From: a virus
Lineage: Duplodnaviria > Caudoviricetes
Virus record (IMG/VR): IMGVR_UViG_3300030333_004255
Location: 1-54,675 of that record
Length of the DNA stretch: 54,675 nucleotides
Direction: 5' to 3' (one strand)
Shown here: positions 1 through 54,675 of the stretch, piece after piece
Layout of the letters: each line of letters opens with the position of its first letter
How positions within the stretch are numbered: the first letter of the stretch is position 1
Notes under the pieces: generated by a model
Seen by the model: only the letters and a program-made list of their open reading frames with translations
The model's database searches: none
What the model was told of the DNA's origin: nothing
Made by a program: the position numbers and the translations under genes

Positions 1-722
1 TGATCTTTGCCGCCTTGATCTTGAGCAGTCACGCCAGCTTCAACGAAGAGTTCGCTCTTCGAGATAACCTGACTAACAGTCTTGAGAAGACCTTCGATCT
101 TCTGAGCTGCTTCCGCGTCATGGCTATGAAGCGACTTGACCATAAGACCAAGCTCGTCTGCTGTATGGCCAGGGATGTTCCCGTAGCTCTTAGCAGCTTT
201 CTCAATAAACTCTTTGGTGAGACGCTCGTCGCGCTCAACCTTGAGAACCTCTTCGAGTTCCGCTGCTTTCTTTACAGCTTCCTCGTTTGCCTTCCAAAGA
301 TTCTCAACTTGAGCGCGTACCTCATCAGGGATGTCATTCATATTGATTGAATCTTCAGAAGACTTTTCCATTGCGACATCTTCTTGTGCCATAGGAGTCT
401 CCTGTACTTCTTCCGGTTTTTCGAAATCGAGAAGCGTAGCCAAAGCGACCAACGCATCCTTCATCCCTGTTTCATCCTTGTACGCCTGAACAATTCTCAT
501 CGCTCCGATGAGTCCGTGTCGTGCGTCGTCGGTCAGTTCTTTACTCACCAGAGCTTCAACCACCTCAGTCTCTTGCTCCAGTGGGACATCGATAATGTCT
601 TTAATAATGTCGTTCATTTGTTCTGCTTTCCTAATAGCAAACACACGCTGATTAGCGCCCTTATCCACGAGGGACACTTCTACAGTATCTAGATCGATCA
701 GCGTATTGACGGTATCTTCCAT
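1..722 (-). CDS. Capsid scaffolding protein, 5' part (joins 722..2 to 54577..54441; about 285 aa)
   Basis: My translation, missing from the ORF track: MEDTVNTLIDLDTVEVSLVDKGANQRVFAIRKAEQ..., acidic and coiled-coil-like. It lies between the protease and the decoration/capsid genes. Confidence 0.8.
   Translation of the reverse strand, partial: MEDTVNTLIDLDTVEVSLVDKGANQRVFAIRKAEQMNDIIKDIIDVPLEQETEVVEALVSKELTDDARHGLIGAMRIVQAYKDETGMKDALVALATLLDFEKPEEVQETPMAQEDVAMEKSSEDSINMNDIPDEVRAQVENLWKANEEAVKKAAELEEVLKVERDERLTKEFIEKAAKSYGNIPGHTADELGLMVKSLHSHDAEAAQKIEGLLKTVSQVISKSELFVEAGVTAQDQGGKD
2..99. repeat. Terminal direct repeat, left copy (assembly circularisation overlap)
   Basis: 2..99 is identical to 54578..54675 (98 bp), and an ORF reads in frame across the junction. 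Confidence 0.95.
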
Positions 723-830
723 AAACCCGCAGTCCTTTGCGAATGAACATAAATATACTGGTGCTTTGAATCAGCTAAGGTGGGACTTTAAATCAGTCTA
801 TGTGTGAGCAATTAAATCTACTCAAATAGA

Positions 831-859
831 ATTGTAAAGAAATCTTTAGTTTTCGTCAA
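831..859 (-). promoter_or_regulatory. Sigma70-type promoter for the scaffold/capsid operon
   Basis: TTGACG-N17-TACAAT on the minus strand in the AT-rich gap 723-885. Confidence 0.7.
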
Positions 860-885
860 GTTAGTAAAGACTTCTTTGTTTTTGA

Positions 886-2580
886 CTAGCTTCTTGTTGG
901 GGGTGCAAATGAGTTACCCCCTGTTGGCCCCCTATTATAAGGTGTATCTACTGTGGCCGTAGGCTCCCCTTCTAACCTATCCGCTAGTGATGGTGGCCGG
1001 GGGGCTTGCATTGTGTGGTATGTAATATTCGGTAGCTCGGATTTCTTTCGCTCGATACGATGGCCATAGCCACCAATACTGAACCCAGTAATAGAGCCGT
1101 CCATAACAGCCTTATATTCCTCGTCGCCAAGTCTGACTCCCATCACCCAGGTACCTGAAGTGATGTAGTCGTCACCAAAGGGAATCCTGTATGAATTATG
1201 GTCTTCCCCGGCTAGAGCCTTCCGATAATCCTCATCGGAAGGATAATGAACTACATATGATTCTACCACCTTAGCGTTTGCTAAGGATGTATGCTGCCTG
1301 CCTACCGTTCTGCTCTTCTCCAGATATTTGTGAGCCGTGTCTTCAATCTCACCAACCGGAACCATATCCCCATGAGCGTCCTCTTCATCTGGAGATAGAA
1401 CAGCAGAATAGACAATTCTCTTCGAGTCATCACTCTTGGTGATCGAGACTTCAAAGTCTTCACTCTGTTTGTCCTCCACATATTTAAACATCGACTTAAC
1501 TTTGCGACCCACTTCACCAGAGTCTCCGTGGCGACGCAGTGCGGCAGGATGAGGGAGAGTGAAATCTGCTTTCTCCCCCAGATATTCCTTAGCCACTCTA
1601 CCCAATGCTACAGTAAGGGTATGTTCATTTGACTTCTCAGGGTACATATCCGCATATCGTTCTATATCTAAGATATCTACATCTGATTTAACTACACCCA
1701 TAGGGTCTAGATAACTGTTCTTAAATACAGCTCCGTCTGGACCCACCAGAAACTCACGCCTTGCTTTCTCAAGAGGTGTTGGTTCTGCAACTACAAACAG
1801 AATATCAGACTTTCCTACGAGCCTAGCCATTTGGTCTCCCCCACTTATTGGCAGCTTACGTCTAACCATTTCGCGCAATATTAAACGCGCTGCCTTTAAC
1901 ATTCCTAGACGCTTCTCGCCTTTAGTATTTCCCATCCCATACCACTGCTTCAGACGCTTCCACATCATTCGCAAATCGTGGTCCTTCATATTGCGAACTA
2001 CGTTTGTAGTAATATCGTAGAGACGGACTTGAGGCCCACCCCTCTTACTCCCCTCAGCTTTCTTCGCCTCTTCACGACGGACAACTGACTCAGACCAACG
2101 CTTACCAGCGTCCCCACCCCAGAGAAGCCAAGCGATGAAACCATTGGTTGGCTTTGAGTCACTACCCCATCTGCGCCCTTGAGAGTCAGGCCCCGTCTTC
2201 TTGTCGCCTTTGTGTCGGCTGAAGTAAGCTTTCATTCTCTTAACGGTAGAGTATGAAACCTTCCCCCCGATCAAGTCACGAGCCCTAGCAATACCAGAGC
2301 CGATACCCTGCTTGCCCGCTTCCTGTGGAGTTAGCCCCCCGCGTCCAAACTTCTCACGAAGTCGGAGACCTCTGCGAGCAGCCGACCGAACATCTTGAGG
2401 AACCGTAAAAGACTCCTCCTTCTGCATATGCGTTTCGATTAGCTCGACTTCCAAAACCTCAGTGGCTTTGTCATGAGGCACAAAACCATCAGGTGGGTTA
2501 GCCATGAGCTTCACACCGTCTATGTCATACACCATCCAGTGATGACCTTTGGGAGCAGGCACCTTAATAGTTTTAGGCAT
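886..2580 (-). CDS. Multidomain prohead protease (XkdF-like C-terminal domain, central UDG-like domain, N-terminal head-associated domain)
   Basis: KRIVYSAVLSPDEEDAHGD...H...VVESY...GTWVMG...ITGFSIGG matches the XkdF-type serine protease pattern; directly downstream of the portal gene. Confidence 0.85.
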   Translation of the reverse strand: MPKTIKVPAPKGHHWMVYDIDGVKLMANPPDGFVPHDKATEVLEVELIETHMQKEESFTVPQDVRSAARRGLRLREKFGRGGLTPQEAGKQGIGSGIARARDLIGGKVSYSTVKRMKAYFSRHKGDKKTGPDSQGRRWGSDSKPTNGFIAWLLWGGDAGKRWSESVVRREEAKKAEGSKRGGPQVRLYDITTNVVRNMKDHDLRMMWKRLKQWYGMGNTKGEKRLGMLKAARLILREMVRRKLPISGGDQMARLVGKSDILFVVAEPTPLEKARREFLVGPDGAVFKNSYLDPMGVVKSDVDILDIERYADMYPEKSNEHTLTVALGRVAKEYLGEKADFTLPHPAALRRHGDSGEVGRKVKSMFKYVEDKQSEDFEVSITKSDDSKRIVYSAVLSPDEEDAHGDMVPVGEIEDTAHKYLEKSRTVGRQHTSLANAKVVESYVVHYPSDEDYRKALAGEDHNSYRIPFGDDYITSGTWVMGVRLGDEEYKAVMDGSITGFSIGGYGHRIERKKSELPNITYHTMQAPRPPSLADRLEGEPTATVDTPYNRGPTGGNSFAPPTRS

Positions 2581-3949
2581 CTGTATCCTCCACCTCTGCT
2601 ACAGGCTCTTCTAACTCAGCCGGTTCTTCCATCTGCTCCAAGTCACCCATAAGACCAGCTGCCCTAATATCAGGGTCAGCCTTGGGCAGCCGACTCATCG
2701 CACGAAGGTGATCTTCAATCTTCTTATCGGGAGTAATGAGCCCAGCCATAACCATCCGGTTAAGGAAGTTGGACATCTCTTCGAGCTGAGGAGTATCAAT
2801 CGGAGATGTATCTACCTTGGGCCAAATCTCTTGGTCGAACTCAGGGTTGAGAGCAAAGAGCTTGTTAACCGCGAAGCGGTTGAAGACACTCTTAATATTA
2901 TCGACAAGACTTCCCAAAGACATCTGGAACATCTTCATCTTATTACCGACCAGGGAACTACTGCTCCCGCCATCGGCACCCAGAGTTACGAACTCTGTAA
3001 ACGTAGACATTGCGATACGAGATTCATAACGCTTCACTACTTCGTCCGTCGCTATCTGCCGACTACCACCTGTAGTCAAAAGTGAAAGCTTGTAGCCTGT
3101 TGGCCTACCCTCTGGGTCTGTCTCGGACGGCATCAAGATACCAGCCCGCTCATCTCGCCGAATCTGCTGGACTAGGTTCTCTAGGTCTGAACGTAGAGTC
3201 GCGTCCCCAGAATCTGCATCAGTAGACAGGATGCGTGGCGGCACCTGCATCACAGGCAAACCAGCTAAGTCACGCTCAATTCCAATTGCTTCAATCTCTT
3301 GGATGCGGCGTAGGAAGTACCAGCTACGGTAGGCATTACGTAGGATGCTTCTACCCTGTGGATTATTTCTCGTAGTTCGTGTACGAAAGAGAAGCGACTT
3401 TTCCATAGGGACAAAGTGCTGAGTGTAGTCAGGAAGGCCAGATTGGTGCATACCCAAGATGCCCCCATCACTATCTATCTCCCACCGATCTAGCGTTTCC
3501 TGACCACGAGGCGCAAACATGCGCCAACCTACTCGATTATCTTTATACCGACTGTTGAGATTAGGGTTCTTATTCTTACCCCGTCGAATCTTGTACAGCA
3601 CTTCGAAGTAACTGAAACCGTATGGCAGCATTGTTAGTACTTCTGAGATGAAGTCACCCCAGGTATTAGACATGTCATCTAAACATTGCTCTAAAAACTC
3701 TGCCGCTTCCTGAGCTTCGTCGCTGTCGTCTGCGGGCTTCACATGCCAATCGAGCCCGCGAATCAGAGACTCAATGCCGTGAAGCATCGCCCCAACGATA
3801 GGATCGTTGTCACGCATCTCAGTGTAGACTTTGAACTCCCGCTCCCACGTCGAGAGTTTGGCGTGCCACTCTTCATCGATATACCCACCGTAATGCTTGA
3901 GCCCGGTAGTACCGTGGATTCTCAAGTCGGCTTTCTTTTTCCTAGGCAT
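2573..3949 (-). CDS. Portal protein (DUF935/Mu gp29-like)
   Basis: 458 aa directly after terL; NPQGRSILRNAYRSW and EAIGIERDLAGLP motifs typical of this portal family. Confidence 0.9.
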   Translation of the reverse strand: MPRKKKADLRIHGTTGLKHYGGYIDEEWHAKLSTWEREFKVYTEMRDNDPIVGAMLHGIESLIRGLDWHVKPADDSDEAQEAAEFLEQCLDDMSNTWGDFISEVLTMLPYGFSYFEVLYKIRRGKNKNPNLNSRYKDNRVGWRMFAPRGQETLDRWEIDSDGGILGMHQSGLPDYTQHFVPMEKSLLFRTRTTRNNPQGRSILRNAYRSWYFLRRIQEIEAIGIERDLAGLPVMQVPPRILSTDADSGDATLRSDLENLVQQIRRDERAGILMPSETDPEGRPTGYKLSLLTTGGSRQIATDEVVKRYESRIAMSTFTEFVTLGADGGSSSSLVGNKMKMFQMSLGSLVDNIKSVFNRFAVNKLFALNPEFDQEIWPKVDTSPIDTPQLEEMSNFLNRMVMAGLITPDKKIEDHLRAMSRLPKADPDIRAAGLMGDLEQMEEPAELEEPVAEVEDTDA

Positions 3950-3953
3950 CTAA

Positions 3954-5432
3954 TCAAACCCCCCAAGGGCTAGTTCTCAAACCAGCGTTTGAAACCACTA
4001 GGTCCGTAATAAACTCTCTATGGCTTTTAAAAGCCAGGGCTAATGCGTCCGCACGGTCAGGGGACAGTATCCCCCGTCTACGCATCTCGTCTTTCGACTC
4101 AATCTTAATCTTGCCCTTTGAATCAATCGTGTACTGAAGCTCGGATAGCTGGACTGCCATGTCCTCATCACGAGGATCGATGTCCATATCACCCTTCTCA
4201 AAACGCTCGCGTAGGTTCCAGTACAGCTCAGCACGCTCGTTGAGGAACCTATTCTTGTCCGTTGCACTACGAGATACGTTCACATCTACGATAGCTCGCT
4301 TGAATTCAGACTCTTTCAGGCGGTCGATAACGCCACCACCTACACCACAACCGTCCACGAAGATGGATTCAGGTCCGTTCTGTCGGGCAAGTTCTATGAT
4401 TTTGCCCACAGAATTCATCGTATTACTGTCATTCCATGCACCAATAACACGCGCTTTAGATCCTTTACGCATCACAACTATCGTTTCATTGCTCCCAAAC
4501 CGTGCGATATCCACACCAAATGTACAGATACCGTCCTCATGTAGCGTTCTATTTTTCGCTTCGTCTACCCAGGCCATCGGAATCAACGCATTGTCCTGAT
4601 TGTCTGGGAACTGACCAAGCACTCGCGCCTGCCAAATAGGAGAGCTGTCGCCATACTTTTCATACTGAGCGCGTGCCCAGTGAGGCGTTACCAAAGTCGG
4701 GTAAGGAAGGGGGGAGTGGATTTTGTTCTCCCACCTGTTCGTCGAAACATCTTCTGGAGTAATACCGAACGTCGTGAAATTAGGTGTATCAAAGCAAGAC
4801 ACAGCAAAATTGCTACAAGCAGGGTTTTTAAACGCACGCCCAAACGGAGTGTTCTCATTGGTGGGGTTACCTATTCGCAACAATCTACTGTGAGAACTAC
4901 TCAGGATAGATTCGATACCTTGATCTATGGCATCCGTGATGCCACAAGCTTCATCAACCACAACAAGGCAGTGCTCCGCATGGAACCCCTGAAACTTATC
5001 CGGGTCGTAATCGTTCGCCGTAAACCCCATCGCCATCCAGTCAGAAGAAATATTCAACTGCTGTTTGAGCATCTTGCCACCCAAGGGAATCTTGCTCTTA
5101 GCGTGGGCTGTACGAATCTCCTTCCAGAGAATCCCCCTAACCTGACGGTCAGTAGGAGCAGTCGTGATGACTAGAGAGGAAGGGAAGTTGTACAGGAACC
5201 ACATGACTGCGCGAGATGCCAGCCAGGACTTACCAATACCGTGGCCAGAACGAACATTCGTCTCGCGGTGGTCTGCTACTGATTGGAGAACTTGAGATTG
5301 TACAGGCCAAGGTCTCTCTCCCAACACCTGACGTATCCACCAAGTAGGGTTAGACCTAGACTTCGCAAGCAGGGAGTGCTTGTTCTTATATGCACCGATA
5401 GGTGCTCCTGAACTTTCAGCAGCGTCTGCCAT
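3954..5432 (-). CDS. terL: Terminase large subunit
   Basis: Walker A SGHGIGKS, Walker B VVVDEA, IGNP motif, RNase H-like GVDIARFG and SPDRADAL. Confidence 0.97.
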   Translation of the reverse strand: MADAAESSGAPIGAYKNKHSLLAKSRSNPTWWIRQVLGERPWPVQSQVLQSVADHRETNVRSGHGIGKSWLASRAVMWFLYNFPSSLVITTAPTDRQVRGILWKEIRTAHAKSKIPLGGKMLKQQLNISSDWMAMGFTANDYDPDKFQGFHAEHCLVVVDEACGITDAIDQGIESILSSSHSRLLRIGNPTNENTPFGRAFKNPACSNFAVSCFDTPNFTTFGITPEDVSTNRWENKIHSPLPYPTLVTPHWARAQYEKYGDSSPIWQARVLGQFPDNQDNALIPMAWVDEAKNRTLHEDGICTFGVDIARFGSNETIVVMRKGSKARVIGAWNDSNTMNSVGKIIELARQNGPESIFVDGCGVGGGVIDRLKESEFKRAIVDVNVSRSATDKNRFLNERAELYWNLRERFEKGDMDIDPRDEDMAVQLSELQYTIDSKGKIKIESKDEMRRRGILSPDRADALALAFKSHREFITDLVVSNAGLRTSPWGV

Positions 5433-5477
5433 TTTTATTTATAGTCCGCATTTGAATCAGCGGGGTTACGAGTCGTA

Positions 5478-5930
5478 TCAATCTGACTCTATTACGACCT
5501 CATTTGAATCAGAGGTCTTCTCATCGTTCATAACAAACTCTGCCCAGTTGGCAATATTAATAGCGCCGCCATTCGGCCCAGATAGCTCATGCCGAACCGG
5601 CGCATCCAAACCAATCAACTTGGAGCGACGCTCCATGATTCGGAGCACAGAGTTTACTGCCTTGTCATTACCACCCATCGCATCTGGCCACACCGCGTTG
5701 GTTAGGTGATCCAGTCTCTCTAGTTCAAGATATACCATCTCTTCTAGGTCCAGGTTAGATTCTACATTCTTCACCAGGTTGCTCATGCGGCTGCGAACCC
5801 GACCCAACGGGACATCCAGAGTCTTAGAGATTTGTGCGTAGGTCTTACCCTGGATACGCAGAGCCAATACCTGAGCTGTCTCTTTGTCCAGCTTGAATGG
5901 CTTCTTCTCTAAGTTCTGTAGAGCAGTCAT
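5478..5930 (-). CDS. terS: Terminase small subunit
   Basis: N-terminal HTH (GKTYAQISKTLDVP), ERRSKLIGLDAP and ELSGPNGGAI tail; lies upstream of terL. Confidence 0.8.
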   Translation of the reverse strand: MTALQNLEKKPFKLDKETAQVLALRIQGKTYAQISKTLDVPLGRVRSRMSNLVKNVESNLDLEEMVYLELERLDHLTNAVWPDAMGGNDKAVNSVLRIMERRSKLIGLDAPVRHELSGPNGGAINIANWAEFVMNDEKTSDSNEVVIESD

Positions 5931-5936
5931 GAATTC

Positions 5937-5965
5937 ATGATAGCTTATGATTTAATTCTAAACAA
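5937..5965 (-). promoter_or_regulatory. Putative promoter for a leaderless terS transcript
   Basis: TTGTTT-N17-TATCAT ends 6 nt before the terS ATG, with no Shine-Dalgarno. Confidence 0.45.
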
Positions 5966-6127
5966 GTAGTGAGAATCGAGGCACGTGGAAGCGTTAGTCG
6001 GGAGATACTTCCACGGCACTCGATTGAAGGGGGCGAGCACATCCATCGTGCGCGTGAAGCACCCACCCCAAAAAGCACTCGTAAAAATAGTAGTAGGTGT
6101 CGGAGTTTAGTGCAAGTTCTCAGCTAT

Positions 6128-6215
6128 GACGCAGTGCGTTAATAGTTGGGAAATTACAAAAATTTTGTGTGAGGTTACCCGCAGGCCTAACGCAGCGCGT
6201 TAGACGCAGCGCGTC
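6128..6215. repeat. Three near-palindromic RACGCAGYGCGTY boxes
   Basis: Copies at 6128-6140, 6189-6201 and 6203-6215. Confidence 0.6.
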
Positions 6216-6231
6216 ACAGGATGTGGGGGGT

Positions 6232-6305
6232 CAAGTAGCAAGTAGCAAGTAGCACTAGCGGCAAGTAGCAAGTAGCAAGTAGACCTAGCAGCAAGTAGCA
6301 AGTAG
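6232..6305 (+). repeat. CAAGTAG heptamer array (8 copies)
   Basis: (CAAGTAG)3-CACTAGCGG-(CAAGTAG)3-ACCTAGCAG-(CAAGTAG)2. Confidence 0.95.
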
Positions 6306-6355
6306 TAGGCGCTACTACCCACTAAGGAAAAGCGAAAGAAAAGTTAGCTATAGGC

Positions 6356-6384
6356 TTGACAGGACCTTCCACATGCTTCACAAT
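6356..6384 (+). promoter_or_regulatory. Early sigma70-type promoter
   Basis: TTGACA-N17-CACAAT with an A-rich upstream tract; followed by three short hairpins (about 6391-6447). Confidence 0.7.
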
Positions 6385-6456
6385 GGGGCTGGGACTTGTC
6401 CCGCCGCCTACACAATGTAGGCGGGTTGGTCCTACCAATTAGGTAGGGGTGGTTAC

Positions 6457-6525
6457 TGTCCAATGGTTGGACACTAACTTACTGTCCAAGGTTGGACACT
6501 AACAGTTACTGTCCAAGGTTGGACA
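6457..6525. promoter_or_regulatory. Three tandem TGTCCAA-NN-TTGGACA palindromes
   Basis: 6457-6473 (3-nt spacer), 6483-6498 and 6510-6525, within a repeated TTACTGTCCAAGGTTGGACA(CTAAC) unit. Confidence 0.85.
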
Positions 6526-6529
6526 GAAA

Positions 6530-7483
6530 GTGAAATCAGTCATGGCAAAATCAGCTGACATGAAAAAGCAAGAAGCACACAAGGTTAACTCTACTAAGGC
6601 AGCCTATGCGACCCTAGCAACGCTCAACACGTTGTCCGATATTGCGACTCGGATTGCAGGTCAAGGTGTCGTTGTCCTACGCTCGCCAGCAAGTGGCAAG
6701 GTGCGAGGTGGCAAGCGTGAGACACCCGTAGACGTATTCGACGCGTCTCAATATGGGAAGTCTAAGGCTGCCAGTGCAGGCACTTACAAGGCTGGACATG
6801 CTCATATCTACATTAGCCAAGCGTGTACGCTGAAAGAGGTTCAAGAGTGCCTGGCCAAGGGGCTTTATACGCTCAAGTTCCACCAACCTATCAAAGGTGA
6901 CGCTAGCCTAGAACCGCGCAAGGCAGACCCATTCACGGGAAAAGACCTTACAGGCAAACCAGGTAAGGCTGAATGGAAGTGGGCACGCGCGCAGCTGGCC
7001 CCATTCTCGTCTCAGATTGCGAAGCTATACTGGAGTCCGCTAAAGGCTGTATCATCGGCCAAGCGGGACGCTACCAAGGCCAAGCAAGAAGCAGCCAAGC
7101 AAGAAGCTGAAAAGGGAATGAGCGAAGCTGAGAAGGCTCTTAGCGCTTTCCGCGAAGCTAACAAGCTACCTAAGGTAAGATGGACTCTAGACGGCGCTAA
7201 GATGGACAAGCTACCCTTGGACCAAGTGGAGCGAATCCAAGGTGCAATGACTAAGGCTATGGCCAAGCGGGTTGTCATCAACGCGGCCGACCTTACCAAG
7301 GCCAAGGCATACCGTGACGAAATCACGCCACTGGTAGACGCCGCGCTCAAGTCTCAACCTGCGACTGCAAGCACGGCGGAAAAGAGTCAAGCAGATACCA
7401 AGGCCAAGGCCAAGCGTGCGAACAAGGTCGCAGGTGTCAAGGCCACTCCTAGCCTAAGAGCGGAGTCAGCCAAGGCCAGCTAA
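6530..7483 (+). CDS. First early protein, Lys/Ala-rich, function unknown (start GTG 6530 or ATG 6542)
   Basis: 317-aa ORF directly after the early promoter and palindrome triplet. Confidence 0.8.
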   Translation: MKSVMAKSADMKKQEAHKVNSTKAAYATLATLNTLSDIATRIAGQGVVVLRSPASGKVRGGKRETPVDVFDASQYGKSKAASAGTYKAGHAHIYISQACTLKEVQECLAKGLYTLKFHQPIKGDASLEPRKADPFTGKDLTGKPGKAEWKWARAQLAPFSSQIAKLYWSPLKAVSSAKRDATKAKQEAAKQEAEKGMSEAEKALSAFREANKLPKVRWTLDGAKMDKLPLDQVERIQGAMTKAMAKRVVINAADLTKAKAYRDEITPLVDAALKSQPATASTAEKSQADTKAKAKRANKVAGVKATPSLRAESAKAS

Positions 7484-7545
7484 GCATTCATGCCCTAGCG
7501 CCTCTTAGAATGGATTCTAAGGGGCCCTAGCGGGATAAATGCTTA
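7481..7545 (+). other. Long intergenic hairpin (possible RNase III-type processing site)
   Basis: TAAGCATT/AATGCTTA base, CTAG/CTAG middle, CTTAGAAT/ATTCTAAG top; no U-tract. Confidence 0.55.
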
Positions 7546-7546
7546 G

Positions 7547-7562
7547 TGTCCAAGGTTGGACA
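7547..7562. promoter_or_regulatory. TGTCCAA-NN-TTGGACA palindrome
   Basis: TGTCCAAGGTTGGACA upstream of ORF 7584. Confidence 0.85.
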
Positions 7563-7583
7563 TAAACACACAGGAGACACACA

Positions 7584-7991
7584 ATGCGGAAACACGAAAG
7601 ACTTAGAACACTAGCTGCGCGGCAACTAGACAAGATGACCAGGGAAGCGCAGCTAGACCTAGCACGTTGCACACAAGGGGCGCGAACTAACTACGAGGCT
7701 CGTCGAAAGCAAAACCAGGTGTTCCCGCTCCCAGAGCACCCTATAGGCTCTAACGATTTCAGTGGCTGGTTCCACGGGTCAGGCCAGTTCAAGGTATGGG
7801 GTGCGATGTCCTATCGGGCTAGGGTAGAACTGGCTAGGGTAGCCAAGCCACTAGCAGCCCCTGGGGCGCTGTACGAGAGTGGTATGGCTAACGAGCGGAC
7901 CAGCCCCTACGAGTCAGCGAAGCTAGACGACAATGGGTCCATTCCGAGCGAGTGCGCCTACCTGCTACGCGTCGCGGTTGGTATAGAGTAG
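7584..7991 (+). CDS. Hypothetical early protein
   Basis: 135 aa; RBS CAGGAGACACACAATG. Confidence 0.7.
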   Translation: MRKHERLRTLAARQLDKMTREAQLDLARCTQGARTNYEARRKQNQVFPLPEHPIGSNDFSGWFHGSGQFKVWGAMSYRARVELARVAKPLAAPGALYESGMANERTSPYESAKLDDNGSIPSECAYLLRVAVGIE

Positions 7992-8010
7992 AAAGTATCA
8001 CTACCCACTA

Positions 8011-8148
8011 GGTGCACCACAAAAGTGGTGCATCGTTTGGACTGAAAATGACACAGTGCATAACCACAAAAGTGACTCACGCCACAAAAGTGACGCACCA
8101 CAAAAGTGGTGTCTCCAAATGGATACGCCACAAAAGTGGTGTCTCCAA
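8011..8148 (+). repeat. CCACAAAAGTG repeats (5 copies)
   Basis: Copies start at 8017, 8064, 8082, 8098 and 8128. Confidence 0.9.
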
Positions 8149-8189
8149 TCGTTTACAAGATGTATCCAAGTGGAGACGCCGAAATAGTG

Positions 8190-8322
8190 GTGCCATACAT
8201 GTATGGCAACGTACGTTGCCATATGTTGCCATATGTTGCCATACGTTGCCCTATACGTATGGCAACGTATGTTGCCCTATGTTGCCCTATGTTGCCATAC
8301 GTTGCCATACGTTGCCATACGT
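8190..8322 (+). repeat. 10-bp GTTGCCMTAY tandem array (9 direct and 2 inverted copies)
   Basis: gttgccatat, gttgccatac and gttgccctat units, plus inverted atggcaac copies. Confidence 0.95.
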
Positions 8323-8387
8323 CCTCGCGCGCATGTGGGCGCATGTGTGCGCGCACGACGTAATACAGCGCGAAAATTCTCGAATAC

Positions 8388-8468
8388 TTTTTTTTACGCG
8401 TCACGTGTAAGGGAATTTTTGAAAAAATATTTTTTTTTACGCGTCACGTGTAGAGGAATTTTTGAAAA
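8388..8468 (+). repeat. Two AT-rich direct repeats of about 38 bp
   Basis: T8-ACGCGTCACGTGTA-RRGGAATTTTTGAAAA at 8388-8425 and 8431-8468. Confidence 0.9.
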
Positions 8469-8478
8469 CTTTTTTTAG

Positions 8479-8494
8479 TGTCCAAGTTTGGACA
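8479..8494. promoter_or_regulatory. TGTCCAA-NN-TTGGACA palindrome
   Basis: TGTCCAAGTTTGGACA. Confidence 0.85.
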
Positions 8495-8516
8495 CAAACA
8501 CCAGGAGATACACACA

Positions 8517-8585
8517 ATGTTAGTAGCAGCTTTCTTAACTGTAGGTTTTTTCGGGTTCGCGGGCTGGGATTTCGCACCCCGATGA
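8517..8585 (+). CDS. 22-aa hydrophobic micropeptide
   Basis: MLVAAFLTVGFFGFAGWDFAPR, preceded by the phage's conserved RBS CAGGAGATACACACAATG. Confidence 0.5.
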   Translation: MLVAAFLTVGFFGFAGWDFAPR

Positions 8586-8593
8586 ACCAGGGA

Positions 8594-8834
8594 TTGCAGT
8601 GCAATGCATGCATGGTTGCATGCAGCGTATACCCTATAGGGTATATGCGCTGCACTGCAAGGCGTTGCACACGCTACGCAACTTGCAACTATACGGAATC
8701 ATTAAAGATTCCCGTTTGAGTTGCATAGCGTTGCACTATAATTGCATGATATTTCGTAATTTTCATGCAACGTCCAACTATTTGTAATCATTAGGCTTTT
8801 CAGAGTGGGTTGCACGCCGCTTTTTTTATGCAAC
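8594..8834. repeat. TGCA-rich non-coding block
   Basis: I count 16 TGCA in about 240 bp, plus the palindrome TATACCCTATAGGGTATA. Confidence 0.75.
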
Positions 8835-8854
8835 TCACTATAGACAACAGTTAC

Positions 8855-8870
8855 TGTCCATACTTGGACA
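8855..8870. promoter_or_regulatory. Palindrome variant
   Basis: TGTCCATACTTGGACA, followed by the AAGGAG RBS. Confidence 0.8.
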
Positions 8871-8882
8871 CAAAAGGAGTTC

Positions 8883-9257
8883 GTGATGCACAACGCTCAC
8901 ACGCTACAAATTATGAACCGTCCATCGCCTAGGGCCCAAGGGCTCCTGTTTGAAACGGAACTTCACACTTTCCACCTCGTTCGTAAGGACCGGAAGGGAA
9001 AGCGATTTGAATTCCGCACGTACCAGATTGGTGGCGAAGCGGGCATGGCCCGAGTCAAGAGTGCTGACGTGGATTACACTACCTCTGGCTTCGATGGTGA
9101 GCTGGAAGCCCTAGAGGCTTTCCGTCTCCACCTGGTGAAGGCAGGTATCGTCACGAAGGTCTCGAAATTTCCGCCAAGATTTTTTCCAGGTAGAGGCCAG
9201 CGAGTCTGTCGGTTCAACCCCCACACCGACATGTTCTACGCTGTGAAGGTAAAGTAG
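8883..9257 (+). CDS. Hypothetical early protein
   Basis: 124 aa; AAGGAG RBS. Confidence 0.7.
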   Translation: MMHNAHTLQIMNRPSPRAQGLLFETELHTFHLVRKDRKGKRFEFRTYQIGGEAGMARVKSADVDYTTSGFDGELEALEAFRLHLVKAGIVTKVSKFPPRFFPGRGQRVCRFNPHTDMFYAVKVK

Positions 9258-9341
9258 TGGTACTATTTGCAAAGCTAATAGCGATACTATATCTTTTCAA
9301 ACTGATTAGCCTGGGTTGTGACTGGGCGGAGGATTTCAAAG

Positions 9342-9707
9342 ATGAATTACCAAAGACACGCTGAAGTTAGCCAAGCCATGGTTAATAAGGGCTACCCTCA
9401 ATCAATCAAAAATCTCTCGTTGGATGAGCTGGACAGAATCCAGCAGATGGAGTGCGAGCACATCATGCATCCAGCTATTTACCCTCTCGGAGAGGTGGAT
9501 GATTTGAATGAGTGTACAATTGATGAGCTAGAGGCACGCATCGACAGCTGCCTAGAGTTGGCATCGACCTACGAGCGTCGCTCGAATAACGACTTCCGTC
9601 AGGCTTGGGAGCGTATGAAGTACAGCTCGTGGGCAGAGCGAGTGATGGAAGTGGCGGACGAGCTTGCAGACTTGATCGAGTACAGAAACAACCCACCTAC
9701 ATGGTGA
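9342..9707 (+). CDS. Hypothetical acidic helical protein
   Basis: GGAGG RBS before ATG 9342; internal repeat NLSLDELD / ECTIDELE. Confidence 0.7.
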   Translation: MNYQRHAEVSQAMVNKGYPQSIKNLSLDELDRIQQMECEHIMHPAIYPLGEVDDLNECTIDELEARIDSCLELASTYERRSNNDFRQAWERMKYSSWAERVMEVADELADLIEYRNNPPTW

Positions 9708-9713
9708 ACTTAA

Positions 9714-9729
9714 TGTCCAAAGTTGGACA
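9714..9729. promoter_or_regulatory. TGTCCAA-NN-TTGGACA palindrome
   Basis: TGTCCAAAGTTGGACA. Confidence 0.85.
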
Positions 9730-9734
9730 CAAAC

Positions 9735-9912
9735 TGTAGGAGTTGTGGTCAGACCAAGAACCAACAGGCTGAATTACTGCGGAGTACTGGTAAGTCGTTC
9801 AAACAGAAGAGGCAACGGGCAGGCTGCGTGCCACCTACTGACCTCAAGCAGCTGACTTTTACCATGCCTGCACAGCTGAATAAACGGTGACGTGCTGGCC
9901 ACAACTTCTACA
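9735..9912 (+). ncRNA. Candidate 178-nt rod-like structured RNA
   Basis: 18-bp closing stem TGTAGGAGTTGTGGTCAG/CTGGCCACAACTTCTACA with two G-U pairs that work only on the + strand, plus nested inner helices; no credible + strand ORF. Confidence 0.65.
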
Positions 9913-9917
9913 TTTAA

Positions 9918-9933
9918 TGTCCAAACTTGGACA
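9918..9933. promoter_or_regulatory. TGTCCAA-NN-TTGGACA palindrome
   Basis: TGTCCAAACTTGGACA. Confidence 0.85.
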
Positions 9934-9964
9934 CAAACTGCGAGGCATACTCGCGTAAGGAAAC

Positions 9965-10648
9965 ATGAAAATGTTTGAAGCTCTTTTATATTTTCCGATG
10001 ACTGAAGACGAACGTGCTGATGGTACTTCGATACCTGGCACAGGGGCATGTAAGCTGCTCAAGAAATTTGACAGCATCCACAAGGTACTTGATTGGCTGA
10101 ATACGGTGCGGGCCCAGAATACCAAGTACATGGATACTGGTGAGGGGTTCTGTTATACCTTCCGTCTCTCTGGCTTCAAGTTCCTGGAGCTAAAAACACA
10201 TCAGTATCAAACAGAGTACTCGTCGCGCAGTGGTACGAAGTTAGATGAACTCTCATCGATGGTTTTCGATGTTAATGAATTCATCTCTCGCAATGAGGAT
10301 GATGTGGATGAGTACCTCTTCAAGTGTGTGAAGAAGCACATTATTCAGAAGTATGTCAAGTTCGTGGGGAAGCCCAACCAGTTGGGTGAAGAACTTGGGT
10401 ATGGTACCCGTGTGGTCATCAAGTCCATGGGCGAGGACTTCGCCCTGGTCCACATGGTCCCTGACGGGACGGGGCAGATAGACTTCCACTTCCAGAAGCT
10501 GGACACGTGCCAGCATGAGTGGGTGGAGTCTATGGGGTGGGCATCATACCCGGCTCCCATGGAGACCAAGCCTTCAGTTCGTACCGGTAAGTACACTTGC
10601 CGGAATTGTGGGGAAGAGCGTGTGCATCTTCAGGACACCCCCTTTTAA
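9965..10648 (+). CDS. Hypothetical protein with C-terminal Zn-ribbon (CxH...CxxC)
   Basis: 227 aa; CQHEW...CRNCG. Confidence 0.7.
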   Translation: MKMFEALLYFPMTEDERADGTSIPGTGACKLLKKFDSIHKVLDWLNTVRAQNTKYMDTGEGFCYTFRLSGFKFLELKTHQYQTEYSSRSGTKLDELSSMVFDVNEFISRNEDDVDEYLFKCVKKHIIQKYVKFVGKPNQLGEELGYGTRVVIKSMGEDFALVHMVPDGTGQIDFHFQKLDTCQHEWVESMGWASYPAPMETKPSVRTGKYTCRNCGEERVHLQDTPF

Positions 10649-10654
10649 TTTTAG

Positions 10655-10670
10655 TGTCCAAGTTTGGACA
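10655..10670. promoter_or_regulatory. TGTCCAA-NN-TTGGACA palindrome
   Basis: TGTCCAAGTTTGGACA. Confidence 0.85.
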
Positions 10671-10698
10671 GTAAGTATCCGCGAACCAGGAGAAACCA

Positions 10699-10869
10699 AT
10701 GGTAGATGATCCAACAAAACGTCCATGTCCAAAGTGTAAGTCAGACAAGGTAAGGACCTACACACACCCAAGAGGCTTATCGTTCGGCTGCTACGTGCAG
10801 TGCGACAGGTGCGTAACGGTTGTTCGAGACTACACCATAGATAACTATACATCGAAACGAAAAGGTTGA
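10699..10869 (+). CDS. Small Zn-ribbon protein, Lar-like
   Basis: My translation: MVDDPTKRPCPKCKSDKV...YVQCDRC... (56 aa); AGGAG RBS. Confidence 0.6.
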   Translation: MVDDPTKRPCPKCKSDKVRTYTHPRGLSFGCYVQCDRCVTVVRDYTIDNYTSKRKG

Positions 10870-10879
10870 GGGTTACCCA

Positions 10880-11143
10880 ATGACAATCTCTCATATGAAA
10901 GCCCTGGCTGTACTCATCATAGAGTACTCAGGTTCATCAACTCCTCATGACTTAGCAGTTGTGGCACATGCCAAAGCCCTCGTGATGGGGTTGGAGAAAC
11001 TTGAAAAGGAACTCCTGAAAATGCAGGAGGACCTTGGGGATGTATGGGTGACAGATACACGTGACCAGAGAATGTGGTCATCGATAGACGACAGGTTTGA
11101 AACAATTTTACAGGGAGAGACTAATGATCTGCCACGTAGTTAG
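10880..11143 (+). CDS. Hypothetical protein
   Basis: 87 aa in the early gene run; GAGGG RBS. Confidence 0.6.
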   Translation: MTISHMKALAVLIIEYSGSSTPHDLAVVAHAKALVMGLEKLEKELLKMQEDLGDVWVTDTRDQRMWSSIDDRFETILQGETNDLPRS

Positions 11144-11618
11144 GACAGAAGGGGGTGAGACCACCACCAAAACTTTTCAAAATCTTCTCGCCGCAGTGAG
11201 CTACATCGATGAGATGGAGGAGAAGATTGAGGGGTGGTGGAATGAACTAACCCCACGTAACTTTCAGTGTGAACTGGTATTCGAGGGAGGGTTCTCCATA
11301 CAGGAGACAGTGGTGAATGACGCTGGCACATTCACAGACCCGCAGAAAAAATTCGATGAGTGGGACCTAAGCGCACCACGAGGAAAATCATCTGGTTACA
11401 CAGCTGGGCCAAAGGGTGAGTTCATGCATGACTTTCAAACTTGGCTCATTGATGGACTGTGCTTTGAGTACGGTTTGGATGATGGGGAAGTGTACAGAAT
11501 TATACAAATGTACGTAGACGGAAAGCCCATTGTAACTGTGAGCATTGGACATGGTGGGTATACAGCCCACCGTTACAAGTGGAACGATAGTACCTTTCAT
11601 TATGAGGGGGTGTCATGA
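11124..11618 (+). CDS. Hypothetical protein
   Basis: GGGAG RBS before ATG 11124; ATGA coupling to the next gene. Confidence 0.65.
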   Translation: MICHVVRTEGGETTTKTFQNLLAAVSYIDEMEEKIEGWWNELTPRNFQCELVFEGGFSIQETVVNDAGTFTDPQKKFDEWDLSAPRGKSSGYTAGPKGEFMHDFQTWLIDGLCFEYGLDDGEVYRIIQMYVDGKPIVTVSIGHGGYTAHRYKWNDSTFHYEGVS

Positions 11619-12058
11619 CACACGAAGAAGAAATCCAAAAGCTAAAGACTACCATCTCCAAGCAACGCAAGAGTAGGAAGGAGGTAAACAAAGAGCTGGC
11701 TAATGAGAAGCTACGCTACTCAAAACTAGAGGAGAAGTTTAACAAGCTGGCCCAAAAACCTAAGACTCCACTGAGAAAACAACTTGAGAACGTCAAGAGA
11801 AACTATTCTCAGGCGTTGTCTTCCGAGCGTGAAATAAAAAGAGAGTACGATAACTTCGTCAAGGTAAATCAAAAACGTGTGGATCACTGGCAAAAGACAG
11901 CGGAGGGTTTCGCAAAGCAGGTTGAATCACTCAAGGAAGAACTTCGAAAGTCAAAACAAAATAACCGTGAAACCATGGTCGAGATTCTAGAGGCACAGCT
12001 ACCGGCAGGGTTTCACAACATCCTTAACAGGTTACTTAACCCAGAGGATTACCAATGA
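11615..12058 (+). CDS. Coiled-coil hypothetical protein
   Basis: 147 aa, K/E/Q-rich heptads. Confidence 0.7.
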   Translation: MTHEEEIQKLKTTISKQRKSRKEVNKELANEKLRYSKLEEKFNKLAQKPKTPLRKQLENVKRNYSQALSSEREIKREYDNFVKVNQKRVDHWQKTAEGFAKQVESLKEELRKSKQNNRETMVEILEAQLPAGFHNILNRLLNPEDYQ

Positions 12059-12255
12059 AAAAGCAGACACTACTTAGACAGCTAGCATCAACCCACAATC
12101 AACTGGCCGAGGCTTTGGATAGGGCAGAGGCAGCAGAGCGTAGGGCACAGCAGCCCGTAGAGGAGGAGCCAGAAGTTTCTTACAACTTCTTTGGGATTGT
12201 AATTGCCCTAGGTGTTGTAGGTGCAGGGGTGTGGGGGATGTTGACCTATGTCTAA
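12055..12255 (+). CDS. Small protein with a C-terminal transmembrane helix
   Basis: FFGIVIALGVVGAGVWGML; GAGG RBS. Confidence 0.65.
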   Translation: MKKQTLLRQLASTHNQLAEALDRAEAAERRAQQPVEEEPEVSYNFFGIVIALGVVGAGVWGMLTYV

Positions 12256-12430
12256 TGCATTTAACATAGCTCTCGTATGGAGCTGCATCATCCTAATCAT
12301 AAAAGGTATCTGGCACATGAAGGTAGGGGGAGAAGCAAACTATGAAGCGATGAAGTGGTTGTGGATTACAGCAGCGTTCTCGCTGACAGTCTTCCACGTG
12401 GTTGTAACAAATAAGAATAAGAGAACTTAG
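12248..12430 (+). CDS. Small two-TM membrane protein
   Basis: Two hydrophobic segments; overlaps the upstream stop. Confidence 0.55.
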   Translation: MSNAFNIALVWSCIILIIKGIWHMKVGGEANYEAMKWLWITAAFSLTVFHVVVTNKNKRT

Positions 12431-12459
12431 AACAGGGTAAAACACACAGGAGAACACAC

Positions 12460-12645
12460 ATGAGTTTTTTCAAGAAGAGTAATGGACAGTCAACTACCCC
12501 ACGCCAGGACATGGCGCGTCACATGGTGGAGTTCGTAGAGAATGGGGGAAGCCAGGAAGTGGCTGATGAGTTTGAAGAGGCTTCAGCTATTGGTCACCGA
12601 CCACAAGGGTGTACACGTACACCAACAAAAGAATATAGAGAGTAG
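12460..12645 (+). CDS. Hypothetical protein
   Basis: RBS AGGAGAACACACATG. Confidence 0.65.
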   Translation: MSFFKKSNGQSTTPRQDMARHMVEFVENGGSQEVADEFEEASAIGHRPQGCTRTPTKEYRE

Positions 12646-12808
12646 CTTTTTTTTCAGTAACCCTATAGACTTTAGTTAATAGATAACATAATCACCGGGG
12701 GAATAATGATAGAGGAATATTTTAAACAGGAGTTTTTAACCCCTTTGCCAGCCTTACTTGGTTGGTTGGGATTGAAGTTAACCGGATTGATTTTTACAGG
12801 AGAGTAGA

Positions 12809-12979
12809 ATGCGTAGAGGAAAAGCAGCACTTGAAGAACGTAGAAACACAGCAGCTGAGTTGAAAGCTCAGCGTGCAGCACGGTCACCTGAACAACAGCT
12901 CGAAGTAATTAAGAGCCGTCCTGGTCAGAGTGCGCGTGAGACTACACGTCTTCAGGCACAGATTAAAGCGGCTAAGTAA
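12809..12979 (+). CDS. Small basic helical protein (56 aa)
   Basis: My translation: MRRGKAALEERRNTAAELKAQRAARSPEQQL...; AGGAG RBS. Confidence 0.65.
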   Translation: MRRGKAALEERRNTAAELKAQRAARSPEQQLEVIKSRPGQSARETTRLQAQIKAAK

Positions 12980-12991
12980 AACACCACAGCC

Positions 12992-13020
12992 TGGGCATGC
13001 TTTGAACTGCCCATCTTTTT
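12992..13020 (+). terminator. Putative intrinsic terminator or small pseudoknot
   Basis: TGGGCA-N10-TGCCCA followed by TCTTTTT. Confidence 0.5.
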
Positions 13021-13022
13021 AA

Positions 13023-13038
13023 TGTCCAAGTTTGGACA
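13023..13038. promoter_or_regulatory. TGTCCAA-NN-TTGGACA palindrome
   Basis: TGTCCAAGTTTGGACA. Confidence 0.85.
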
Positions 13039-13058
13039 CTAACTTATCGGAGACACAC

Positions 13059-13646
13059 ATGACAGTAGTAGCAGCAGGACCAATTATCGAAGCAACCAAG
13101 AAGACCAAGGGTCGAGACGGTAGCTCTCACTTCCTAACTCTCATCGGCGAGCGTCCCAATGGTAGCCAATGGGGTGGCGAGATGACCGAGGAGATCCTAG
13201 AGTTGTTCATCGCCACGGGTACCGTGGTTCCTCACGAGGAGCTGAGTCCCAACCAGGTAACCAAGGGGTGTGTCTACGTGAAGGTGGCTCAGGGTTTGGT
13301 GAGTAAACTTTTTCCCAACGCAACCTTCGACGTTCAGACTTCAAACAACCTCCTTCGATCTCAAATCCTAGTGGTGAGAAAGTCTATCCACGAGGGGCAG
13401 TTCGATGAAGACGGTAATCCTTTCAACGGGGTTGAGAATAAGTTCGAGCTTCAGACGAAGGTGCCTTTCGATGGGCAGGCCACCGATGAAGCTTGGGTAA
13501 TCCTCGGGCCTGGGGCTGACGGTCTTGTGATTTACACCACCTACCCTGGCCCGCTCCTAGGGGACATGCCAGAAAATTGGGATGGTAACGCGGATAAGCT
13601 GGACTTGTACCGGGATGCGTACCCGGTCAAGCGTTACCAGGGTTAA
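13059..13646 (+). CDS. Hypothetical protein
   Basis: Start reassigned to GGAGACACACATG (13059); VILGP...IYTTYPGP. Confidence 0.75.
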   Translation: MTVVAAGPIIEATKKTKGRDGSSHFLTLIGERPNGSQWGGEMTEEILELFIATGTVVPHEELSPNQVTKGCVYVKVAQGLVSKLFPNATFDVQTSNNLLRSQILVVRKSIHEGQFDEDGNPFNGVENKFELQTKVPFDGQATDEAWVILGPGADGLVIYTTYPGPLLGDMPENWDGNADKLDLYRDAYPVKRYQG

Positions 13647-13656
13647 CAAACAGGGT

Positions 13657-13744
13657 ACCCCTGCCCGAGGTGTTGCCTGGTGGCATACCCCAATGGAGCG
13701 CGCACTCCGGGGAGGCGTTGGTTCAAATCCAACCGGGCGGGGGT
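13657..13744 (+). ncRNA. tRNA-like RNA without a canonical anticodon loop
   Basis: Perfect T-arm GTTGG-TTCAAAT-CCAAC stacked on an 11-bp stem (13657-13667/13734-13744); D-like arm TGCC-TGGT-GGCA; no CCA. Confidence 0.6.
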
Positions 13745-13753
13745 TCAGTTTTC

Positions 13754-13769
13754 TGTCCAACTTTGGACA
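13754..13769. promoter_or_regulatory. TGTCCAA-NN-TTGGACA palindrome
   Basis: TGTCCAACTTTGGACA. Confidence 0.85.
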
Positions 13770-13787
13770 CTAACGAAAGGTTAGAAG

Positions 13788-14234
13788 ATGTGGAAAATAA
13801 ATTTCCCAGAGGGAAGTAAAGTACGAGTGTACCACGACAACGAGAAGGCTTGCTCAGGTTACTCTGATGAGTTTTTAATTAAGGGTCCGCGACCAAGTGA
13901 GATCGTGAGCATCTACCCTGAAGATGGGTTTGAGTCTGAACTGCTGATGGATTTGGTTGGTGGTTCCACCGTTCAGATGAATATGCGGTGGGGTGAAGGC
14001 CCGCGCTACGATCCTGACGGTAGCCTCGTAGATGAGGAACACCTCATCAGTTGTACAATTGAAGAGTACTGCGAAGCATTCTTCAAACGTGAGGATTCAG
14101 AAGAACTATTCAATGGTTTCTGGAGCGGGCAGTACTATCACTGCTTCCACATCGATACCAGCTACTGCAAGATTGCAAGCGGTACTTCAGGTGCTGGGGG
14201 TTTTGTGCTTCGAAATCCAAAGGATAAGTCATGA
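13788..14234 (+). CDS. Hypothetical protein
   Basis: 148 aa; ATGA-coupled to the next gene. Confidence 0.7.
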   Translation: MWKINFPEGSKVRVYHDNEKACSGYSDEFLIKGPRPSEIVSIYPEDGFESELLMDLVGGSTVQMNMRWGEGPRYDPDGSLVDEEHLISCTIEEYCEAFFKREDSEELFNGFWSGQYYHCFHIDTSYCKIASGTSGAGGFVLRNPKDKS

Positions 14235-14635
14235 CTAACAAAGAAGACATAGTGATGACCTTTGGTGGGGACACCAGGCTAGCTTGTAAGAACACCCTTC
14301 CTACACCTAAACAAATCGCAAAGTCCGTATGCTTCCGTAAAGAAATTGATTGGAAGATTTGGGCCAACGACACCTGTGTACGAGAACGAGATTTTGAAAC
14401 AGAAGTATTTGATAGTGAGCGAGAACAACTGCATCACGCTGCGTCAATCTGTCGTGACTTGTACAAGATTCAGAAGGGGCGCAAGTCAGTCACACTACAC
14501 GCATGGAGGAGAGGAACGAAAACAGGTTTGTTTATCCTCCGCTTCCATGGTCGTGAAGACTGCGCCATGAATCTAAACAACTGGAAAATCTATGAGCTGT
14601 GGTGTGAACGCTGCGACAAGGAGAGATGGGTGTGA
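14231..14635 (+). CDS. Hypothetical protein
   Basis: 134 aa; AAGGA RBS. Confidence 0.65.
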   Translation: MTNKEDIVMTFGGDTRLACKNTLPTPKQIAKSVCFRKEIDWKIWANDTCVRERDFETEVFDSEREQLHHAASICRDLYKIQKGRKSVTLHAWRRGTKTGLFILRFHGREDCAMNLNNWKIYELWCERCDKERWV

Positions 14636-15027
14636 GAGAACTAAAAGTATTTAGGGTTGACCACCTTGGCTACACCTGGTGCCAGAGTTGTATGTTTCAA
14701 GGCAACCCTGGGAAGTGTGACGAGACGTTTGCGTCAGTGCCTGACGAGCACCTTGGTTATGAAGACAAGTGCGATGGTTGCGAATCACCTACGGAGGATT
14801 GGCCTGGTATGCCTTGGCATACAAACGGACGCCTACCTGTATGGCCTGAAGGTTGTATCAACAAGTTCATTGAGCAGTGGGGTGAACCTCTTCGAAGGCA
14901 AGGCTTATCGGAAAAGGAAATATATAAACACTGGTGGGAGAAACACTATGGAATACCACATCAGGAGATTGAACGAGAGTTGAAACTACAACGCGAGGCT
15001 TGGCCCATAGCTAAGGAGAAGTCATGA
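14626..15027 (+). CDS. Hypothetical protein with two CxxC pairs
   Basis: CQSC...CDGC; AAGGAG RBS. Confidence 0.65.
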   Translation: MGVRELKVFRVDHLGYTWCQSCMFQGNPGKCDETFASVPDEHLGYEDKCDGCESPTEDWPGMPWHTNGRLPVWPEGCINKFIEQWGEPLRRQGLSEKEIYKHWWEKHYGIPHQEIERELKLQREAWPIAKEKS

Positions 15028-15323
15028 GCAGAACATTAGTTGAATCCTTTTCAAATGGATTTCTGAAACCATCAGAATGTTTGGATGACTTCCTTGCTGA
15101 TGAGTGGGGAGTCACTGATGAATACGGTTGCTGGTACATAGCTCAGTGGGAGGGTGACATGGATGACTCACCCCATGCAGCTGACTTACAATACGATGGC
15201 AAACGTTACATCTTCAACACGTATTATTCTGGGCCAGGTGTAGTGGTAAGGGGCTGCACGTATGGTGACAGAGAACTAGCAATCAAAGCTTTCAAAAAGT
15301 TAATGTCCAATGTTGGACAGTAA
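15024..15323 (+). CDS. Hypothetical protein
   Basis: 99 aa; AAGGAG RBS; 3' end runs through a palindrome. Confidence 0.65.
   Translation: MSRTLVESFSNGFLKPSECLDDFLADEWGVTDEYGCWYIAQWEGDMDDSPHAADLQYDGKRYIFNTYYSGPGVVVRGCTYGDRELAIKAFKKLMSNVGQ
15304..15319. promoter_or_regulatory. TGTCCAA-NN-TTGGACA palindrome
   Basis: TGTCCAATGTTGGACA. Confidence 0.85.
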
Positions 15324-15333
15324 GGAGAGACAC

Positions 15334-15582
15334 ATGAGTAACCCATTCCCAGACACACAGTATGACGCACTACTAAAGAAAGTTATGAACGAGTTTGCAC
15401 ATATGAAAAACCATCTAACCTATATGGAAAAACAGTGTGATGAGTTCCGTATGTACATCGAGGAACTCGAAGATGAGCTGATTCGGTTTCAAGATCCTGA
15501 TGCTACAGCTGAGGACTACCAGGTTCCTACTCAATATGGACAGCCAGGTGCAGGGAAGACTTACGCTGTAGAGGGAGAGTAA
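15334..15582 (+). CDS. Hypothetical coiled-coil protein
   Basis: Start reassigned to AAGGAGAGACACATG. Confidence 0.65.
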   Translation: MSNPFPDTQYDALLKKVMNEFAHMKNHLTYMEKQCDEFRMYIEELEDELIRFQDPDATAEDYQVPTQYGQPGAGKTYAVEGE

Positions 15583-15584
15583 AG

Positions 15585-16121
15585 ATGGGAGTGTACACAC
15601 ATTTATTAAACAAGTCCAAACCATGGACGGTGCCAGGTTTAGGCAAGGTATTCAATTTGAAGTACTCACATCGCAGTTCGGATGAGAACATCAACAAGTG
15701 GCACAGCGAGGACAAGGAGGGGAAACGAATCACTTCTCTTGCACTCGCACGTAATCAAAGGTCTGTAGATAACTGGTTCCCAACTGAGTACGTTTATTTT
15801 GCTTACGATTTAGATGACCAGGAAGTGGGCTCCATCTTCAAGGTTTTCCGGGGGAGGACAGACAACAGGGACCTACGAGTCTGGTACGACTGCAATGACG
15901 ACCCTGGTGAATGGGTGGGCACTGTAGAAGTACTCAACCTAAAGCCTCGAAAGAAACTTCGTTACCTACCTGTACCTCCTAGACCAGTGGATGAAACGAA
16001 AGAGACTTACATCTGCGAAGAATGCAATGAGGAAAAACCCTGGTCTAACGGAAGCGATTCATCTCCAGAGTGTGATGACTGTTGGGCCAAGAACCAGGAG
16101 AACGAGGGTGAAAACCTATAA
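15585..16121 (+). CDS. Hypothetical protein with C-terminal Zn finger
   Basis: CEEC...CDDC; GGGAG RBS. Confidence 0.7.
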   Translation: MGVYTHLLNKSKPWTVPGLGKVFNLKYSHRSSDENINKWHSEDKEGKRITSLALARNQRSVDNWFPTEYVYFAYDLDDQEVGSIFKVFRGRTDNRDLRVWYDCNDDPGEWVGTVEVLNLKPRKKLRYLPVPPRPVDETKETYICEECNEEKPWSNGSDSSPECDDCWAKNQENEGENL

Positions 16122-16380
16122 ATATAAAGTCAAACTCTTCATTGACGACTCAACCAACAAAGGCGTCCGTCGTTTGATGTACGGTGTTTATGACTACTGT
16201 GAGCAGCACGAGTATTTCAGAGAGGCAGAGTTCGAGAAGGTGTGGACTGCTATCATGCCCATAAGGCTAGAAGCTTTCAACTCTCGTATACTTGGAAATA
16301 TGGATTCGCAAGTTGTGCCTGAAGTCGTCAGCGTTACTAAAAGCTACTGGAAAAACTACCGTAAAAGATACGGACTATAG
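16108..16380 (+). CDS. Hypothetical protein
   Basis: GTG start after AGGAG. Confidence 0.55.
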   Translation: MKTYKYKVKLFIDDSTNKGVRRLMYGVYDYCEQHEYFREAEFEKVWTAIMPIRLEAFNSRILGNMDSQVVPEVVSVTKSYWKNYRKRYGL

Positions 16381-16439
16381 GAGAACACACATGGGTAAAG
16401 CAGAAGACGTTATCAGTGAAGAGAAGAGGAGACTTCGTG

Positions 16440-16838
16440 ATGGATGATTTTGTACAGAGAGAAGTAGAAAAAGATTTGGCTATGTTGAGAGGCTTGGACC
16501 GAAGGAGTCTTGCAGAAAGGAAGGAATCACGTGACGACTATGCAAAGATTCTCAAGGACCCGGAAGAGTTAGACATTGTTCTAAGGGACTTCTTCTCCTT
16601 CTCTTATGGGGAGGGTGCTAGATTTTTATTAGAGCGGGTTCTAAAAAATCCCCACAAACGTACAAACAAAGTGGCTCAAATCAGCGCAATGATAGCAGGG
16701 TTTGAATGTAAATGCCCTAATCGGTATGCGAAGGATGCCTACGTTCTCCAGCTAACACAACCAGAAAGAGACGCAGCTAACGAGCTATTCAAGAGATACA
16801 TCAAGGAATGGGAGGAAGAACAAAATGTGGACGCATAG
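16440..16838 (+). CDS. Hypothetical protein
   Basis: GAGGAG RBS. Confidence 0.65.
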   Translation: MDDFVQREVEKDLAMLRGLDRRSLAERKESRDDYAKILKDPEELDIVLRDFFSFSYGEGARFLLERVLKNPHKRTNKVAQISAMIAGFECKCPNRYAKDAYVLQLTQPERDAANELFKRYIKEWEEEQNVDA

Positions 16839-17088
16839 AACTTATGATGGGCACACCATCTGCGCTTACTCATCAGGATACTTAGATTGGGGGTTGAAGA
16901 TCACCGACGACTTAGGCTTTGTTGTGTTTAACAACCCACACTACCTGTCTAATGACTCTTGGGGTTTCAATGATCCAGAGGATGAGGATTCAGATGAGAG
17001 AATATCTTGGTCCGACCAAGAGTGGAAGGACGCGCTAAGGGAAAAAGCGGATGAGTTTATAGATTTGGTTTACTACCCAGAGGATTAA
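16825..17088 (+). CDS. Hypothetical acidic protein
   Basis: GGAGG RBS; D/E-rich. Confidence 0.65.
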   Translation: MWTHRTYDGHTICAYSSGYLDWGLKITDDLGFVVFNNPHYLSNDSWGFNDPEDEDSDERISWSDQEWKDALREKADEFIDLVYYPED

Positions 17089-17092
17089 AATA

Positions 17093-17230
17093 ATGAAACT
17101 TCAAAAAGAATTTCTAACCCAGGCTGAGGCTTGGGCATGGGTACAAAAACAGAAGCAGCCCAAACGCGGGGACTACTTCATCGAGAAAGATATCATGTCA
17201 GGCAAGTATGTTGTCTGGCTCATGGACTAG
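17093..17230 (+). CDS. Small hypothetical protein (45 aa)
   Basis: My translation: MKLQKEFLTQAEAWAWV...; GAGGA RBS; fills the gap. Confidence 0.55.
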   Translation: MKLQKEFLTQAEAWAWVQKQKQPKRGDYFIEKDIMSGKYVVWLMD

Positions 17231-17245
17231 ATCAGGGAGAAAAAC

Positions 17246-17452
17246 ATGACATCCATTAACATCCACCGTGTAGAGAAGCTAAAGATTGAAGATCTTAAAA
17301 TTGAATCTGAGGCTTACGACCAGGGTTACTTCTACGTGAAGAGGTTAGTTGTTCACTCTGAAGATGGTGATTTCCAAATTGACTTATTGTCTACCGAACA
17401 CTGCGCTCACTCTTATGAAAACAAAACAAACAGTTACTATGGAGAGGATTGA
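17246..17452 (+). CDS. Hypothetical protein
   Basis: GGGAG RBS. Confidence 0.6.
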   Translation: MTSINIHRVEKLKIEDLKIESEAYDQGYFYVKRLVVHSEDGDFQIDLLSTEHCAHSYENKTNSYYGED

Positions 17453-17490
17453 TTTTATTTTCCTCCCCTCATAGACATGAGGTATAAGCT

Positions 17491-17937
17491 ATGATAAACA
17501 TACAGCTGGAGATGCAGACACTTCGGTCTGCGTTAACAAATCTTCTCCAATTAGGAGTAAGCCGTAATTATTTACGGCAGGAAGTGAAGCAAACTATGGA
17601 CAACTGGCAACGCAAACTAACCACACGAAAGCCTGTACAGACAGGACTACCAGGGCCAGGGGACTTCGACCCTCCTGAGAGTAACCACGTAGACTTTGAT
17701 GGTATCCTCATGGAGGAGGACATCAGAGATTATTTGGAAAACCCACAGGTTCTGGGTGACTTGCTAGCCTTTGAGTCAGGCCCTGGCTCAGCCACTGAGA
17801 TGATGACCAAATATCTTTGGTCTCATTACTGCGGTGTATGTGATGAAACTACAGCGCATTACGAGAAGAAGATGATAGAGTTGTTACGCAATGTCTTTGA
17901 AAAAGAAATTGAAGAATTAGTAAATGGCAAATTGTAG
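17491..17937 (+). CDS. Hypothetical protein
   Basis: 148 aa; GAGG RBS. Confidence 0.6.
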   Translation: MINIQLEMQTLRSALTNLLQLGVSRNYLRQEVKQTMDNWQRKLTTRKPVQTGLPGPGDFDPPESNHVDFDGILMEEDIRDYLENPQVLGDLLAFESGPGSATEMMTKYLWSHYCGVCDETTAHYEKKMIELLRNVFEKEIEELVNGKL

Positions 17938-17946
17938 GAGGCAGTA

Positions 17947-18252
17947 ATGGCGAGCATGAAAGTAGAGCAAACGTCGCTTGTTTTCCAAGAGCTAGGGGAG
18001 AACAGGAGTCAGGCAGTGAGGGCTGCCCACCTGGCTGAACAATGTTGGGCACTATGCATCCGAATGGATGATGTAAATCTTAGAAGTCATCTGCTTAACA
18101 TGTCAGTGCGTGAGCTTGCAGCTATTTACGGGTCAGCTGCTGGGGAGGGAACGGCGTTTGATTTCCGAACAGACAGCGAGAAAGAAGAGGGTTTACCCGT
18201 GACCAGTACCAAAATTGCTAACTTTGTAAGGGAGCAGGGATGGAGGAAGTGA
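17947..18252 (+). CDS. Hypothetical protein
   Basis: AGGAGG RBS. Confidence 0.65.
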   Translation: MASMKVEQTSLVFQELGENRSQAVRAAHLAEQCWALCIRMDDVNLRSHLLNMSVRELAAIYGSAAGEGTAFDFRTDSEKEEGLPVTSTKIANFVREQGWRK

Positions 18253-18473
18253 AACCCCTAAGAGCGGGAATGCTCATAATCTGGGCTTCAGTTTCACTTT
18301 TCTTATCAGTGTTCTTTGGATTCTGTGTTGGGTTCTACTTTGATTACCAACATATATTCAGCTGGAGCAACTACCTTTTATTTACAGGTAGTGTTTTAGG
18401 TTTAGTTATTCTGATACTTCTACAAACAGCTTTATTGTATAAGCTAGAAAAACATATAGAAGATTCAGATTAG
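18240..18473 (+). CDS. Two-TM membrane protein
   Basis: Two long hydrophobic segments. Confidence 0.6.
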   Translation: MEEVKPLRAGMLIIWASVSLFLSVFFGFCVGFYFDYQHIFSWSNYLLFTGSVLGLVILILLQTALLYKLEKHIEDSD

Positions 18474-18547
18474 TATTGACGTAGTTAGTGTAAAGCTAAT
18501 AGATAAATAATGTGGTTTTATTTACAACAAATGCTAGAAGCATTTAC

Positions 18548-18563
18548 TGTCCAAACATGGACA
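18548..18563. promoter_or_regulatory. Palindrome variant (last copy)
   Basis: TGTCCAAACATGGACA, upstream of the DUF932 gene. Confidence 0.75.
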
Positions 18564-18582
18564 TTAAACAGGAGAGATACAC

Positions 18583-19560
18583 ATGCCAGCAGCGGTAGAA
18601 ACTATGATGTATGCAGGAGCAACACCTTGGCACGGAGAGGGCACCTATGTAGGTGACCAAGATGTTCTGAGTAAGGAGGCCCTCGTGGCTTCTGGTTTGG
18701 AGTGGGGTGTTCACAAAGCGGAGTGTTATGCTCAAGATGAGGGCGGTGATATTTTCATCCCTGATATGAGAGCAGTACTTCGAGATACTGACAATGCCTA
18801 CATGGGTATGGTCGGTAAAGACTTTCACCTTCTTCAGAACAGTGAAGCCTTTGAGTTCATGGACTCCCTGGTTGAAGAGGGTAAGATGAGATACCATACT
18901 GCGGGCTCTCTCCGTAACGGTAAGCGTATCTTTATCCTTGGTAAGATTGGAGAGTACGAGGCTCTGCCTAATGATTTGGTAGACAAGTATATCCTGCTTT
19001 ACAACTCCCACGATGGTACCGGGGCACTACGGTGTCTTCCGACAACAGTGCGGGTTGTCTGTGCTAACACTGTGAACATGGCTTTGAGCCAGGGACGAGG
19101 GCAGGGTATCTCGGTACGCCATACTAAGAACATGCGTTCTCGTATGGATGAAGCTCACAAGATTTTTGGCCTTGCTCAGGATCAGCTTTCTGAGGCCGAG
19201 GAGTTTCACAAGGCTCTTGCTCAGACCACTATGACCAATGGTCAGTGGGATGAGTTTGCTAACATCCTTATCCCTGACCCTGTTGGTGAAGGTAAGGACG
19301 GCAAGCCTAAGAACCCTAAGCGTGCTCAGAACAACCGGGACAAGCTTCAGAACTTGTACCTTATGGGACGGGGCTCTGAGATCAGCGGTGTTCGTTTCAC
19401 ACCTTGGGCTGCTTACAATGCGGTGACTGAGTACGTGAACTACGAGCGTAGTTCTCGTGGTGGCCAGGCCAACCGCTTTGAGTCTGCACTCTTTGGTAGT
19501 GGTGCGACTCTGATTCAGAAGGCTGAGTCAACACTCAAAGAAATGTTCCTGGCAGCATGA
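18583..19560 (+). CDS. DUF932/DUF945-family phage/plasmid protein (TIGR03299-like)
   Basis: PWHGEG, LQNSEAFEF, TAGSLRNGKR, NSHDG, VRVVCANT and WAAYNAVTEY motifs. Confidence 0.9.
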   Translation: MPAAVETMMYAGATPWHGEGTYVGDQDVLSKEALVASGLEWGVHKAECYAQDEGGDIFIPDMRAVLRDTDNAYMGMVGKDFHLLQNSEAFEFMDSLVEEGKMRYHTAGSLRNGKRIFILGKIGEYEALPNDLVDKYILLYNSHDGTGALRCLPTTVRVVCANTVNMALSQGRGQGISVRHTKNMRSRMDEAHKIFGLAQDQLSEAEEFHKALAQTTMTNGQWDEFANILIPDPVGEGKDGKPKNPKRAQNNRDKLQNLYLMGRGSEISGVRFTPWAAYNAVTEYVNYERSSRGGQANRFESALFGSGATLIQKAESTLKEMFLAA

Positions 19561-19823
19561 TGTCAGTGGCGATGAGATGTTCCCTACTCGCGTTGTGGGT
19601 AGGGAGCTTCTCTCTCCATCTGTCCAGTTGTGCTACCACATCTAAACATATTGAATTCGAAGTGCCGTGTGATTGTATAACGGTTCAAGATCAATATGAG
19701 TTAGACCAGACTATCGATAACGCTCTTTTTGAATACGATAATAAAGACGTAGATGGGCTGACGCGCACAATGAACAGATTACAGAGAGAGAAGTTTAAAC
19801 GTAACATTGAGAGGACTAAATGA
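19557..19823 (+). CDS. Putative lipoprotein
   Basis: Hydrophobic signal sequence ending in the lipobox LSSC. Confidence 0.55.
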   Translation: MMSVAMRCSLLALWVGSFSLHLSSCATTSKHIEFEVPCDCITVQDQYELDQTIDNALFEYDNKDVDGLTRTMNRLQREKFKRNIERTK

Positions 19824-19949
19824 AGGTTAAAAAAGTCTACTTAATTCCAGCACGGACTTACTGGGTTGGGATGGGATTGCTCCTGTTCAATGCCGTAGCG
19901 TTACTTACAGTAAGGCTCTGGTTCAGTGGATGTTAGAAAGGGGGGACCA

Positions 19950-20342
19950 ATGAAAGTACAAGTGTATAGAAATCTCAAACACGGTAAGGGTAGGCACAGT
20001 CACTTCTGGTCAATCAAGCACAAGGGTAAAGTCATCAACAAATCTCAGCCGACTCAGGGCGTGGTGCTTCAGAACGTCTCTGTCCGCCTCTGGTTGAAGA
20101 CTGTTGAGAAGATCAGGGAGACAGGTGTAAAGACACCAGCAGCTTTCTTAGAGGGAGACCTCACAACTTACAGCGGCGTTGTTCGTTGGACCGAGAGTGA
20201 CCAGCCAGAGGGCACAGAGAGGATTACCTTCAACCCTCACCACCTAAGTAACTTCGTATGGGAATCTGATGGGAAAGTTGTTGAGGGTATTCTTGATAAG
20301 GTCTGGTTCACAAAGGAAGGCGTATTTGCACATAGAAACTAA
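19950..20342 (+). CDS. Phage hypothetical protein
   Basis: VQVYRNLK...WSIK...ITFNPH pattern recalled from other phage early proteins; function unknown. Confidence 0.7.
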   Translation: MKVQVYRNLKHGKGRHSHFWSIKHKGKVINKSQPTQGVVLQNVSVRLWLKTVEKIRETGVKTPAAFLEGDLTTYSGVVRWTESDQPEGTERITFNPHHLSNFVWESDGKVVEGILDKVWFTKEGVFAHRN

Positions 20343-20373
20343 TCGTGAGTTCACACGATTAAGGAAAGGACAC

Positions 20374-20823
20374 ATGAAAATACATGAGTTAGCAACTGAG
20401 TTTGCTGAGGTAGCCAGGCTCAGTCCTGATTTGGTTCAACCTAAGTATGGGGGTGAGAAGGGTTCTCTTCGAGGACACTGCTATGTTTTGACTGAGGCGT
20501 TGTGGTACGAGAGGGGTAAGGCCACGGGTTGGAAACCCACGTACCTAAACTCTAAGACATGGCCAGAAGGTCTCATGCCTGGGGAAACACACTGGTATTT
20601 GGTAAGAACTTTTGGTCAGGAGAACATCACATTTTACGAAGTGTGTGACCCTACAGCAGAACAGTTTGATATCAAAATTCCTTACTACGAAGGCAGGTCA
20701 TGCGGCTTTCAGACAAAGGAGCCAAGTAAGAGAACCAAGTCTTTGATTGCCAGGGTGAAGTACATCAGAATTATGAAGAATATAGAAACTCAAGTTTGGG
20801 AAAGCATAGGAGAACACACATGA
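20374..20823 (+). CDS. Putative papain/transglutaminase-fold protein
   Basis: GHCYV...HWYL...DPTAEQF in Cys-His-Asp order; start AAGGACACATG. Confidence 0.6.
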   Translation: MKIHELATEFAEVARLSPDLVQPKYGGEKGSLRGHCYVLTEALWYERGKATGWKPTYLNSKTWPEGLMPGETHWYLVRTFGQENITFYEVCDPTAEQFDIKIPYYEGRSCGFQTKEPSKRTKSLIARVKYIRIMKNIETQVWESIGEHT

Positions 20824-21152
20824 CATATGAATCTTTAACTAGAGCCACATTCAAACCCCCGCAGTTTGATCAAGGTGACAAGCATTTGTATGAAAGGGAG
20901 AACGGTTGGGGTTTCTCTTGCAACATGGTTTCAAACTGTCACACGGTTTTTAGTGGGTGTCACCACAATTACGAAGTGAGAGATCGTCTGGTATCAGCAG
21001 GTGTAATAAATGAAACATGTGAAGAAGACACTGAGAGTTCTTGCATGTACGTATACTTTAAAACAAAAGATGACGGGCTTGCATTTCTTGACCGTTTGAA
21101 TAAGTACCTCGTATCCAAATCAGAAAAGCTGTTAGCAGCATTAGCCTACTAA
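20820..21152 (+). CDS. Hypothetical protein
   Basis: Start reassigned to AGGAGAACACACATG. Confidence 0.7.
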   Translation: MTYESLTRATFKPPQFDQGDKHLYERENGWGFSCNMVSNCHTVFSGCHHNYEVRDRLVSAGVINETCEEDTESSCMYVYFKTKDDGLAFLDRLNKYLVSKSEKLLAALAY

Positions 21153-21162
21153 GGAGAACTTT

Positions 21163-21339
21163 ATGAAGACCAGTAAAGAACTAAAAGATATTGTCAAAGA
21201 CCTCAGCTCAATCCACAAGATTGCTCAAGGTCTACGAACCAGGGGCTACAACATCCCGATGAAGGACATCAATGCTCAGCGGGAGCGAGCTGAGAAGTCA
21301 TTGAAGCGGGCACAGTTGCGAGAGAGTGCTCATGCCTAG
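21163..21339 (+). CDS. Small hypothetical protein (58 aa)
   Basis: My translation: MKTSKELKDIVKDL...; AAGGAG RBS. Confidence 0.6.
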   Translation: MKTSKELKDIVKDLSSIHKIAQGLRTRGYNIPMKDINAQRERAEKSLKRAQLRESAHA

Positions 21340-21925
21340 ATATACTTACACAGTACCCAAGTCGTTCATGCTTCTACACCATATCACTATGGATGTAGGA
21401 GCCTACGACTACATACAGATTACTGTAGGGGGTAAAGCCAAAGCCTCTGCCACCAATGGTGTAGTAGCTGGAGTGATTTCTCAAACCCTTACAGCTTGTG
21501 ACGTTCTAAAACCTGTAAAGACTTTCTACATTACAAAGTATCACGCAGATGAAGCTTTAAACATACTTGAATGTACAGACAGGGTTATAGAGTTTGAGTA
21601 CAAAGGTGAAGAAGCCAGCGTCTTATACTTAAAGGATGATAGCGGAGATAGGCATTATCTACCTTTTACATGGGAGCCGCAAGATAATCACAGCTTTGAT
21701 ATAGATGATCTATTCCCTGATCCAGATATCAATGAGCCTAGACCTGCGGTGAGAATGCCACTCTATGCAATGAGATCTGTAATGGAAATACTGGAAGGGA
21801 TGAACGTACAAGAATTAAACTTCTTGTTTTGTGCAGAAGGTAAGCCAGCTTTATCCCATTACACAAGCTATTGCGAACAGGTAGGTGAGCTTCAATCTTC
21901 GTTTGTAACAGCCTTGGCAAGCTAA
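21332..21925 (+). CDS. Hypothetical protein, possibly a beta-clamp-like fold
   Basis: About 197 aa; ASATNG recalls the clamp ATDG turn (weak). Confidence 0.5.
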   Translation: MPRYTYTVPKSFMLLHHITMDVGAYDYIQITVGGKAKASATNGVVAGVISQTLTACDVLKPVKTFYITKYHADEALNILECTDRVIEFEYKGEEASVLYLKDDSGDRHYLPFTWEPQDNHSFDIDDLFPDPDINEPRPAVRMPLYAMRSVMEILEGMNVQELNFLFCAEGKPALSHYTSYCEQVGELQSSFVTALAS

Positions 21926-21931
21926 TTTTAT

Positions 21932-21963
21932 TTGACTAGATGTATAGAGAAAAACTATACATC
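21932..21963 (+). promoter_or_regulatory. Promoter/operator upstream of cro
   Basis: TTGACT followed by the inverted repeat GATGTATAG-N7-CTATACATC. Confidence 0.55.
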
Positions 21964-22051
21964 ATACACAACATATATCACATAGTTCTTCCCTCTTGTG
22001 AAAAGAGGGGGAGCTATGTAATATATAAACTATACCTTTAAGGAGTAGACA

Positions 22052-22285
22052 GTGACTAACCAAGAGAAAATTCTAGCAGCGGCAGCCTTCGATCGAGTGA
22101 TCGACATCGTTGGAAGTCAGACAGAGCTAGCCAAGAGGTTGCAAGTAAAGCAGCCATCCGTGAACAGCTGGAAGATGCGGTGCCAGATCCCAGCAGACCG
22201 GGTTTTAGATATTGAAAAAATTGTCGGTGGTCAGGTGACAAGATATGAGATGAGGCCCGACGTGTTTGGGAAACAGAATGGTTAA
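22052..22285 (+). CDS. Cro/YdaS-like HTH transcriptional regulator
   Basis: GSQTELAKRLQVKQPSVNSW...IPADR...VTRYEMRPDVF. Confidence 0.9.
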   Translation: MTNQEKILAAAAFDRVIDIVGSQTELAKRLQVKQPSVNSWKMRCQIPADRVLDIEKIVGGQVTRYEMRPDVFGKQNG

Positions 22286-22359
22286 CAGCCTGATACTCCT
22301 GTACATATTCGGAATCCTACTGGGGTGTGGTTTAGAAAAGGTAGTGGATTACATCCTAG

Positions 22360-22725
22360 ATGGGGGACTCAATGCTTCACTCAGCAAACTCCGAGTTAGT
22401 TCTAGATATCGTAGAAGAGACTGTTGATTTTATTTTCAAAGCAGACAGAGTTTCTGACTCTCAAGTAGCTCAGATAAAAGAAACTATTACGGGCGCGATG
22501 GAGATGTACTTTGGTTTTGCAATCGAATCTAGCGCCAACTTTGATGATGATAAAGCCAGGTCTAACTGTGAAGACAGCGACTTACTTCTACTATGCCTCA
22601 GAATCGTAGAGGGTATTGAAGCGTGGGGGACTGACCCACCTACAATGCAAGTACTAAAACAAGTAATGAGTGCAGGGAAAGAAGAAGTTGATGCTTTGCG
22701 TTATACCATGGAGGATTTTAAGTAA
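22360..22725 (+). CDS. Hypothetical acidic protein
   Basis: 121 aa in the operon. Confidence 0.6.
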   Translation: MGDSMLHSANSELVLDIVEETVDFIFKADRVSDSQVAQIKETITGAMEMYFGFAIESSANFDDDKARSNCEDSDLLLLCLRIVEGIEAWGTDPPTMQVLKQVMSAGKEEVDALRYTMEDFK

Positions 22726-22736
22726 GGGGAACACAC

Positions 22737-22970
22737 ATGGAACATGACTTATCATGGTGGTTAGAGCACTTGTTTTTTAGTGCTATATTTATAGTTATCT
22801 TTTTTGAAACTATATTAGCCAGGCTTTTAGGTACATCTCTTTTAACAATCATGGGTATAAGTGAAGCTGCTAGATACATGTCTCGCATCAGAAAAAACAA
22901 GACGACCTATGTTGTAGATAAGAGAAAATATAAAGCTTCTAATCAAGATACCTTTTATGAAGATTCTTAA
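22737..22970 (+). CDS. Small membrane protein
   Basis: Hydrophobic N-terminal half; RBS AGGGGAACACACATG. Confidence 0.65.
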   Translation: MEHDLSWWLEHLFFSAIFIVIFFETILARLLGTSLLTIMGISEAARYMSRIRKNKTTYVVDKRKYKASNQDTFYEDS

Positions 22971-22988
22971 TAGTTAAGGAAAACACAC

Positions 22989-24275
22989 ATGCAATTATAC
23001 CCTTATCAAAAGAAAGGGGTGGTGTTCTTGCAAGGTAGGCAAGCGGCACTACTCTTCGATGAGATGGGCTTGGGTAAAACAGTCCAAGCAATCAAGGCAG
23101 CTAACTGGGATAAACCTATCCTTGTAGTATGTCCAGCCTTTCTAAAGTTTAACTGGGAGAAAGAACTAAAACTGTGGGGCTACCCACACCCTGTGACAGT
23201 AATCAAGAAAAAGAAAGACTACCGTAAACCAGTTGGTAAAGAAGCTGTGGTGGTGTCCTACTCTATGTTACCTCCATGGGTTAACAAGATGGAGAGCGGT
23301 ACTACTCTGATTGCCGATGAGGCGCACTGCGTCAAGAACTACAAGGCTCAGAGGACCAAGCGTTTTAGGTCACTGTCTTCTGCTACCATGAAAGCTAAAG
23401 GTAGAGTTTGGGCAATGACTGGTACACCTCTGATGAACAAACCAAATGAGATGTGGGGTCTACTCAAATCTATCGGCCTAGCATACGAGGCTTATGGTGA
23501 CTGGGAAAACTTTGTTCGTCTGTTCAATGGTAGGAAGAACAGATGGAATGGGTGGGACTGGGGTATCCCTCGCGATGGAGCTGGTGACGGTTTAAAGAAA
23601 GTAGGTCTTGGAAGACGCAAGCGAAGTGTGCTACCAGATCTGCCGACTAAGGCCCGCCGGTTTGTAGAGGTAACCCTCAGTAGAACCGTAAAGTCCATGT
23701 GCAACGATGTTCTATCTGAGTTGCAGTCACATGGAATTAGTCTAGAAGATATCACTGCTTCTCACAAAGCAGCTGGTCTCAGAATAGAATTTTCGAATAT
23801 TGCTAGGATTCGTAAAGCTGTCGCTGATGCGAAGATCCCTAAGATGCTTGAGTATGTCAGTCTCTTCGAAGAGACGTACACACCACTGGTTGTGTTTGCT
23901 CAACATCGAGCACCGATAGATGCGCTAGCTACACGTGAAGGGTGGGCTACTATCACTGGGGATACTCCACAAATCAGACGGGCAGAATATGTGCAGATGT
24001 TTCAGGAGGGGAAGCTGAAAGGCATCGCTGGGACCATCGGCGCAATGAGTACGGGGCTGACTCTTACCCATGCAAGCAACATGATGTTTGTAGATATGAG
24101 CTGGGTGCCAGGAGACAACCTCCAAGCGGAGGATAGAATATGCAGAATAGGACAAAAATCCGCATGCCAATATCTGATACTCACTGCCGATCATCCCATG
24201 GACGAGCTTGTCAACAGAGCACTGGTGTACAAAGCAGAAGTACTTGCCAACTCTGTAGATAAAGCTTATGCCTAA
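22989..24275 (+). CDS. SNF2-family DEAH helicase
   Basis: DEMGLGKT, DEAH, TGTP, GLTLT and QAEDRICRIGQ. Confidence 0.95.
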   Translation: MQLYPYQKKGVVFLQGRQAALLFDEMGLGKTVQAIKAANWDKPILVVCPAFLKFNWEKELKLWGYPHPVTVIKKKKDYRKPVGKEAVVVSYSMLPPWVNKMESGTTLIADEAHCVKNYKAQRTKRFRSLSSATMKAKGRVWAMTGTPLMNKPNEMWGLLKSIGLAYEAYGDWENFVRLFNGRKNRWNGWDWGIPRDGAGDGLKKVGLGRRKRSVLPDLPTKARRFVEVTLSRTVKSMCNDVLSELQSHGISLEDITASHKAAGLRIEFSNIARIRKAVADAKIPKMLEYVSLFEETYTPLVVFAQHRAPIDALATREGWATITGDTPQIRRAEYVQMFQEGKLKGIAGTIGAMSTGLTLTHASNMMFVDMSWVPGDNLQAEDRICRIGQKSACQYLILTADHPMDELVNRALVYKAEVLANSVDKAYA

Positions 24276-24335
24276 AAGCTATTGACATATATTATCAATT
24301 GCTATACATCCTTTGGTGGGTGCGTAGGGGGACAT

Positions 24336-26102
24336 GTGGTGGATTTCTCAACAGTGGAAGATTACACGTCTAGAGGGTTATGCGTCATACCAGTAGAGGG
24401 AATGGGTAAAAGACCTCTACACAACAATTGGACTACATCCAATAATGAGTGGAGTGAGAACGATTTTCAAAACAGGAATATCGGAATCATCACAGGCAAG
24501 CGTAGTAATATCGTTGTCATTGACATTGATAACCGGGGAGATGAATCAGCTGACGATAAAGCTCAGAAGATTCTAGGTCTTTATCCGACAAACTTGGTTA
24601 GCCGTACGGGCAGCGGCGGCTACCATTTGTTTTACCGTTACCCTCATGGGACCAGTAGGGTACCTAATGCGGTTGGTAAAGACGGTATCGATGTCAGAGG
24701 CGATGGGGGAATGGTCGTCGTACCGCCTTCAACTACAACCAAGGGTCCGTATTCTTGGTTGAATGAGGGCAAGCCTGGCGACTTCCCCCTCGCCTTCCTT
24801 AGTAAAAAAAGCTCAGACTCTTGGGATGAGCGTCAAAAAGAGAATGCCCGGAATGATCCTGACTGGGTGATGAGGGCTCTTCAAGGTGTATCTGAAGGGG
24901 GTAGGAATGACTTATGTGCAAAACTAGCGGGCTACTTTTTAGCCAAAGGTTTAACGACACGTATTGTTCTCTCTGTTCTTCAGGATTGGAATAGGAAAAA
25001 CAACCCTCCCTTATCCAACAGAGAACTAAGGGAGACTGTTGAATCAATAAACAGGGCTGAAGAAAGATCAATACAAGAGACCGCTAGTAAACCATCTAAG
25101 AGTGGACCGTCTAAACTAAAGTTTGGTTTGATGGGGTTTCAAGAGTACATGACTAAATATGGTACCAATGACGTACGTTGGACTGTCAAAGATTGGCTAC
25201 CAGAGAGCACCATATGTTTTGTTGTATCTCCTCCAGGGTCTTACAAGACCTGGCTTTTGATGGACTTAGCTGTATCTGTTGCCAGCGGTATGCCGTTCTT
25301 AGGTAATGTACCAGTAGAAAAAACAGGGCCGGTTATTATTATCCAGCAAGAGGATCACCATGTGCAAACTGTAGAACGTTTGGCTTTGATTGCTACTCAG
25401 CGTCTCAACCTGGGAAATCCGTCAGAGTCTTCAGGTATGTTTGAGGTCAACGTTCCACCTGATCTACCAATATACATACATACAGATAGACAACTTAGAT
25501 TTGATGACTCGAATAGTACGGAAGCTTTGGGAGAAGTTGTCCGTGAAATCAAACCAGCTTTGGTTCTGATAGATCCCCTGTATTCAACTGTGAGTACTGA
25601 TGACTATATGGCCAGGGCAGCTGAACAGATGATGTTCATGAAGGATTTAAGAGATGAGTTGGGTACTACGTTTATTCTGGCACACCATCGTAAGAAAGGT
25701 GGTGACTTACATCGTGAAGGTCTTTGGGGCTCGCAGTTCCTCAATGCGTTTCTTGAAACAGGTTGGCAGATAACACCTACTGACAACACAAACATAAAAA
25801 TGAAACGACACTTCAAGGCATCAAAGAACCCGGAAGAGGTGGAGATTAGTTGGAACATCGATACAAAGAATCCTGTGTACAACATAGAAGTAAAAGATTC
25901 TAATCAGGGAACTATCGAGGACACCGTTCTATCTATCTTTGATTCAGGTCCAAAGTCAGTAAAGGAAGTAGCAGATGCACTGAATGTAGATAAGAGTACT
26001 GCTTCTCGTAGACTCAAGAAGATGGAAGCGGACGGTCTTGTTGAGAAGTTTAAGGTAGGGAGATTTCAGAAGTACAGGGTGAAGCATAAATTCAACTTCT
26101 AG
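24336..26102 (+). CDS. Bifunctional primase-polymerase with PriCT, AAA/RecA-type helicase and C-terminal wHTH
   Basis: NIGIITG, VIDID, TGSGGYHLFY, DVRGDGG, EGGRND, Walker A PPGSYKT and LIDP; probable start GTG 24336 or 24339. Confidence 0.93.
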   Translation: MVDFSTVEDYTSRGLCVIPVEGMGKRPLHNNWTTSNNEWSENDFQNRNIGIITGKRSNIVVIDIDNRGDESADDKAQKILGLYPTNLVSRTGSGGYHLFYRYPHGTSRVPNAVGKDGIDVRGDGGMVVVPPSTTTKGPYSWLNEGKPGDFPLAFLSKKSSDSWDERQKENARNDPDWVMRALQGVSEGGRNDLCAKLAGYFLAKGLTTRIVLSVLQDWNRKNNPPLSNRELRETVESINRAEERSIQETASKPSKSGPSKLKFGLMGFQEYMTKYGTNDVRWTVKDWLPESTICFVVSPPGSYKTWLLMDLAVSVASGMPFLGNVPVEKTGPVIIIQQEDHHVQTVERLALIATQRLNLGNPSESSGMFEVNVPPDLPIYIHTDRQLRFDDSNSTEALGEVVREIKPALVLIDPLYSTVSTDDYMARAAEQMMFMKDLRDELGTTFILAHHRKKGGDLHREGLWGSQFLNAFLETGWQITPTDNTNIKMKRHFKASKNPEEVEISWNIDTKNPVYNIEVKDSNQGTIEDTVLSIFDSGPKSVKEVADALNVDKSTASRRLKKMEADGLVEKFKVGRFQKYRVKHKFNF

Positions 26103-26113
26103 GAAATACACAC

Positions 26114-27076
26114 ATGAAGTATTCGTATAGCCAAATAAAAACATTTGGAAAGTGTCAGTACAAATGGCACCTAAATTACAAGGAAGGTCTTGTACCTCCT
26201 CCATCTGATGTCATGTCATTCGGCAAGTTCGGTCACAAGATGATTGAGAACGTATTGCTTGGTAGAGACATTTTGCATGACATCGTAGTGGGTGAGGGTG
26301 ATTTTGACATGACGGAATTGCAAGAGCTTCAAGACTTGCTCGATGACGCTCAAACTGTAGTCGAGTTATTCTTGAAGACTTTACCACTCAGTGACTGGGA
26401 AACCGTACAGTTAGACGGTGAACCTTTGATTGAGAAGAAGCTTGAGATGGACCTGGGTAGAGGTACCCAATACATCGGATACATTGACTGGGTTGCCAGG
26501 CACAAGTCATCAGGCCAGGTGTGGTTGTGGGACTTCAAGTTCAGAGGGTCTTTCTTGCCGGACTGGACTGAGGAGCTGGACTTACAGAAGCCTACTTACA
26601 TGAAGCATCTGTATGACCTAGGGGTGGAACCAATCGGCACCATCAGTTGTCAGATCAAGAACAAGGCTCCAAAGGTTCCAACCCTGACTAAGAAGGGTGG
26701 GCTGTCGAAGGCCAAGATCACCACCACCTGGGAGACTTATTACCAGGCTATCATAGACAACGGGTTGGACCCTGCGGACTATGAAGACATGAGAGAGAAG
26801 CTTGCAGGTAACACCTGGTTCCAACTGTCTAGAAGTTTCAGACAGCCAGAAGAGGTTGATAGAACTTGGAACGAAGTGTTCCTGCGAACGGTAGACAAAA
26901 TAGAAACTCAGTGGTCCAGCGATACACCGCCGCCACGATCAATAGATTTTATGAGCTGCAACATGTGCCAGTTCAGAGACATTTGTATTGAAGATCTTAA
27001 AGGTAGGGACACCGAAGATCTGAAAGCTTTATTTAACAAAAGGGAAAACAAACATGCCTCCAAAGAAACTATCTAG
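26114..27076 (+). CDS. PD-(D/E)xK exonuclease (RecB/Cas4-like, probable Fe-S)
   Basis: SYSQ..CQYKW, GYIDW, WDFK and C-terminal CxxCxxxxxC. Confidence 0.9.
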   Translation: MKYSYSQIKTFGKCQYKWHLNYKEGLVPPPSDVMSFGKFGHKMIENVLLGRDILHDIVVGEGDFDMTELQELQDLLDDAQTVVELFLKTLPLSDWETVQLDGEPLIEKKLEMDLGRGTQYIGYIDWVARHKSSGQVWLWDFKFRGSFLPDWTEELDLQKPTYMKHLYDLGVEPIGTISCQIKNKAPKVPTLTKKGGLSKAKITTTWETYYQAIIDNGLDPADYEDMREKLAGNTWFQLSRSFRQPEEVDRTWNEVFLRTVDKIETQWSSDTPPPRSIDFMSCNMCQFRDICIEDLKGRDTEDLKALFNKRENKHASKETI

Positions 27077-27830
27077 AAGTCCACAGTACTGGAACGGAAT
27101 GATCTATGCTCCACCAGGGGCAGGTAAGACAACTTTGTTTGGTACTGCTCAACGTCACCCCGACATGCAGCACGTACTATTCATTGATGTGGAAGGGGGT
27201 TTGTCCTCCGTCAGTCACATCGATGGGATTCTTTACGAGCGTGTTGGTAAGGATGATTCGGGTAAGCCCAACCACCGTACCTGTGAAGATCTAGAGCGGA
27301 TTTTCTGGAGCCTGGTCAACAAAGAAAAAGGTTATGAGAAGATTCAAACTGTTGTCATTGATAGTGGTACGGAACTTCAAGGCATGGATCTTCAGGACAT
27401 CGTGATGTCTCACGTCAATGATCCGAAGCACAGACGAGATAACCCAGATTTGCTGGAGCAGCGAGATTACATGTTGAACACATCTCGACTCAAGCGGATC
27501 TTTCGTTTGTTTCGTGACGCTGATTTCCATTTCTTTGTGAGTGCCTTGACTAGAAAGATTGAGGACGACAAAGGAAACATGACGGAGATGGCACCACACT
27601 TCACACAGAAGCTAGGTGAAACTCTCATGGGGTACATGGACTTTGTATGGTTTATGTATGTGGACAAAGACGGCAATCGAAAGATGCTAACCCAACCAAA
27701 AGGTCCATACAAAGCAAAGACCCGAGGTCTAGAATTTGCAGAAGCTATTGGACCCGTGGTTGAGAACCCAACCATGCCTAAGTTGTATGAGCTTTACTTG
27801 AAGGCTGGAAACACAAATAAGAAAAAATAA
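27054..27830 (+). CDS. Sak4-like AAA recombinase
   Basis: YAPPGAGKTT, FIDVEGG and VVIDS; located between the exonuclease and SSB. Confidence 0.85.
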   Translation: MPPKKLSRSPQYWNGMIYAPPGAGKTTLFGTAQRHPDMQHVLFIDVEGGLSSVSHIDGILYERVGKDDSGKPNHRTCEDLERIFWSLVNKEKGYEKIQTVVIDSGTELQGMDLQDIVMSHVNDPKHRRDNPDLLEQRDYMLNTSRLKRIFRLFRDADFHFFVSALTRKIEDDKGNMTEMAPHFTQKLGETLMGYMDFVWFMYVDKDGNRKMLTQPKGPYKAKTRGLEFAEAIGPVVENPTMPKLYELYLKAGNTNKKK

Positions 27831-27928
27831 GGGGAGCAACCCAGAAACAGGTAGGGTGGGTCGCTCCCCTGGAAAAACACACCCTCCCAGACTAAACATT
27901 TTTAGAAAAAACTACAAGGGAGATTCTC

Positions 27929-28381
27929 ATGAATCCTGAAGCATTAGACCAAGAGTGGGAAATTGATTTGAGTGAAGTGTCATCTGGTAAGAAGAAGACT
28001 TCGAATGATGACCCCAAACGATTCTGTATTCCAGACGGACCTTACGCCGTCAAGGTAACGGATGTAAACCGGGAGATGTCTTCAAACGACAACCCTATGT
28101 TTGTTTGGGATTTCGAAGTTTGCGATGGCCCACACACCGGGCATAGCATTCGTTACTGGACAACCATTACACCTGCCGCACTCTGGAAGGTATCAGAGAC
28201 AGTGGTGGCACTGGGTCTTGGAGACAACGGGCAACTTGCCAAGTTCACTAAGGAGAAAGCTTTGGGCCGTCGAGCCATGGCGGAAGTCAAAGCCGAAGAG
28301 TGGAACAAGAAGTGGAACTCTAAGATCCAATCGATGGAGGCCCACCCTGATGGCCCCATCATGGATGATCTACCATTCTGA
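27929..28381 (+). CDS. Single-stranded DNA-binding protein (DUF669-like)
   Basis: IPDGPYAVKV...NPMFVWDFEV and acidic C-terminus DDLPF. Confidence 0.85.
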   Translation: MNPEALDQEWEIDLSEVSSGKKKTSNDDPKRFCIPDGPYAVKVTDVNREMSSNDNPMFVWDFEVCDGPHTGHSIRYWTTITPAALWKVSETVVALGLGDNGQLAKFTKEKALGRRAMAEVKAEEWNKKWNSKIQSMEAHPDGPIMDDLPF

Positions 28382-28450
28382 AAACTGTATTGATCTAGCT
28401 GAGAGGGGTGGGGGTTACCCCCGCCCCGCTTGGCCAAAGGAATAACACAC

Positions 28451-30142
28451 GTGATCATAGATACAGATAATTTCAGTTGGGCTGTCAACCAGATTAGCAA
28501 ACACGATCTTGTCTTCGTAGACTTGGAGACCACTGGTCTCGAACCATTTAACGGGGATAAGATTTGTGGTGTTGCTGTCATGGTTGGCGAAGACTCTATG
28601 TACTTCCCCTTTCGTCATATGGTGGGAGCAAACTTACCAAAAGATTATATGGGCAAGCTTGCTCCTTATTTATCAGACCCTCACAAAACTTACTGTGGGC
28701 ACAACTACAAGTTTGACCTCAAGTTCCTACACTGCGCTGGAGTAAAACTACCTGAGAAGATTCTCGATACTATGATTGCAGCGCACCTGGTGTACGAGGA
28801 GGAGAAGTCTTTTGGCCTCAAGCAGCTAGGTGACAAGTACTTGGGCAAAGGAGCCAGTGATGAGTCCAGCATCCTTGACGATAAGCTAAACCTGTTTGGC
28901 TTCAAGAAGTCAGAGATGTACCGACTACCTGCATCAGACGTAGCACTTTACGCTGAGCAGGATGTAAAGTTAACCGCTAGACTCTTGTCCTTATTTCAAG
29001 ATTTGTTAACCCAGGAAAAAAATATGGACCTCTTCAAAGAGGTTTGTAAGTTCCAGCTCCTCATAACCAGGATGGAAATCCTAGGGATACACATAGATAC
29101 AGACAGGGTTCGTCAATTCATGGCGGAAGCTAAGACCCAAATCAACAAAGTAGGTCTAAGCATTCGTCAAATGAGGGGACGTAACATCAACCCTGGTTCT
29201 CCCCAACAAGTAACCGAATGGCTAGGTACACCAGATTCAAAGAGCCGTACTCTTGAAAGGTTGAAAAGAAACCGCAAAGAGTGTGAAGCTATCTTGAATT
29301 ATCGTGCCTGGTCCAAAGTAAAGAATACCTATTACAGTCCCTTCATCCAACAGGTGGACCCTGATGGAAACATCCACCCAACATTTAGAATGACTGGGAC
29401 TGTATCTGGAAGACTATCCTGCTCTAAGCCCAACCTACATGCGGTTCCCCGCAAGTCTGACATATACAAAGTCAAGAACTGCATACGGGCTAGAGCAGGG
29501 TATGTCTTATCAGAGATAGATTATAGCCAGGCTGAAATTAGAGTAGGGTCTCACTACGCCAGAGAAAACAAGATGCTTGAGATGATTCGCTCAGGTGTAG
29601 ACATCCACACTCAGACGGCTAAGGAAGTAGGCATAGACCGCTTCATAGCCAAGACCCTCAACTTCAGTATCATCTATGGGATCGGGCCAATGGCTTTGGC
29701 AGAGAACCTGGAGATATCTGAGGAAGAGGCTCGCACTTATCTCAACAAGTACAACAAGAAGTTCCCAGGCTTCCGAAGACTCTTATACAACGCACAGACA
29801 GCAGCCGAGACCAGAGGCTACATCCAGATGTATACGGGACGCAGGAGGCATTTCAGGGGCGAAGACGCTCCTTACCACAAGGCCATCTCCTACCTTATCC
29901 AAGGGTCAGCAGCCGAGATGCTACGCACTTCGATGTGTAGGATCTGGGATGAGTTAGACCGCGACGTTGTAAGGATGGTTCTTACAGTTCATGACAGTAT
30001 CCTCTTTGAGATTAAAGAAGGGTACGAGAAAGAAATCATTCCAGAGATTCTTCAGATCATGAACGACCAAAGGTGGTGCTCGTCACCTATCAAGAGTGAT
30101 GCAGACGTAGGGTTGTACTGGGGTGAAATGACACCCTTCTAA
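28451..30142 (+). CDS. polA: Family A DNA polymerase with 3'-5' exonuclease
   Basis: DLETTG, HNYKFD, YAEQD, GRLS, DYSQAE, AKTLNFSIIYG and VHDS. Start placed at AGGAATAACACAC-GTG; the track starts at TTG 28430. Confidence 0.97.
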   Translation: MIIDTDNFSWAVNQISKHDLVFVDLETTGLEPFNGDKICGVAVMVGEDSMYFPFRHMVGANLPKDYMGKLAPYLSDPHKTYCGHNYKFDLKFLHCAGVKLPEKILDTMIAAHLVYEEEKSFGLKQLGDKYLGKGASDESSILDDKLNLFGFKKSEMYRLPASDVALYAEQDVKLTARLLSLFQDLLTQEKNMDLFKEVCKFQLLITRMEILGIHIDTDRVRQFMAEAKTQINKVGLSIRQMRGRNINPGSPQQVTEWLGTPDSKSRTLERLKRNRKECEAILNYRAWSKVKNTYYSPFIQQVDPDGNIHPTFRMTGTVSGRLSCSKPNLHAVPRKSDIYKVKNCIRARAGYVLSEIDYSQAEIRVGSHYARENKMLEMIRSGVDIHTQTAKEVGIDRFIAKTLNFSIIYGIGPMALAENLEISEEEARTYLNKYNKKFPGFRRLLYNAQTAAETRGYIQMYTGRRRHFRGEDAPYHKAISYLIQGSAAEMLRTSMCRIWDELDRDVVRMVLTVHDSILFEIKEGYEKEIIPEILQIMNDQRWCSSPIKSDADVGLYWGEMTPF

Positions 30143-30169
30143 GGTAGTCTAATATTAAGGGGGAATAAT

Positions 30170-30376
30170 ATGACTAGACCTAAAACTACTTACTGTCAGA
30201 ATTGCATAACTATTACAGATAAGCTATCTTTGGAAGATTACGGGGAAAGAAAATTTTGGATCTGCGCTAAGTGTAAGTTCCCGCTCCCGAAGAAAGCTTA
30301 TGAGTTAGGTTACAAAGTTTCTGGAAAAGCTTGGGGTGAAGACTTGTACAGAAAAAAGGGAATCAGGAACAGCTAG
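30170..30376 (+). CDS. Small Zn-finger protein
   Basis: CQNC...CAKC. Confidence 0.6.
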   Translation: MTRPKTTYCQNCITITDKLSLEDYGERKFWICAKCKFPLPKKAYELGYKVSGKAWGEDLYRKKGIRNS

Positions 30377-30384
30377 GAGGGGAT

Positions 30385-30816
30385 ATGTTCAAAACAAAGG
30401 GGCACGCACAGGGGTATGCAAAAGAAGATCTGAAACTTTTGCAAGAGTACATCAAGAATTTAGATAATGACATTAAGGACGTAGCTGCAAAAGCTTCTCA
30501 ATATAAAAGATTAGAGTTGGAAGAAATGGAATCAAATGAGTACCTGGCAGAGGTACCTCCAAGAGATTTCTATGACATGTTCACTCAACTCATCAGAGAT
30601 TTGAAAGCATGTAAGAAAACTCTTCATGTCATGGAGAGAAAAGTAGATAGAGTTATGAACCAGTCAAAACCTAAGTACAAGGTTTTAGATTGGGTTTTAC
30701 TTATACCGCTATTTGAAAAATTTGGATGGGTGAACAATGGGCAAATATCAGCGGGAGAAGGGAGCACGGTTCGAGAGGGAAGTCGCCAACATTCTGAAGT
30801 CCGTGTTCGGTGGTAG
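30385..30816 (+). CDS. Hypothetical protein
   Basis: AGGAGG RBS. Confidence 0.6.
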   Translation: MFKTKGHAQGYAKEDLKLLQEYIKNLDNDIKDVAAKASQYKRLELEEMESNEYLAEVPPRDFYDMFTQLIRDLKACKKTLHVMERKVDRVMNQSKPKYKVLDWVLLIPLFEKFGWVNNGQISAGEGSTVREGSRQHSEVRVRW

Positions 30817-31084
30817 AACAACTAGATCGTCAGGGCAATGCTTCTCTGGCGATACCAGGGCAGATGTGGACTGCCCTGAGATTTGGGTAGAGTGTAAAGT
30901 TGGGGCACGTCCCAACATCAAGGCTGCTCTTGAACAGGCAGAGGAAGCCAAGGCTTCTAGCGGCGCATCAAAGATGTGTGTCGCTGTATGCAAATGGGAT
31001 AGGCAGCCAGCAACAGCAACTATGAGACTCGATGACTTCGTGAAAGTTTTGAGTCTCGCATACGGAGATAAGTACAATGAATGA
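30737..31084 (+). CDS. Holliday junction resolvase-like PD-(D/E)xK endonuclease
   Basis: KGARFEREVA...ADVD...VECK. Confidence 0.85.
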   Translation: MGKYQREKGARFEREVANILKSVFGGRTTRSSGQCFSGDTRADVDCPEIWVECKVGARPNIKAALEQAEEAKASSGASKMCVAVCKWDRQPATATMRLDDFVKVLSLAYGDKYNE

Positions 31085-31271
31085 AGTTACTAAACCAAAG
31101 AGCGCCAGAGGTAGAGCTAAGGACAACCTTCGGGACACTATTGCAATCGCAGCGATGCAGGGGATTTTAGCAAGCTCCTCGTCCATGAGGTTTGGAAGTG
31201 AGAAGGCGCTGGCTAAACATGCTTATGATTTAGCAGAGGCTATGATTGAGTACAGGAACTCTAATATGTGA
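31077..31271 (+). CDS. Small conserved phage protein
   Basis: LRDxIAxAAMQG...AYDLAEAMI pattern. Confidence 0.75.
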   Translation: MNEVTKPKSARGRAKDNLRDTIAIAAMQGILASSSSMRFGSEKALAKHAYDLAEAMIEYRNSNM

Positions 31272-31294
31272 GTAACCGGGGGGAAAACACACAC

Positions 31295-32047
31295 ATGAAA
31301 ATAAAACCTATCTTATATCTAGTCTGCGGAATGGCAGTAGTCTTGAAGTGTTGGTTAACCGTACGGTTCTGCTGGGAGTTGGACGGTAATAACGTTGAGG
31401 CTACAGTGCTTGGACTTATCAATGACCTGGCCCAGCTTGGGTTTGGTTTGATGGCAGTCTACTTCTACGGCGTCAGAAAGATAGCTCTGTATGGTTTGTC
31501 AGCTGCTTGCACCGTAGTCTCTATCATAGCCAGCTTGGGGTTCTTTATCCAATCGGACAAAGTTTCCCAGGTCAAAGCTGTGGAGAGGACAGCAAATTAC
31601 CAGCAACTTCTGTCTAAAAAGGAGAGGCTTGTGGGGATGAATGCTTCTGACCTACAGGTTGCTCTAAGGTATGAGGGTTACAATAGAATCACAGATGCTA
31701 AGAATCTTAGAGCTGTGGTGGCTGATAGGGAAGATCAGATAAGCTATATAGCTCTGGAGATTGACAAGCTGGAGCAAGCCCCGCCAGAAGAGATAGGCTC
31801 TCCTATGTTTGCGGGACTTGCAACCATGACCGGATGGACTTCATCCAATATAAGAATGGTTTCATACATCTACTTGTCCATTCTTCTAGAGATCATAGCC
31901 CTGGTTAGCCTGGCCTTTACTGCACCAAAACCTGTTTCACGTGAAACTGTTATAGAGTCGGTGGCTCCTCTGGCTTACCTAACAGACGGGGGTCTGAGTA
32001 ACCGTTTGGATACAGCTGAAAACATTGCCAGCCCCAGGTATGCGTAA
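31295..32047 (+). CDS. Multi-TM protein with a coiled-coil loop
   Basis: Three N-terminal TMs, a coiled coil and a fourth TM; start at GGGGAAAACACACACATG. Confidence 0.75.
   Translation: MKIKPILYLVCGMAVVLKCWLTVRFCWELDGNNVEATVLGLINDLAQLGFGLMAVYFYGVRKIALYGLSAACTVVSIIASLGFFIQSDKVSQVKAVERTANYQQLLSKKERLVGMNASDLQVALRYEGYNRITDAKNLRAVVADREDQISYIALEIDKLEQAPPEEIGSPMFAGLATMTGWTSSNIRMVSYIYLSILLEIIALVSLAFTAPKPVSRETVIESVAPLAYLTDGGLSNRLDTAENIASPRYA
31933..31948. promoter_or_regulatory. parS-like site
   Basis: TGTTTCACGTGAAACT, a 15/16 match to the consensus TGTTTCACGTGAAACA. Confidence 0.5.
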
Positions 32048-32264
32048 CATTGCTACTCAGTAGATAGGTACGGTTCTGGTAAGTAACTAACGGGAAACCA
32101 GCGGCAATAGATTCCCCAGTGAGCTTACCTTCAACCCAACGGTCTGTACAAGGTTCAACGAACCTAACGTCTACACCGATTTTAGCTGATTTCGGTGTAG
32201 GCGTGCAGTCAACGCAGCTGATACTCAGGATTATCAAGGGCAACAAACCTTTTAGCTTACTCAT
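31950..32264 (-). CDS. Putative lipoprotein at the end of the late operon
   Basis: MSKLKGLLPLIILSISC signal and lipobox; the 3' end overlaps the convergent gene. Confidence 0.5.
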   Translation of the reverse strand: MSKLKGLLPLIILSISCVDCTPTPKSAKIGVDVRFVEPCTDRWVEGKLTGESIAAGFPLVTYQNRTYLLSSNVTHTWGWQCFQLYPNGYSDPRLLGKPEEPPTL

Positions 32265-32638
32265 TTACCCGCCCTTGGTTTCTTGTAGTTAATGCTTTCA
32301 ACCGCCTGGTGTAGCAGTAGACCAAACACTTGGATTGATTTGTGCTCCATGTCAGCCTCGGAGAAGAAGTTGATTGCTTCCACAATCTCGTGCCAGAAAG
32401 TCTCCCAGGCTAAAGTGTTATTCATATTAGTATTGATAGCGATCACCAGATTAGACGGGTCAAAGTAGCCGTAACAATCGTCCAGGTTTTCTCTAACCAC
32501 CTCGATGGTGTGGCCAGCGATGGTCACTTCAACAGGCAGCTTTTTGGACCGGCTCTTCTTTTTCTTAGAGCTGTTAGGTTTAGGGGGTATGCTCTTGTAG
32601 TATATTTTCATCTGATTAACTCCCCTTCTAAGATACAA
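32261..32638 (-). CDS. Small zincin-like protein (HExxE variant)
   Basis: CYGYFD...IAIN...TFWHEIVEA. Confidence 0.65.
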   Translation of the reverse strand: MYLRRGVNQMKIYYKSIPPKPNSSKKKKSRSKKLPVEVTIAGHTIEVVRENLDDCYGYFDPSNLVIAINTNMNNTLAWETFWHEIVEAINFFSEADMEHKSIQVFGLLLHQAVESINYKKPRAGK

Positions 32639-33348
32639 CTCTTGTTAACTATTGGTATTGATTGAAGAATAGGTGTGCCGTCCTTGTGGATATACCCCAC
32701 ACCAAAGCCCGTCACCCACTCAGCAGCCATGGACGCTTGGTTGGCGTAGTCGATTTGACTTATATCCCCCAGCCACCCAAACATCGCAGCGGTTAGAAGC
32801 TGACCCTGGACATTGTTCCTGGTAATCGTCGCGCACCTATGTGTGTGCCCGATGATGACAGACGAACCTAGCTTGGCTGCCGCAGTCCGGTGAGCACTTT
32901 GCCCTGATGACCCATAGTCATGAGATACAACTAGATTACCTAACTTCAATTGTTTTCTATATGGAATGTACTCCCAGTTATTTTCAGACAGTTCAAATAG
33001 CTTATCTGTTTCCACCATGCCGAATAGCTCAGGTGCTTTCGACATTACATACCGCTCTAGTCGGTACTCATGGTTACCAGATAGATAGATTTTGCGTGGT
33101 ACGTCTAAACGCTCAATCCTGGCCAGGCACTTGCGTACGGCCTTTACTTCATCTTGAAGTAGAGCCACCCGATTGGGTGATTTGTCGTGAGAGCTGACAG
33201 AGTAGAAGTCAGCAAAGTCGCCAAGGATAACGAGAACATCAGGCTGGAATCGGTCAATGGCTTTTAGTGCAATCTTGAATGCAGATTGGTCATGATACGG
33301 TACGTGTGTATCAGGGATGAAGAAAACTTTCTTTACTCCCCGAATCAT
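32608..33348 (-). CDS. Calcineurin-like metallophosphoesterase
   Basis: DTH, GDFAD, GNHE, SH and GHTH motifs. Confidence 0.93.
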   Translation of the reverse strand: MIRGVKKVFFIPDTHVPYHDQSAFKIALKAIDRFQPDVLVILGDFADFYSVSSHDKSPNRVALLQDEVKAVRKCLARIERLDVPRKIYLSGNHEYRLERYVMSKAPELFGMVETDKLFELSENNWEYIPYRKQLKLGNLVVSHDYGSSGQSAHRTAAAKLGSSVIIGHTHRCATITRNNVQGQLLTAAMFGWLGDISQIDYANQASMAAEWVTGFGVGYIHKDGTPILQSIPIVNKSCILEGELIR

Positions 33349-33371
33349 TATTATCCCCTATGTTAGTGTCA

Positions 33372-33962
33372 TTAGAACCTCAGATTATTCAGATCTCGTT
33401 TGTCGATCAGTGTGTACGTAAACTTGTCCCAACCCCTCAGAGCAATCTGAGTTCGACACAATTTAAGAAGTCTTTGAAAGTCAGCTTCTCTAGCAAAGAC
33501 TTGGCACCCCGCTGACCATCGGTCTACACGAGTAGATACTTTTCCAGCCTTATGTATATTGATGCCGTAGAAACCTTCAGCTACTTCATTTGAATTTAAA
33601 TCCAGTATAGTGTCCCGGTTTGCATCTCGGTAAACCTTCACAGGTCCATTCCTTTGGCACAGTGCGGTGTATTGTTTTCTATGTAGGTCTAAAGACCATA
33701 CGCCCCGATACTGCCCAGGGACCAGGATGGCTGTGCCTTTTACGTTCTGTGGATTTTCAAGATGGTAGTGACCGGGATCGGTCGTTGCTGGCCAGTACTC
33801 TACCTTCCAATGTCCGTCCTCTAGGTACGCGCAACCCAGTAGATCATCGAAAGCATTGTAATTTAGATTGCATCTAATGCCGAATATATTTAAATCAAAG
33901 TCACCGCTATCAAATACAGCGTGACCTAAATTCTTCATGTGCTCCAATATTAGCGGTAGCAT
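33372..33962 (-). CDS. Putative endolysin, YkuD/L,D-peptidase-like
   Basis: GINIH...WSAGCQV (His...SxGC); next to holin-like genes. Confidence 0.7.
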   Translation of the reverse strand: MLPLILEHMKNLGHAVFDSGDFDLNIFGIRCNLNYNAFDDLLGCAYLEDGHWKVEYWPATTDPGHYHLENPQNVKGTAILVPGQYRGVWSLDLHRKQYTALCQRNGPVKVYRDANRDTILDLNSNEVAEGFYGINIHKAGKVSTRVDRWSAGCQVFAREADFQRLLKLCRTQIALRGWDKFTYTLIDKRDLNNLRF

Positions 33963-33971
33963 ATTGTCCCC

Positions 33972-34217
33972 TCACCATGTGACCCTCACCCCGGTTAATG
34001 CTTCCCATTGCTTATTAGTATTAGCGCCAGCAGAGGCAAATAGAGAAACCGAGTCGCTAACTCGATGATCAAGACGAGCATCAATCCTACCGACATCATT
34101 ATTAATACCGGCAATAAGATTAAACGCTCCCGAACCTTGGCCCATCTTTTCGATCCCCTGTAACGCCGCATTAACTCGTTCTTCTATTCCTCCGTCGATG
34201 ACGGCTCCTGCTTTTTT
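33972..34217 (-). CDS. YadA-anchor-like beta-barrel module (-1 frameshift extension of the holin-like gene, or a 57-aa ORF from ATG 34145)
   Basis: My translation: KKAGAVIDGGIEERVNAALQGIEKMGQGSGAFNLIAGINNDVGRIDARLDHRVSDSVSLFASAGANTNKQWEALTGVRVTW*. It fills the holin-endolysin gap. Confidence 0.7.
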   Translation of the reverse strand, partial: KKAGAVIDGGIEERVNAALQGIEKMGQGSGAFNLIAGINNDVGRIDARLDHRVSDSVSLFASAGANTNKQWEALTGVRVTW

Positions 34218-34432
34218 ACAAGCTCTTTAGCTGCTCCAATCTGAGCAACTCCCTGCACCTCTTTACCCTTCACCATTGAACGGCCAGCAGCGTAAGAGCT
34301 GCCGCACACTGCGGAAAGAATACCACCAGCAATAGTGGTCCACTGGTTCTCGCCAACACTGGCCAGGATAAGACCGCCAACCATTCCTACTAAGTTCAAC
34401 CAGAATTCAGTTGATTTAAATCCGCTCTTCAC
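34184..34432 (-). CDS. Holin-like membrane protein
   Basis: KSGFKSTEFW N-terminus and two hydrophobic segments, upstream of the endolysin. Confidence 0.7.
   Translation of the reverse strand: MKSGFKSTEFWLNLVGMVGGLILASVGENQWTTIAGGILSAVCGSSYAAGRSMVKGKEVQGVAQIGAAKELVKKQEPSSTEE
34211..34217 (-). promoter_or_regulatory. Predicted -1 ribosomal frameshift site A_AAA_AAG
   Basis: GTA AAA AAG in frame; hairpin CCGTC-ATC-GACGG 6 nt downstream. Confidence 0.65.
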
Positions 34433-34712
34433 GACGTGCCTCCCTTAATGCTTCTTCCCTAGCAGTCTGTTTAGTCCAGTTGATTCTTACCTCTTCCCTG
34501 AACTCACAGAACTCCCGATGAAAATCGGATGTCTTGTCTGTTAAATTTTCAACGTTGTCTTGAAGTTCTTTTACTTGCAGTTCAAGTAAACTAATACGAG
34601 TATAAACGGTCCCGCCATTCTTCTTGGCCATCTGCTTCTCGACCAATTTTATCAGAGCCATTACGACTCCAACCAGGGCTGCGGTGCCCGCAGGTTGTGT
34701 AAGCTCTTCCAT
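34416..34712 (-). CDS. Single-TM coiled-coil lysis-region protein
   Basis: AALVGVVMALI followed by heptad repeats. Confidence 0.65.
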   Translation of the reverse strand: MEELTQPAGTAALVGVVMALIKLVEKQMAKKNGGTVYTRISLLELQVKELQDNVENLTDKTSDFHREFCEFREEVRINWTKQTAREEALREARREERI

Positions 34713-34735
34713 CCCCCATCCCCTTTGTCCCCGTA

Positions 34736-35050
34736 TTATTCCTCCGACGACCAGCTTGCTACCAGTTCAGCAGCCTTACCTTGGGGCATCAGCGAGAACC
34801 CTTCGGCCTGCAACGCTGGTATCTCCACCTCAAAGTCCAGTTGGGAGAACTTCACAATCTGGTGCGTGTCGTTCTTTGCGCCGAGTCCTACCTGACGTGA
34901 GCGCGTGGCTTGTCGGTACGTCGGGTGGACGTGTGTCTCGTTATCGTCCTCGTCTATTAACACGTAGTCGAACCGCGTAATTTCCGCAGGCAAAGCCGTG
35001 TCGATTTTATCTAGCGGCACTAGCGCGTAAGTCCAGCTCCATTGACTCAT
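34736..35050 (-). CDS. Hypothetical tail-associated protein
   Basis: ATGA-coupled to the LamG gene. Confidence 0.65.
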   Translation of the reverse strand: MSQWSWTYALVPLDKIDTALPAEITRFDYVLIDEDDNETHVHPTYRQATRSRQVGLGAKNDTHQIVKFSQLDFEVEIPALQAEGFSLMPQGKAAELVASWSSEE

Positions 35051-37890
35051 AACGTATCTCCCAGCAAAATTCGTTTGCCCTGCTCGAACATATTCCCAAT
35101 TTCGTTATCGCTAAAACTTTTTCCGATGTAGAGTCTAGGCATCGCAATCTGTCCACCGCTAGGGCTTGTCGCGCTAGCTGACCCGTTAATGTAAGCCGTG
35201 CCTGCGTCCGTCATATCTCCGAAGCCCGTTGAATTAGTGCCGGTGTTGAAGCTTGCATCTGTGATTCTTCGCCAGTGCCATTTTTGGGATGTAGCACCGA
35301 GCCGCTGAAGTGCGACAAAATGCCAAGCCCCGTCTGTCACCGTGCCACTTGCAGGTGCCGGGTAGATAGCAACCTCACCGCTCCCCGCGCCTTTTGGTTT
35401 CCAGAGGATATTGTTGGTTGCGCTAGCGTAGATTCGCATCCCGTAGGAGTTCGTGCTGCCACGTATGTCCCAGAAGTAGTGAGTAGACCCGCCGCTTAGA
35501 TGCGTAGTGCGTAACCAAAATGCTACACAGTATTCGCCGGTGCCCCACGTCGGGCAATCGTGCTTTAGATAGCCTTGGAGTTGAGTTGAGTTTACGTTTT
35601 GCATGAACGGGAAATTAATCTTTGACGAGCCTACGGTTTTGGTTGTTATGGCCCCAAAAGTGGACAGGCCAGCCGTAGTTCCTTCTGGGGCAGTTGCCAT
35701 GTTAGGAGCACCGTAGACGGTCATGTCATCGGAGCCCTCAAGGTCAGAACACGTAACCGGGTTATCAGTCCGCCAAAGATGCTGTAACGCGGAACTCTGA
35801 TCGTAATTCCCAATATCGGATCGAATGTCTGCACCCTTACCAGCCGAGTGAATTGCTGCCACTGAGTCAGCATCAAGGGCGGCATTCCAAAGCCCGACAT
35901 CAGTAATCAATCCGTCGAATTGAGTGGCCGCCTGGAGCCCTGAACTGTAGTAGCGAGCACCGATACGAACAATATTAAGATCGTTTGCCGATGTGTCAGA
36001 ACGAGAACGGGTATTGCAGTTAGTGTCAGAGCCGTTGATATAGAGTTTGTACTCGCTTGTCGTGGATGTCACCACAATATGAAACCATTGACCGAATGCA
36101 ATAGAACCAGACCAAAGGTCCGTAGCGCTGGATACACCAACGCCCTCGATATTTATGTACTCAACAGCCGTTTGGCTGGATGAGCCAAAGTCAATGGTGA
36201 TCCCATTTTGATAATCGTTAGATGAGCCATCGTGCGCCGATATGATGCTAGGATAATTCCCGGCGCTATCGAACGCACACACCCAAGCGCTGAATGTGAA
36301 CGTCGCGGTGCTTAGGCTCGTGTCCGAAGACTGGAGATAATCGCCGCTTGATGCCCCGGCAAGATAGATCAAAGAGCTAGAGCTTTGAAGTCCTAATTGA
36401 GGACACGGGGTAGGCTCCGCAAAAGACATGCCGCAGTTATCAGCAATTAAATGTTTATCATTGCCGGAGCAATCCTGAGCAAAAAGACCGTTTAAGTTGT
36501 TTGCTCCGCCTATGTCAAAATCGGACAGAGGGTACCACCGCTTCAGGTTCGAAGCGCTAGCGCCAGTCGGTAAAATTTGCTCGGGGTTTTTGTACTGCTC
36601 AAGCGCCTGCGCTGCCGTAAAGGCAATATCGAACATTTTAACGTGGGCAATTTTTCCGCTGAACGCTTGAAGAGGAGAGCCTGAGTTGTAGCGGTAACCA
36701 ATCTCGAACGTGTTGTCGGTCCCGCCATATGCCAGCGATGGCGCGGCACTATACTCTTTCCCATCAACATAAAGCTTGATCGTTGTTGAGTCTTTATCGA
36801 AGGTTGTGGCGACGTGATACCATTTCCCAGCTTGCAACACGCTCCCCGTGGAAACCTTCACATGAGTTGACGCTGCATAATAAGCAATAGCAGCAATCTC
36901 GTTGGTGCCTGTTCTGTAGATTGCGAGGTTGTTTGATACGTTGGCCTTGGTGTTGCCTACGATTGTTGTGTTGCCACCACTTAAAGAATCAGCGTTGAAC
37001 CAACAAGAGAGGGTCGTAGTATCACCTGATCCGTTGATGTCGAATGTCGTTGTCCCGCGAAGTCCGTCACCCGTTCCGTCAAAGTCGAAGGCTCGCCCAG
37101 AAACTACGTCAGCGTCTAGGCGCGTCCCCGTCAAGTCGAAGCCGTTTGGCAAACGAGCGCAATCGCCGACTAACACCGATCCGTTGTTTGTCCCGTTCTG
37201 ATTCCCCGTGCTGTCGTTGTAGTCATCATCAAGCAGGTAGTAGAGCGAAGGAGTTACGACCGCAGCCGTCGCCGTGTAGCTCGTAGCCAGCATGATAGAA
37301 CGGACCTGTGCTTGAGTGAGAACCGTCCCCTTGTAGATTCCCACATTGCAAAGACACCCACCAAAGTTCTGATTCGCGCCTGAGTAGCTTGCTCCCAAAA
37401 TGAGATCTTCGTCAGGGTCAATAGAGCCGCTGATAGAGGATATATCCGTGGTTTTGTCTAGTTGACCATCGACATAGCAGAGAAGGTTAGAACTACGATC
37501 AATGGTGAAAGCGAAGTGGTGCCAAACCCCGTCATTCACAACCGCCGTCCCATCAACGTCGCCAGTCTTGTTTGAGCCGTCTACTTGAATCGAGCAACGG
37601 GTTACCCCGTCGCCTTTGAACCCAAAACGATAGCCGTCATAGGTAGAGGCTCCGTCTTGTTTCGACACACAAAAGTGTTCTGCGGTCCCTGTAGTCTTCG
37701 CCCAATAGACCACGCTAAAATTACCTGTGGTCATTTGACTGTTAGCGTGATCTCCGCAGTTTACGAAATCATCGGTATCGTCAAAGAACGCGCTCCCCGT
37801 ACTAACAAAGCGAGGAGCGGTATCAAGACGCAAGTCAACGTTGAGTCCCGTTTTGGGATATACAAAACCTGCATCGGGACTCGGTATCAT
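35047..37890 (-). CDS. Virion protein with four LamG/ConA-like domains
   Basis: Four WHH/WYH/WFH/WHF..LYVDG-type repeats. Confidence 0.88.
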   Translation of the reverse strand: MIPSPDAGFVYPKTGLNVDLRLDTAPRFVSTGSAFFDDTDDFVNCGDHANSQMTTGNFSVVYWAKTTGTAEHFCVSKQDGASTYDGYRFGFKGDGVTRCSIQVDGSNKTGDVDGTAVVNDGVWHHFAFTIDRSSNLLCYVDGQLDKTTDISSISGSIDPDEDLILGASYSGANQNFGGCLCNVGIYKGTVLTQAQVRSIMLATSYTATAAVVTPSLYYLLDDDYNDSTGNQNGTNNGSVLVGDCARLPNGFDLTGTRLDADVVSGRAFDFDGTGDGLRGTTTFDINGSGDTTTLSCWFNADSLSGGNTTIVGNTKANVSNNLAIYRTGTNEIAAIAYYAASTHVKVSTGSVLQAGKWYHVATTFDKDSTTIKLYVDGKEYSAAPSLAYGGTDNTFEIGYRYNSGSPLQAFSGKIAHVKMFDIAFTAAQALEQYKNPEQILPTGASASNLKRWYPLSDFDIGGANNLNGLFAQDCSGNDKHLIADNCGMSFAEPTPCPQLGLQSSSSLIYLAGASSGDYLQSSDTSLSTATFTFSAWVCAFDSAGNYPSIISAHDGSSNDYQNGITIDFGSSSQTAVEYINIEGVGVSSATDLWSGSIAFGQWFHIVVTSTTSEYKLYINGSDTNCNTRSRSDTSANDLNIVRIGARYYSSGLQAATQFDGLITDVGLWNAALDADSVAAIHSAGKGADIRSDIGNYDQSSALQHLWRTDNPVTCSDLEGSDDMTVYGAPNMATAPEGTTAGLSTFGAITTKTVGSSKINFPFMQNVNSTQLQGYLKHDCPTWGTGEYCVAFWLRTTHLSGGSTHYFWDIRGSTNSYGMRIYASATNNILWKPKGAGSGEVAIYPAPASGTVTDGAWHFVALQRLGATSQKWHWRRITDASFNTGTNSTGFGDMTDAGTAYINGSASATSPSGGQIAMPRLYIGKSFSDNEIGNMFEQGKRILLGDTL

Positions 37891-38132
37891 TATTCTTCCT
37901 CTTTAGGCGCGGACTCAATCACGCTGTGTTTTCCGCCATCTTCCATGTGAGTTTTCAACGCGTCGATAGAGTTAGTCATAATCTCTTCGACGCCAGCAAG
38001 CGGAAGGCTTACGACGAAACCGACTTCAAGATCTGGCGAAAAGCATTGAGCGTTGATCACGCCTTTTACTTCGCCGATTTCAAGATCTTTCTGGATTACA
38101 ATTTCAACTCTGTCGAGTCTTTTCTCTGCCAT
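37890..38132 (-). CDS. Small tail-fibre-associated protein (paralogue of 38135..38395)
   Basis: Shares the I..KD...SLP...M..GG..V.E pattern. Confidence 0.65.
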   Translation of the reverse strand: MAEKRLDRVEIVIQKDLEIGEVKGVINAQCFSPDLEVGFVVSLPLAGVEEIMTNSIDALKTHMEDGGKHSVIESAPKEEE

Positions 38133-38134
38133 AA

Positions 38135-38395
38135 TTATTCCCCGTCACCTTCCTCTGGAGGAGGTGGTGTTGCTTCGGTCACAGTAAACCCGCCCTCAGC
38201 CATCGCTGTTTCTACCTTAGAAACGATGTCTGGAAGCACGCTTGCCACGTTCGATTCTGGTAATGAAATAAACTGATTGCTTTTAGTTCCGAACTCGACG
38301 GCCTTGTAATGACCTCGCGCCGATACGCTAATCGAATCAGTTGTGAAATCTTTGATCACTGTGATCTGGATTTGCTGGATTTCTTTGGTCGCCAT
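38135..38395 (-). CDS. Small tail-fibre-associated protein
   Basis: Start MATKEI after AAGGGAG. Confidence 0.65.
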   Translation of the reverse strand: MATKEIQQIQITVIKDFTTDSISVSARGHYKAVEFGTKSNQFISLPESNVASVLPDIVSKVETAMAEGGFTVTEATPPPPEEGDGE

Positions 38396-38408
38396 TTGCG
38401 AATCTCCC

Positions 38409-40841
38409 TTATGCGTACGCTTGCCCAATTACTGACGCGTAGATCATTTCATTACCAGAGGTGTCATGCGTTAGAACGAACTGGACTATATCGAATGCCT
38501 GATCGCCCGTGCTCATTGTGTGCTTAACACCACCAGCCCATTTGATTGTCACGTTGCCTAGAGAACCAGTACCGTAGCCCGTAAATGCAGCAGCGGTTGA
38601 AGGATAAGTGATAGTGTAAGCCGCCCCACCGCTCGTATCTCTTTGCTGCAAAATGCAAGTCCTGGTCTGGTAAGTACCTTGGGCAGGGTAGAAGTGAATT
38701 TTCATCGTAGTGATATCTGCCGTCAATTGATGCTCATTGCAGTCACCAGTATGGCAGACCATAATCAACTCACCGCTACTTTGAGTCAGCCCGTTTGTGT
38801 CGTCAAACGTTGCCCGGACACCACCAGCGCCTAAGACTTCAAAGGATATAGTGTCATCCGCTTTTCGGATGTCGATACCTTTGCTGCCAAATGTTCCACT
38901 GGTCCCGCTGGCGAATGCAGTTTTTAGGTTTAACTCTTTGAACCCATTGGATTCTGTCCCCAAAGCGCAAACACCGTCGCCAGCCGTCGAAAGACTTTCT
39001 ACGAGGTTGTTACCAATCACCGCCGAATTGGCTGCCGAAGTTACGACATTGTACCCGATCGCGATCTGGTTATCGAGTGTGGCAGCGCAATCGCTTTCGC
39101 TACCGATACTAATGTTTTGATTGCCCGAGGTGATTGTGTTACCGGCCCGGTAGCCCATGATAGTGTTGTCGTCACCACCGCTAATCTCCGTCCCAGCCGC
39201 GCTTCCCATAATCGTGTTATTGCTCGCCGCACTCCCACTGGTCATAATCATGCGACCGAAACAGACGTTGCTGCTAGAGGCCCCGGTGTTGTGCATAACT
39301 GATTGACCGAAAAGAACGTTACTGTTCCCAGTCGTATGAAGTCCAAGCTTAGTCCCAAAACCAGTGTTCTCGGTTTGAGAATTGTCGTCGTTGCTAAAAA
39401 GCGAGTTCCCTAATTTCAAACCTGTGTCGTCGTCTGCGCCCAAATGGAATTGCTGATCGTTGATACGTTTGAACAAATCCTTGCCGTCGCCCGTCTGAAA
39501 TCGAAACGCCGGAGGATCTGTGTACATAGTCGAGTTATCAGTAGGTGTTCCACTAATGGCTGAATCAAGCGTTAATGCTGTGTCGCTTTGGATGGATGCG
39601 ACTGTAAAAGTCTCCGTTCCACCGTCCGTAGTAATTTTGATTGCCGAACCCCAGTTCAGCTCGTTCTTGAAGTCAGTCCCGTCACCGACAAGGCTAGTGC
39701 CCGAGCTAGAAGAGTCTAGGTGCCCTGTCAAAGCTTCGTTCAAAGTACCCTTAACGTCGAGAATAGCAGCAGGAGCATTAGTGTTGATTCCAATTTTGTC
39801 TGCACTAGCATCACAGTGCAGCATGTTGGCTACATTTGCGGATGAATAGTTAAAGTTGCAGTCATGCTGTTGCTCATTGAATAAAACAAACCCGTCTGAC
39901 CCAGCCCTTGCGCTTAAACGGTGCTGGTTTTTAACCTTAGCGCCCGCAGCGTTCGTACCGTACAGACTGATAGCACCAGCCGCACTATCATAAGTCTCCA
40001 TACGAATCGCGAGATGATCTGTATCGGTCTTGAACCCTATTAAGTCTTCATGGGTAGAACTGGCTTTTACGTGAAATTTATAAGCAGGGCTTGATTCGTT
40101 GATCCCTACATTACCGGAGCCGTCGATAGTTAAACGATCTCCACCCGCTGTCTTAAAACGCATCTTATCAGTGTTGTGGTGATAACCGATCAAGCCTACG
40201 TCATTTGTGGCAGGGTCTACAAAGTTTAAACTAGCTTCATAGCTGGATGTGGTGCAAATCGAGATTCCTGTATTGCCAGAACCCTCGACAATGAGATCGT
40301 CGGCATTGGCGGTCACATCTGTGACTGTAGAATTGCCAGTCATGATGTGGAGGGAGCCCTTCGGGGCTACATCCATAACAGCCGTTTCACCACCTGTAGA
40401 AATCTGTCCAGCTGAATGGATCCTGAGATATTCAGTTAGCGATGAGCCGTCGTTTGCTTGAAAGACAATCTTGCCTTTACTGTCGTCAGCTGACCCGTCG
40501 TGAGAAACTTGAACCCGAGCCATAGTCACCGCAGCAGGAGAACCCCCTCCGGTTCTCAAACCCGTGAAGTCCATTTGGGATTCGCGTCCGTTGTCGCTGT
40601 CTTCGGCTGTGCTGTTATCGAATGTCAAAGTGGGGCTGGCGTTCTCGATCTCGACATCACCCACCGAAATGACTGAAGCACCACCGCCTGCGAGAATTAG
40701 TTTCTCCGCAGAGTCAGTTGTATCTATCTCAATATAATCTGCACCATCAGCAGATTCAATTAATACTGAGGGATCTGTATTGTCATCTATACTAGAGGTA
40801 CCTGCAACACCACTTTGTTGGAAGTCACTAAAACCTGCCAT
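38409..40841 (-). CDS. Tail fibre protein
   Basis: GNVGIN..P repeats, autotransporter-head-like N..G..AG repeats and C-terminal IKWAGG...DIV. Confidence 0.85.
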   Translation of the reverse strand: MAGFSDFQQSGVAGTSSIDDNTDPSVLIESADGADYIEIDTTDSAEKLILAGGGASVISVGDVEIENASPTLTFDNSTAEDSDNGRESQMDFTGLRTGGGSPAAVTMARVQVSHDGSADDSKGKIVFQANDGSSLTEYLRIHSAGQISTGGETAVMDVAPKGSLHIMTGNSTVTDVTANADDLIVEGSGNTGISICTTSSYEASLNFVDPATNDVGLIGYHHNTDKMRFKTAGGDRLTIDGSGNVGINESSPAYKFHVKASSTHEDLIGFKTDTDHLAIRMETYDSAAGAISLYGTNAAGAKVKNQHRLSARAGSDGFVLFNEQQHDCNFNYSSANVANMLHCDASADKIGINTNAPAAILDVKGTLNEALTGHLDSSSSGTSLVGDGTDFKNELNWGSAIKITTDGGTETFTVASIQSDTALTLDSAISGTPTDNSTMYTDPPAFRFQTGDGKDLFKRINDQQFHLGADDDTGLKLGNSLFSNDDNSQTENTGFGTKLGLHTTGNSNVLFGQSVMHNTGASSSNVCFGRMIMTSGSAASNNTIMGSAAGTEISGGDDNTIMGYRAGNTITSGNQNISIGSESDCAATLDNQIAIGYNVVTSAANSAVIGNNLVESLSTAGDGVCALGTESNGFKELNLKTAFASGTSGTFGSKGIDIRKADDTISFEVLGAGGVRATFDDTNGLTQSSGELIMVCHTGDCNEHQLTADITTMKIHFYPAQGTYQTRTCILQQRDTSGGAAYTITYPSTAAAFTGYGTGSLGNVTIKWAGGVKHTMSTGDQAFDIVQFVLTHDTSGNEMIYASVIGQAYA

Positions 40842-41251
40842 TAGAATCCTCCCAGAATTGCGGACACCGTAGCTTTGTCGTTAGCGTTGGGAGAGCCAGT
40901 AGCCACAACATTAGCTAGGCGGAAGTTTTTGGCGTTGACTTCGAAGTTGATCACAAAGCTTACAGTCGAAGACGATACCTTCTTAAACAACATGTCGGAC
41001 ATTGTAAGTGTGCCAGACGACAATGCTGAGGTTTGCAACGTGTAGAACGTGGAACCGTCGTCACTAGCTTCGATGTTAAACTGGATACCAGTGCCAGCGT
41101 TGCGAGTGTAGGTCACGTAAAGGCTGACCTGGTTGTGATTGGCGCAATCGATAGATGTGCCTGCTGCAACCGCACTGTTAATAGCTGTAGCGTTGAATCC
41201 TGTAGCGGTAGCTGCTACAGGTTTAGTTAGTTTCAGTCCTCTTACTGCCAT
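40841..41251 (-). CDS. Small beta-sandwich virion protein
   Basis: 136 aa, Ser/Thr/Ala-rich, EASDDG turn; lies between tail genes. Confidence 0.65.
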   Translation of the reverse strand: MAVRGLKLTKPVAATATGFNATAINSAVAAGTSIDCANHNQVSLYVTYTRNAGTGIQFNIEASDDGSTFYTLQTSALSSGTLTMSDMLFKKVSSSTVSFVINFEVNAKNFRLANVVATGSPNANDKATVSAILGGF

Positions 41252-41416
41252 TGTTATTCTCCCCCGCCGCCCATGTATTCCAGTGAAAGTGTAGCATTAT
41301 CTGCAACGTACATCCAGATTGTAATTTAGAGCAACAGTATTTAATCCATTCTATTTGTCGGCCAGGGAAATCACCGGGGTTGGACCCCCCTGGCCTAGCC
41401 CCCTCTAAGGGGAGCG

Positions 41417-44400
41417 TTAGTCGATTTGTTTGCCCTGGAATACACAAAGTATTCCACCGTTATCAAAGGTCATTGTTTTTGCGGTGGTGTTTGTAACTAC
41501 CACTTTAATTAGATCGTTTTTATATATACTAACTGGACCTGAGTTTAAATTAAACAAAGTAAAAGTAGTTGTACCGTTGTATGAAAAATCCCCTGATATA
41601 GCCGCATAACTCACACCCGCATTAGTGCTTCTTTGGATTTCAACAGTAGACAGTAAATTAGAGTCAACAGCGTGTGTAGTTTTGATTCGTACAGAAAACT
41701 CATAAATCCCATCTCTGGGTACAGTATATACCCCTGTCGAGGCGTTATAACCTTCCCCTATATCAAAAGAGGGTGCATTGGCTTTGTCATCAAACACTAC
41801 AGTGTAGGAGGCTGAGGCTGCTACAGTGGGGGCAGAGGCGGCACGCACTGCTGCTCTAAAACTAGGAGTAGCATTAACCAGGCGGGCGTCATTGATGTAC
41901 ATGTTCCCGGTGTTATTGGCCCTAGTGAATACAAACTTGCACCACTTGGTAGCCGAGTTAAGCTTGAAGGCTTTGGTCATCTCGGTCCAAGTAGTTACGT
42001 TTAGCGTGGTGGACAAATCATTCTCTAGGGTATGGTTTGCAGGGGTTGTGCTTTTATCCCCTTGATATTCATACACTTTCATACTGAAGTCAGCACCTGT
42101 GTTATCTGTTAACACATTCGCTAAAGCTCTAACCACCCCACCAGCTGGGACAGGGAACAGATCAGTTTCTATGGATGCTGAAGACGAAGTACCTGACGGG
42201 CTCTTGATAGACGCTACGCCATTTAAAACCAGGTTGTTGCCGTGACCTAACTCTCTTTGAAAATCAGTACCCCAAGTCCCTGATGTTACATTGAAACCAA
42301 AAGGTGCTCGATGGTTGGACTGAGCCGAACCAGAATTTTCGATATGCTCATGCCAGCTGCCGATATCCCCAAACGGGTTATACTGCACCATGTCAGAATA
42401 GTTGGCGTCACGATGCGATGCGTTATTCCCCCGAGCTACAAATGTAACGACATTACTCATAGGGGTGTTTACGACACTAGATGAAGCGTCCTGTGTATCA
42501 GGGTTAATAGACAGGGTTCGAACTCTTTGGCAGCAGGCAAAGTAATACGTTGTTCCCGGTATCAAACCAGCAACAGTAAACGTAGAGCCTCCGGTACCTA
42601 CATAGGTACCCCCTTGCTCAAAAGGAGTGTGGTCATTTTGAACCGCGTTAGATACCAAAGCCCCTGAACTTGTAGACATAAAATAATGCCCACCTACATC
42701 CCACATATTTCGTACCTGTGTAGAGTGCTCTATAGCTGGGCTCATGTTCAGTGTTGCGGTATTGCCTCCCCCATTAAGTAACCCTCTGCCACCAGTTACT
42801 GCAATAGATGTAATATCTATGGAGCCCGAACCAGAAGGCAATGCGTTAGCCAATGTGAAGTAATAGTTATCAGCAGTGCCATCGTTGTAAAAACTAGAGG
42901 TAGTTACAGATTCTACAATGTTAGTATGAGTCTGTGTACCACTATCTGTATAGGTTAGGGTAACCTCCCTACCAGGGAACACTTCGCTTATCAGAGCATT
43001 CCTAGCGGCATCGTTTCTAGTGATCACCTTTTTAGCTGAGTCACCTTTAGTAAACTTGTACAGACCTGTAAGGTTGTAGTTCGACACTGCGGCAACGCTG
43101 GCATCCGCCACAACTTCTAGAACTGGGGCATCTAAATCTGTGTAGGTTACAGAAGATGTGGCACCTCTTAACCAACTATTAATACCTCCAGATGGTTTAC
43201 CTCTACAGGTCATAGAGGTAGTAGCCCCGCTACCAGAGATAGAGTGTTTCAAACTGTATAAAGCCAGGGATTGATCTGAAGTATAGTGGTCGTCGTTGGC
43301 TTCAAACTTATAGTAATCCCCTACCTCAGCAGCCCAGAAGTATGGCATTTCTACCTCTTGGACTATTTCAGGATCTTGCAAATCCTTTAAAGCCATACGA
43401 GCTAGACGGTCTGCTTCTACCTGTGTACCGATCATTGAGAGGGTGCCTTCGTTACCAGCAAGCCGCATAGATCTTCTTCCGTACTTAGCTATCGACGAAG
43501 CATTCTCTGCGTCCACATGTCTCCGGTTGGAAGCTACCCACTCATCCCCATCTCGAATCGTTTCGTTATAATGAACCCTGACATGGTTTCTAATCCTAGC
43601 CTGGCTTACCGATACAGATTCAACATTGTAGTACAAGGAAGGGTTAAAGGTAAAATCAACGTTAGTTGAAACCCTGTCTCTGTGTGGCAAAAATAAAGTA
43701 GGGACAAAAGCACCGTCAGATGTAGCATCTATAGCATTACCAGTATCTACTTCATCGTTCCACTTGAACCTAAAATCCCATCCAATCTCATTAGCAACTT
43801 CTCGACAGGCATTCATAAGGTTCTTGTCAATCACCTTGAAGTTGTGAGTAGGGATATATTGGGGCCTCTCATCAATAGTAAAAGAATCTCCAGACCTATT
43901 ACCCCCACCAACCAACTGGTCTTGCACTTTCATGGAAGTGTCACTGGTAATCTCATCCACTATTGTAGCGAAAGGTGTCCCACCAGAATCTAAAGTAACG
44001 CCCTGACCTACAGCCAACTCGGTTGTAAATTTCGTACTTGATCCGGTAACAACATTTGTATCTTCATTTATAGATATAGTACCCGTACCAGTTTTAGCCG
44101 ATACAGTGTTAGAGGAGAGTAGACTGGTATCATCCCCTGTCTCTGTATAGAGGTAGTAGTCTACATTGTTATGTGTATAGACTGCGGTACCGTCAGCAGC
44201 TGTAGTGTAAGCCTCGTTGTTCGAAGCCATAATTTGCTGGATAATTTGAATAAGGCTTAATGTATTACCAGTATCTACCCCACCGTTACCGTAACTTGTG
44301 AACTCACCGCCACTATCTCTGGGTGGGTAAATCATCCACCAGTCTTGGTACCTGCCCCCTAAATCCCTACAATTTATACTTACAATAGAGTCACCCCAAT

Positions 44401-45052
44401 CGATGTCATCTATGTAACCTCGGAACACTTCTTTCCAATCACTAGATCTGGGGGATTGGTCCATAGCTGTAGTAGCCGTCTCAATAACTATTTTACTTGC
44501 GATATCTAAAGCAGGGGAAGATACACCGTAATTCAAATTTGGAATGGACGATGGAGCCAGAGGGGCCAGATTTAATTCTTCGACTTGTCTAACCAAATTA
44601 ATAGAAGCAGTCCTTACGGGGTTATCCAAATCATCAGTAATCTCTACTGACTCTATCCAGTTAAACCCTCGATAATCAGACAGGTCTATGATGTTGGAAC
44701 CAGAGTTTTGAACTATATCTAAACTGGAGCCAGCAGTCATATCCTCAGTAACAGTTAGAGAAGTGTTCGAATCTATTGCAGATACAACCCTGCTTTCAGA
44801 CCCTACGGTAATCTCAGAACCTACTGATAACTGTTCTAAAAACTTACTACCTGTTGCCGTAAGTGTTGTTAAAGACCCACCCGCCACTACCCCTGAACCA
44901 CTACCAGTTAGGGTTTGACTCGTTGACCGGAAGTTCCCTGTGTACGCATTACCGTTAGTAACAGGACTAGACCTATCCACCCGCACCCGTACATGCACTG
45001 ACCTGTTGGCAGATTGATGGATGTTAGTTTGTGCTGTCGTTAAGGTTCTCAT
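41417..45052 (-). CDS. Tail hub/Tal-like protein with CBM-like and C-terminal C1q-like domains
   Basis: 1211 aa after the Dit-like pair; VFRGYID, SIAKYGRR and C1q-like YNASTGVYTVPRDGIYEF. Confidence 0.8.
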   Translation of the reverse strand: MRTLTTAQTNIHQSANRSVHVRVRVDRSSPVTNGNAYTGNFRSTSQTLTGSGSGVVAGGSLTTLTATGSKFLEQLSVGSEITVGSESRVVSAIDSNTSLTVTEDMTAGSSLDIVQNSGSNIIDLSDYRGFNWIESVEITDDLDNPVRTASINLVRQVEELNLAPLAPSSIPNLNYGVSSPALDIASKIVIETATTAMDQSPRSSDWKEVFRGYIDDIDWGDSIVSINCRDLGGRYQDWWMIYPPRDSGGEFTSYGNGGVDTGNTLSLIQIIQQIMASNNEAYTTAADGTAVYTHNNVDYYLYTETGDDTSLLSSNTVSAKTGTGTISINEDTNVVTGSSTKFTTELAVGQGVTLDSGGTPFATIVDEITSDTSMKVQDQLVGGGNRSGDSFTIDERPQYIPTHNFKVIDKNLMNACREVANEIGWDFRFKWNDEVDTGNAIDATSDGAFVPTLFLPHRDRVSTNVDFTFNPSLYYNVESVSVSQARIRNHVRVHYNETIRDGDEWVASNRRHVDAENASSIAKYGRRSMRLAGNEGTLSMIGTQVEADRLARMALKDLQDPEIVQEVEMPYFWAAEVGDYYKFEANDDHYTSDQSLALYSLKHSISGSGATTSMTCRGKPSGGINSWLRGATSSVTYTDLDAPVLEVVADASVAAVSNYNLTGLYKFTKGDSAKKVITRNDAARNALISEVFPGREVTLTYTDSGTQTHTNIVESVTTSSFYNDGTADNYYFTLANALPSGSGSIDITSIAVTGGRGLLNGGGNTATLNMSPAIEHSTQVRNMWDVGGHYFMSTSSGALVSNAVQNDHTPFEQGGTYVGTGGSTFTVAGLIPGTTYYFACCQRVRTLSINPDTQDASSSVVNTPMSNVVTFVARGNNASHRDANYSDMVQYNPFGDIGSWHEHIENSGSAQSNHRAPFGFNVTSGTWGTDFQRELGHGNNLVLNGVASIKSPSGTSSSASIETDLFPVPAGGVVRALANVLTDNTGADFSMKVYEYQGDKSTTPANHTLENDLSTTLNVTTWTEMTKAFKLNSATKWCKFVFTRANNTGNMYINDARLVNATPSFRAAVRAASAPTVAASASYTVVFDDKANAPSFDIGEGYNASTGVYTVPRDGIYEFSVRIKTTHAVDSNLLSTVEIQRSTNAGVSYAAISGDFSYNGTTTFTLFNLNSGPVSIYKNDLIKVVVTNTTAKTMTFDNGGILCVFQGKQID

Positions 45053-46056
45053 TACACTTCCGTCAACGTGAAGGACAGGCGTTGCATTATCCTACCATTA
45101 GTTTGGATATACTCAGAGTTACCTACTTGCCCTCTAACAGTTACCAGGTTTTCTTTAGTTATATCGCCAGTCATCTTTAGGTTAGGAAGAGCGCCCATCT
45201 CTTGTCCAAAGTTATACCAACCTAAGACCATATCAGTGGGAGCTGCGTAGGGTAGCAGTTGCACATCGTCTATCCTGTCAGGCCATCTCAAAGATGAGCT
45301 GAGAGGGTAAACACCTAATTTTATATTGGTCCAGCTTGAGGGGTCTGGGGTGTGTGATGTCGTAGCATAAGCTTGAAGAACCCCATTGATATATAAGTAT
45401 TGGTTGTACTCACCGGACTCTGCGTTTCTTCTAATAACCGCCGTAACCATTTTGAAACTACCGTCAAATGGATCTGAAATACTAAGGTGGCTAGTTTTAT
45501 CAGACGAACCAGATGCATCTACAGCGGATATTTTGTAGTTCAACTTGTTGTCCGAAGTAGTCCTGTATAAACGCACGCTGTTTCTATAATAGTCAGTTTT
45601 GTACATATTGAGTAAGTACTCAGTAGCACTAGGAGTAGCTGCGGTATCTGTCCAAACATTGAAGGTCAGGTCTTGTTGAGTCTTAATCATCTCAGTAGGG
45701 TAATCCGAATATATACCCGTACCTACTAACCTAGATTTTCCTGAGAACCCTGTGGGTACAGTGGAGCTGTAACTACCTCCAGCGTTTGTAGCAACAGGCG
45801 AAACATTTTTAGTCGAGTATGTAGTGTCGTCCATCGTGAACAACTGACCCTCACCTCGAATCAAACCACCATAAGCCAAGGCTTCTTTCTCTGTGAGGAA
45901 GGACGATATAAATGTCCATCTGCGTTTGGTGTAGCGCACATCTTGATAATGCCCTCCCGCTACACTTCTAGCTGAGGCACCCGCTGTATCTAAAGACTCA
46001 GAACCACTGTTAACTTCTATGGGTATCTCAACACCATTGAGTTTAAGGAAAGCCAT
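45052..46056 (-). CDS. Distal-tail-like protein with LamG insertion (paralogue B)
   Basis: LKLNGVEIPIE...KRRWTF...LYING...LSFTLTEV. Confidence 0.7.
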   Translation of the reverse strand: MAFLKLNGVEIPIEVNSGSESLDTAGASARSVAGGHYQDVRYTKRRWTFISSFLTEKEALAYGGLIRGEGQLFTMDDTTYSTKNVSPVATNAGGSYSSTVPTGFSGKSRLVGTGIYSDYPTEMIKTQQDLTFNVWTDTAATPSATEYLLNMYKTDYYRNSVRLYRTTSDNKLNYKISAVDASGSSDKTSHLSISDPFDGSFKMVTAVIRRNAESGEYNQYLYINGVLQAYATTSHTPDPSSWTNIKLGVYPLSSSLRWPDRIDDVQLLPYAAPTDMVLGWYNFGQEMGALPNLKMTGDITKENLVTVRGQVGNSEYIQTNGRIMQRLSFTLTEV

Positions 46057-47054
46057 TATGACTCCTCCAACGCAATAGAAAGCTTTCGCATGTTAGATGA
46101 ACCGTTGGCTTGTATAACCTCCTCAGAACTTACATACCCGTAGAAGAGTGTAGTTAACGTATCGTCAGGAATACAGTCTCCATCTACATAGACTTTAGGG
46201 AGAGGAGACATAGCCTTACCCATTGCATGCCAGGCAGATACTATGTCGGATGTTGCAGCGTACGGAACTACCATTACCTCATCGATGTAGCCACCTGTGT
46301 ACTGACTCCCACTGGCACCATCGTTACCAATAGCAACAACAAAACTTGAGCTAGATAAATCTGGAATTCTGCAAGTAGTTGTATTGGACTCAGAAGCAGC
46401 TGATGCGGCATTGTAGTATAACTCTTTACAACTCTCACCTGTTTCTGGGTTAGTTCTCAAAACAGCAGTGAACATATGAAAGTTACTTACACCTGTCCAA
46501 ACTGTTGTTTTTGTAAGAGAGTGAGAACCTGCACTGTTTGAGGTAGTAAATATTATACTATCAACGCCACCACCCCTAGCGAGTTGAACGGTATTATCAC
46601 CTTGATCTGCATAGAATATATTACCCGTGCCACTAGTTGCGTCTGATGCCCACACGTTAATAGTTAAATCAGTTAACCCTGTGACTACACTTGATGGGTA
46701 TACAAGGTGAGTTCCAGCATCTAATGACTTGTTGAACTTTACGTGAGTGCTTTCCTGAGCATTAGCCGTAGAGGTTGTCGGCCCCACCCCTCGGCTGCTG
46801 TAGAGGTACTCGGCAGTAGAGTGCCCATCGAATGACCAGTACTCCCCCCGACCTCGAACCAAACCCTCAACAGCAGAAGCCTCCATCTCAGAAAGAGGGA
46901 TAGTTGTGAATTCCACTATTCGTTTGAAACCATAGCGAACGTTGACAGGAGAACCGTCGTAACCTTTCTCAAAGGAACCTACTTCTTTAGTAGTTACCGA
47001 TAAGGAGTCTAATTCAATGGGGACCGTGTACCCATTTATTCGCAACATTGTCAC
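46056..47054 (-). CDS. Distal-tail-like protein with LamG insertion (paralogue A)
   Basis: LRINGYTVPIE...KRIVEF...IDEV...LSIALEES; follows the tape measure gene. Confidence 0.7.
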   Translation of the reverse strand: MTMLRINGYTVPIELDSLSVTTKEVGSFEKGYDGSPVNVRYGFKRIVEFTTIPLSEMEASAVEGLVRGRGEYWSFDGHSTAEYLYSSRGVGPTTSTANAQESTHVKFNKSLDAGTHLVYPSSVVTGLTDLTINVWASDATSGTGNIFYADQGDNTVQLARGGGVDSIIFTTSNSAGSHSLTKTTVWTGVSNFHMFTAVLRTNPETGESCKELYYNAASAASESNTTTCRIPDLSSSSFVVAIGNDGASGSQYTGGYIDEVMVVPYAATSDIVSAWHAMGKAMSPLPKVYVDGDCIPDDTLTTLFYGYVSSEEVIQANGSSNMRKLSIALEES

Positions 47055-50005
47055 TATCTAACCCCACTAGGTTTCCCCCGTAGCGGGGTACCACTCCTTA
47101 CCATAGAGTTCCACTCTTGCTCGCGTGTAAGTTTTCTCATGAAGTCTTTAGTGTCCGCCACTTGGACAACCATACTTTGAATTACCACTCCACCCGCAAC
47201 CCCTCCACGAGGGATAACCTGCTCACCAGGAGAAAGCATAGCTGGTACAGAGTCCCCGAAACCAACACCCGGTACTACACCACCGTGCTGGAAGTGGATT
47301 AATTCACCTTGAGGGCCAACCCTGGTTGTCCTGCCAGTCCCCATGGTGTCTCTAATAACTTGTATAGTATCACTCAACGCAGCTTGGAATGCGCGAAGGT
47401 TTGCCTTGAACCCAGCTGGGATATTACCCGACTTCTTTAACTCTTCGTTTAAGTTCTTGAATTCTTCTCTGGTGTCCCTTGTCTCTTCACCAAGCTTGTC
47501 CATCTCATCGATAGCGTCAAAGACTGCATTCGGGTCCATCCGTTGTAAATCTACAACGCCGAAAGTAATAGCATCTAAAGCGTCCGCTAAAGCGTTGTAT
47601 ACTTTAGCAATAGCCCAAACGATCCCACCTATTACATAACCAATCCCTTTGAAGACAAGCATCAAAGCTTTTGTAGCTAGCTCAAATACTTTTAGGACAG
47701 GGGTAAGTGCTTTTATAGTTACACCTATTATAAAGAACAGCGCACCAAAGGCTTTCAAAGGACTCAAAAATACATCCAGTACACCCACCAAACTTTCAAA
47801 TATGGTATTTAGACCTATACTTAAAACTTTGAATGATTGAGTCGAGGTAGCCATTTGAAGAAGCCCCGCAACTGCCCCCATCATAGGGTTACCAGTAGCG
47901 GCGGTTACTTGAGCAAATGTTGATACAGTACTACCAAACTCTCCCATAGACCCCATGGCCGTGTCAATCATCCCACCTATAGCGGAAATCTCAGGGACGT
48001 TTAAACCTTGGATTTCATCTAAAACAGCAGATCCCGCAGACTCAAATAAAACAGTAGCGGTGTTTATCATAGGGTTAGCTAGTGCAGCTTCAATCTTTTT
48101 GTTTTGGCGAGTGCCTCCGTAGTACCTAAAAGAGAGGGGTCCGCGCTCATCTGCCCCCACTCCCCCACCTGTAGTAAACTCATTCAACATGAACTTAAAA
48201 GAGTTGACACCTCTTTGAAAAATTTCACCGTACTGTCTTATTGTGCTCTGTAATTCTACAGCTGCCCCATTAAAATATTGTTCTAGAGCAGACATTACAT
48301 TTCGAGCAGCCTCTTCACCTCGTTTTTCCAGAAGCTCCTCGTTCTTTAACCCTGTTAGAATACTGTTGAAAGCTACACGTGCCGTTTGCTCTAAGTTAAA
48401 ATTATCTACTGCGGATGCGCCTATAGCCAAAGCTACTTTGAACTTCTCATTAATTTTACCAATACCTTCAGTTAGGATATTGTCTATATCTAAAAGCTCG
48501 TTTTGTTTCTTCAACTCTAGAGCACGAGCCCTTGCTAAAGCTAACTCGTCGTCTGAAGAACCGTCAGGGTTTCTAGCAAGAAGGGGAGGCACCCCTGGTT
48601 GATCTCTGTACAGCAAAGATTCAGCTTTACGTGCAGCAGCTTTCCTAGCCTTCGCCGCCCTGCTTTCCCGCTCCTGGCTGTACATTTCTCCAGCTTCGAC
48701 GCCATAGATACCACCTAAGGCCATACCCCCCAAAGCACCAAAGAAAGTCCCCGCTGGCCCAAGCATACTCCCAGCCATACCACCGGCAGCACCTCCAGCA
48801 ATAAGACCGGATAACCCCATTCCATCCCCAAAGAAAAAATCACTCATCTTATCAAAGGGGAGACCTTTAATTGCTAAAGCTAAGTCATTAAACTTTGTAA
48901 CTAAAAAAGTCAGAGGACCTAAAAGAGATTCACCTATGTTCTCTCCTAGGGTTTTAACTATATTACTCATCCTATCGAGCTGCTTATTTAGCGAATCTCG
49001 AATAGTATCTGACTGTTGCTGGATTGCCCCATCTGCACTATCTAGTGTACGTAGAAACTCTTTAAAGTCTCCAGTACTTCTTGTTAGGGCTGTTACTGCT
49101 CTAGCTGAGTTACGGTTAAAAATTGTAAAAGAGTCACCAGCTGTCATATTAGCGTCAGCTAACTGCTGCAATATTACCCGAAGGGGTAACATTTTATTCT
49201 CTGTTTCATGGGTAACTATACCCATCTCAATTAATTTTCGTTTAGCTTTGTCAGTAGGGTTGGATAAATCCATCAACATTGCTTGAAGGGCACGCCCCGC
49301 CAAACCAGCTTCAAGACCTGTTTCACCTAATAATGATAAAGCCGTAACGACTTCATTCATTTCAATTCCAGATGCCTGAGCAATAGCACCTGTAAACTTA
49401 AACCCTTCACCTAGACCAGCGATGGATACGTTGGCATTAGCTGCGGCTTTAGCTAATACATCAGAAACAGCTTCTAAATCTTTAAGCTCTAATCCGTATG
49501 ACTTTAAAACCCGGATAGATAAGTTAGCTGCCTCTGATACAGATATACCACTAGCGGTAGCCAGGTTGGCTACGTGCTTTAATGCTTCACCTACTTCACC
49601 GGCTTGAAAACCTGCACGACCTAAAACGGTTGAGGCTTTTAACAGGGCTACAGATGTATGCTCCGTAGCTGTTGAAACAGCCTGTACAGATTCTTTTAGA
49701 TTTTGAAAGTCTGCGGCAGACCCGGATGTAATTGCCTGAACTTCACGAAAACGTTCTTCAAACTCAGCAGCTGTACCTGCTAAAACCTGAATACTTTTAC
49801 GTAATACGTCCAAGCCTTTTAAAACAGGGGATACTTGAAAGGCTTGGAATGTTTTACCTAAAGCTCCAAGGGGGCCACCCTGCCCAGATAATTTTTGGAG
49901 AGAGCCGAATCTTTTTTCGACCCGAGCCATTGTTTTCTGAAACTGAGAATCGTCCCCAGTAATGACCGCGTTTAACTCAGCTATTCTTGCTTTGCTTGAT
50001 GCCAT
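47054..50005 (-). CDS. Tape measure protein (TP901-like core)
   Basis: 983 aa, Ala/Gly/Leu-rich, AGRALQAML, C-terminal GGVV...DSVPAMLSPGE. Confidence 0.95.
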   Translation of the reverse strand: MASSKARIAELNAVITGDDSQFQKTMARVEKRFGSLQKLSGQGGPLGALGKTFQAFQVSPVLKGLDVLRKSIQVLAGTAAEFEERFREVQAITSGSAADFQNLKESVQAVSTATEHTSVALLKASTVLGRAGFQAGEVGEALKHVANLATASGISVSEAANLSIRVLKSYGLELKDLEAVSDVLAKAAANANVSIAGLGEGFKFTGAIAQASGIEMNEVVTALSLLGETGLEAGLAGRALQAMLMDLSNPTDKAKRKLIEMGIVTHETENKMLPLRVILQQLADANMTAGDSFTIFNRNSARAVTALTRSTGDFKEFLRTLDSADGAIQQQSDTIRDSLNKQLDRMSNIVKTLGENIGESLLGPLTFLVTKFNDLALAIKGLPFDKMSDFFFGDGMGLSGLIAGGAAGGMAGSMLGPAGTFFGALGGMALGGIYGVEAGEMYSQERESRAAKARKAAARKAESLLYRDQPGVPPLLARNPDGSSDDELALARARALELKKQNELLDIDNILTEGIGKINEKFKVALAIGASAVDNFNLEQTARVAFNSILTGLKNEELLEKRGEEAARNVMSALEQYFNGAAVELQSTIRQYGEIFQRGVNSFKFMLNEFTTGGGVGADERGPLSFRYYGGTRQNKKIEAALANPMINTATVLFESAGSAVLDEIQGLNVPEISAIGGMIDTAMGSMGEFGSTVSTFAQVTAATGNPMMGAVAGLLQMATSTQSFKVLSIGLNTIFESLVGVLDVFLSPLKAFGALFFIIGVTIKALTPVLKVFELATKALMLVFKGIGYVIGGIVWAIAKVYNALADALDAITFGVVDLQRMDPNAVFDAIDEMDKLGEETRDTREEFKNLNEELKKSGNIPAGFKANLRAFQAALSDTIQVIRDTMGTGRTTRVGPQGELIHFQHGGVVPGVGFGDSVPAMLSPGEQVIPRGGVAGGVVIQSMVVQVADTKDFMRKLTREQEWNSMVRSGTPLRGKPSGVR

Positions 50006-50663
50006 TCTTTACCAGGCCCTTTTTCCCAGAAAGCGTCCTGCTCTCTCTTTTCTATTTCTTCATCAATCTGATCTAAAACAGATCTCGTTGATTTTATCTT
50101 CTGCTTCTTACCTCGTAACTTACTAGGTGTGACACGGGTACCCTTCTTCACATGAGGTTGAACACATACTGCGGCATGCCAAGCTAACATATCCATTTGG
50201 ATATCTAACTTGTCGTTATACCCTTGGGCATAGTACATGAACTCATACAGTGTGAGTTCCCAGAACTCCGCAGGTTTTAAGCCTAACTTACCTGCTAATG
50301 TTAGGAGTTCTCCCCATCTGACTTTCCCTCGTCTTCATCCTCATCCATGTAAGACTGGATCCCTGGAATCGACGAAGCGATAGCAGTGAATACCGAAGTC
50401 ATTAGGTCTCCTAATTCACCTTCGTAATCATCTAACCATCTTCCTACTTTGGCAGGTGTTAGTTTTTTGTTCTCGTACAAAAGACCTACAAATATTGCGT
50501 CTCGGAGAAGTCTCAGACCTACAGAATCTTGGGCCATCAAAGTGACAATACCTTTCCCTGATAGATCTTCTAACTTGGCAATCTCATTAGTTCGATAACG
50601 AACTGTTCGGAGCTTACCCCCAATGTTAATGCTAGCCTCTCCACGTGCTGGATTCGCGCTCAT
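49981..50663 (-). CDS. Tail assembly chaperone G (50301..50663) and -1 frameshift product GT
   Basis: G_GGA_AAG at 50328-50322; the -1 frame reads VRWGELLTLAGKLGLKPAEFWELTLYEF into ORF 49981..50238. Confidence 0.88.
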
Positions 50664-50689
50664 AATTTTTTACCCCGGTTAAATGTTAA

Positions 50690-51151
50690 TTACGAATGTA
50701 GCCAATCGTATGTAGTAGGCTGTCCACAAACTCTGGCTGACACTGAGATGCGGTATACGTCATCCATTGCCATCTCATGACTGATGCTGGTGATCAAACA
50801 TTTACCAGCCAGGTATGTGTTTGTACCGTCAATCAGAACTTCAAATTGAAGCTTGCCCCCAGTGTTAAGCGTAGAGTCATCACCTTTTAGTTCTTCCAAA
50901 CTATGAAGGATATCTCTTACAGGAAGTGCTGAACCTGCATTAGTAGCGGGATACATAATGGTAAAATCCATAGTGATGTCACGCATACCTTGAAAGTAAT
51001 CTCTATGGCCAGAGTTACCGTACGCTGTAATATCAATTTCAGTGGCACTGTGGCTCATTGAAAAATCTGATAAGTTTGGTACAGCTACCGTGCTATCCCC
51101 TTCAGGACCAATTTTAAGTGACAAACTTCTTGCTGCTAGTTCGTTAGCCAT
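50690..51151 (-). CDS. Major tail tube protein
   Basis: EIDIT...RDYFQGMRD; lies before the chaperone and tape measure genes. Confidence 0.85.
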   Translation of the reverse strand: MANELAARSLSLKIGPEGDSTVAVPNLSDFSMSHSATEIDITAYGNSGHRDYFQGMRDITMDFTIMYPATNAGSALPVRDILHSLEELKGDDSTLNTGGKLQFEVLIDGTNTYLAGKCLITSISHEMAMDDVYRISVSARVCGQPTTYDWLHS

Positions 51152-51162
51152 TGCTCTTCTCC

Positions 51163-51570
51163 TTATTTCGTTAGAATCAAATTAATCGACCACAAGTGAT
51201 GGCCTGAATCGTCTACCCCTAAGTACAACGGATCTGAAGTCGTTGCCCTAGAATCTATATAACTTGCAGTAGGTGGACCCATATCTACTACTGCCATCAC
51301 GCTCTCCGCTAAGGAAAGCCCCCCGGATAAATCGTTCTTATCTGACCTTACCAGAACTTGTACACCAGGTTTTGATAAACCGCCCTTATTGCCGCCGTCC
51401 CCAAAAGCTTCTTTAGCTAAACCACCTCTACCAATAACGAAGACACACGTATGGGGTACGCCGGATGCAGTATCTACTTCCCGCATAGGACCACCAAAGC
51501 AGTTAGTGCCCAGTGTCAATGAGCCTACATTGGATGCAATGTATGTAGCTACATCTAACTGAGCTGGCAT
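51163..51570 (-). CDS. Tail terminator / neck protein
   Basis: PGVQVLVR...PLYLGVDDSGHHLWSIN; position in the operon. Confidence 0.75.
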   Translation of the reverse strand: MPAQLDVATYIASNVGSLTLGTNCFGGPMREVDTASGVPHTCVFVIGRGGLAKEAFGDGGNKGGLSKPGVQVLVRSDKNDLSGGLSLAESVMAVVDMGPPTASYIDSRATTSDPLYLGVDDSGHHLWSINLILTK

Positions 51571-52058
51571 TACTCTTGGTCCTCGTAAGTTTTATCTTGA
51601 AGTGACCCCACAGTAACACCCGTTTGAGCATGCTTTCTTGTAAGCCTCGCCAACCTTTTAGCAGCTCCAGGTAATGATTCATTGTAAGGGCGTTCTAGAA
51701 ATTTAGATTTAGACCTATGGGTCTCGTGCTGAACAAGAGCGTATTCCACATTATAGCCTAACCCTACTTCAGGCCTTTTGGTAGTTTTAGGGGCAGTAAC
51801 TTTTGCAGATCTTCTAAGATCCCCTGTTAACCTTGGTGCCAAAGGGACGCTTTTATCCATGATCATTATCCCCTGCTCCAACAAAGCAGCTGCAAAAGCA
51901 TGAGGGAATCTTTTTTTGATTTGCTTCAAGTTGTGTTTTGCTTGGTCAAACCCTGCCATTTGTGCCCCAATGAGAGCACCTTTCATTCCACCTGAAGCCA
52001 GTTTTCTAATTACCGACTTACCTACTTTGGTGTTGTATACTTTAAATCTAAACGCCAT
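51570..52058 (-). CDS. HK97 gp10-like neck protein
   Basis: APRLTGDLRRS...YALVQHE...KFLERP. Confidence 0.8.
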   Translation of the reverse strand: MAFRFKVYNTKVGKSVIRKLASGGMKGALIGAQMAGFDQAKHNLKQIKKRFPHAFAAALLEQGIMIMDKSVPLAPRLTGDLRRSAKVTAPKTTKRPEVGLGYNVEYALVQHETHRSKSKFLERPYNESLPGAAKRLARLTRKHAQTGVTVGSLQDKTYEDQE

Positions 52059-52305
52059 CACCGCCCTCAACATCCTCAGAAACTACAGGAGGGTCTACAG
52101 GAGAAGGGTCTACTTTACCTTTAGACTTCTTACGAGTTTTCTTTGGTTTAGGTTCTTCCTCTTCCTCTAAGACTGCATAACCTAATTCAATAAAATTAGA
52201 GGCGGTTGATTCAGGGATATCATACACTCTATCTTTTTTGTGATACGCGGGTACTTTTGCTGTGTTACTAATAAGAACGTAAGTGTCTAGCATCCTGACT
52301 TTCAT
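52048..52305 (-). CDS. Small head/neck-region protein
   Basis: MKVRML...A..FIELGYA with a basic tail. Confidence 0.65.
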   Translation of the reverse strand: MKVRMLDTYVLISNTAKVPAYHKKDRVYDIPESTASNFIELGYAVLEEEEEPKPKKTRKKSKGKVDPSPVDPPVVSEDVEGGDGV

Positions 52306-52312
52306 TTCAGCC

Positions 52313-52639
52313 TCATAACTCGGTGCGGTAGTAATCTACATTGCCCAGCTCATCAAAGAACTTTTCCACAACCTTTGGTTTAAAACCGTTGTTATCTGAA
52401 CTGTTAGATACACCAGGCAAGAATACTATAGATGAGAGTTTAATTTCATCTTCGGTTATAACAACAGTAGATATTTGTTTCTCTAAACCTTCGGGAGTTT
52501 CTATCGTTTCTGTTTTGTTTTCAACTCTCGCTGAAATAGAAGACGCAGACCCATACGTAATGTCGCCGTAGTTGTTTCTACTTGCGGCGCTCTTGACACT
52601 AATGGTCAAAGTCAGCTGACTTTTTAGCTGCGCGTCCAT
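52313..52639 (-). CDS. Head closure protein
   Basis: NNYGDITYG...ARVE; follows the adaptor gene. Confidence 0.7.
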   Translation of the reverse strand: MDAQLKSQLTLTISVKSAASRNNYGDITYGSASSISARVENKTETIETPEGLEKQISTVVITEDEIKLSSIVFLPGVSNSSDNNGFKPKVVEKFFDELGNVDYYRTEL

Positions 52640-53070
52640 CAGTGTCGATGGTATTCATTGTCCTCATCAAGGACAATTCTATCATCCTGTCCAACCTTAA
52701 ATCCGGGCTGGACGTTGGATGTGTTTTGGTCGAGTGAATCCTTGCCAGAGATAGTAAGGCCACCGGCAAACACTTCGGCGTGCCGGTTGACCCTACTTCT
52801 CAGCATGGATGCACGAGCCTCATACGCCTTGGCTCGTTGACTGGCCTTTACTTTGAGTTCCCCATTTTCAGTATCTGCCTGACGTGCGAACTTGGACGCG
52901 ATCAATTCACATGCGGTAGCCGCACACTCTATGATCTTTGTCTCAATAGTCAGGAGATAGTCTATCTCTGCATCGGCAAGCAGTTGGTCGCTACTGTTTG
53001 TGTCTCCACACCAGAAACGGACTGCCTCCCGATTAGAGTTAGCTGGGTCTCCACCGTAAGTAAAAGCCAT
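52639..53070 (-). CDS. Head-tail adaptor
   Basis: FTYGGDP...VRFWCGDT...LADAEIDYLL; follows the major capsid gene. Confidence 0.8.
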   Translation of the reverse strand: MAFTYGGDPANSNREAVRFWCGDTNSSDQLLADAEIDYLLTIETKIIECAATACELIASKFARQADTENGELKVKASQRAKAYEARASMLRSRVNRHAEVFAGGLTISGKDSLDQNTSNVQPGFKVGQDDRIVLDEDNEYHRH

Positions 53071-53081
53071 GACTCTACCTA

Positions 53082-54038
53082 TTAAGCAGTAGTAGTATTG
53101 GTGAAGAAAAAGCCCAATGATGAAGAAACAAGTTTCTGATCATAAGCCATTTCCATCTCAATACGATCTGAGCGCAAGTGATCCATACGGAATCGGCTTA
53201 CCCGCTGACCCTGATTAGAACCCTGATACCCAGACCACGTAAACGTGTACCCAAGGCTTGGATGCATGAGTGATGGAGTTTTTGGAGCATAAGCTAGAAG
53301 AGCATTACTTGCTCCATAAATACGCGAGTAAGATGCAGTTGCACCTTCATTCGCTGTATTTCTAATAGCCCGTGCTACCAAAACTTCTTCAAGACCGAGA
53401 AGTGAAGCTAAGAGCTGCTCAGTTGCAACACCTTGCTGAGTGTACTTGATACGATCAAGAACATCAGAGTTGTTCTTCAGCTCTGTAAAAGCATTAACAC
53501 CGCAAACAAGTTTGTTTGGACGGTAGCCTGTCAACCCTTCTACGGCATCCATTTTTGCTTGGATGTTTTCAATAGCGTTAGCAGCATCAAACTTTACAAC
53601 ACCACCTGTGTCATCATTTACACCGTTTGTATAAGCAGTTTCTGTAAAGAACGTTGAGGCCCAATCAAGCTCACGCTTGAGAAGCATGTGCTGAGTAAGG
53701 AACTCAACCGCATCGCGGTTCATATCCAAGGGAGCATCAGCGTTCGCACGTGTCGCATCATCGATATCCTTGTGAAGTGCAATGACATCACAGCTATACG
53801 TTGCGGTGCTGAGGTTGTAACCTGATCCCGCAGACTCAGTTCCCGGCGCACGGAGTCTTGCATCTGTGCGGAAGAAATCATCCTGGGTGTAGGTGAAATA
53901 TTTATCAGTTTGTTTTGCAACAGGAACTGATGGAAAAACTCTATCTGCGATAAAGTTAGACATGTCGTTCTTGAATCCAACACTAAGGTTGGTCAAGGGG
54001 GTGTCTACATGAACATCTGTACTAGTTGGCTGTGGCAT
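53082..54038 (-). CDS. Major capsid protein
   Basis: VDTPLTNLSVGF..FIADRVFPSVPV, RAPG and YRPNKLV. Confidence 0.92.
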   Translation of the reverse strand: MPQPTSTDVHVDTPLTNLSVGFKNDMSNFIADRVFPSVPVAKQTDKYFTYTQDDFFRTDARLRAPGTESAGSGYNLSTATYSCDVIALHKDIDDATRANADAPLDMNRDAVEFLTQHMLLKRELDWASTFFTETAYTNGVNDDTGGVVKFDAANAIENIQAKMDAVEGLTGYRPNKLVCGVNAFTELKNNSDVLDRIKYTQQGVATEQLLASLLGLEEVLVARAIRNTANEGATASYSRIYGASNALLAYAPKTPSLMHPSLGYTFTWSGYQGSNQGQRVSRFRMDHLRSDRIEMEMAYDQKLVSSSLGFFFTNTTTA

Positions 54039-54050
54039 TTTGAGACTCCT

Positions 54051-54425
54051 TTACGCTTGCTTGCCGTTTTTCTGAAGAAGAACAGCAACGATGTCTCCGT
54101 TGGCTGTGGGATCTTCTAAGGCGACCCCCATCCGAAATGACCCTGTTTCCGTAACCTTACCCGCCGAGTTAGAATCACAGCCGACGTTGTAGCCTGCTCC
54201 GAGTCCTGACTCAGTTCCGATATAGAGTTTGGTAACACCGTAAACACAAATAGTAGCAGGCTGACCTGCGGTGGGCTTGTTTTGAAGAACACCGATCGGG
54301 TTGGCATTATCACCCGTCAACGCAGCCTTGCCATCCGTATCCACAGCAACAAAGTAGTACTGTTTCGCCGAAAGGTCAGCAGCTGCCTCCAGGGTAATCG
54401 TTATTTGGTTTTCTTGAAAAGCCAT
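54051..54425 (-). CDS. Capsid decoration/cement protein
   Basis: AAADLS...IGVLQNKP..G...GVALE; directly before the major capsid gene. Confidence 0.8.
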   Translation of the reverse strand: MAFQENQITITLEAAADLSAKQYYFVAVDTDGKAALTGDNANPIGVLQNKPTAGQPATICVYGVTKLYIGTESGLGAGYNVGCDSNSAGKVTETGSFRMGVALEDPTANGDIVAVLLQKNGKQA

Positions 54426-54440
54426 TTTAAAATCTCCTCG

Positions 54441-54675
54441 TTAGTTACTCTGAACGTATTCAGTGTAGAGTTTTCGACCTTCATCAGATTTCATCACAAC
54501 GTCGTATGCTTTCGCATAAGATACGCCGGGATTCTCTGAACAGTGCTTCTGCGCCAGAGCATCAAGCTGATTAAGTGGATCTTTGCCGCCTTGATCTTGA
54601 GCAGTCACGCCAGCTTCAACGAAGAGTTCGCTCTTCGAGATAACCTGACTAACAGTCTTGAGAAGACCTTCGATC
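54441..54675 (-). CDS. Capsid scaffolding protein, 3' part
   Basis: ...DPLNQLDALAQK...SYAKAYDVVMKSDEGRKLYTEYVQSN*, in frame with 722..2. Confidence 0.8.
   Translation of the reverse strand, partial: IEGLLKTVSQVISKSELFVEAGVTAQDQGGKDPLNQLDALAQKHCSENPGVSYAKAYDVVMKSDEGRKLYTEYVQSN
54578..54675. repeat. Terminal direct repeat, right copy
   Basis: Identical to 2..99. Confidence 0.95.

Follow-up and report, generated by a model that had tools for sequence, protein, structure and literature searches.

Cluster O mycobacteriophages carry 17-bp repeats of the form 5'-TGTTCGG-NNN-CCGAACA, whose function is given as unknown in the available part of the source, where recombination between copies is implicated in insertions and deletions (PMC4351075). 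As far as that source extends, each genome has tens of copies, most of which lie in short intergenic spaces or near the 5' ends of genes and some within genes, with enrichment in one operon of small genes (PMC4351075). T4-type phages contain another class of early intergenic element, the promoter-early stem-loops (PeSLs; PMC4122927 and PMC2839356, each available in part). The palindrome analysed here, TGTCCAA-NN-TTGGACA, shares with the Cluster O repeats this genomic distribution, invariant 7-bp inverted arms, TGT...ACA ends and a free short spacer, and differs from them in arm sequence and in having a spacer of 2 nt instead of 3 nt (PMC4351075, same part).

Palindromes in the early operon

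The window, a marine phage record of 54,675 bases that is rated 100% complete, contains ten exact matches to TGTCCAA-NN-TTGGACA (copies 2 to 5 and 7 to 12 in Table 1). The exact pattern had no match in any of 100 dinucleotide-preserving shuffles. With up to two mismatches, the number of matches rises to 12 through the sites at 8855 (TGTCCATACTTGGACA) and 18548 (TGTCCAAACATGGACA), and the same search of the shuffles gave a mean of 0.28 and a maximum of 3. At 6457 the spacer is 3 nt long, so that the 13 sites comprise ten exact copies, two with one mismatch and one spacer variant. All 13 coordinates listed in the preliminary description are right, and the exact pattern that it reported applies to ten of them. 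It had seen no copies in the replication or structural arms, and at up to two mismatches there is indeed no further copy in the record beyond 6457-18563. The chance that all 13 sites would fall inside that 12.1 kb is ~3e-9 under random placement. The half-site TGTCCAA occurs 17 times in the record and TTGGACA 15 times; 12 of each are within palindromes, and the lone ones are at about background. The 13 palindromes are thus confirmed: they are not a product of chance, they delimit modules of the early operon, and the idea that they punctuate it stands.

Table 1. Positions of the early promoter, the 13 palindromes and two other junction hairpins in the window
Feature	Position	Strand	Remark
sigma-70-like promoter TTGACA-N17-CACAAT	6356..6384	+	10/12 consensus matches; only strong one in early arm
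palindrome copy 1, 3-nt spacer (TGTCCAA-TGG-TTGGACA)	6457..6473	.	in leader of promoter 6356
palindrome copy 2, exact, centre GG	6483..6498	.	in leader of promoter 6356
palindrome copy 3, exact, centre GG	6510..6525	.	in 6356 leader; last ahead of first early gene (6530/6542-7483)
palindrome copy 4, exact	7547..7562	.	end 21 nt 5' of ATG 7584; identical in three metagenome relatives, flanks variable
palindrome copy 5, exact	8479..8494	.	end 22 nt 5' of 22-codon ORF (8517); identical in relatives
palindrome copy 6, one mismatch (A7>T)	8855..8870	.	12 nt to GTG 8883, 15 to ATG 8886
palindrome copy 7, exact	9714..9729	.	start 7 nt past stop of gene 9318-9707; then stretch without convincing gene
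palindrome copy 8, exact	9918..9933	.	31 nt 5' of ATG 9965
palindrome copy 9, exact	10655..10670	.	28 nt 5' of ATG 10699; gene replacement in relatives begins directly past base 10670
palindrome copy 10, exact	13023..13038	.	20 nt 5' of ATG 13059; hairpin and T-run on 5' side
palindrome copy 11, exact	13754..13769	.	18 nt 5' of ATG 13788; tRNA-like T-arm/acceptor-like stretch on 5' side
palindrome copy 12, exact	15304..15319	.	overlaps final codons (…MSNVGQ*) of ORF 15024-15323; 14 nt 5' of ATG 15334
palindrome copy 13, one mismatch (T10>A)	18548..18563	.	19 nt 5' of DUF932 gene; ~24-nt insertion relative to sister G011
other junction hairpin AAATGCT-AGA-AGCATTT	18529..18545	+	sister-phage form AAATGCA-AAC-TGCATTT; compensatory pair flip
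junction hairpin TAATCGTG-N6-CACGATTA	20340..20361	+	positional homologue of one of the 12 G011 elements; A-T to G-C compensatory pair

The core of each of the 10 non-tandem sites ends 12-31 nt upstream of a start codon with an SD-like motif, as was implied by the earlier statement that the copies usually lie just upstream of a ribosome-binding site. In gaps of 50-160 nt, the palindrome is always at the end proximal to this site. The ORF after the copy at 9714 has only 36 codons, so this copy may precede a noncoding RNA. No sigma-70-like promoter and no shared motif were found in the sequence upstream of the sites, which suggests that they are located within a polycistronic transcript. Several sites come directly after a terminator-like hairpin and T-run.

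This last arrangement, and a distance to the start codon that fits a short leader, would be expected if the sites were promoters, possibly of a hairpin type, at which an unrecognised phage RNA polymerase or a modified host enzyme starts a short early transcript each time. However, no RNA polymerase gene is recognisable in the record, which is rated complete, the copies at 9714 and 15304 abut or overlap the end of the upstream gene, and copies in other phages are found inside coding regions. Promoter function is extremely improbable.

The core is surrounded by conserved flanks, TTA-N-core-N-(T/A)AA. Symmetry is perfect over 7+7 bp, the 2-bp centre is free, and the TTA and TAA flanks are symmetric around a non-complementary position. 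The folding energies of the core hairpins are all about -6.3 to -7.2 kcal/mol. The 14 specified bases do not vary, the single mismatches in Table 1 aside, and among them are A7 and T10, which are unable to pair across a 2-nt loop. Perfect hairpins with arms of 6 bp or longer occur between -55 and -6 at 11 of 48 plus-arm gene starts, versus 10.75% of 2000 random positions.

We propose, with a probability of roughly 40%, that the palindromes are standardised intercistronic hairpin junctions that act on early mRNA and have spread by copying and recombination. Copies of one standard junction, made up of a stop region, palindrome, SD and start, would be arranged along the early operon that begins with the promoter at 6356. 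The main action would be that of a hairpin in the early mRNA, with a 6-bp stem and an A-NN-U loop, directly 5' of each ribosome-binding site, and such hairpins would punctuate the polycistronic transcript. In one version, the hairpin at the 3' end of a cistron would protect that cistron, and the hairpin at the 5' end of the next would protect or insulate its initiation region. Alternatively, the hairpin might be recognised by an endoribonuclease or a translational repressor. The junction would spread through recombination of a copy-and-paste kind, both from one junction to another and among co-infecting phages, and this would account for the identity of the copies and would also make the junction a border for cassette exchange. 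The observations that we counted toward hairpin junctions are placement, the corresponding slot in a sister phage (G011), pairing, hairpin frequency, conservation, the absence of promoters, folding, and single-strand annealing recombinases, which are Sak4-like in the window, ERF in phage G001 and Rad52-like in phage G002.

Junctions in a sister phage and in metagenome relatives

The sister phage G011 is collinear with the window phage; the structural arms are 95-98% identical and the replication arms about 92%, and the early modules of the two are unrelated. The G011 early module contains 12 copies of a different element, TAATCGTAA-N4-TTACGATTA, with the consensus TAATCG(T/C)AA-N4-TT(A/G)CGATTA. 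These elements occupy the same stop-palindrome-SD-start junction as the TGTCCAA palindromes. An ATG follows 14-27 nt downstream in 10 of the 12 copies (14-18 nt in eight), and six copies begin on the final base of the upstream TAA stop. Thus, the junction slot and its dyad symmetry are conserved between the sister phages, whereas the sequence differs.

Compensatory changes, two or three events only, are found in junction hairpins. One pair in the G011 family is T-A in nine copies, C-G (both arms changed) in two, and T.G in one. The hairpin at 20340-20361 differs from its G011 counterpart at 21657 by an A-T to G-C pair, and in the hairpin of the DUF932 junction a T-A pair is flipped to A-T. Between the latter hairpin and the SD, the TGTCCAA palindrome at 18548 is inserted.

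Contigs from three metagenome runs, at 85-95% identity, have identical palindromes at 7547 and 8479 within flanks that carry substitutions and indels. In two runs, a 189-nt gene segment is swapped for 205 other letters directly past base 10670. The relatives show about 15 mosaic joints or loose ends, of which only one or two coincide with a palindrome, and the breakpoints are mostly at gene borders that lack palindromes. The check proposed in the preliminary description, whether gene gain and loss break at the palindromes, gave one joint exactly at a palindrome end, and most breakpoints lay elsewhere. One alternative in the preliminary description, namely RNA-processing or recombination sites that define exchangeable cassettes, is closest to the hairpin junctions proposed here; the compensatory junction hairpins, the inserted copy and the joint at 10670 agree with it, but its claim of cassette borders is weakened by the mosaic breakpoints elsewhere.

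The same core in unrelated genomes

Unrelated viral contigs also contain the TGTCCAA core in multiple copies, as many as 31, and it is multi-copy in the cultured Roseobacter phages CRP-1 and CRP-345 as well. Unrelated phages with the identical core span a GC content of 37-63%. Copies in other phages also occur within coding linkers, in three reading frames. A small number of bacterial genomes and plasmid-like contigs contain the core as tandem arrays with a 20-22-bp period. In cyanobacterial plasmid-like contigs, an initiator-like wHTH ORF, which overlaps a DnaB gene at the start of the latter, contains five copies with a 20-bp period, and this layout resembles iterons. Because the same slots hold a different palindrome in the sister phage and unrelated phages carry an identical core, the palindrome looks like a reusable gene-junction element. 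However, an identical core across unrelated phages, coding linkers, bacterial arrays and an initiator-like gene calls for a sequence-specific agent, and a structural hairpin alone is insufficient.

The palindrome might instead be chiefly a selfish or neutral mobile unit (REP-, MITE- or PeSL-like) that doubles as a recombination linker and has little direct role in expression. Its copies would enter junctions and tolerant protein linkers, and would provide portable homology for cassette exchange. The inserted copy at 18548 and the replacement past base 10670 fit such a unit, as do in-frame copies where unrelated proteins have variable linkers (in genome G004, for instance, where the linker joins conserved domains of a MuF-protease fusion), the common centre and flanks of copies within one genome (mostly C-TGTCCAAGCTTGGACA-C in G004), and intergenic arrays without common neighbour genes in a Kiritimatiellia MAG and a Proteiniphilum MAG. 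PeSLs are a precedent (PMC4122927, available part), and so is recombination between Cluster O repeats (PMC4351075, available part). Nevertheless, searches revealed neither a transposase nor a RAYT or homing nuclease, the position of most breakpoints in relatives is unfavourable, and the fixed SD distance and the conservation in diverged relatives imply selection on function, so a mainly mobile unit is unlikely.

The main rival explanation is that the sites are operators of a dimeric, sequence-specific dsDNA-binding regulator whose gene belongs to the swappable early module. Such a protein would bind 13 sites, three of them in the early-promoter leader, and would shut off or gate the operon by roadblock or looping. 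The sites would be the symmetric counterpart to mycobacteriophage stoperators or to the sites bound by the regulator proposed for Cluster O repeats. One-mismatch variants in seven genomes (G001, G002, G003, G004, G005, CRP-1 and CRP-345) are one-sided and often disruptive, and TGTCCAA-type variants with a compensating change were not observed. Together with the 14 invariant bases, this is the pattern expected of a dimeric dsDNA-binding protein, and it counts against a hairpin. The two-fold symmetry of core and flanks around a free centre, the three tandem copies downstream of the sole strong promoter, and the iteron-like array also argue for a regulator. The sister phages, which differ in early module, also differ in motif type, as expected if binder and sites travel together. 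Dimeric regulators are also what the authors of the Cluster O study propose for their analogous 17-bp repeats, according to the available part of that study (PMC4351075).

Among HMO-2011-type phages, the motif and a gp01-like first gene ("family B") are both present in CRP-1 and CRP-345, and neither is present in HMO-2011, CRP-2 or CRP-9. The best structural match of the modelled family B N-domain is the KorB DNA-binding domain (1r71_A, Z 5.2, rmsd 4.4, 93 aligned), a weak match under the level deemed reliable. Family B is absent from the window, and no protein common to the window and other motif-bearing genomes was found by blastp, phmmer, a family B HMM or hhalign. Profile and six-frame searches gave no DNA-binding candidate in the early module of the window, no promoters adjoin the sites, and a regulator does not predict tight SD coupling or compensatory changes at homologous junction hairpins. 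We regard a dimeric regulator as possible and as somewhat less probable than hairpin junctions. Stoperator-like protein sites, as suggested in the preliminary description, thus stay in contention, but the binders named there are unsupported. The first gene product has only four relatives, a poor model and no DNA-binding fold match. The Cro-like protein is 75% identical in the sister phage, which uses another palindrome, and its own upstream gap has other repeats.

It is also conceivable that the sites are parS-like or iteron-like and serve in localisation, silencing or replication through a ParB/KorB-type CTPase clamp or a replication initiator of host or phage. The 16-bp palindrome with TGT...ACA ends presumably resembles parS. 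The array in the initiator-like gene adjoining dnaB, the weak KorB match and a winged helix at the C-terminus of the Prim-Pol/helicase of the window are compatible with such a role. However, six-frame searches with KorB and HTH_ParB models found no match in the window or in four other motif-bearing records, nor did an HTH_36 model in the window. Pfam and PHROGs searches of 86 ORFs and NCBIfam searches of 47 ORFs agree with the earlier observation that no ParB, integrase or repressor besides Cro is encoded. Prim-Pol and a TerS-like HTH protein are 88% and 100% identical in the sister phage, as the Cro-like protein is at 75%, yet the palindrome differs, which does not suit any of the three proteins or a host factor common to both phages. 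The host CTPase clamp suggested earlier is thus unsupported. The sites are dispersed beside SDs rather than gathered in an origin-like cluster, and the stretch at 8000-8480, which is separate, non-coding and repeat-dense, is a better origin candidate. Clamp or initiator sites are highly unlikely.

Comparison with known systems

The REP/BIME elements of bacteria and the RNase III punctuation of the T7 early operon are short intercistronic palindromes that act as mRNA 3' stabilisers or processing sites. The intergenic arrays of the Kiritimatiellia and Proteiniphilum MAGs are reminiscent of REP/BIME, but no RAYT-type transposase was found here, the stems do not reach the length of classical RNase III sites, and the sequence itself is invariant, not the structure alone.

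Stoperators work in temperate phages, whereas the window phage looks lytic, with an integrase apparently absent. In Cluster A mycobacteriophages, many copies of a short site lie along operons, as they do in the window, and the regulator acts away from promoters (PMC9283540, available part). Stoperators are asymmetric and are bound by a monomeric immunity repressor, whereas the sites here are symmetric and no repressor was found (PMC9283540, same part).

KorB operators of RK2 are likewise palindromes dispersed over a mobile element, with global silencing by a ParB-family protein (PMC11790492, available part). The gp01-like protein of CRP-1 has its weak fold match to the DNA-binding domain of KorB. 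However, the motif-bearing phages tested have no ParB-family sequence signature, and the window lacks the gp01-like family.

PeSLs are, like the junctions here, small composite motifs that are conserved and occupy the intergenic spaces of plastic regions, between early genes that vary, and they are thought to mediate modular gene shuffling through recombination (PMC4122927, available part). They have been described as terminator/promoter composites, whereas no promoter part was found here and the conserved part is a 16-24-bp palindrome beside the SD (PMC4122927, same part). The Cluster O motif is reported, in the part of the source available, as confined to its cluster, whereas the TGTCCAA core recurs in unrelated phages and bacterial arrays, and in the window the copies occur only in the early operon, in tight association with the SD (PMC4351075).

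Palindromes at the gene junctions of the early arm

The unknown genes of lytic phages, those for anti-defence and host takeover among them, lie mainly in early regions, and their expression and exchange are poorly understood. In the window, each early gene block is joined through one standard junction, for which a sister phage has a "dialect" of its own. The window junction contains the 16-bp palindrome TGTCCAA-NN-TTGGACA. All 13 copies listed in the preliminary description are present, but only 10 have the exact pattern; the rest are mismatch variants and one site, the thirteenth (6457), with a 3-nt spacer. Each of 100 dinucleotide-preserving shuffles contains 0 exact copies, and when up to two mismatches are allowed, 12 sites are found (shuffle mean 0.28, maximum 3). 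Half-sites standing alone occur in the window at background level. Conservation extends into the flanks, which are roughly symmetric near the core (TTA-N-core-N-(T/A)AA) and asymmetric farther out, with a 3' side that often reads C(T/A)AAC. The rest of the IMG/VR virus record (54,675 bases, rated 100% complete) contains no copy, in agreement with the earlier statement that the replication and structural arms lack the palindrome.

The early promoter has three copies in its leader, spaced 26-27 bp. For each of the ten others, the distance from the end of the core to a start codon is 12-31 nt, and this codon is preceded by a Shine-Dalgarno (SD)-like motif, typically AGGAGAnACACA-ATG, as expected from the earlier remark that the sites lie just upstream of ribosome binding sites. 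In every longer gap, the palindrome occupies the end proximal to the ribosome binding site. Several sites are preceded by a hairpin plus T-run, palindrome 9714 starts 7 nt from the upstream stop codon, and palindrome 15304 shares sequence with the final codons of the upstream ORF. Between palindromes, the early arm holds blocks of closely spaced genes, 1 to 12 per block. A sigma-70-like scan, using an E. coli-like consensus that may not be that of the host, found no promoter-like site upstream of the palindromes, and no motif is common to these upstream stretches. The predicted RNA fold of the core is a 6-bp stem with an A-NN-U loop (about -6.5 kcal/mol).

By gene content, the window is a siphovirus (Pfam and PHROGs, 86 ORFs). 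Its minus arm encodes a TerS-like HTH protein, TerL, portal, protease, capsid, tape measure, fibres and lysis genes. Among the early ORFs of the plus arm, only one (DUF932, at 18583) has a Pfam match above the cut-off. Downstream of the early ORFs, a Cro/YdaS-like gene (22052) is followed by a replication module with an SNF2 helicase, a Prim-Pol/helicase with a C-terminal winged helix, a PD-(D/E)XK nuclease, a Sak4-like annealase, DUF669 and PolA. Searches with Pfam and PHROGs on the 86 ORFs, with NCBIfam and with six-frame models, including those of KorB and HTH_ParB, found no ParB, integrase, RNA polymerase or further repressor, which bears out the earlier claim that Cro is the only obvious repressor encoded and that ParB and integrase are lacking.

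Megablast of positions 6000-20000 against the phage collection gave no match, and gene 13059-13643 has no relatives among viral contigs. A metagenome scan with gene 7584 returned solely a 99.8% identical fragment. No tRNA was found by a tRNA scan of the window, and no Rfam family matched at gathering level; a miRNA-model match in a relaxed Rfam scan (E 0.046) was dismissed as chance. The tRNA-like stretch before position 13750 is called by neither ARAGORN nor Rfam. The string ACTCACTATAGA has what we take to be a resemblance to a T7-type promoter core, and this likeness is probably due to chance because no phage RNA polymerase is encoded.

Positions of features in the window and in other records that carry the palindrome
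Record	Position	Feature	Suggested nature
Window	6100-6320	Divergent intergenic region between TerS-like gene and early promoter	Could be a packaging or regulatory site
Window	about 6125-6215	Repeated ACGCAG(C/T)GCGT motifs	
Window	6174-6339	Skipped in one relative	
Window	6232-6314	Tandem GCAAGTA heptamers	
Window	6356-6384	Sole strong sigma-70-like promoter of plus arm, at arm start	
Window	6457-18563	Range of all 13 palindromes	
Window	6530-21922	Early ORFs of plus arm, about 39	
Window	6542-7483	gp1, first early gene product	
Window	8000-8480	Roughly 480 bp, repeat-dense, without credible gene; indels in metagenome relatives	Candidate replication origin or protein-binding array
Window	8006-8146	Four CACCACAAAAGTGGTG-type hairpins	
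Window	8190-8330	About a dozen tandem 10-bp units, GTTGCCATAC/ATGTTGCC	
Window	8383-8468	Two direct repeats of 43 bp	
Window	8590-8850	Non-coding; long inverted repeat (about 8597-8660), many TTGCA(T/C) repeats	Possibly a conserved non-coding RNA or regulatory region
Window	8609-8853	245 bp, sole part of variable early module also in sister phage G011 (81% identity)	
Window	8833-8844	ACTCACTATAGA	
Window	13655-13750	tRNA-like: T-arm GTTGG-TTCAAAT-CCAAC, then CGGGCGGGGG, able to pair with CCCCTGCCCG about 80 nt upstream	
Window	21926-22051	Gap before Cro/YdaS-like gene: promoter-like TTGACT-N18-TATACA; AACTATAC twice; ATATATCACATAG/CTATGTAATATAT inverted; sequence differs in G011	Probably a middle promoter with Cro operators
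CRP-1 (L199, MK613343.1)	2187-2324	Unannotated, very basic 45-codon ORF (MRYEMKNFIKF…) between gp04 and gp05; palindrome at codons 13-18	
L137	3313-4179	Initiator-like wHTH ORF; five palindromes, all three frames used	Looks like an origin within its own initiator gene
L141	824-1729	As L137	As L137
L136	3476-4378	As L137	As L137

A sister phage with a different palindrome

The sister phage G011 is a 35.9-kb fragment that was reached through the window Prim-Pol (88% amino-acid identity). G011 and the window are collinear, and their nucleotide identity is 95-98% across the structural arm and falls to about 92% across the replication arm. The early modules (7.4-16.7 kb in G011, 6.2-15.6 kb in the window) are unrelated, with 3 weak protein matches only. 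The TGTCCAA-type palindrome has a single one-mismatch match in G011, in the replication arm. The palindrome of G011 is TAATCG(T/C)AA-N4-TT(A/G)CGATTA, which is present in 12 copies. An ATG follows within 14-27 nt in 10 of the 12 and within 14-18 nt in 8, and in 6 the palindrome starts on the final A of the upstream TAA stop codon. The variable pair is T-A in nine copies, C-G in two, with both arms changed, and T.G in one.

Some junctions are homologous in the two phages. Upstream of window gene 20374, TAATCGTG-N6-CACGATTA is the positional homologue of the G011 element at 21657; between these hairpins, one pair is changed from A-T to G-C and the innermost pair is lost. In both phages, the DUF932 gene is preceded by a hairpin, AAATGC(T/A)-N3-(A/T)GCATTT, in which a pair is flipped from T-A to A-T. 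The window alone has an imperfect TGTCCAAACATGGACA at this junction, as a roughly 24-nt insertion between hairpin and SD. Perfect hairpins with arms of at least 6 bp occur at -55 to -6 of 11 of 48 plus-arm gene starts, compared with 10.75% of 2000 random positions. Four records of more distant Prim-Pol relatives (67-68% identity) have no TGTCCAA copies, and no repeated palindrome was found in the stretches of them that were scanned, which probably fall outside the early modules.

These data suggest that the palindromes are standardised intercistronic hairpin junctions that would act on early mRNA and be spread by recombination. We give this reading a rough probability of 0.4. Action at the RNA level is argued for by the tight SD coupling in two phages with unrelated palindromes, by the compensatory changes at homologous hairpins and by the absence of local promoters. 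Copying and recombination would account for the copy that is an insertion relative to the sister phage, for the uniformity of copies within each genome, for in-frame copies in protein linkers and for the fact that a module swap brings its own palindrome type.

The main rival, which we regard as somewhat less likely, is that the palindromes are double-stranded DNA operators of a dimeric DNA-binding regulator encoded by the module. All 14 specified bases are invariant, including two that are unable to pair across a 2-nt loop, and variants of the palindrome are one-sided and lack compensation. The same core is also found in arrays and within an initiator-like gene. These points favor an operator, and the compensated pairs at homologous junctions favor the mRNA hairpin.

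Metagenome relatives give a mixed picture of the breakpoints. Palindromes 7547 and 8479 are unchanged in contigs of three runs (85-95% identity), and their flanks have substitutions and indels. One gene replacement, of 189 nt by 205 other letters, starts directly after base 10670, the last base of a palindrome, and one alignment resumes 7 nt before palindrome 8479. The other joints and loose ends mostly coincide with plain gene borders that have no palindrome. In G011, the early module is exchanged whole, with its own palindrome type.

The same core in other phages and in bacteria

Viral contigs were scanned for multi-copy carriers, and copies were counted over whole records at up to one mismatch. 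The core is found in G001 (56.9 kb, terminal repeats, GC 51%, 7 copies), G004 (a 36-kb fragment, GC 62%, 31 copies) and the fragments G002 (GC 63%, 10 copies), G003 (GC 39%, 6 copies) and G005 (GC 37%, 5 copies); reversed-pattern controls gave 0. Most of these cores are followed by an SD, 0-25 nt away and on the strand of the gene. The remaining ones are intragenic and are translated as (E)VS(K/N)(L/V)GQS, VQxWT or CPxLD, usually in variable linkers. Fully specified 16-mers match 62 stretches when CG-centred and 17 when GC-centred.

Two of these records, G003 and G005, are HMO-2011-type phages. In this group, the motif co-occurs with the whole early module of the cultured Roseobacter phage CRP-1, which has 5 copies; CRP-345 has 6, and HMO-2011, CRP-2 and CRP-9 have none. 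In the integrase gene of CRP-1, the motif arises from codon choices that are absent in the HMO-2011 homologue. The small basic CRP-1 ORF in the table is retained in CRP-345, G005 and many metagenomic HMO-2011-type contigs. No core copy was found in five records of named relatives of the window capsid and the G004 capsid protease, and distant blastn with 8 kb of G004 revealed no cultured phage sharing the motif. Because two of the unrelated phages with the same 16-base core, CRP-1 and CRP-345, are cultured, direct tests are possible of whether the palindromes act as RNA or DNA, which factor reads them and whether cassette exchange is driven by them. The palindrome also offers an easy way to search metagenomes for cassettes of early genes.

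In a scan of one genome per bacterial species, only seven loci have two exact copies 5-35 bp apart. Three cyanobacterial plasmid-like contigs (L136, L137 and L141) carry five palindromes with a 20-bp period inside a roughly 300-codon ORF. The N-terminus of this ORF is weakly of the HTH_36 type; the ORF overlaps the start of a DnaB gene and has relaxase genes in its neighbourhood. A Kiritimatiellia metagenome-assembled genome (MAG) has three intergenic arrays, two of them among the seven loci, and their flanking genes are not shared; a Proteiniphilum MAG has 21-bp arrays on several contigs. One pair in Pedobacter adjoins a cNMP-binding regulator gene. The Proteiniphilum (L139, L222-L224) and Kiritimatiellia (L219-L221) arrays have 21- and 22-bp periods, occur at several intergenic loci and often at contig ends, and behave like REP/BIME elements, without a common neighbouring gene. 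REP/BIME elements go with a RAYT (Y1 transposase) and with intergenic dispersal throughout a species. The RAYT idea was set aside: a Y1_Tnp model search gave one weak match within a 1352-codon frame of the Kiritimatiellia MAG and none in the Proteiniphilum MAG (incomplete), and Pfam finds none in the window.

Candidate readers and related systems

All 14 core bases recur unchanged in unrelated phages and in bacterial arrays, although no protein was found that these carriers share. No protein is common to the window and other carriers (blastp 1e-5; phmmer 0.05), and the window has no match to family A (tblastn), to the initiator-like wHTH protein (phmmer) or to family B (family-B HMM; hhalign on 104 ORFs). 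Family B is the first gene of the CRP-1 early module (31 sequences in alignment A1) and contains the motif in a linker predicted to be disordered. For the N-domain model of family B, the KorB DNA-binding domain ranks first among structural matches, at a Z of only 5.2; sequence models lend no support to a KorB-like protein, PDB sequences gave 0 matches, and Foldseek gave nothing at E <= 0.001. KorB and HTH_ParB models, run over all six frames of the window and of four other motif-bearing records, found no match even at E up to 10. The HTH_36 model, searched in the motif-bearing phages, matches G004 only.

Candidates put forward in the preliminary description fare poorly. The first gene product, gp1, is a Lys/Ala-rich protein of 313 aa with four relatives only, a poor model (pLDDT 62) and no informative fold match, which does not favor it as the palindrome binder. 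Its weak fold matches are to SprT/Wss1, IrrE/PprI and other minimal metallopeptidase folds (Z up to 5.3, VIA), Foldseek found nothing with the model, and a protein-atlas look-up returned only unnamed viral clusters (0.80-0.81). A metallopeptidase assignment was rejected, as a Z of 5.3 is too weak for use and no HExxH motif was seen. Cro, the other proposed binder, is 75% identical in G011, which has the other palindrome, and the gap upstream of its gene contains other repeats. The TerS-like protein, Cro and Prim-Pol are 100%, 75% and 88% identical to their G011 counterparts and are therefore unlikely readers. For the same reason, a shared host factor is an unlikely reader, and with it the proposed host CTPase clamp, since the collinear sister uses a different palindrome.

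A joint reading, which we consider improbable, is that the core is a new, horizontally spreading "junction element" read or mobilised by a fast-evolving protein class, possibly KorB-like DNA binders such as the CRP-1 gp01 family. Its carriers would be unrelated marine phages, including cultured roseophages, as well as actinophage-like contigs, plasmids and a few bacterial chromosomes, and sister phages would swap early modules together with the palindrome dialect, giving modular punctuation and exchange. Several familiar kinds of site (integron attC cores, serine-recombinase crossover sites, sites for CRP/FNR or CsrA, and base pairing with the 3' end of 16S rRNA) were weighed and dropped because the palindromes do not fit them.

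Comparison cases include REP elements and the RNase III punctuation of the T7 early operon. In a lambda O-type origin, tandem dyad-symmetric sites lie in the initiator gene, beside a helicase or loader gene; the window lacks this layout, as its sites are dispersed and it has no O-like gene, and the layout was seen only in L136, L137 and L141. N4-type hairpin and T7-type promoters need a phage RNA polymerase, and no such family was found among the 86 ORFs of the record, which is rated 100% complete. The ParB-parS and KorB-OB systems require an element-encoded ParB-family protein (N-terminal domain plus HTH), and none was found in the window. We take the palindrome to be similar to the parS and OB consensus in length and in its TGT/ACA ends and to differ in the inner bases.

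No paper naming TGTCCAA-NN-TTGGACA was found in main texts searched by motif letters and phage-palindrome keywords. As far as these searches show, neither the identity of the core across lineages nor the dialect swap between sister phages has been described. Stoperators (PMC9283540) and KorB operators (PMC11790492) share some features with the window sites. In Cluster A mycobacteriophages, which are temperate, stoperators are asymmetric sites of a monomeric immunity repressor, whereas the window sites are two-fold symmetric and no such repressor or integrase was found. The likeness is that the 13 window copies lie in short intergenic spaces along an operon, in an arm with one strong promoter-like site. 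A PeSL (PMC4122927) is a composite of early promoter and stem-loop/terminator. Some window sites follow a hairpin plus T-run; a scan with an E. coli-like sigma-70 consensus, which may differ from that of the host, found no promoter at them, and no common upstream motif was seen. For PeSL cassettes, breakpoints of indels and replacements between relatives would also be expected at the motifs, for which the metagenome relatives give the mixed picture described above.

The closest case described is the 17-bp repeat of Cluster O mycobacteriophages (PMC4351075), with 7-bp arms, a 3-bp spacer and more than 30 copies that are intergenic or near gene starts and between which recombination occurs. The authors propose dimeric regulators there and leave the function open. 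The window shares with these repeats the 7-bp invariant inverted arms, the short free spacer and the many copies between genes or at gene 5' ends. The arm sequence differs, so the two are the same kind of element and not the same site family. Cluster O-type repeats, long unexplained, may have the same explanation as the window palindromes.

Follow-up and report, generated by a model that had tools for sequence, protein, structure and literature searches.

The 6S RNA is a rod of ~150–200 nt in which two long helices flank a large central bubble. The RNase III sites of the T7 early mRNA are intergenic hairpins in an early polycistronic transcript, and elements of the ERIC and MITE types are imperfect palindromes of 100–200 bp in transcribed intergenic DNA, whose presence is polymorphic. 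In T4-type phages, recombination between repeated promoter/stem-loop motifs (PeSLs) gives indels and replacements in variable regions (PMC2839356, PMC4122927). Here we describe a hairpin cassette, real and delimited, at positions 9735–9912 of a marine phage genome, for which the PeSL shuffling of T4-type phages is the best-fitting mechanistic precedent.

The window, that is, the whole stretch of DNA that was analyzed, is an entire IMG/VR virus record of 54,675 bp. PHROG matches on its - strand were to a portal, large terminase, head protease, major head protein and tape measure, and those on its + strand were to a helicase, primase, exonuclease and family-A DNA polymerase. On the basis of this gene set we classify the phage as a siphovirus rather than a T4-like myovirus. 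Its closest cultured capsid relatives are the Roseobacter phages RDJL Phi 1 and 2 (42.9% identity), and the sequencing runs containing the stretch (21 listed) were from marine or seawater metagenomes, with no RNA run among the 21. A - strand ORF at 3–722, flanked by the head protease and the major head protein, runs off base 1, and the major head protein is placed at the opposite end of the record; because the ORF is broken at base 1 and this protein lies at the far end, the record looks like a circularly permuted complete genome. The hairpin sits inside a rightward block of small ORFs without a Pfam family (~6.5–18.5 kb), and no relatives were found in viral_contigs for the neighboring proteins encoded at 9965–10648, 9318–9707, and 8883–9257.

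Two 26-bp direct repeats, 9711–9736 and 9915–9940, lie on either side of the hairpin. They were present as claimed in the preliminary description and match at 25 of their 26 bases, the sole difference being one central base and no common run exceeding 14 nt, but they are not specific to the cassette, being two of 12 copies of a general early-region motif, which we call motif A (Table 1). Motif A has the core TGTCCAA-NN-TTGGACA, and its aligned copies read TTTAnTGTCCAAnnTTGGACA followed by a short tail. With up to three mismatches allowed, its 16-nt core, GTCCAAASTTGGACAC, occurs at 12 loci from 6484 to 18549; on both strands together there were 23 hits, including one weak hit at 52884, against 0.89 expected, a number reached in none of 100 shuffles. 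In every copy except that at 9715, a GGAG-type RBS and a + strand start codon lie within ~45 nt downstream, or, for the tandem copies at 6484–6511, the next motif A copy. The copy at 9715 is the only one that precedes a hairpin instead of an ORF, and the hairpin therefore occupies a slot otherwise used by protein genes, between two motif A copies. An AGGAG at 9738–9742 is at the usual position of the RBS after motif A and is here buried in the closing stem of the hairpin.

Table 1. Features of the hairpin locus and copies of the early-region palindromes (positions are those of the window unless a contig is named).
Feature	Position	Strand	Remark
5' closing-stem arm	9735–9752	+	18/18 paired with 9895–9912, two G-U included
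Conserved core, predicted noncoding	9753–9894	+	core-only fold no better than shuffles
3' closing-stem arm	9895–9912	+	pairs with 9735–9752
Motif A, three in tandem	6452–6526	+	ahead of the first + strand early ORF, 6530–7483
Motif A	7548–7563	+	precedes ORF starting at 7584
Motif A	8480–8495	+	
Motif A	8856–8871	+	precedes 124-aa ORF 8883–9257
Motif A, left copy	9711–9736	+	hairpin follows, no RBS/ORF
Motif A, right copy	9915–9940	+	serves 227-aa ORF starting at 9965
Motif A	10656–10671	+	precedes ORF starting at 10699
Motif A	13024–13039	+	
Motif A	13755–13770	+	precedes ORF starting at 13788
Motif A	15305–15320	+	
Motif A, last copy	18549–18564	+	precedes DUF932 gene 18583–19560
CTAATCGTAA-N4-TTACGATTAG palindrome, 4 copies	L094 205–229, 1878–1902, 2041–2065, 2386–2410		
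CTAATCGTAA-N4-TTACGATTAG palindrome, 11 copies	G011 (related contig) 8974–21673		

Motif A may be a promoter, an operator or an RNA hairpin, and it did not fit the combination of a sigma-70 promoter with an intrinsic terminator. Sigma-70-like sites were not in excess in a promoter scan (12 vs. 13.8 expected), and the two that fall at motif copies (7557 and 8489) would set the -10 hexamer on the start codon. No T-run follows the palindrome on the + strand. There is also no large ORF of RNA polymerase size on the + strand of the window. The only recognizable DNA-binding regulator among the + strand ORFs scanned was a YdaS/Cro-type helix-turn-helix protein encoded at 22052–22282 (E 2e-24). This protein was rejected as the partner of the motif: it is 76% identical in G011, a phage with a different palindrome (motif B, below), and missing from the motif A contigs G001, G003, and G005, and thus its presence does not track motif type. 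The motif A palindrome is also clustered in three viral contigs with a DNA polymerase of only 25–29% identity. Five contigs with a 59–92% identical capsid protein had neither the 9300–10700 region nor motif A. A literature search with the letters of motif A gave unrelated primer matches only.

Other features were observed in the part of the early region that carries motif A. Tandem repeats are densely packed at 6232–8470, which separates the structural gene block from the divergent early one; among them are units of 7 nt (x10), 10 nt (x10.5) and 43 nt (x2), the last carrying a hairpin and then a T-run. These repeats resemble iterons, and the long "ORFs" listed in the same interval are probably repeat artifacts. 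Directly after the motif copy at 8480 there is a 22-aa ORF (8520–8588, from ATG) with a good RBS, which falls within a listed 35-aa ORF and encodes a hydrophobic peptide.

Exact probes for the core of the hairpin identified two contigs, L094 and L095, in metagenome_contigs, and there was no match in viral_contigs or genome_contigs (185,579 species genomes). A blastn search of 50,697 phage records returned nothing but one 39-nt chance match (E 0.6), and an Infernal model, R1, recovered its three training copies only, with none in G001–G005 or G011–G014. Comparisons of full copies consequently involve three sequences, those of the window, L094 and L095; within the 54,675-bp record the 9735–9912 interior is single-copy. 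L095 matches 9710–9924 at 93% and has motif A on both sides, with a different gene, of 195 aa, upstream. L094 matches only 9756–9892 (97.1% identity), its flanks being unrelated genes, and its core sits between two copies of a different palindrome of its own. Among Logan contigs, that of run X3 includes the hairpin, is unrelated in sequence upstream of 9723 and shows a 12-nt gap within the right motif, and X5 covers 9784–10054. A further Logan contig, from run X4, has flanks that are 96–97% identical and joins 9709 directly to 9914, and its joint omits 204 nt corresponding to the hairpin and one repeat. Based on this empty joint and the contexts in L095, L094 and X3, near relatives differ in whether they carry the unit, which occurs in at least four genomic contexts; this supports the earlier suggestion that it is carried as a cassette.

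The break points between these relatives fall at or within palindromic motifs. Where the phage of the window has TGTCCAA-NN-TTGGACA, close relatives have the alternative palindrome CTAATCGTAA-N4-TTACGATTAG, and such differences at equivalent positions indicate that the motif type switches between related phages. A third palindrome of the same build was seen upstream of the hairpin in run X3. The identity of the core (97% for L094 and 93% for L095) compares with 79–81% for neighboring homologous DNA, and the core is thus much better kept than its surroundings, although a recent transfer, instead of constraint, could explain why it is so similar in different contexts.

As + strand RNA, 9735–9912 has a minimum-energy fold of -66.5 kcal/mol (z -3.75), and none of 200 shuffles was as good. 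This fold reproduced the interrupted hairpin that had been drawn by eye, with an 18-bp closing stem that includes two G-U pairs, followed by the helices ACC/GGU, GGCUG/CAGCU, a long UGCGG.../...CUGCA, GAGG/CCUC, and GGC/GCC. The three full copies fold at -66.5, -67.4, and -64.5, with the closing stem kept in all three, and folds that included the flanks had z values of -5.0 and -6.5; the stem extends to ~35 bp if both flanking motif copies also pair. The - strand was weaker as RNA (-58.2, z -1.42, with 12 of 200 shuffles as good), and with DNA parameters neither strand was unusual (z -1.37 and -0.02). These predictions support the view that the pairing suits + strand RNA better than the - strand or DNA, in agreement with the RNA-level selection on the + strand that had been proposed for this element. 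In a crude arm-versus-arm alignment, wobble-type mismatches had no strand bias (3 vs. 5), and the strand argument consequently depends on the fold energies and the closing stem.

The interior alone (9753–9894, 142 nt) behaved differently from the whole element. Its energy of -37.1 was close to the shuffle mean of -37.03 (z -0.02, 99 of 200 as good) and fell at the 50th percentile of a separate set of 300 shuffles, against which its ensemble diversity was low (p 0.077) and its nesting depth high (p 0.09). The difference between this z value and that of the whole indicates that the excess stability comes entirely from the 18-bp closing stem, which is far beyond chance, while the interior rod is weakly supported as an ordered structure by these predictions. 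The expectation that the hairpin would fold better than shuffled controls was therefore upheld for the whole rod and not for its interior.

The arms of L094 differ from those of the window, yet pair over 20 or more bp. In an alignment fitted to a model of the structure, nine of the 17 closing-stem pairs change on both sides, which 0 of 500 shuffles reached, with the proviso that all nine double changes derive from one sequence, L094, and that the alignment was itself fitted to the structure. The L094 arms are two copies of its own intergenic palindrome, and because any two direct copies of a palindrome will necessarily pair, part of this "covariation" is, by comparison of the arms, a motif swap. 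The window arms resemble the L094 palindrome at 10 of 16 and 11 of 18 positions and are themselves non-palindromic, yet they are 18/18 paired, which by this comparison would exceed the expectation for a motif remnant. Since non-palindromic arms pair in full, we take the closing stem to be under selection with moderate confidence. The interior helices are invariant among the three copies and so covariation neither supports nor contradicts them. A cluster of apical changes in L095 restores a 5-bp hairpin.

A second noncoding block was observed at 8586–8852, which folds at -97.4 kcal/mol (z -6.5) and is 79–84% conserved in L094, L095, and G011. In a three-sequence alignment, both partners differ in ten of its predicted pairs, some of which belong to a perfect palindrome with jointly changing arms, and the block is rich in GTTGCA/TGCAAC words. 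It looks stronger than the 9735–9912 hairpin and may represent a structured RNA or, at the DNA level, a site like an origin.

The unit might alternatively be a gene for a small basic protein of 55 aa, with the hairpin being the mRNA folded on itself. Consistent with this reading, the 55-codon frame is open in the window, from a TTG inside motif A, and in L094, where it starts at an ATG that precedes the motif and overlaps the stop codon upstream. However, these starts are in or before the regulatory motif and have no RBS, and the frame in L095 is broken by an early TGA as well as by the deletion of 2 nt. A 36-codon frame that is open in the window and L095 is stopped in L094, and every frame is interrupted in at least one of the three full copies. 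Six point differences in the core are known from L094, L095, X3, and X5, and five of these are nonsynonymous in the 55-codon frame, including a change of Leu to Pro. The same six all fit the fold, four being unpaired and two turning G-U into G-C, although the chance probability of this outcome is ~0.06, as 71% of possible transitions are compatible. In protein searches with the 55-aa frame, Pfam gave no family at its cut-off (best E 0.068), a 5.8-billion protein index returned the query alone, and HMMER against 1.84 billion protein representatives found no credible relatives; a leucine-rich-repeat ROCO protein matched only through its repeats and was judged spurious. A similarity of this frame to excisionase/AlpA helix-turn-helix proteins was considered and was not borne out by Pfam, and no relatives were found for a - strand ORF over the core. 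The broken frames, the nonsynonymous changes and the null protein searches lead us to conclude, from sequence comparison, that 9735–9912 is noncoding, and a small protein gene is the least probable of the explanations that we considered. A folded mRNA of the hok type (type I toxin) was also rejected, as the conserved small ORF is missing, with no frame open in all three copies.

The preliminary description had proposed a defense sensor or a 6S-like decoy; as a decoy, the hairpin RNA would bind the host RNA polymerase holoenzyme via a bubble that mimics an open promoter. Like 6S RNA, the element is ~180 nt (178 nt), has its own ends closing the hairpin and has a sizeable internal loop, of 14 x 17 nt, which follows the 18-bp closing stem and leads into a long irregular helix, and it sits among early-region genes without known function. 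This loop is composite, however, as it appears only on ignoring the 3-bp ACC/GGU helix, and it lies near one end rather than centrally as in 6S RNA. Kinship to 6S was not borne out by covariance-model searches of Rfam, which found no family at gathering score over the whole window and, in the interval surrounding the element (9650–10000), neither 6S nor another relevant family at E ≤ 10, nor by the fold of the interior, which was no better than shuffles. The element further differs from 6S RNA in being phage-borne and dispensable, and a literature search on 6S-like phage RNAs gave no relevant paper or precedent among the records listed. The decoy idea is possible but unsupported, and we regard it as very improbable; the defense sensor is likewise speculative. 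Retron msr-msd RNA was rejected since the adjacent reverse transcriptase gene is missing: no such domain was found with Pfam in the neighboring ORFs and 42 + strand ORFs of 6.5–32.5 kb, or among 18 large ORFs scanned with PHROGs. A reading as an integron attC site was considered and dropped; no integrase domain was found among the + strand ORFs scanned. ARAGORN identified no tRNA in the window. The gap after ORF 13032–13646 contains a tRNA-like stretch (13663–13738) whose T arm, GGTTCAAATCC, looks canonical and whose Rfam tRNA-Sec score is 20.4 bits (gathering score 47, E 0.067); this stretch may have decayed from a tRNA or may mimic one.

Of the explanations that give the hairpin no action of its own in trans, the foremost is a cis-acting hairpin of the early mRNA, that is, an RNase III-type processing or stabilizing site between cistrons. 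As with the T7 sites, the hairpin is intergenic and in sense orientation within an early polycistronic transcript; its closing stem is a near-perfect duplex of 18–26 bp (~35 bp with the motif copies), and in L094 it begins 7 nt past one ORF, with the 3' arm ending ~7 nt before the next start codon. Unlike the T7 sites, it is about three times longer, is conserved in its interior sequence and is present or absent between relatives. A processing hairpin needs no 140-nt interior held at 93–97% identity, the close relative X4 does without the hairpin at the identical junction, and other intergenic sites in the window carry the short motif only, all of which make this reading rather unlikely. Ranking below it, and above the small protein, is a DNA palindrome, selfish or neutral, that passes from one phage genome to another without benefit to the phage. 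Such an element would account for the 18-bp inverted ends with direct repeats on both sides, the empty site with one repeat copy in X4 and the near-complete identity across unrelated contexts, and the hairpin is, like ERIC and MITE elements, an imperfect palindrome of 100–200 bp in transcribed intergenic DNA with polymorphic presence. These elements, however, have several copies per genome and conserved terminal inverted repeats, whereas here there is one copy per genome and the ends differ between the window and L094; variable ends around a conserved interior are the reverse of what is expected for transposase-bound ends. In addition, all three full copies are oriented with the flanking genes, the flanking repeats belong to a pre-existing motif family and the fold is not significant as DNA, and we consider a selfish palindrome improbable.

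The explanation that we favor, with a probability of about 0.5, is that 9735–9912 is an accessory noncoding unit of the variable early region, with a core of ~140 nt and an 18-bp closing stem, which gives a + strand hairpin RNA and is shuffled by recombination at intergenic palindromes. The cassette is probably expressed as + strand RNA. It would be transcribed rightward together with the early genes and the transcript would fold as a + strand hairpin, whose paired ends might protect the RNA, or might be cut by a double-strand-specific RNase that releases it. The conserved core would then act via its sequence on a host or phage factor. Gain and loss of the unit would occur by recombination between motif copies, as for PeSL cassettes, and the fact that it is carried, lacked or relocated in related marine siphoviruses, with break points at palindromes, fits such a process.

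The likeness to the PeSLs of T4-type phages (PMC2839356, PMC4122927) lies in a short regulatory motif with a stem-loop that is repeated through a variable early region and in indels or replacements between close relatives that are bounded by motif copies. Here the repeated intergenic motif, at 12 loci, flanks variable early genes, and the direct joint in X4 and the different neighbors in other relatives are changes of this kind. Unlike the PeSLs, which are from T4-like myoviruses, the motif here is in a siphovirus, its payload is a noncoding hairpin instead of an ORF, and motif A does not scan as a sigma-70 early promoter with a terminator stem-loop.

A more specific reading, which we put forward only tentatively, is that the hairpin represents a new family of phage-borne, horizontally exchanged RNAs, made early as a stable closed RNA whose conserved core of ~140 nt would titrate a host protein, for example RNA polymerase, a ribonuclease or a defense protein that senses RNA. 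The early regions of uncultured phages are read as encoding almost nothing but small unknown proteins. With three full copies, 9735–9912 is a well-delimited candidate for a noncoding unit that stands in a gene slot, is better conserved than its neighbors and is swapped between phages; if this is true, RNA genes would share the accessory pool of such regions. The unit would then be a compact candidate RNA for interference with the host, and, as a cassette that phages trade, the RNA equivalent of their small early "host-takeover" proteins.

Follow-up and report, generated by a model that had tools for sequence, protein, structure and literature searches.

A gene in the lysis cassette of a complete 54.7-kb marine siphovirus is best explained, all evidence taken together, as one decoded in two ways: read to its own stop codon it would give a small holin-like membrane protein, and after a -1 ribosomal frameshift a longer form with a beta-barrel module as its tail, a third gene being embedded at the same locus. 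As a whole, we consider this explanation moderately probable.

The window, i.e. the whole 54,675-nucleotide stretch of DNA analysed here, carries the features listed in Table 1. The 98-aa gene has counterparts, ahead of the two-transmembrane (two-TM) gene, in the relatives L009 (95 aa), L003 (107 aa) and L013 (138 aa). Its family matches are weak (phrog_1009, E = 0.0014), and the charges flanking its TM segment, read by eye from the sequence, suggest an N-out/C-in orientation. The 82-aa protein consists, in order, of a first TM segment (TM-a), a short acidic loop, a weaker, G/A/S-rich second segment (TM-b) and a helical tail that is charged and conserved; its ORF ends CTT GTA AAA AAG CAG GAG CCG TCA TCG ACG GAG GAA TAG, with the heptamer 8 codons ahead of the stop. 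The arms of the small hairpin, CCGTC (34204-34200) and GACGG (34196-34192), enclose the loop ATC. The extension runs from a G-rich linker through a helix (IEERVNAALQGIE) and four amphipathic strands to the terminal GVRVTW, so that residues 1-74 of the short form plus 79 codons would make a long form of 153 aa. The 196-aa gene matches phrog_3000 (E = 2.6e-35) and phrog_33083 "endolysin" (E = 8.3e-14), and has no Pfam match. Gene callers split the locus into the 82-aa ORF and an arbitrary ORF of 48-87 aa, missing both the fusion and the embedded gene; for the window's extension they give products of 57 and 67 aa.

Table 1. Position of the lysis-cassette features in the window.
Feature	Position	Strand	Remarks
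98-aa gene; acidic N-terminus, one TM, coiled coil	34416..34712	-	overlaps start of two-TM gene by 17 nt
Two-TM holin-like gene, short form 82 aa	34184..34432	-	GTG start, GGGAGG 7 nt upstream
Slippery heptamer A_AAA_AAG	34217-34211	-	X_XXY_YYZ phase; codons GTA AAA AAG = V72 K73 K74
Small hairpin CCGTC-ATC-GACGG	34192..34204	-	6 nt 3' of heptamer
Extension, putative -1 frame product after slip	33972..34217	-	KK + 79 codons + TGA
Embedded ORF, 58 aa	33995..34171	-	0 frame of two-TM gene, +1 relative to extension
Endolysin-like gene, 196 aa	33372..33962	-	ATG 10 nt past extension stop

Slippery site and -1 reading frame

A preliminary description of this DNA had proposed, for the 3' end of the 82-aa gene, a programmed -1 frameshift. 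The layout it gave proved exact: the end of the gene, the position and phase of the heptamer, the -1 stop just upstream and the 79 open codons following the two lysine codons, as well as an ATG at 34145 preceded by AGGGGA. The -1 frame is closed by a TAA (34229-34227) 3 codons upstream of the heptamer and then stays open as far as the TGA at 33974-33972, 81 codons counted from the heptamer. When all stop-to-stop ORFs of at least 80 codons in the window were scanned (24,329 codons), 88 in-phase heptamers were found, 10 of which are followed by at least 40 open -1 codons. Of these ten, no more than two are found 10 codons or less from the 0-frame stop, namely this site and the phage's own tail-chaperone frameshift site. 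The combination of heptamer and open -1 frame at the end of the two-TM gene is more than chance.

The arrangement is conserved. In a first set made of the window and 14 loci, every one of the 15 informative sequences carries a heptamer in phase at the corresponding position (A_AAA_AAG in 14, G_GGA_AAG in L003). The third base of the codon preceding the slip (GTA, GCA or CTG) agrees with the heptamer in every case, although changes of it would leave the two-TM protein unaltered. Scanning viral contigs with the two-TM alignment yielded 65 loci, 33 of them with the extension as called by HMM match (9 of these 33 are contigs already retrieved earlier). The extension lies in the -1 frame in every one of the 33; a perfect in-phase heptamer is present in 32 (20 A_AAA_AAG, 11 G_GGA_AAG and 1 A_AAA_AAA), and the remaining locus, L065, has C_AAA_AAG. 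None of the 33 extension loci shows an in-frame fusion of the two-TM gene with the extension. Within the window's group, differences in the -1 frame distribute 83/24/204 over codon positions 1/2/3. Conservation of the slippery site and the -1 ORF among homologues, which the preliminary description had put forward as a check, thus extends to 32-33 of the 33 loci.

The start codons available to the extension were also compared, among 31 distinct extensions. The first ATG, GTG or TTG leaves at most 8 aa in L034, L038, L039, L060 and L063, 24 aa in L043 and 48 aa in L035, its position varying elsewhere; in 7 of the 31 no start codon leaves all four strands. A phmmer search with the extension among 1.84 billion representatives returned 9 matches. 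Eight are ORFs of 48-87 aa with differing called N-termini, none having a long hydrophobic N-terminus able to act as a signal peptide; the ninth was discarded as a spurious repeat protein. Longer fused proteins, sought with the two-TM protein as query, were not found, which is weak evidence. Stop-codon read-through was rejected as an explanation, 2-3 stops separating the two-TM ORF from the 0-frame ORF in relatives.

A further check proposed earlier concerned indels in the A6 run. There are none in the contigs of four runs from four studies; these being contigs and not raw reads, rare A7 variants or slippage at the transcript level would be invisible there. The same layout recurs in dozens of diverged contigs, so the run is not an assembly error. 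With one frame throughout, three kinds of heptamer, no in-frame fusions and some extensions devoid of a start, the programmed -1 frameshift is, as far as sequence comparison can tell, very probably real.

The hairpin that had been described 6 nt downstream of the heptamer is present, and L004-L006 keep it, with U-G in place of a U-A pair and with a C-G pair added; its significance was not confirmed, as the 68 nt from the heptamer onwards fold no better than shuffles (z = 0.10). Related groups have small stems of their own 5-6 nt 3' of the heptamer, differing by wobble changes only, and neither covariation nor a double compensatory change was found. A role of the small hairpin as frameshift stimulator is possible.

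Fold of the extension and topology of the two-TM protein

Trimeric autotransporter anchors are made of a helix and four strands, with a terminal aromatic residue as part of the signal to BAM. The extension is probably a transmembrane barrel module of this type. The helix and four strands that had been read from its sequence match the AlphaFold2 model (pLDDT 88.3, pTM 0.73), which sets their limits, numbered in the 84-aa stop-to-stop ORF, at residues 14-26 for the helix and 33-42, 45-55, 60-69 and 74-82 for the strands. A Foldseek search of the PDB (350,542 chains) placed Hia (3emo, 2gr7, 2gr8), AtaA (9vnj) and YadA (2lme) at ranks 1-5, with E between 3e-4 and 7e-3, and at E up to 0.01 returned nothing but autotransporter anchors. 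In BFVD, 9 of the 16 best matches are phage proteins with the name YadA-like anchor, YadA-like protein or agglutinating adhesin; 7 are nameless. VIA-align gave middling Z-scores, all below 8, to Hia (6.5), AtaA (6.1) and YadA (5.4), and scored other beta-sheet membrane proteins alike (CdiB 6.3, C5b8 complex 6.0, gasdermin B pore 5.8). All 31 extensions end in G-Φ-x-Φ-x-W/F, that is, with glycine at -5, hydrophobic residues at -4 and -2 and tryptophan or phenylalanine as the last residue.

The HMM search against YadA_anchor that had been suggested as a check went the other way. The Pfam model (PF03895) matched neither the window's extension, at E up to 1, nor any of 19 family members, at E up to 10, and a profile search of PDB sequences with the extension family gave nothing relevant. 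The assignment to the YadA-type anchors thus stands by its fold (AlphaFold2, Foldseek, BFVD) and its beta-signal, and fails as regards Pfam membership. If the extension has the anchor fold, three copies would make a 12-strand barrel; a complex prediction with three copies scored 0.25 against a mark of 0.42, which speaks neither for nor against a trimer. The extension shares with the YadA, Hia and AtaA anchors the helix followed by a four-strand meander and the terminal aromatic beta-signal, but differs from them in having no HMM match, no Sec signal, no head or stalk passenger, a helix of just 13 residues and, as its partner, a two-TM hairpin joined by frameshift. Neither a Sec signal peptide of the autotransporter type nor a surface passenger domain was found in the long form, its N-terminal part being the predicted two-TM hairpin. 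The anchor fold of trimeric autotransporters would thereby extend to a protein without signal peptide. A passage in PMC10654107 reads phage YadA-like genes as auxiliary genes of the virulence type, not as lysis genes.

The two-TM protein has traits of a holin: it is a small TM protein with a charged C-terminal tail, encoded next to an endolysin gene. Phage_holin_10 (Pfam) was reached below cut-off (20.7 versus 27 bits) by 2 of 12 homologues, no PHROG match was found, and the neighbours in the ESM Atlas, 76-78 aa long, are hypothetical proteins of viruses, Phage_holin_1 appearing there as a lead only (0.80). The AlphaFold2 model has low confidence (pLDDT 59.8) and is therefore used here solely to remark that the tail is helical. 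Mean Kyte-Doolittle hydropathy in a 17-residue window (KD17) reaches 1.9-2.5 in TM-a and 1.26-1.45 in TM-b. Net charges are +1/+2 on the N-flank, -1/-2 in the loop and +2/+4 on the C-flank in 12/12 homologues, by which both the tail and the barrel module attached to it are expected to begin in the cytoplasm. The predicted topology is N-in/C-in with a cytoplasmic fusion point; the caveat raised in the preliminary description, that the tail would be cytoplasmic, applies to all twelve.

Embedded ORF and lysis context

Past the stop of the two-TM gene, the 0 frame opens again. The ORF embedded there, which is absent from the preliminary description, has its ATG 4 codons past the two-TM stop and specifies a strongly hydrophobic TM segment behind a basic N-terminus of about 16 aa. 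Re-opening occurs in 14/14 sequences, and the open length at 26 loci is 58-65 codons in 23 and 41 codons in 3. All 26 loci offer a start codon no more than 5 codons from the opening stop, which among random open runs of the window is true of 128 in 445. Synonymous resampling gave P = 0.007-0.059 per locus; combined over 14 hand-chosen lineage representatives, P is 7e-7 for the embedded frame versus 0.77 for the other frame. Divergence at 4-fold sites (13 pairs) is 0.27 in the extension (99/374), 0.55 in the two-TM gene (206/376) and 0.50 in the lysin gene (300/602). The hydrophobic peak of the embedded ORF exceeds expectation at P <= 0.05 in 8 of 12 loci. The embedded ORF appears to be under selection and, judged from these sequence statistics, is likely a real gene. 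We rejected the idea that it encodes a lipoprotein spanin, since Cys is absent from the window's copy and a lipobox-like pattern occurs in only 2 of 33 loci.

The genes around the extension are those of a lysis cassette. Directly 3' of it lies a gene with Peptidase_M15_3 in L013, L030, L035 and L051 and with Amidase_2 in L038, L043 and L060; in one set, 6 of the 10 downstream ORFs tested had an endolysin-type Pfam match. Counting the phrog_3000/33083 type of the window, the downstream endolysins belong to three families. Lipoprotein genes show a complementary distribution. Counting from the two-TM stop, the interval from -80 to +700 nt holds an ORF with a lipobox in 17 of the 29 extension-less loci and in 2 of the 33 with extension (Fisher P = 7e-6), the two latter cases being the embedded ORF itself; in L056, a typical overlapped pair of genes for a TM protein and a lipoprotein comes right after the short two-TM gene. 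Ten downstream lipoproteins of extension-less loci matched no family in a PHROG scan; they are putative spanins by their features and position. The extension-less loci are more distant homologues (29-48% identity), and the complementary distribution could therefore stem from kinship and not from function. The extension has no lipobox. A single lipobox ORF is found elsewhere in the genome, at 19557..19823 (+), and its product is a possible outer-membrane spanin subunit.

The locus had been put forward as a candidate lysis/spanin system. Its context supports this, with endolysin genes adjoining and lipoprotein genes distributed in complementary fashion; for the function, we infer that the long form may act on the outer membrane in lysis, a proposal to which we give slightly less than even weight.

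Neither the region nor the extension and two-TM protein had any match among 50,697 deposited phage genomes (blastn, tblastn), and no prophage copy was found in GTDB genomes, so that a diderm host is an assumption. No tRNA was detected in a tRNA scan, which thus gives no pointer to the host. Query P0013 and query P0014 had no match in viral contigs, P0014 having none in genome contigs either. The sole return of the second genome scan (L019) was set aside as a chance match within a helicase-like ORF (1180 aa) of a MAG from the Pseudomonadota, and L011, which sits within a long ORF, as a false match.

Proposed mechanism and known systems

For the events themselves (slippage and its rate, trimerisation, insertion into the outer membrane and when it happens, and what the embedded protein does) we infer the following course. 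Most ribosomes would read to the TAG and make the 82-aa inner-membrane hairpin, predicted to be N-in/C-in. Some, perhaps a small fraction, would slip by -1 on A_AAA_AAG, at Lys73-Lys74, and add 79 residues to yield the 153-aa long form. The cytoplasmic fusion point and the lack of a signal peptide on the module lead us to propose that the long form is held idle, as a minor subunit of holin assemblies; the module would gain access to the periplasm only through the opened holin lesion. Insertion in the outer membrane would follow, and tethering or perforation of that membrane would be the last step of lysis, one that lipoprotein spanins would perform in relatives lacking the extension. Non-slipping ribosomes would probably reinitiate at the embedded ORF, whose product may be a partner or a regulator. 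The locus would then represent a third kind of outer-membrane disruption device, a trimeric barrel made only by frameshifting, delivered through the holin lesion and working with a small membrane protein from an embedded gene; we put this forward tentatively. We know of no case in which a beta-barrel takes the route of a holin lesion to the outer membrane.

Outward strand faces that are hydrophobic (as read from the sequence and the strand limits of the model) and an outer-membrane insertion signal ending in W or F in 31/31 extensions would be needless in the cytoplasm. They make it unlikely that, given a real frameshift, the long form serves as an antiholin or timing subunit on the cytoplasmic side, its beta-module oligomerising or blocking holes. 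The best fold matches, all membrane barrels, and the fact that the extension takes the position of the lipoprotein genes further argue against such a subunit, even though the tail is predicted to be cytoplasmic in 12/12 homologues, the module has no signal peptide, and fixed-ratio pairs of holin and antiholin are an established logic of lysis.

The N-terminal part might instead be an export signal or anchor, with TM-a as signal anchor or cleaved signal peptide, and the long form a mini trimeric autotransporter or one-molecule bridge between the two membranes exported by Sec before lysis. The order signal, short segment, helix, four strands is that of trimeric autotransporters; TM-b, marginally hydrophobic by KD17 in comparison with TM-a, could stay periplasmic, and the tail, predicted with low confidence to be helical up to the slip site, could serve as a stalk. 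This reading is improbable, as three K/R residues straight after TM-b and zero in the loop favour a hairpin, the short homologues stop right after TM-b with a basic tail like that of small holins and have spanin-like genes following them, and a merely exported protein has no need of a frameshift. Even less probable is a large multi-subunit, gasdermin-like beta-pore, formed by the four-strand module in the inner membrane from the cytoplasm as part of the holin lesion. While the module begins on the cytoplasmic side and the VIA-align scores of gasdermin B, the C5b8 complex and the RCD-1 pore (5.2) fall in the range of the autotransporter anchors, Foldseek at E <= 0.01 finds those anchors alone, strands of 9-11 residues are short for the inner membrane, and the conserved C-terminal motif is an outer-membrane assembly signal. 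Translation without frameshift, be it of a separate 57-aa gene from ATG 34145 with its good AGGGGA Shine-Dalgarno (one of the two products listed by gene callers) or from a non-canonical codon, or of one continuous ORF broken by an A6 sequencing error, is hardly credible, given that a start at 34145 drops a helix modelled with high confidence, that some extensions have no start leaving four strands, that frame and heptamer are kept nearly throughout, in three heptamer types and with none fused, and that the contigs of four studies have no indel in the A run.

The preferred reading, a frameshift-made long form acting on the outer membrane, can be set beside known lysis systems. In lambda, the dual-start gene S105/S107 gives holin and antiholin, which differ by two N-terminal residues through alternative initiation. 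Here too, two membrane proteins would come from one lysis gene at a ratio fixed by translation, the difference being a 79-residue C-terminal domain added by frameshifting. Spanins are either two-component (Rz/Rz1, including embedded architectures) or unimolecular (T1 gp11), and the classical outer-membrane anchor is a lipoprotein. The locus resembles them in its position beside holin and endolysin genes, in having a gene embedded in another frame of its neighbour, and in combining one part suited to the outer membrane with one suited to the inner. The long form differs from them in that it has no lipobox, its barrel module lacks an export signal of its own, and it is covalently joined to a holin-like protein; spanins link across the periplasm before lysis, whereas the link here is predicted to begin in the cytoplasm. 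According to Kongari et al. (2018; PMC6139136), no spanin was found in 91 of 677 phages, many of them marine, and "an OMP could act as an o-spanin", a conjecture that the mechanism proposed here, if true, would realise. For the approximately one in eight phages of Gram-negative hosts that, by the same count (PMC6139136), have no recognisable spanin, the locus offers a clonable candidate for the outer-membrane step. It can be addressed genetically by silencing the slip site, fusing the frames or removing the embedded start. If the proposal is true, three proteins would be made from about 460 nt, a densely overlapping case in which two frames are under selection and recoding comes on top.

Among established frameshifts, that of dnaX uses A_AAA_AAG and that of the lambda G/GT tail chaperone uses G_GGA_AAG. 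The site described here is like these in its heptamer and phase, its nearness to the 0-frame stop, the N-terminus shared by the two products and its conservation; it differs in lying in a lysis gene, in adding a membrane beta-module and in that no strong stimulator was found. A literature search for a frameshift in a holin gene found no paper, and, going by that search, no lysis gene with a conserved programmed frameshift would precede this one. The phage's own tail-chaperone site is a G_GGA_AAG heptamer at 50328-50322.

Slippery site at the end of the two-TM gene

The gene for the holin-like two-TM protein ends GTA AAA AAG CAG GAG CCG TCA TCG ACG GAG GAA TAG and contains an A_AAA_AAG heptamer in X_XXY_YYZ phase (see table). 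The -1 frame, closed by a TAA three codons upstream from the site, then reads two lysine codons and 79 further open codons (the "extension", yielding a 153-aa fused form). Re-reading the sequence bore out every statement of the preliminary description on the heptamer, its phase and the -1 ORF. A scan of all stop-to-stop ORFs of at least 80 codons in the window (24,329 codons) identified 88 in-phase heptamers, ten of them followed by at least 40 open -1 codons. Just two of these ten have the 0-frame stop no more than 10 codons away: the two-TM site and a G_GGA_AAG six codons before the end of a 120-aa ORF upstream from the tape-measure gene. The latter, whose -1 frame stays open for 115 codons and reaches the tape-measure gene, is the classical tail-assembly-chaperone -1 frameshift. 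Thus, a simple heptamer scan recovers one known recoding site and the two-TM site.

Coordinates of the main features
Feature	Coordinates	Strand	Remarks
98-aa gene	34416..34712	-	acidic N-terminus, one A/G-rich TM, basic flank, long coiled coil
Two-TM gene	34184..34432	-	82 aa, two TM segments
A_AAA_AAG	34217-34211	-	slip site of two-TM gene
Embedded ORF	33995..34171	-	58 aa
ATG	34145		sole start in extension
TGA	33974-33972		stop of extension
Gap, two-TM to endolysin-like gene			221 nt
Endolysin-like gene	33372..33962	-	196 aa; phrog_3000, endolysin family phrog_33083
Metallophosphoesterase gene	32608-33348	-	phrog_221, Pfam Metallophos
G_GGA_AAG	50328-50322	-	ORFs 50301..50663, 49981..50238
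Lipobox ORF	19557..19823	+	88 aa, LSSC; overlaps end of 325-aa phrog_1221 gene

A word-indexed search grouped extension homologues in six clusters (82-100% identity), and phmmer against 1.84 billion proteins returned nine representatives. One was discarded as a spurious repeat protein; the other eight are 48-87-aa ORFs with differing called N-termini, none showing a long hydrophobic N-terminus fit to act as a signal peptide. In a first set, made of the window and 14 loci from viral or metagenome contigs, an in-phase heptamer occurs where the -1 frame opens in 15 of 15 informative sequences (14 A_AAA_AAG, and G_GGA_AAG in the most distant locus, L003, 38% identical). Alignment scanning with the two-TM protein produced 65 viral loci, and an extension HMM was run on all their forward ORFs. 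The extension is present in 33 (nine being contigs of the set collected earlier), 29 have short two-TM homologues that stop just after the second TM segment (TM-b), and three are too short to judge. In all 33 the extension occupies the -1 frame relative to the two-TM ORF, in no case fused to it in frame, and 32 carry a perfect in-phase heptamer within the overlap (20 A_AAA_AAG, 11 G_GGA_AAG, one A_AAA_AAA); the remaining locus, L065, has C_AAA_AAG. This conservation of slippery site and -1 ORF, named as a check in the preliminary description, makes a programmed -1 frameshift well supported.

Expression of the extension as an independent gene is ruled out by missing or inconsistently placed start codons. 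The extensions of 35 loci comprise 31 distinct sequences. The first ATG, GTG or TTG after the heptamer leaves at most eight residues in five of these (L034, L038, L039, L060, L063), 24 in L043 and 48 in L035; elsewhere its position varies from codon 9 to 24. Starting at the only available codon in the window would sacrifice the confidently modelled helix. Differences within the window's group, 83/24/204 at codon positions 1/2/3 of the -1 frame, identify this as the coding frame of the extension. The A6 run is kept in independent assemblies and is not an error; contigs assembled from four sequencing runs, each belonging to a different study, cross it with no indel. Since G_GGA_AAG is unable to slip in transcription, the event must be ribosomal. 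The hairpin CCGTC-ATC-GACGG is kept in close relatives (U-A to U-G), and a different stem, placed 5 nt downstream, occurs in another group. No pair in these stems shows a double compensatory change, and regions downstream of the slip site fold no better than shuffles. A stimulator is treated as unproven. The lambda G/GT frameshift works without one.

Predicted fold of the extension

The extension has no match in Pfam, PHROGs or PDB sequences, and HMM searching does not place it in the YadA_anchor family. AlphaFold2 (19-row alignment; pLDDT 88.3, pTM 0.73) predicts one helix, at residues 14-26 of the 84-aa ORF, followed by four strands (33-42, 45-55, 60-69, 74-82). Foldseek ranks 1-5 among 350,542 PDB chains are all trimeric-autotransporter anchors: Hia (3emo, 2gr7, 2gr8), AtaA (9vnj) and YadA (2lme). 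Their E values lie between 3e-4 and 7e-3, and unrelated proteins start at E = 0.02. A Foldseek-independent aligner also places Hia on top (Z = 6.5; AtaA 6.1, YadA 5.4), these scores being middling, with CdiB, the C5b8 complex and gasdermin pores in a like range. Of the best 16 matches in a viral structure library, seven are nameless and nine are phage proteins annotated as YadA-like anchor, YadA-like protein or agglutinating adhesin. Read from the sequence, hydrophobic and polar residues alternate along the strands; strand 2, for instance, has R-D-R-D-R facing one side and I-A-L-H-V facing the opposite side. All 31 sequences end in G-Φ-(K/R/Q)-Φ-x-W/F, which is the outer-membrane-protein beta-signal. 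Hence, of the original claim of a YadA-type anchor, the anchor-like fold and C-terminal signal stand, and family membership by HMM does not. The modelled likeness to trimeric-autotransporter anchors is well supported; the extension differs from trimeric autotransporters in having no signal peptide, passenger or HMM match. The observation at 33972-34432 is confirmed.

Embedded ORF and lipoprotein genes

Past the two-TM stop, the 0 frame (+1 relative to the extension) re-opens in 14 of 14 sequences examined. In the window, the embedded product would start with a basic stretch of some 16 residues and continue into a very hydrophobic TM. Across a wider set of 26 loci, the open stretch of this frame measures 58-65 codons in 23 loci and 41 codons in the other three. 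Given the protein sequence and codon usage of each extension, the probability of an open stretch this long is 0.007-0.059 per locus; combining 14 hand-chosen lineage representatives gives P = 7e-7, and the third frame gives 0.77. In all 26 loci, a start codon is present no more than five codons past the opening stop, compared to 128 of 445 (29%) open runs of similar length in the window. Divergence at 4-fold sites (13 pairs) is 0.27 in the extension versus 0.55 and 0.50 in its neighbours, and the hydrophobic peak exceeds expectation (P ≤0.05) in 8 of 12 loci. Judging from these sequence patterns, the embedded ORF is quite likely a gene, and this probable third gene is a new lead. As it starts just past the two-TM stop, non-slipping ribosomes could reinitiate on it. 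This arrangement is reminiscent of embedded spanin pairs, for which Kongari et al. give a count of 182 of 677 phages (PMC6139136, Table 1). A lipobox-like motif (e.g., GLMAC, GLTAC) appears in the embedded ORF of a few lineages (L036/L037, L029), is absent from that of the window and most relatives, and is probably due to chance.

ORFs with a lipoprotein signal, counted if starting -80 to +700 nt from the two-TM stop, were found in 17 of 29 loci without the extension (mostly 72-109 aa) and in 2 of 33 with it, both times the embedded ORF itself (Fisher P = 7e-6). As extension-less loci are more distant homologues, this complementary distribution is suggestive rather than proof. In one such locus (L056, 1474-2019), a 69-aa two-TM gene immediately precedes a typical overlapped arrangement of genes for a 68-aa protein with an N-terminal TM and an 84-aa lipoprotein, a putative spanin-like pair. 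The same order, a short (about 55-70 aa) two-TM homologue lacking tail and extension and then at once a small lipoprotein gene, recurs in L052, L058, L061, L066-L068, L070, L072, L073, L077 and L081. No PHROG family matched the lipoproteins of extension-less loci. The sole convincing lipobox ORF of the window lies in the early region, far from the cassette; its product could conceivably be an exclusion protein or the outer-membrane subunit of a spanin.

Lysis cassette and possible role of the long form

The window, a complete viral record of 54,675 bp, is a siphovirus (large terminase, major head protein, tape measure, DNA polymerase, primase), and the compact cassette lies on the minus strand, downstream of tail-fibre genes. 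The charges of the 98-aa protein suggest an N-out/C-in orientation, which differs from that of an inner-membrane spanin subunit; the protein may be the actual holin or have a regulatory role. Relatives inspected (L003, L009, L013) have a counterpart upstream from the two-TM gene.

The two-TM protein combines a strong TM-a (KD17, the mean Kyte-Doolittle hydropathy over 17 residues, 1.9-2.5), an acidic loop of 3-8 residues and a weak, G/A/S-rich TM-b (KD17 1.26-1.45) with a basic flank. Its well conserved tail, GRSxVKGKEAxGAAQVxAAxELxKK, is predicted helical up to the slip site, with low model confidence. Its status as a holin derives from shape and position; of 12 members, two match Phage_holin_10, both with sub-threshold scores. 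The position is informative in that the extension is immediately followed by a peptidoglycan hydrolase gene of three unrelated kinds: phrog_3000/phrog_33083 type (window), Peptidase_M15_3 (L013, L030, L035, L051) or Amidase_2 (L038, L043, L060). In one test of downstream ORFs, 6 of 10 had a hydrolase-type Pfam match; the L034 ORF resembles the window lysin by eye.

Charges predict N-in/C-in topology in 12 of 12 homologues, in keeping with the earlier caveat of a cytoplasmic tail. The modelled module looks in all respects like an outer-membrane barrel, yet the tail to which it is attached is predicted to lie in the cytoplasm. Every lineage has retained the frameshift join, when a signal peptide would be a simpler export route, which suggests that attachment to the holin-like protein is what matters. 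We favor a reading in which the barrel module would be deployed through the holin lesion, coupling outer-membrane attack to triggering. Alternatively, the long form may be purely cytoplasmic and regulatory, as the predicted topology would allow. Export by Sec, with TM-b periplasmic, may instead produce an inner-to-outer-membrane bridge or a mini-autotransporter. Lastly, the module may be a gasdermin-like inner-membrane pore. An outer-membrane lysis role for the long form is plausible. The locus is a new arrangement built from known parts. Full-text literature searches returned no description of frameshifting in a holin gene or other lysis gene, nor of a beta-barrel spanin. Published work treats phage YadA-like anchors as virulence-type auxiliary genes (PMC10654107), lists 13% of phages without identifiable spanin, and considers an outer-membrane protein a possible o-spanin (PMC6139136).

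A metallophosphoesterase gene, an unusual neighbor in a lysis cassette, follows the endolysin gene in the window and in L009 (2913-3659). Upstream from the cassette, tail-fibre genes (L013, 23-1798; L003, 194-2248) share a conserved C-terminal segment, ...GLDFINALRPV..., presumably akin to the self-cleaving chaperone domains of tail spikes.
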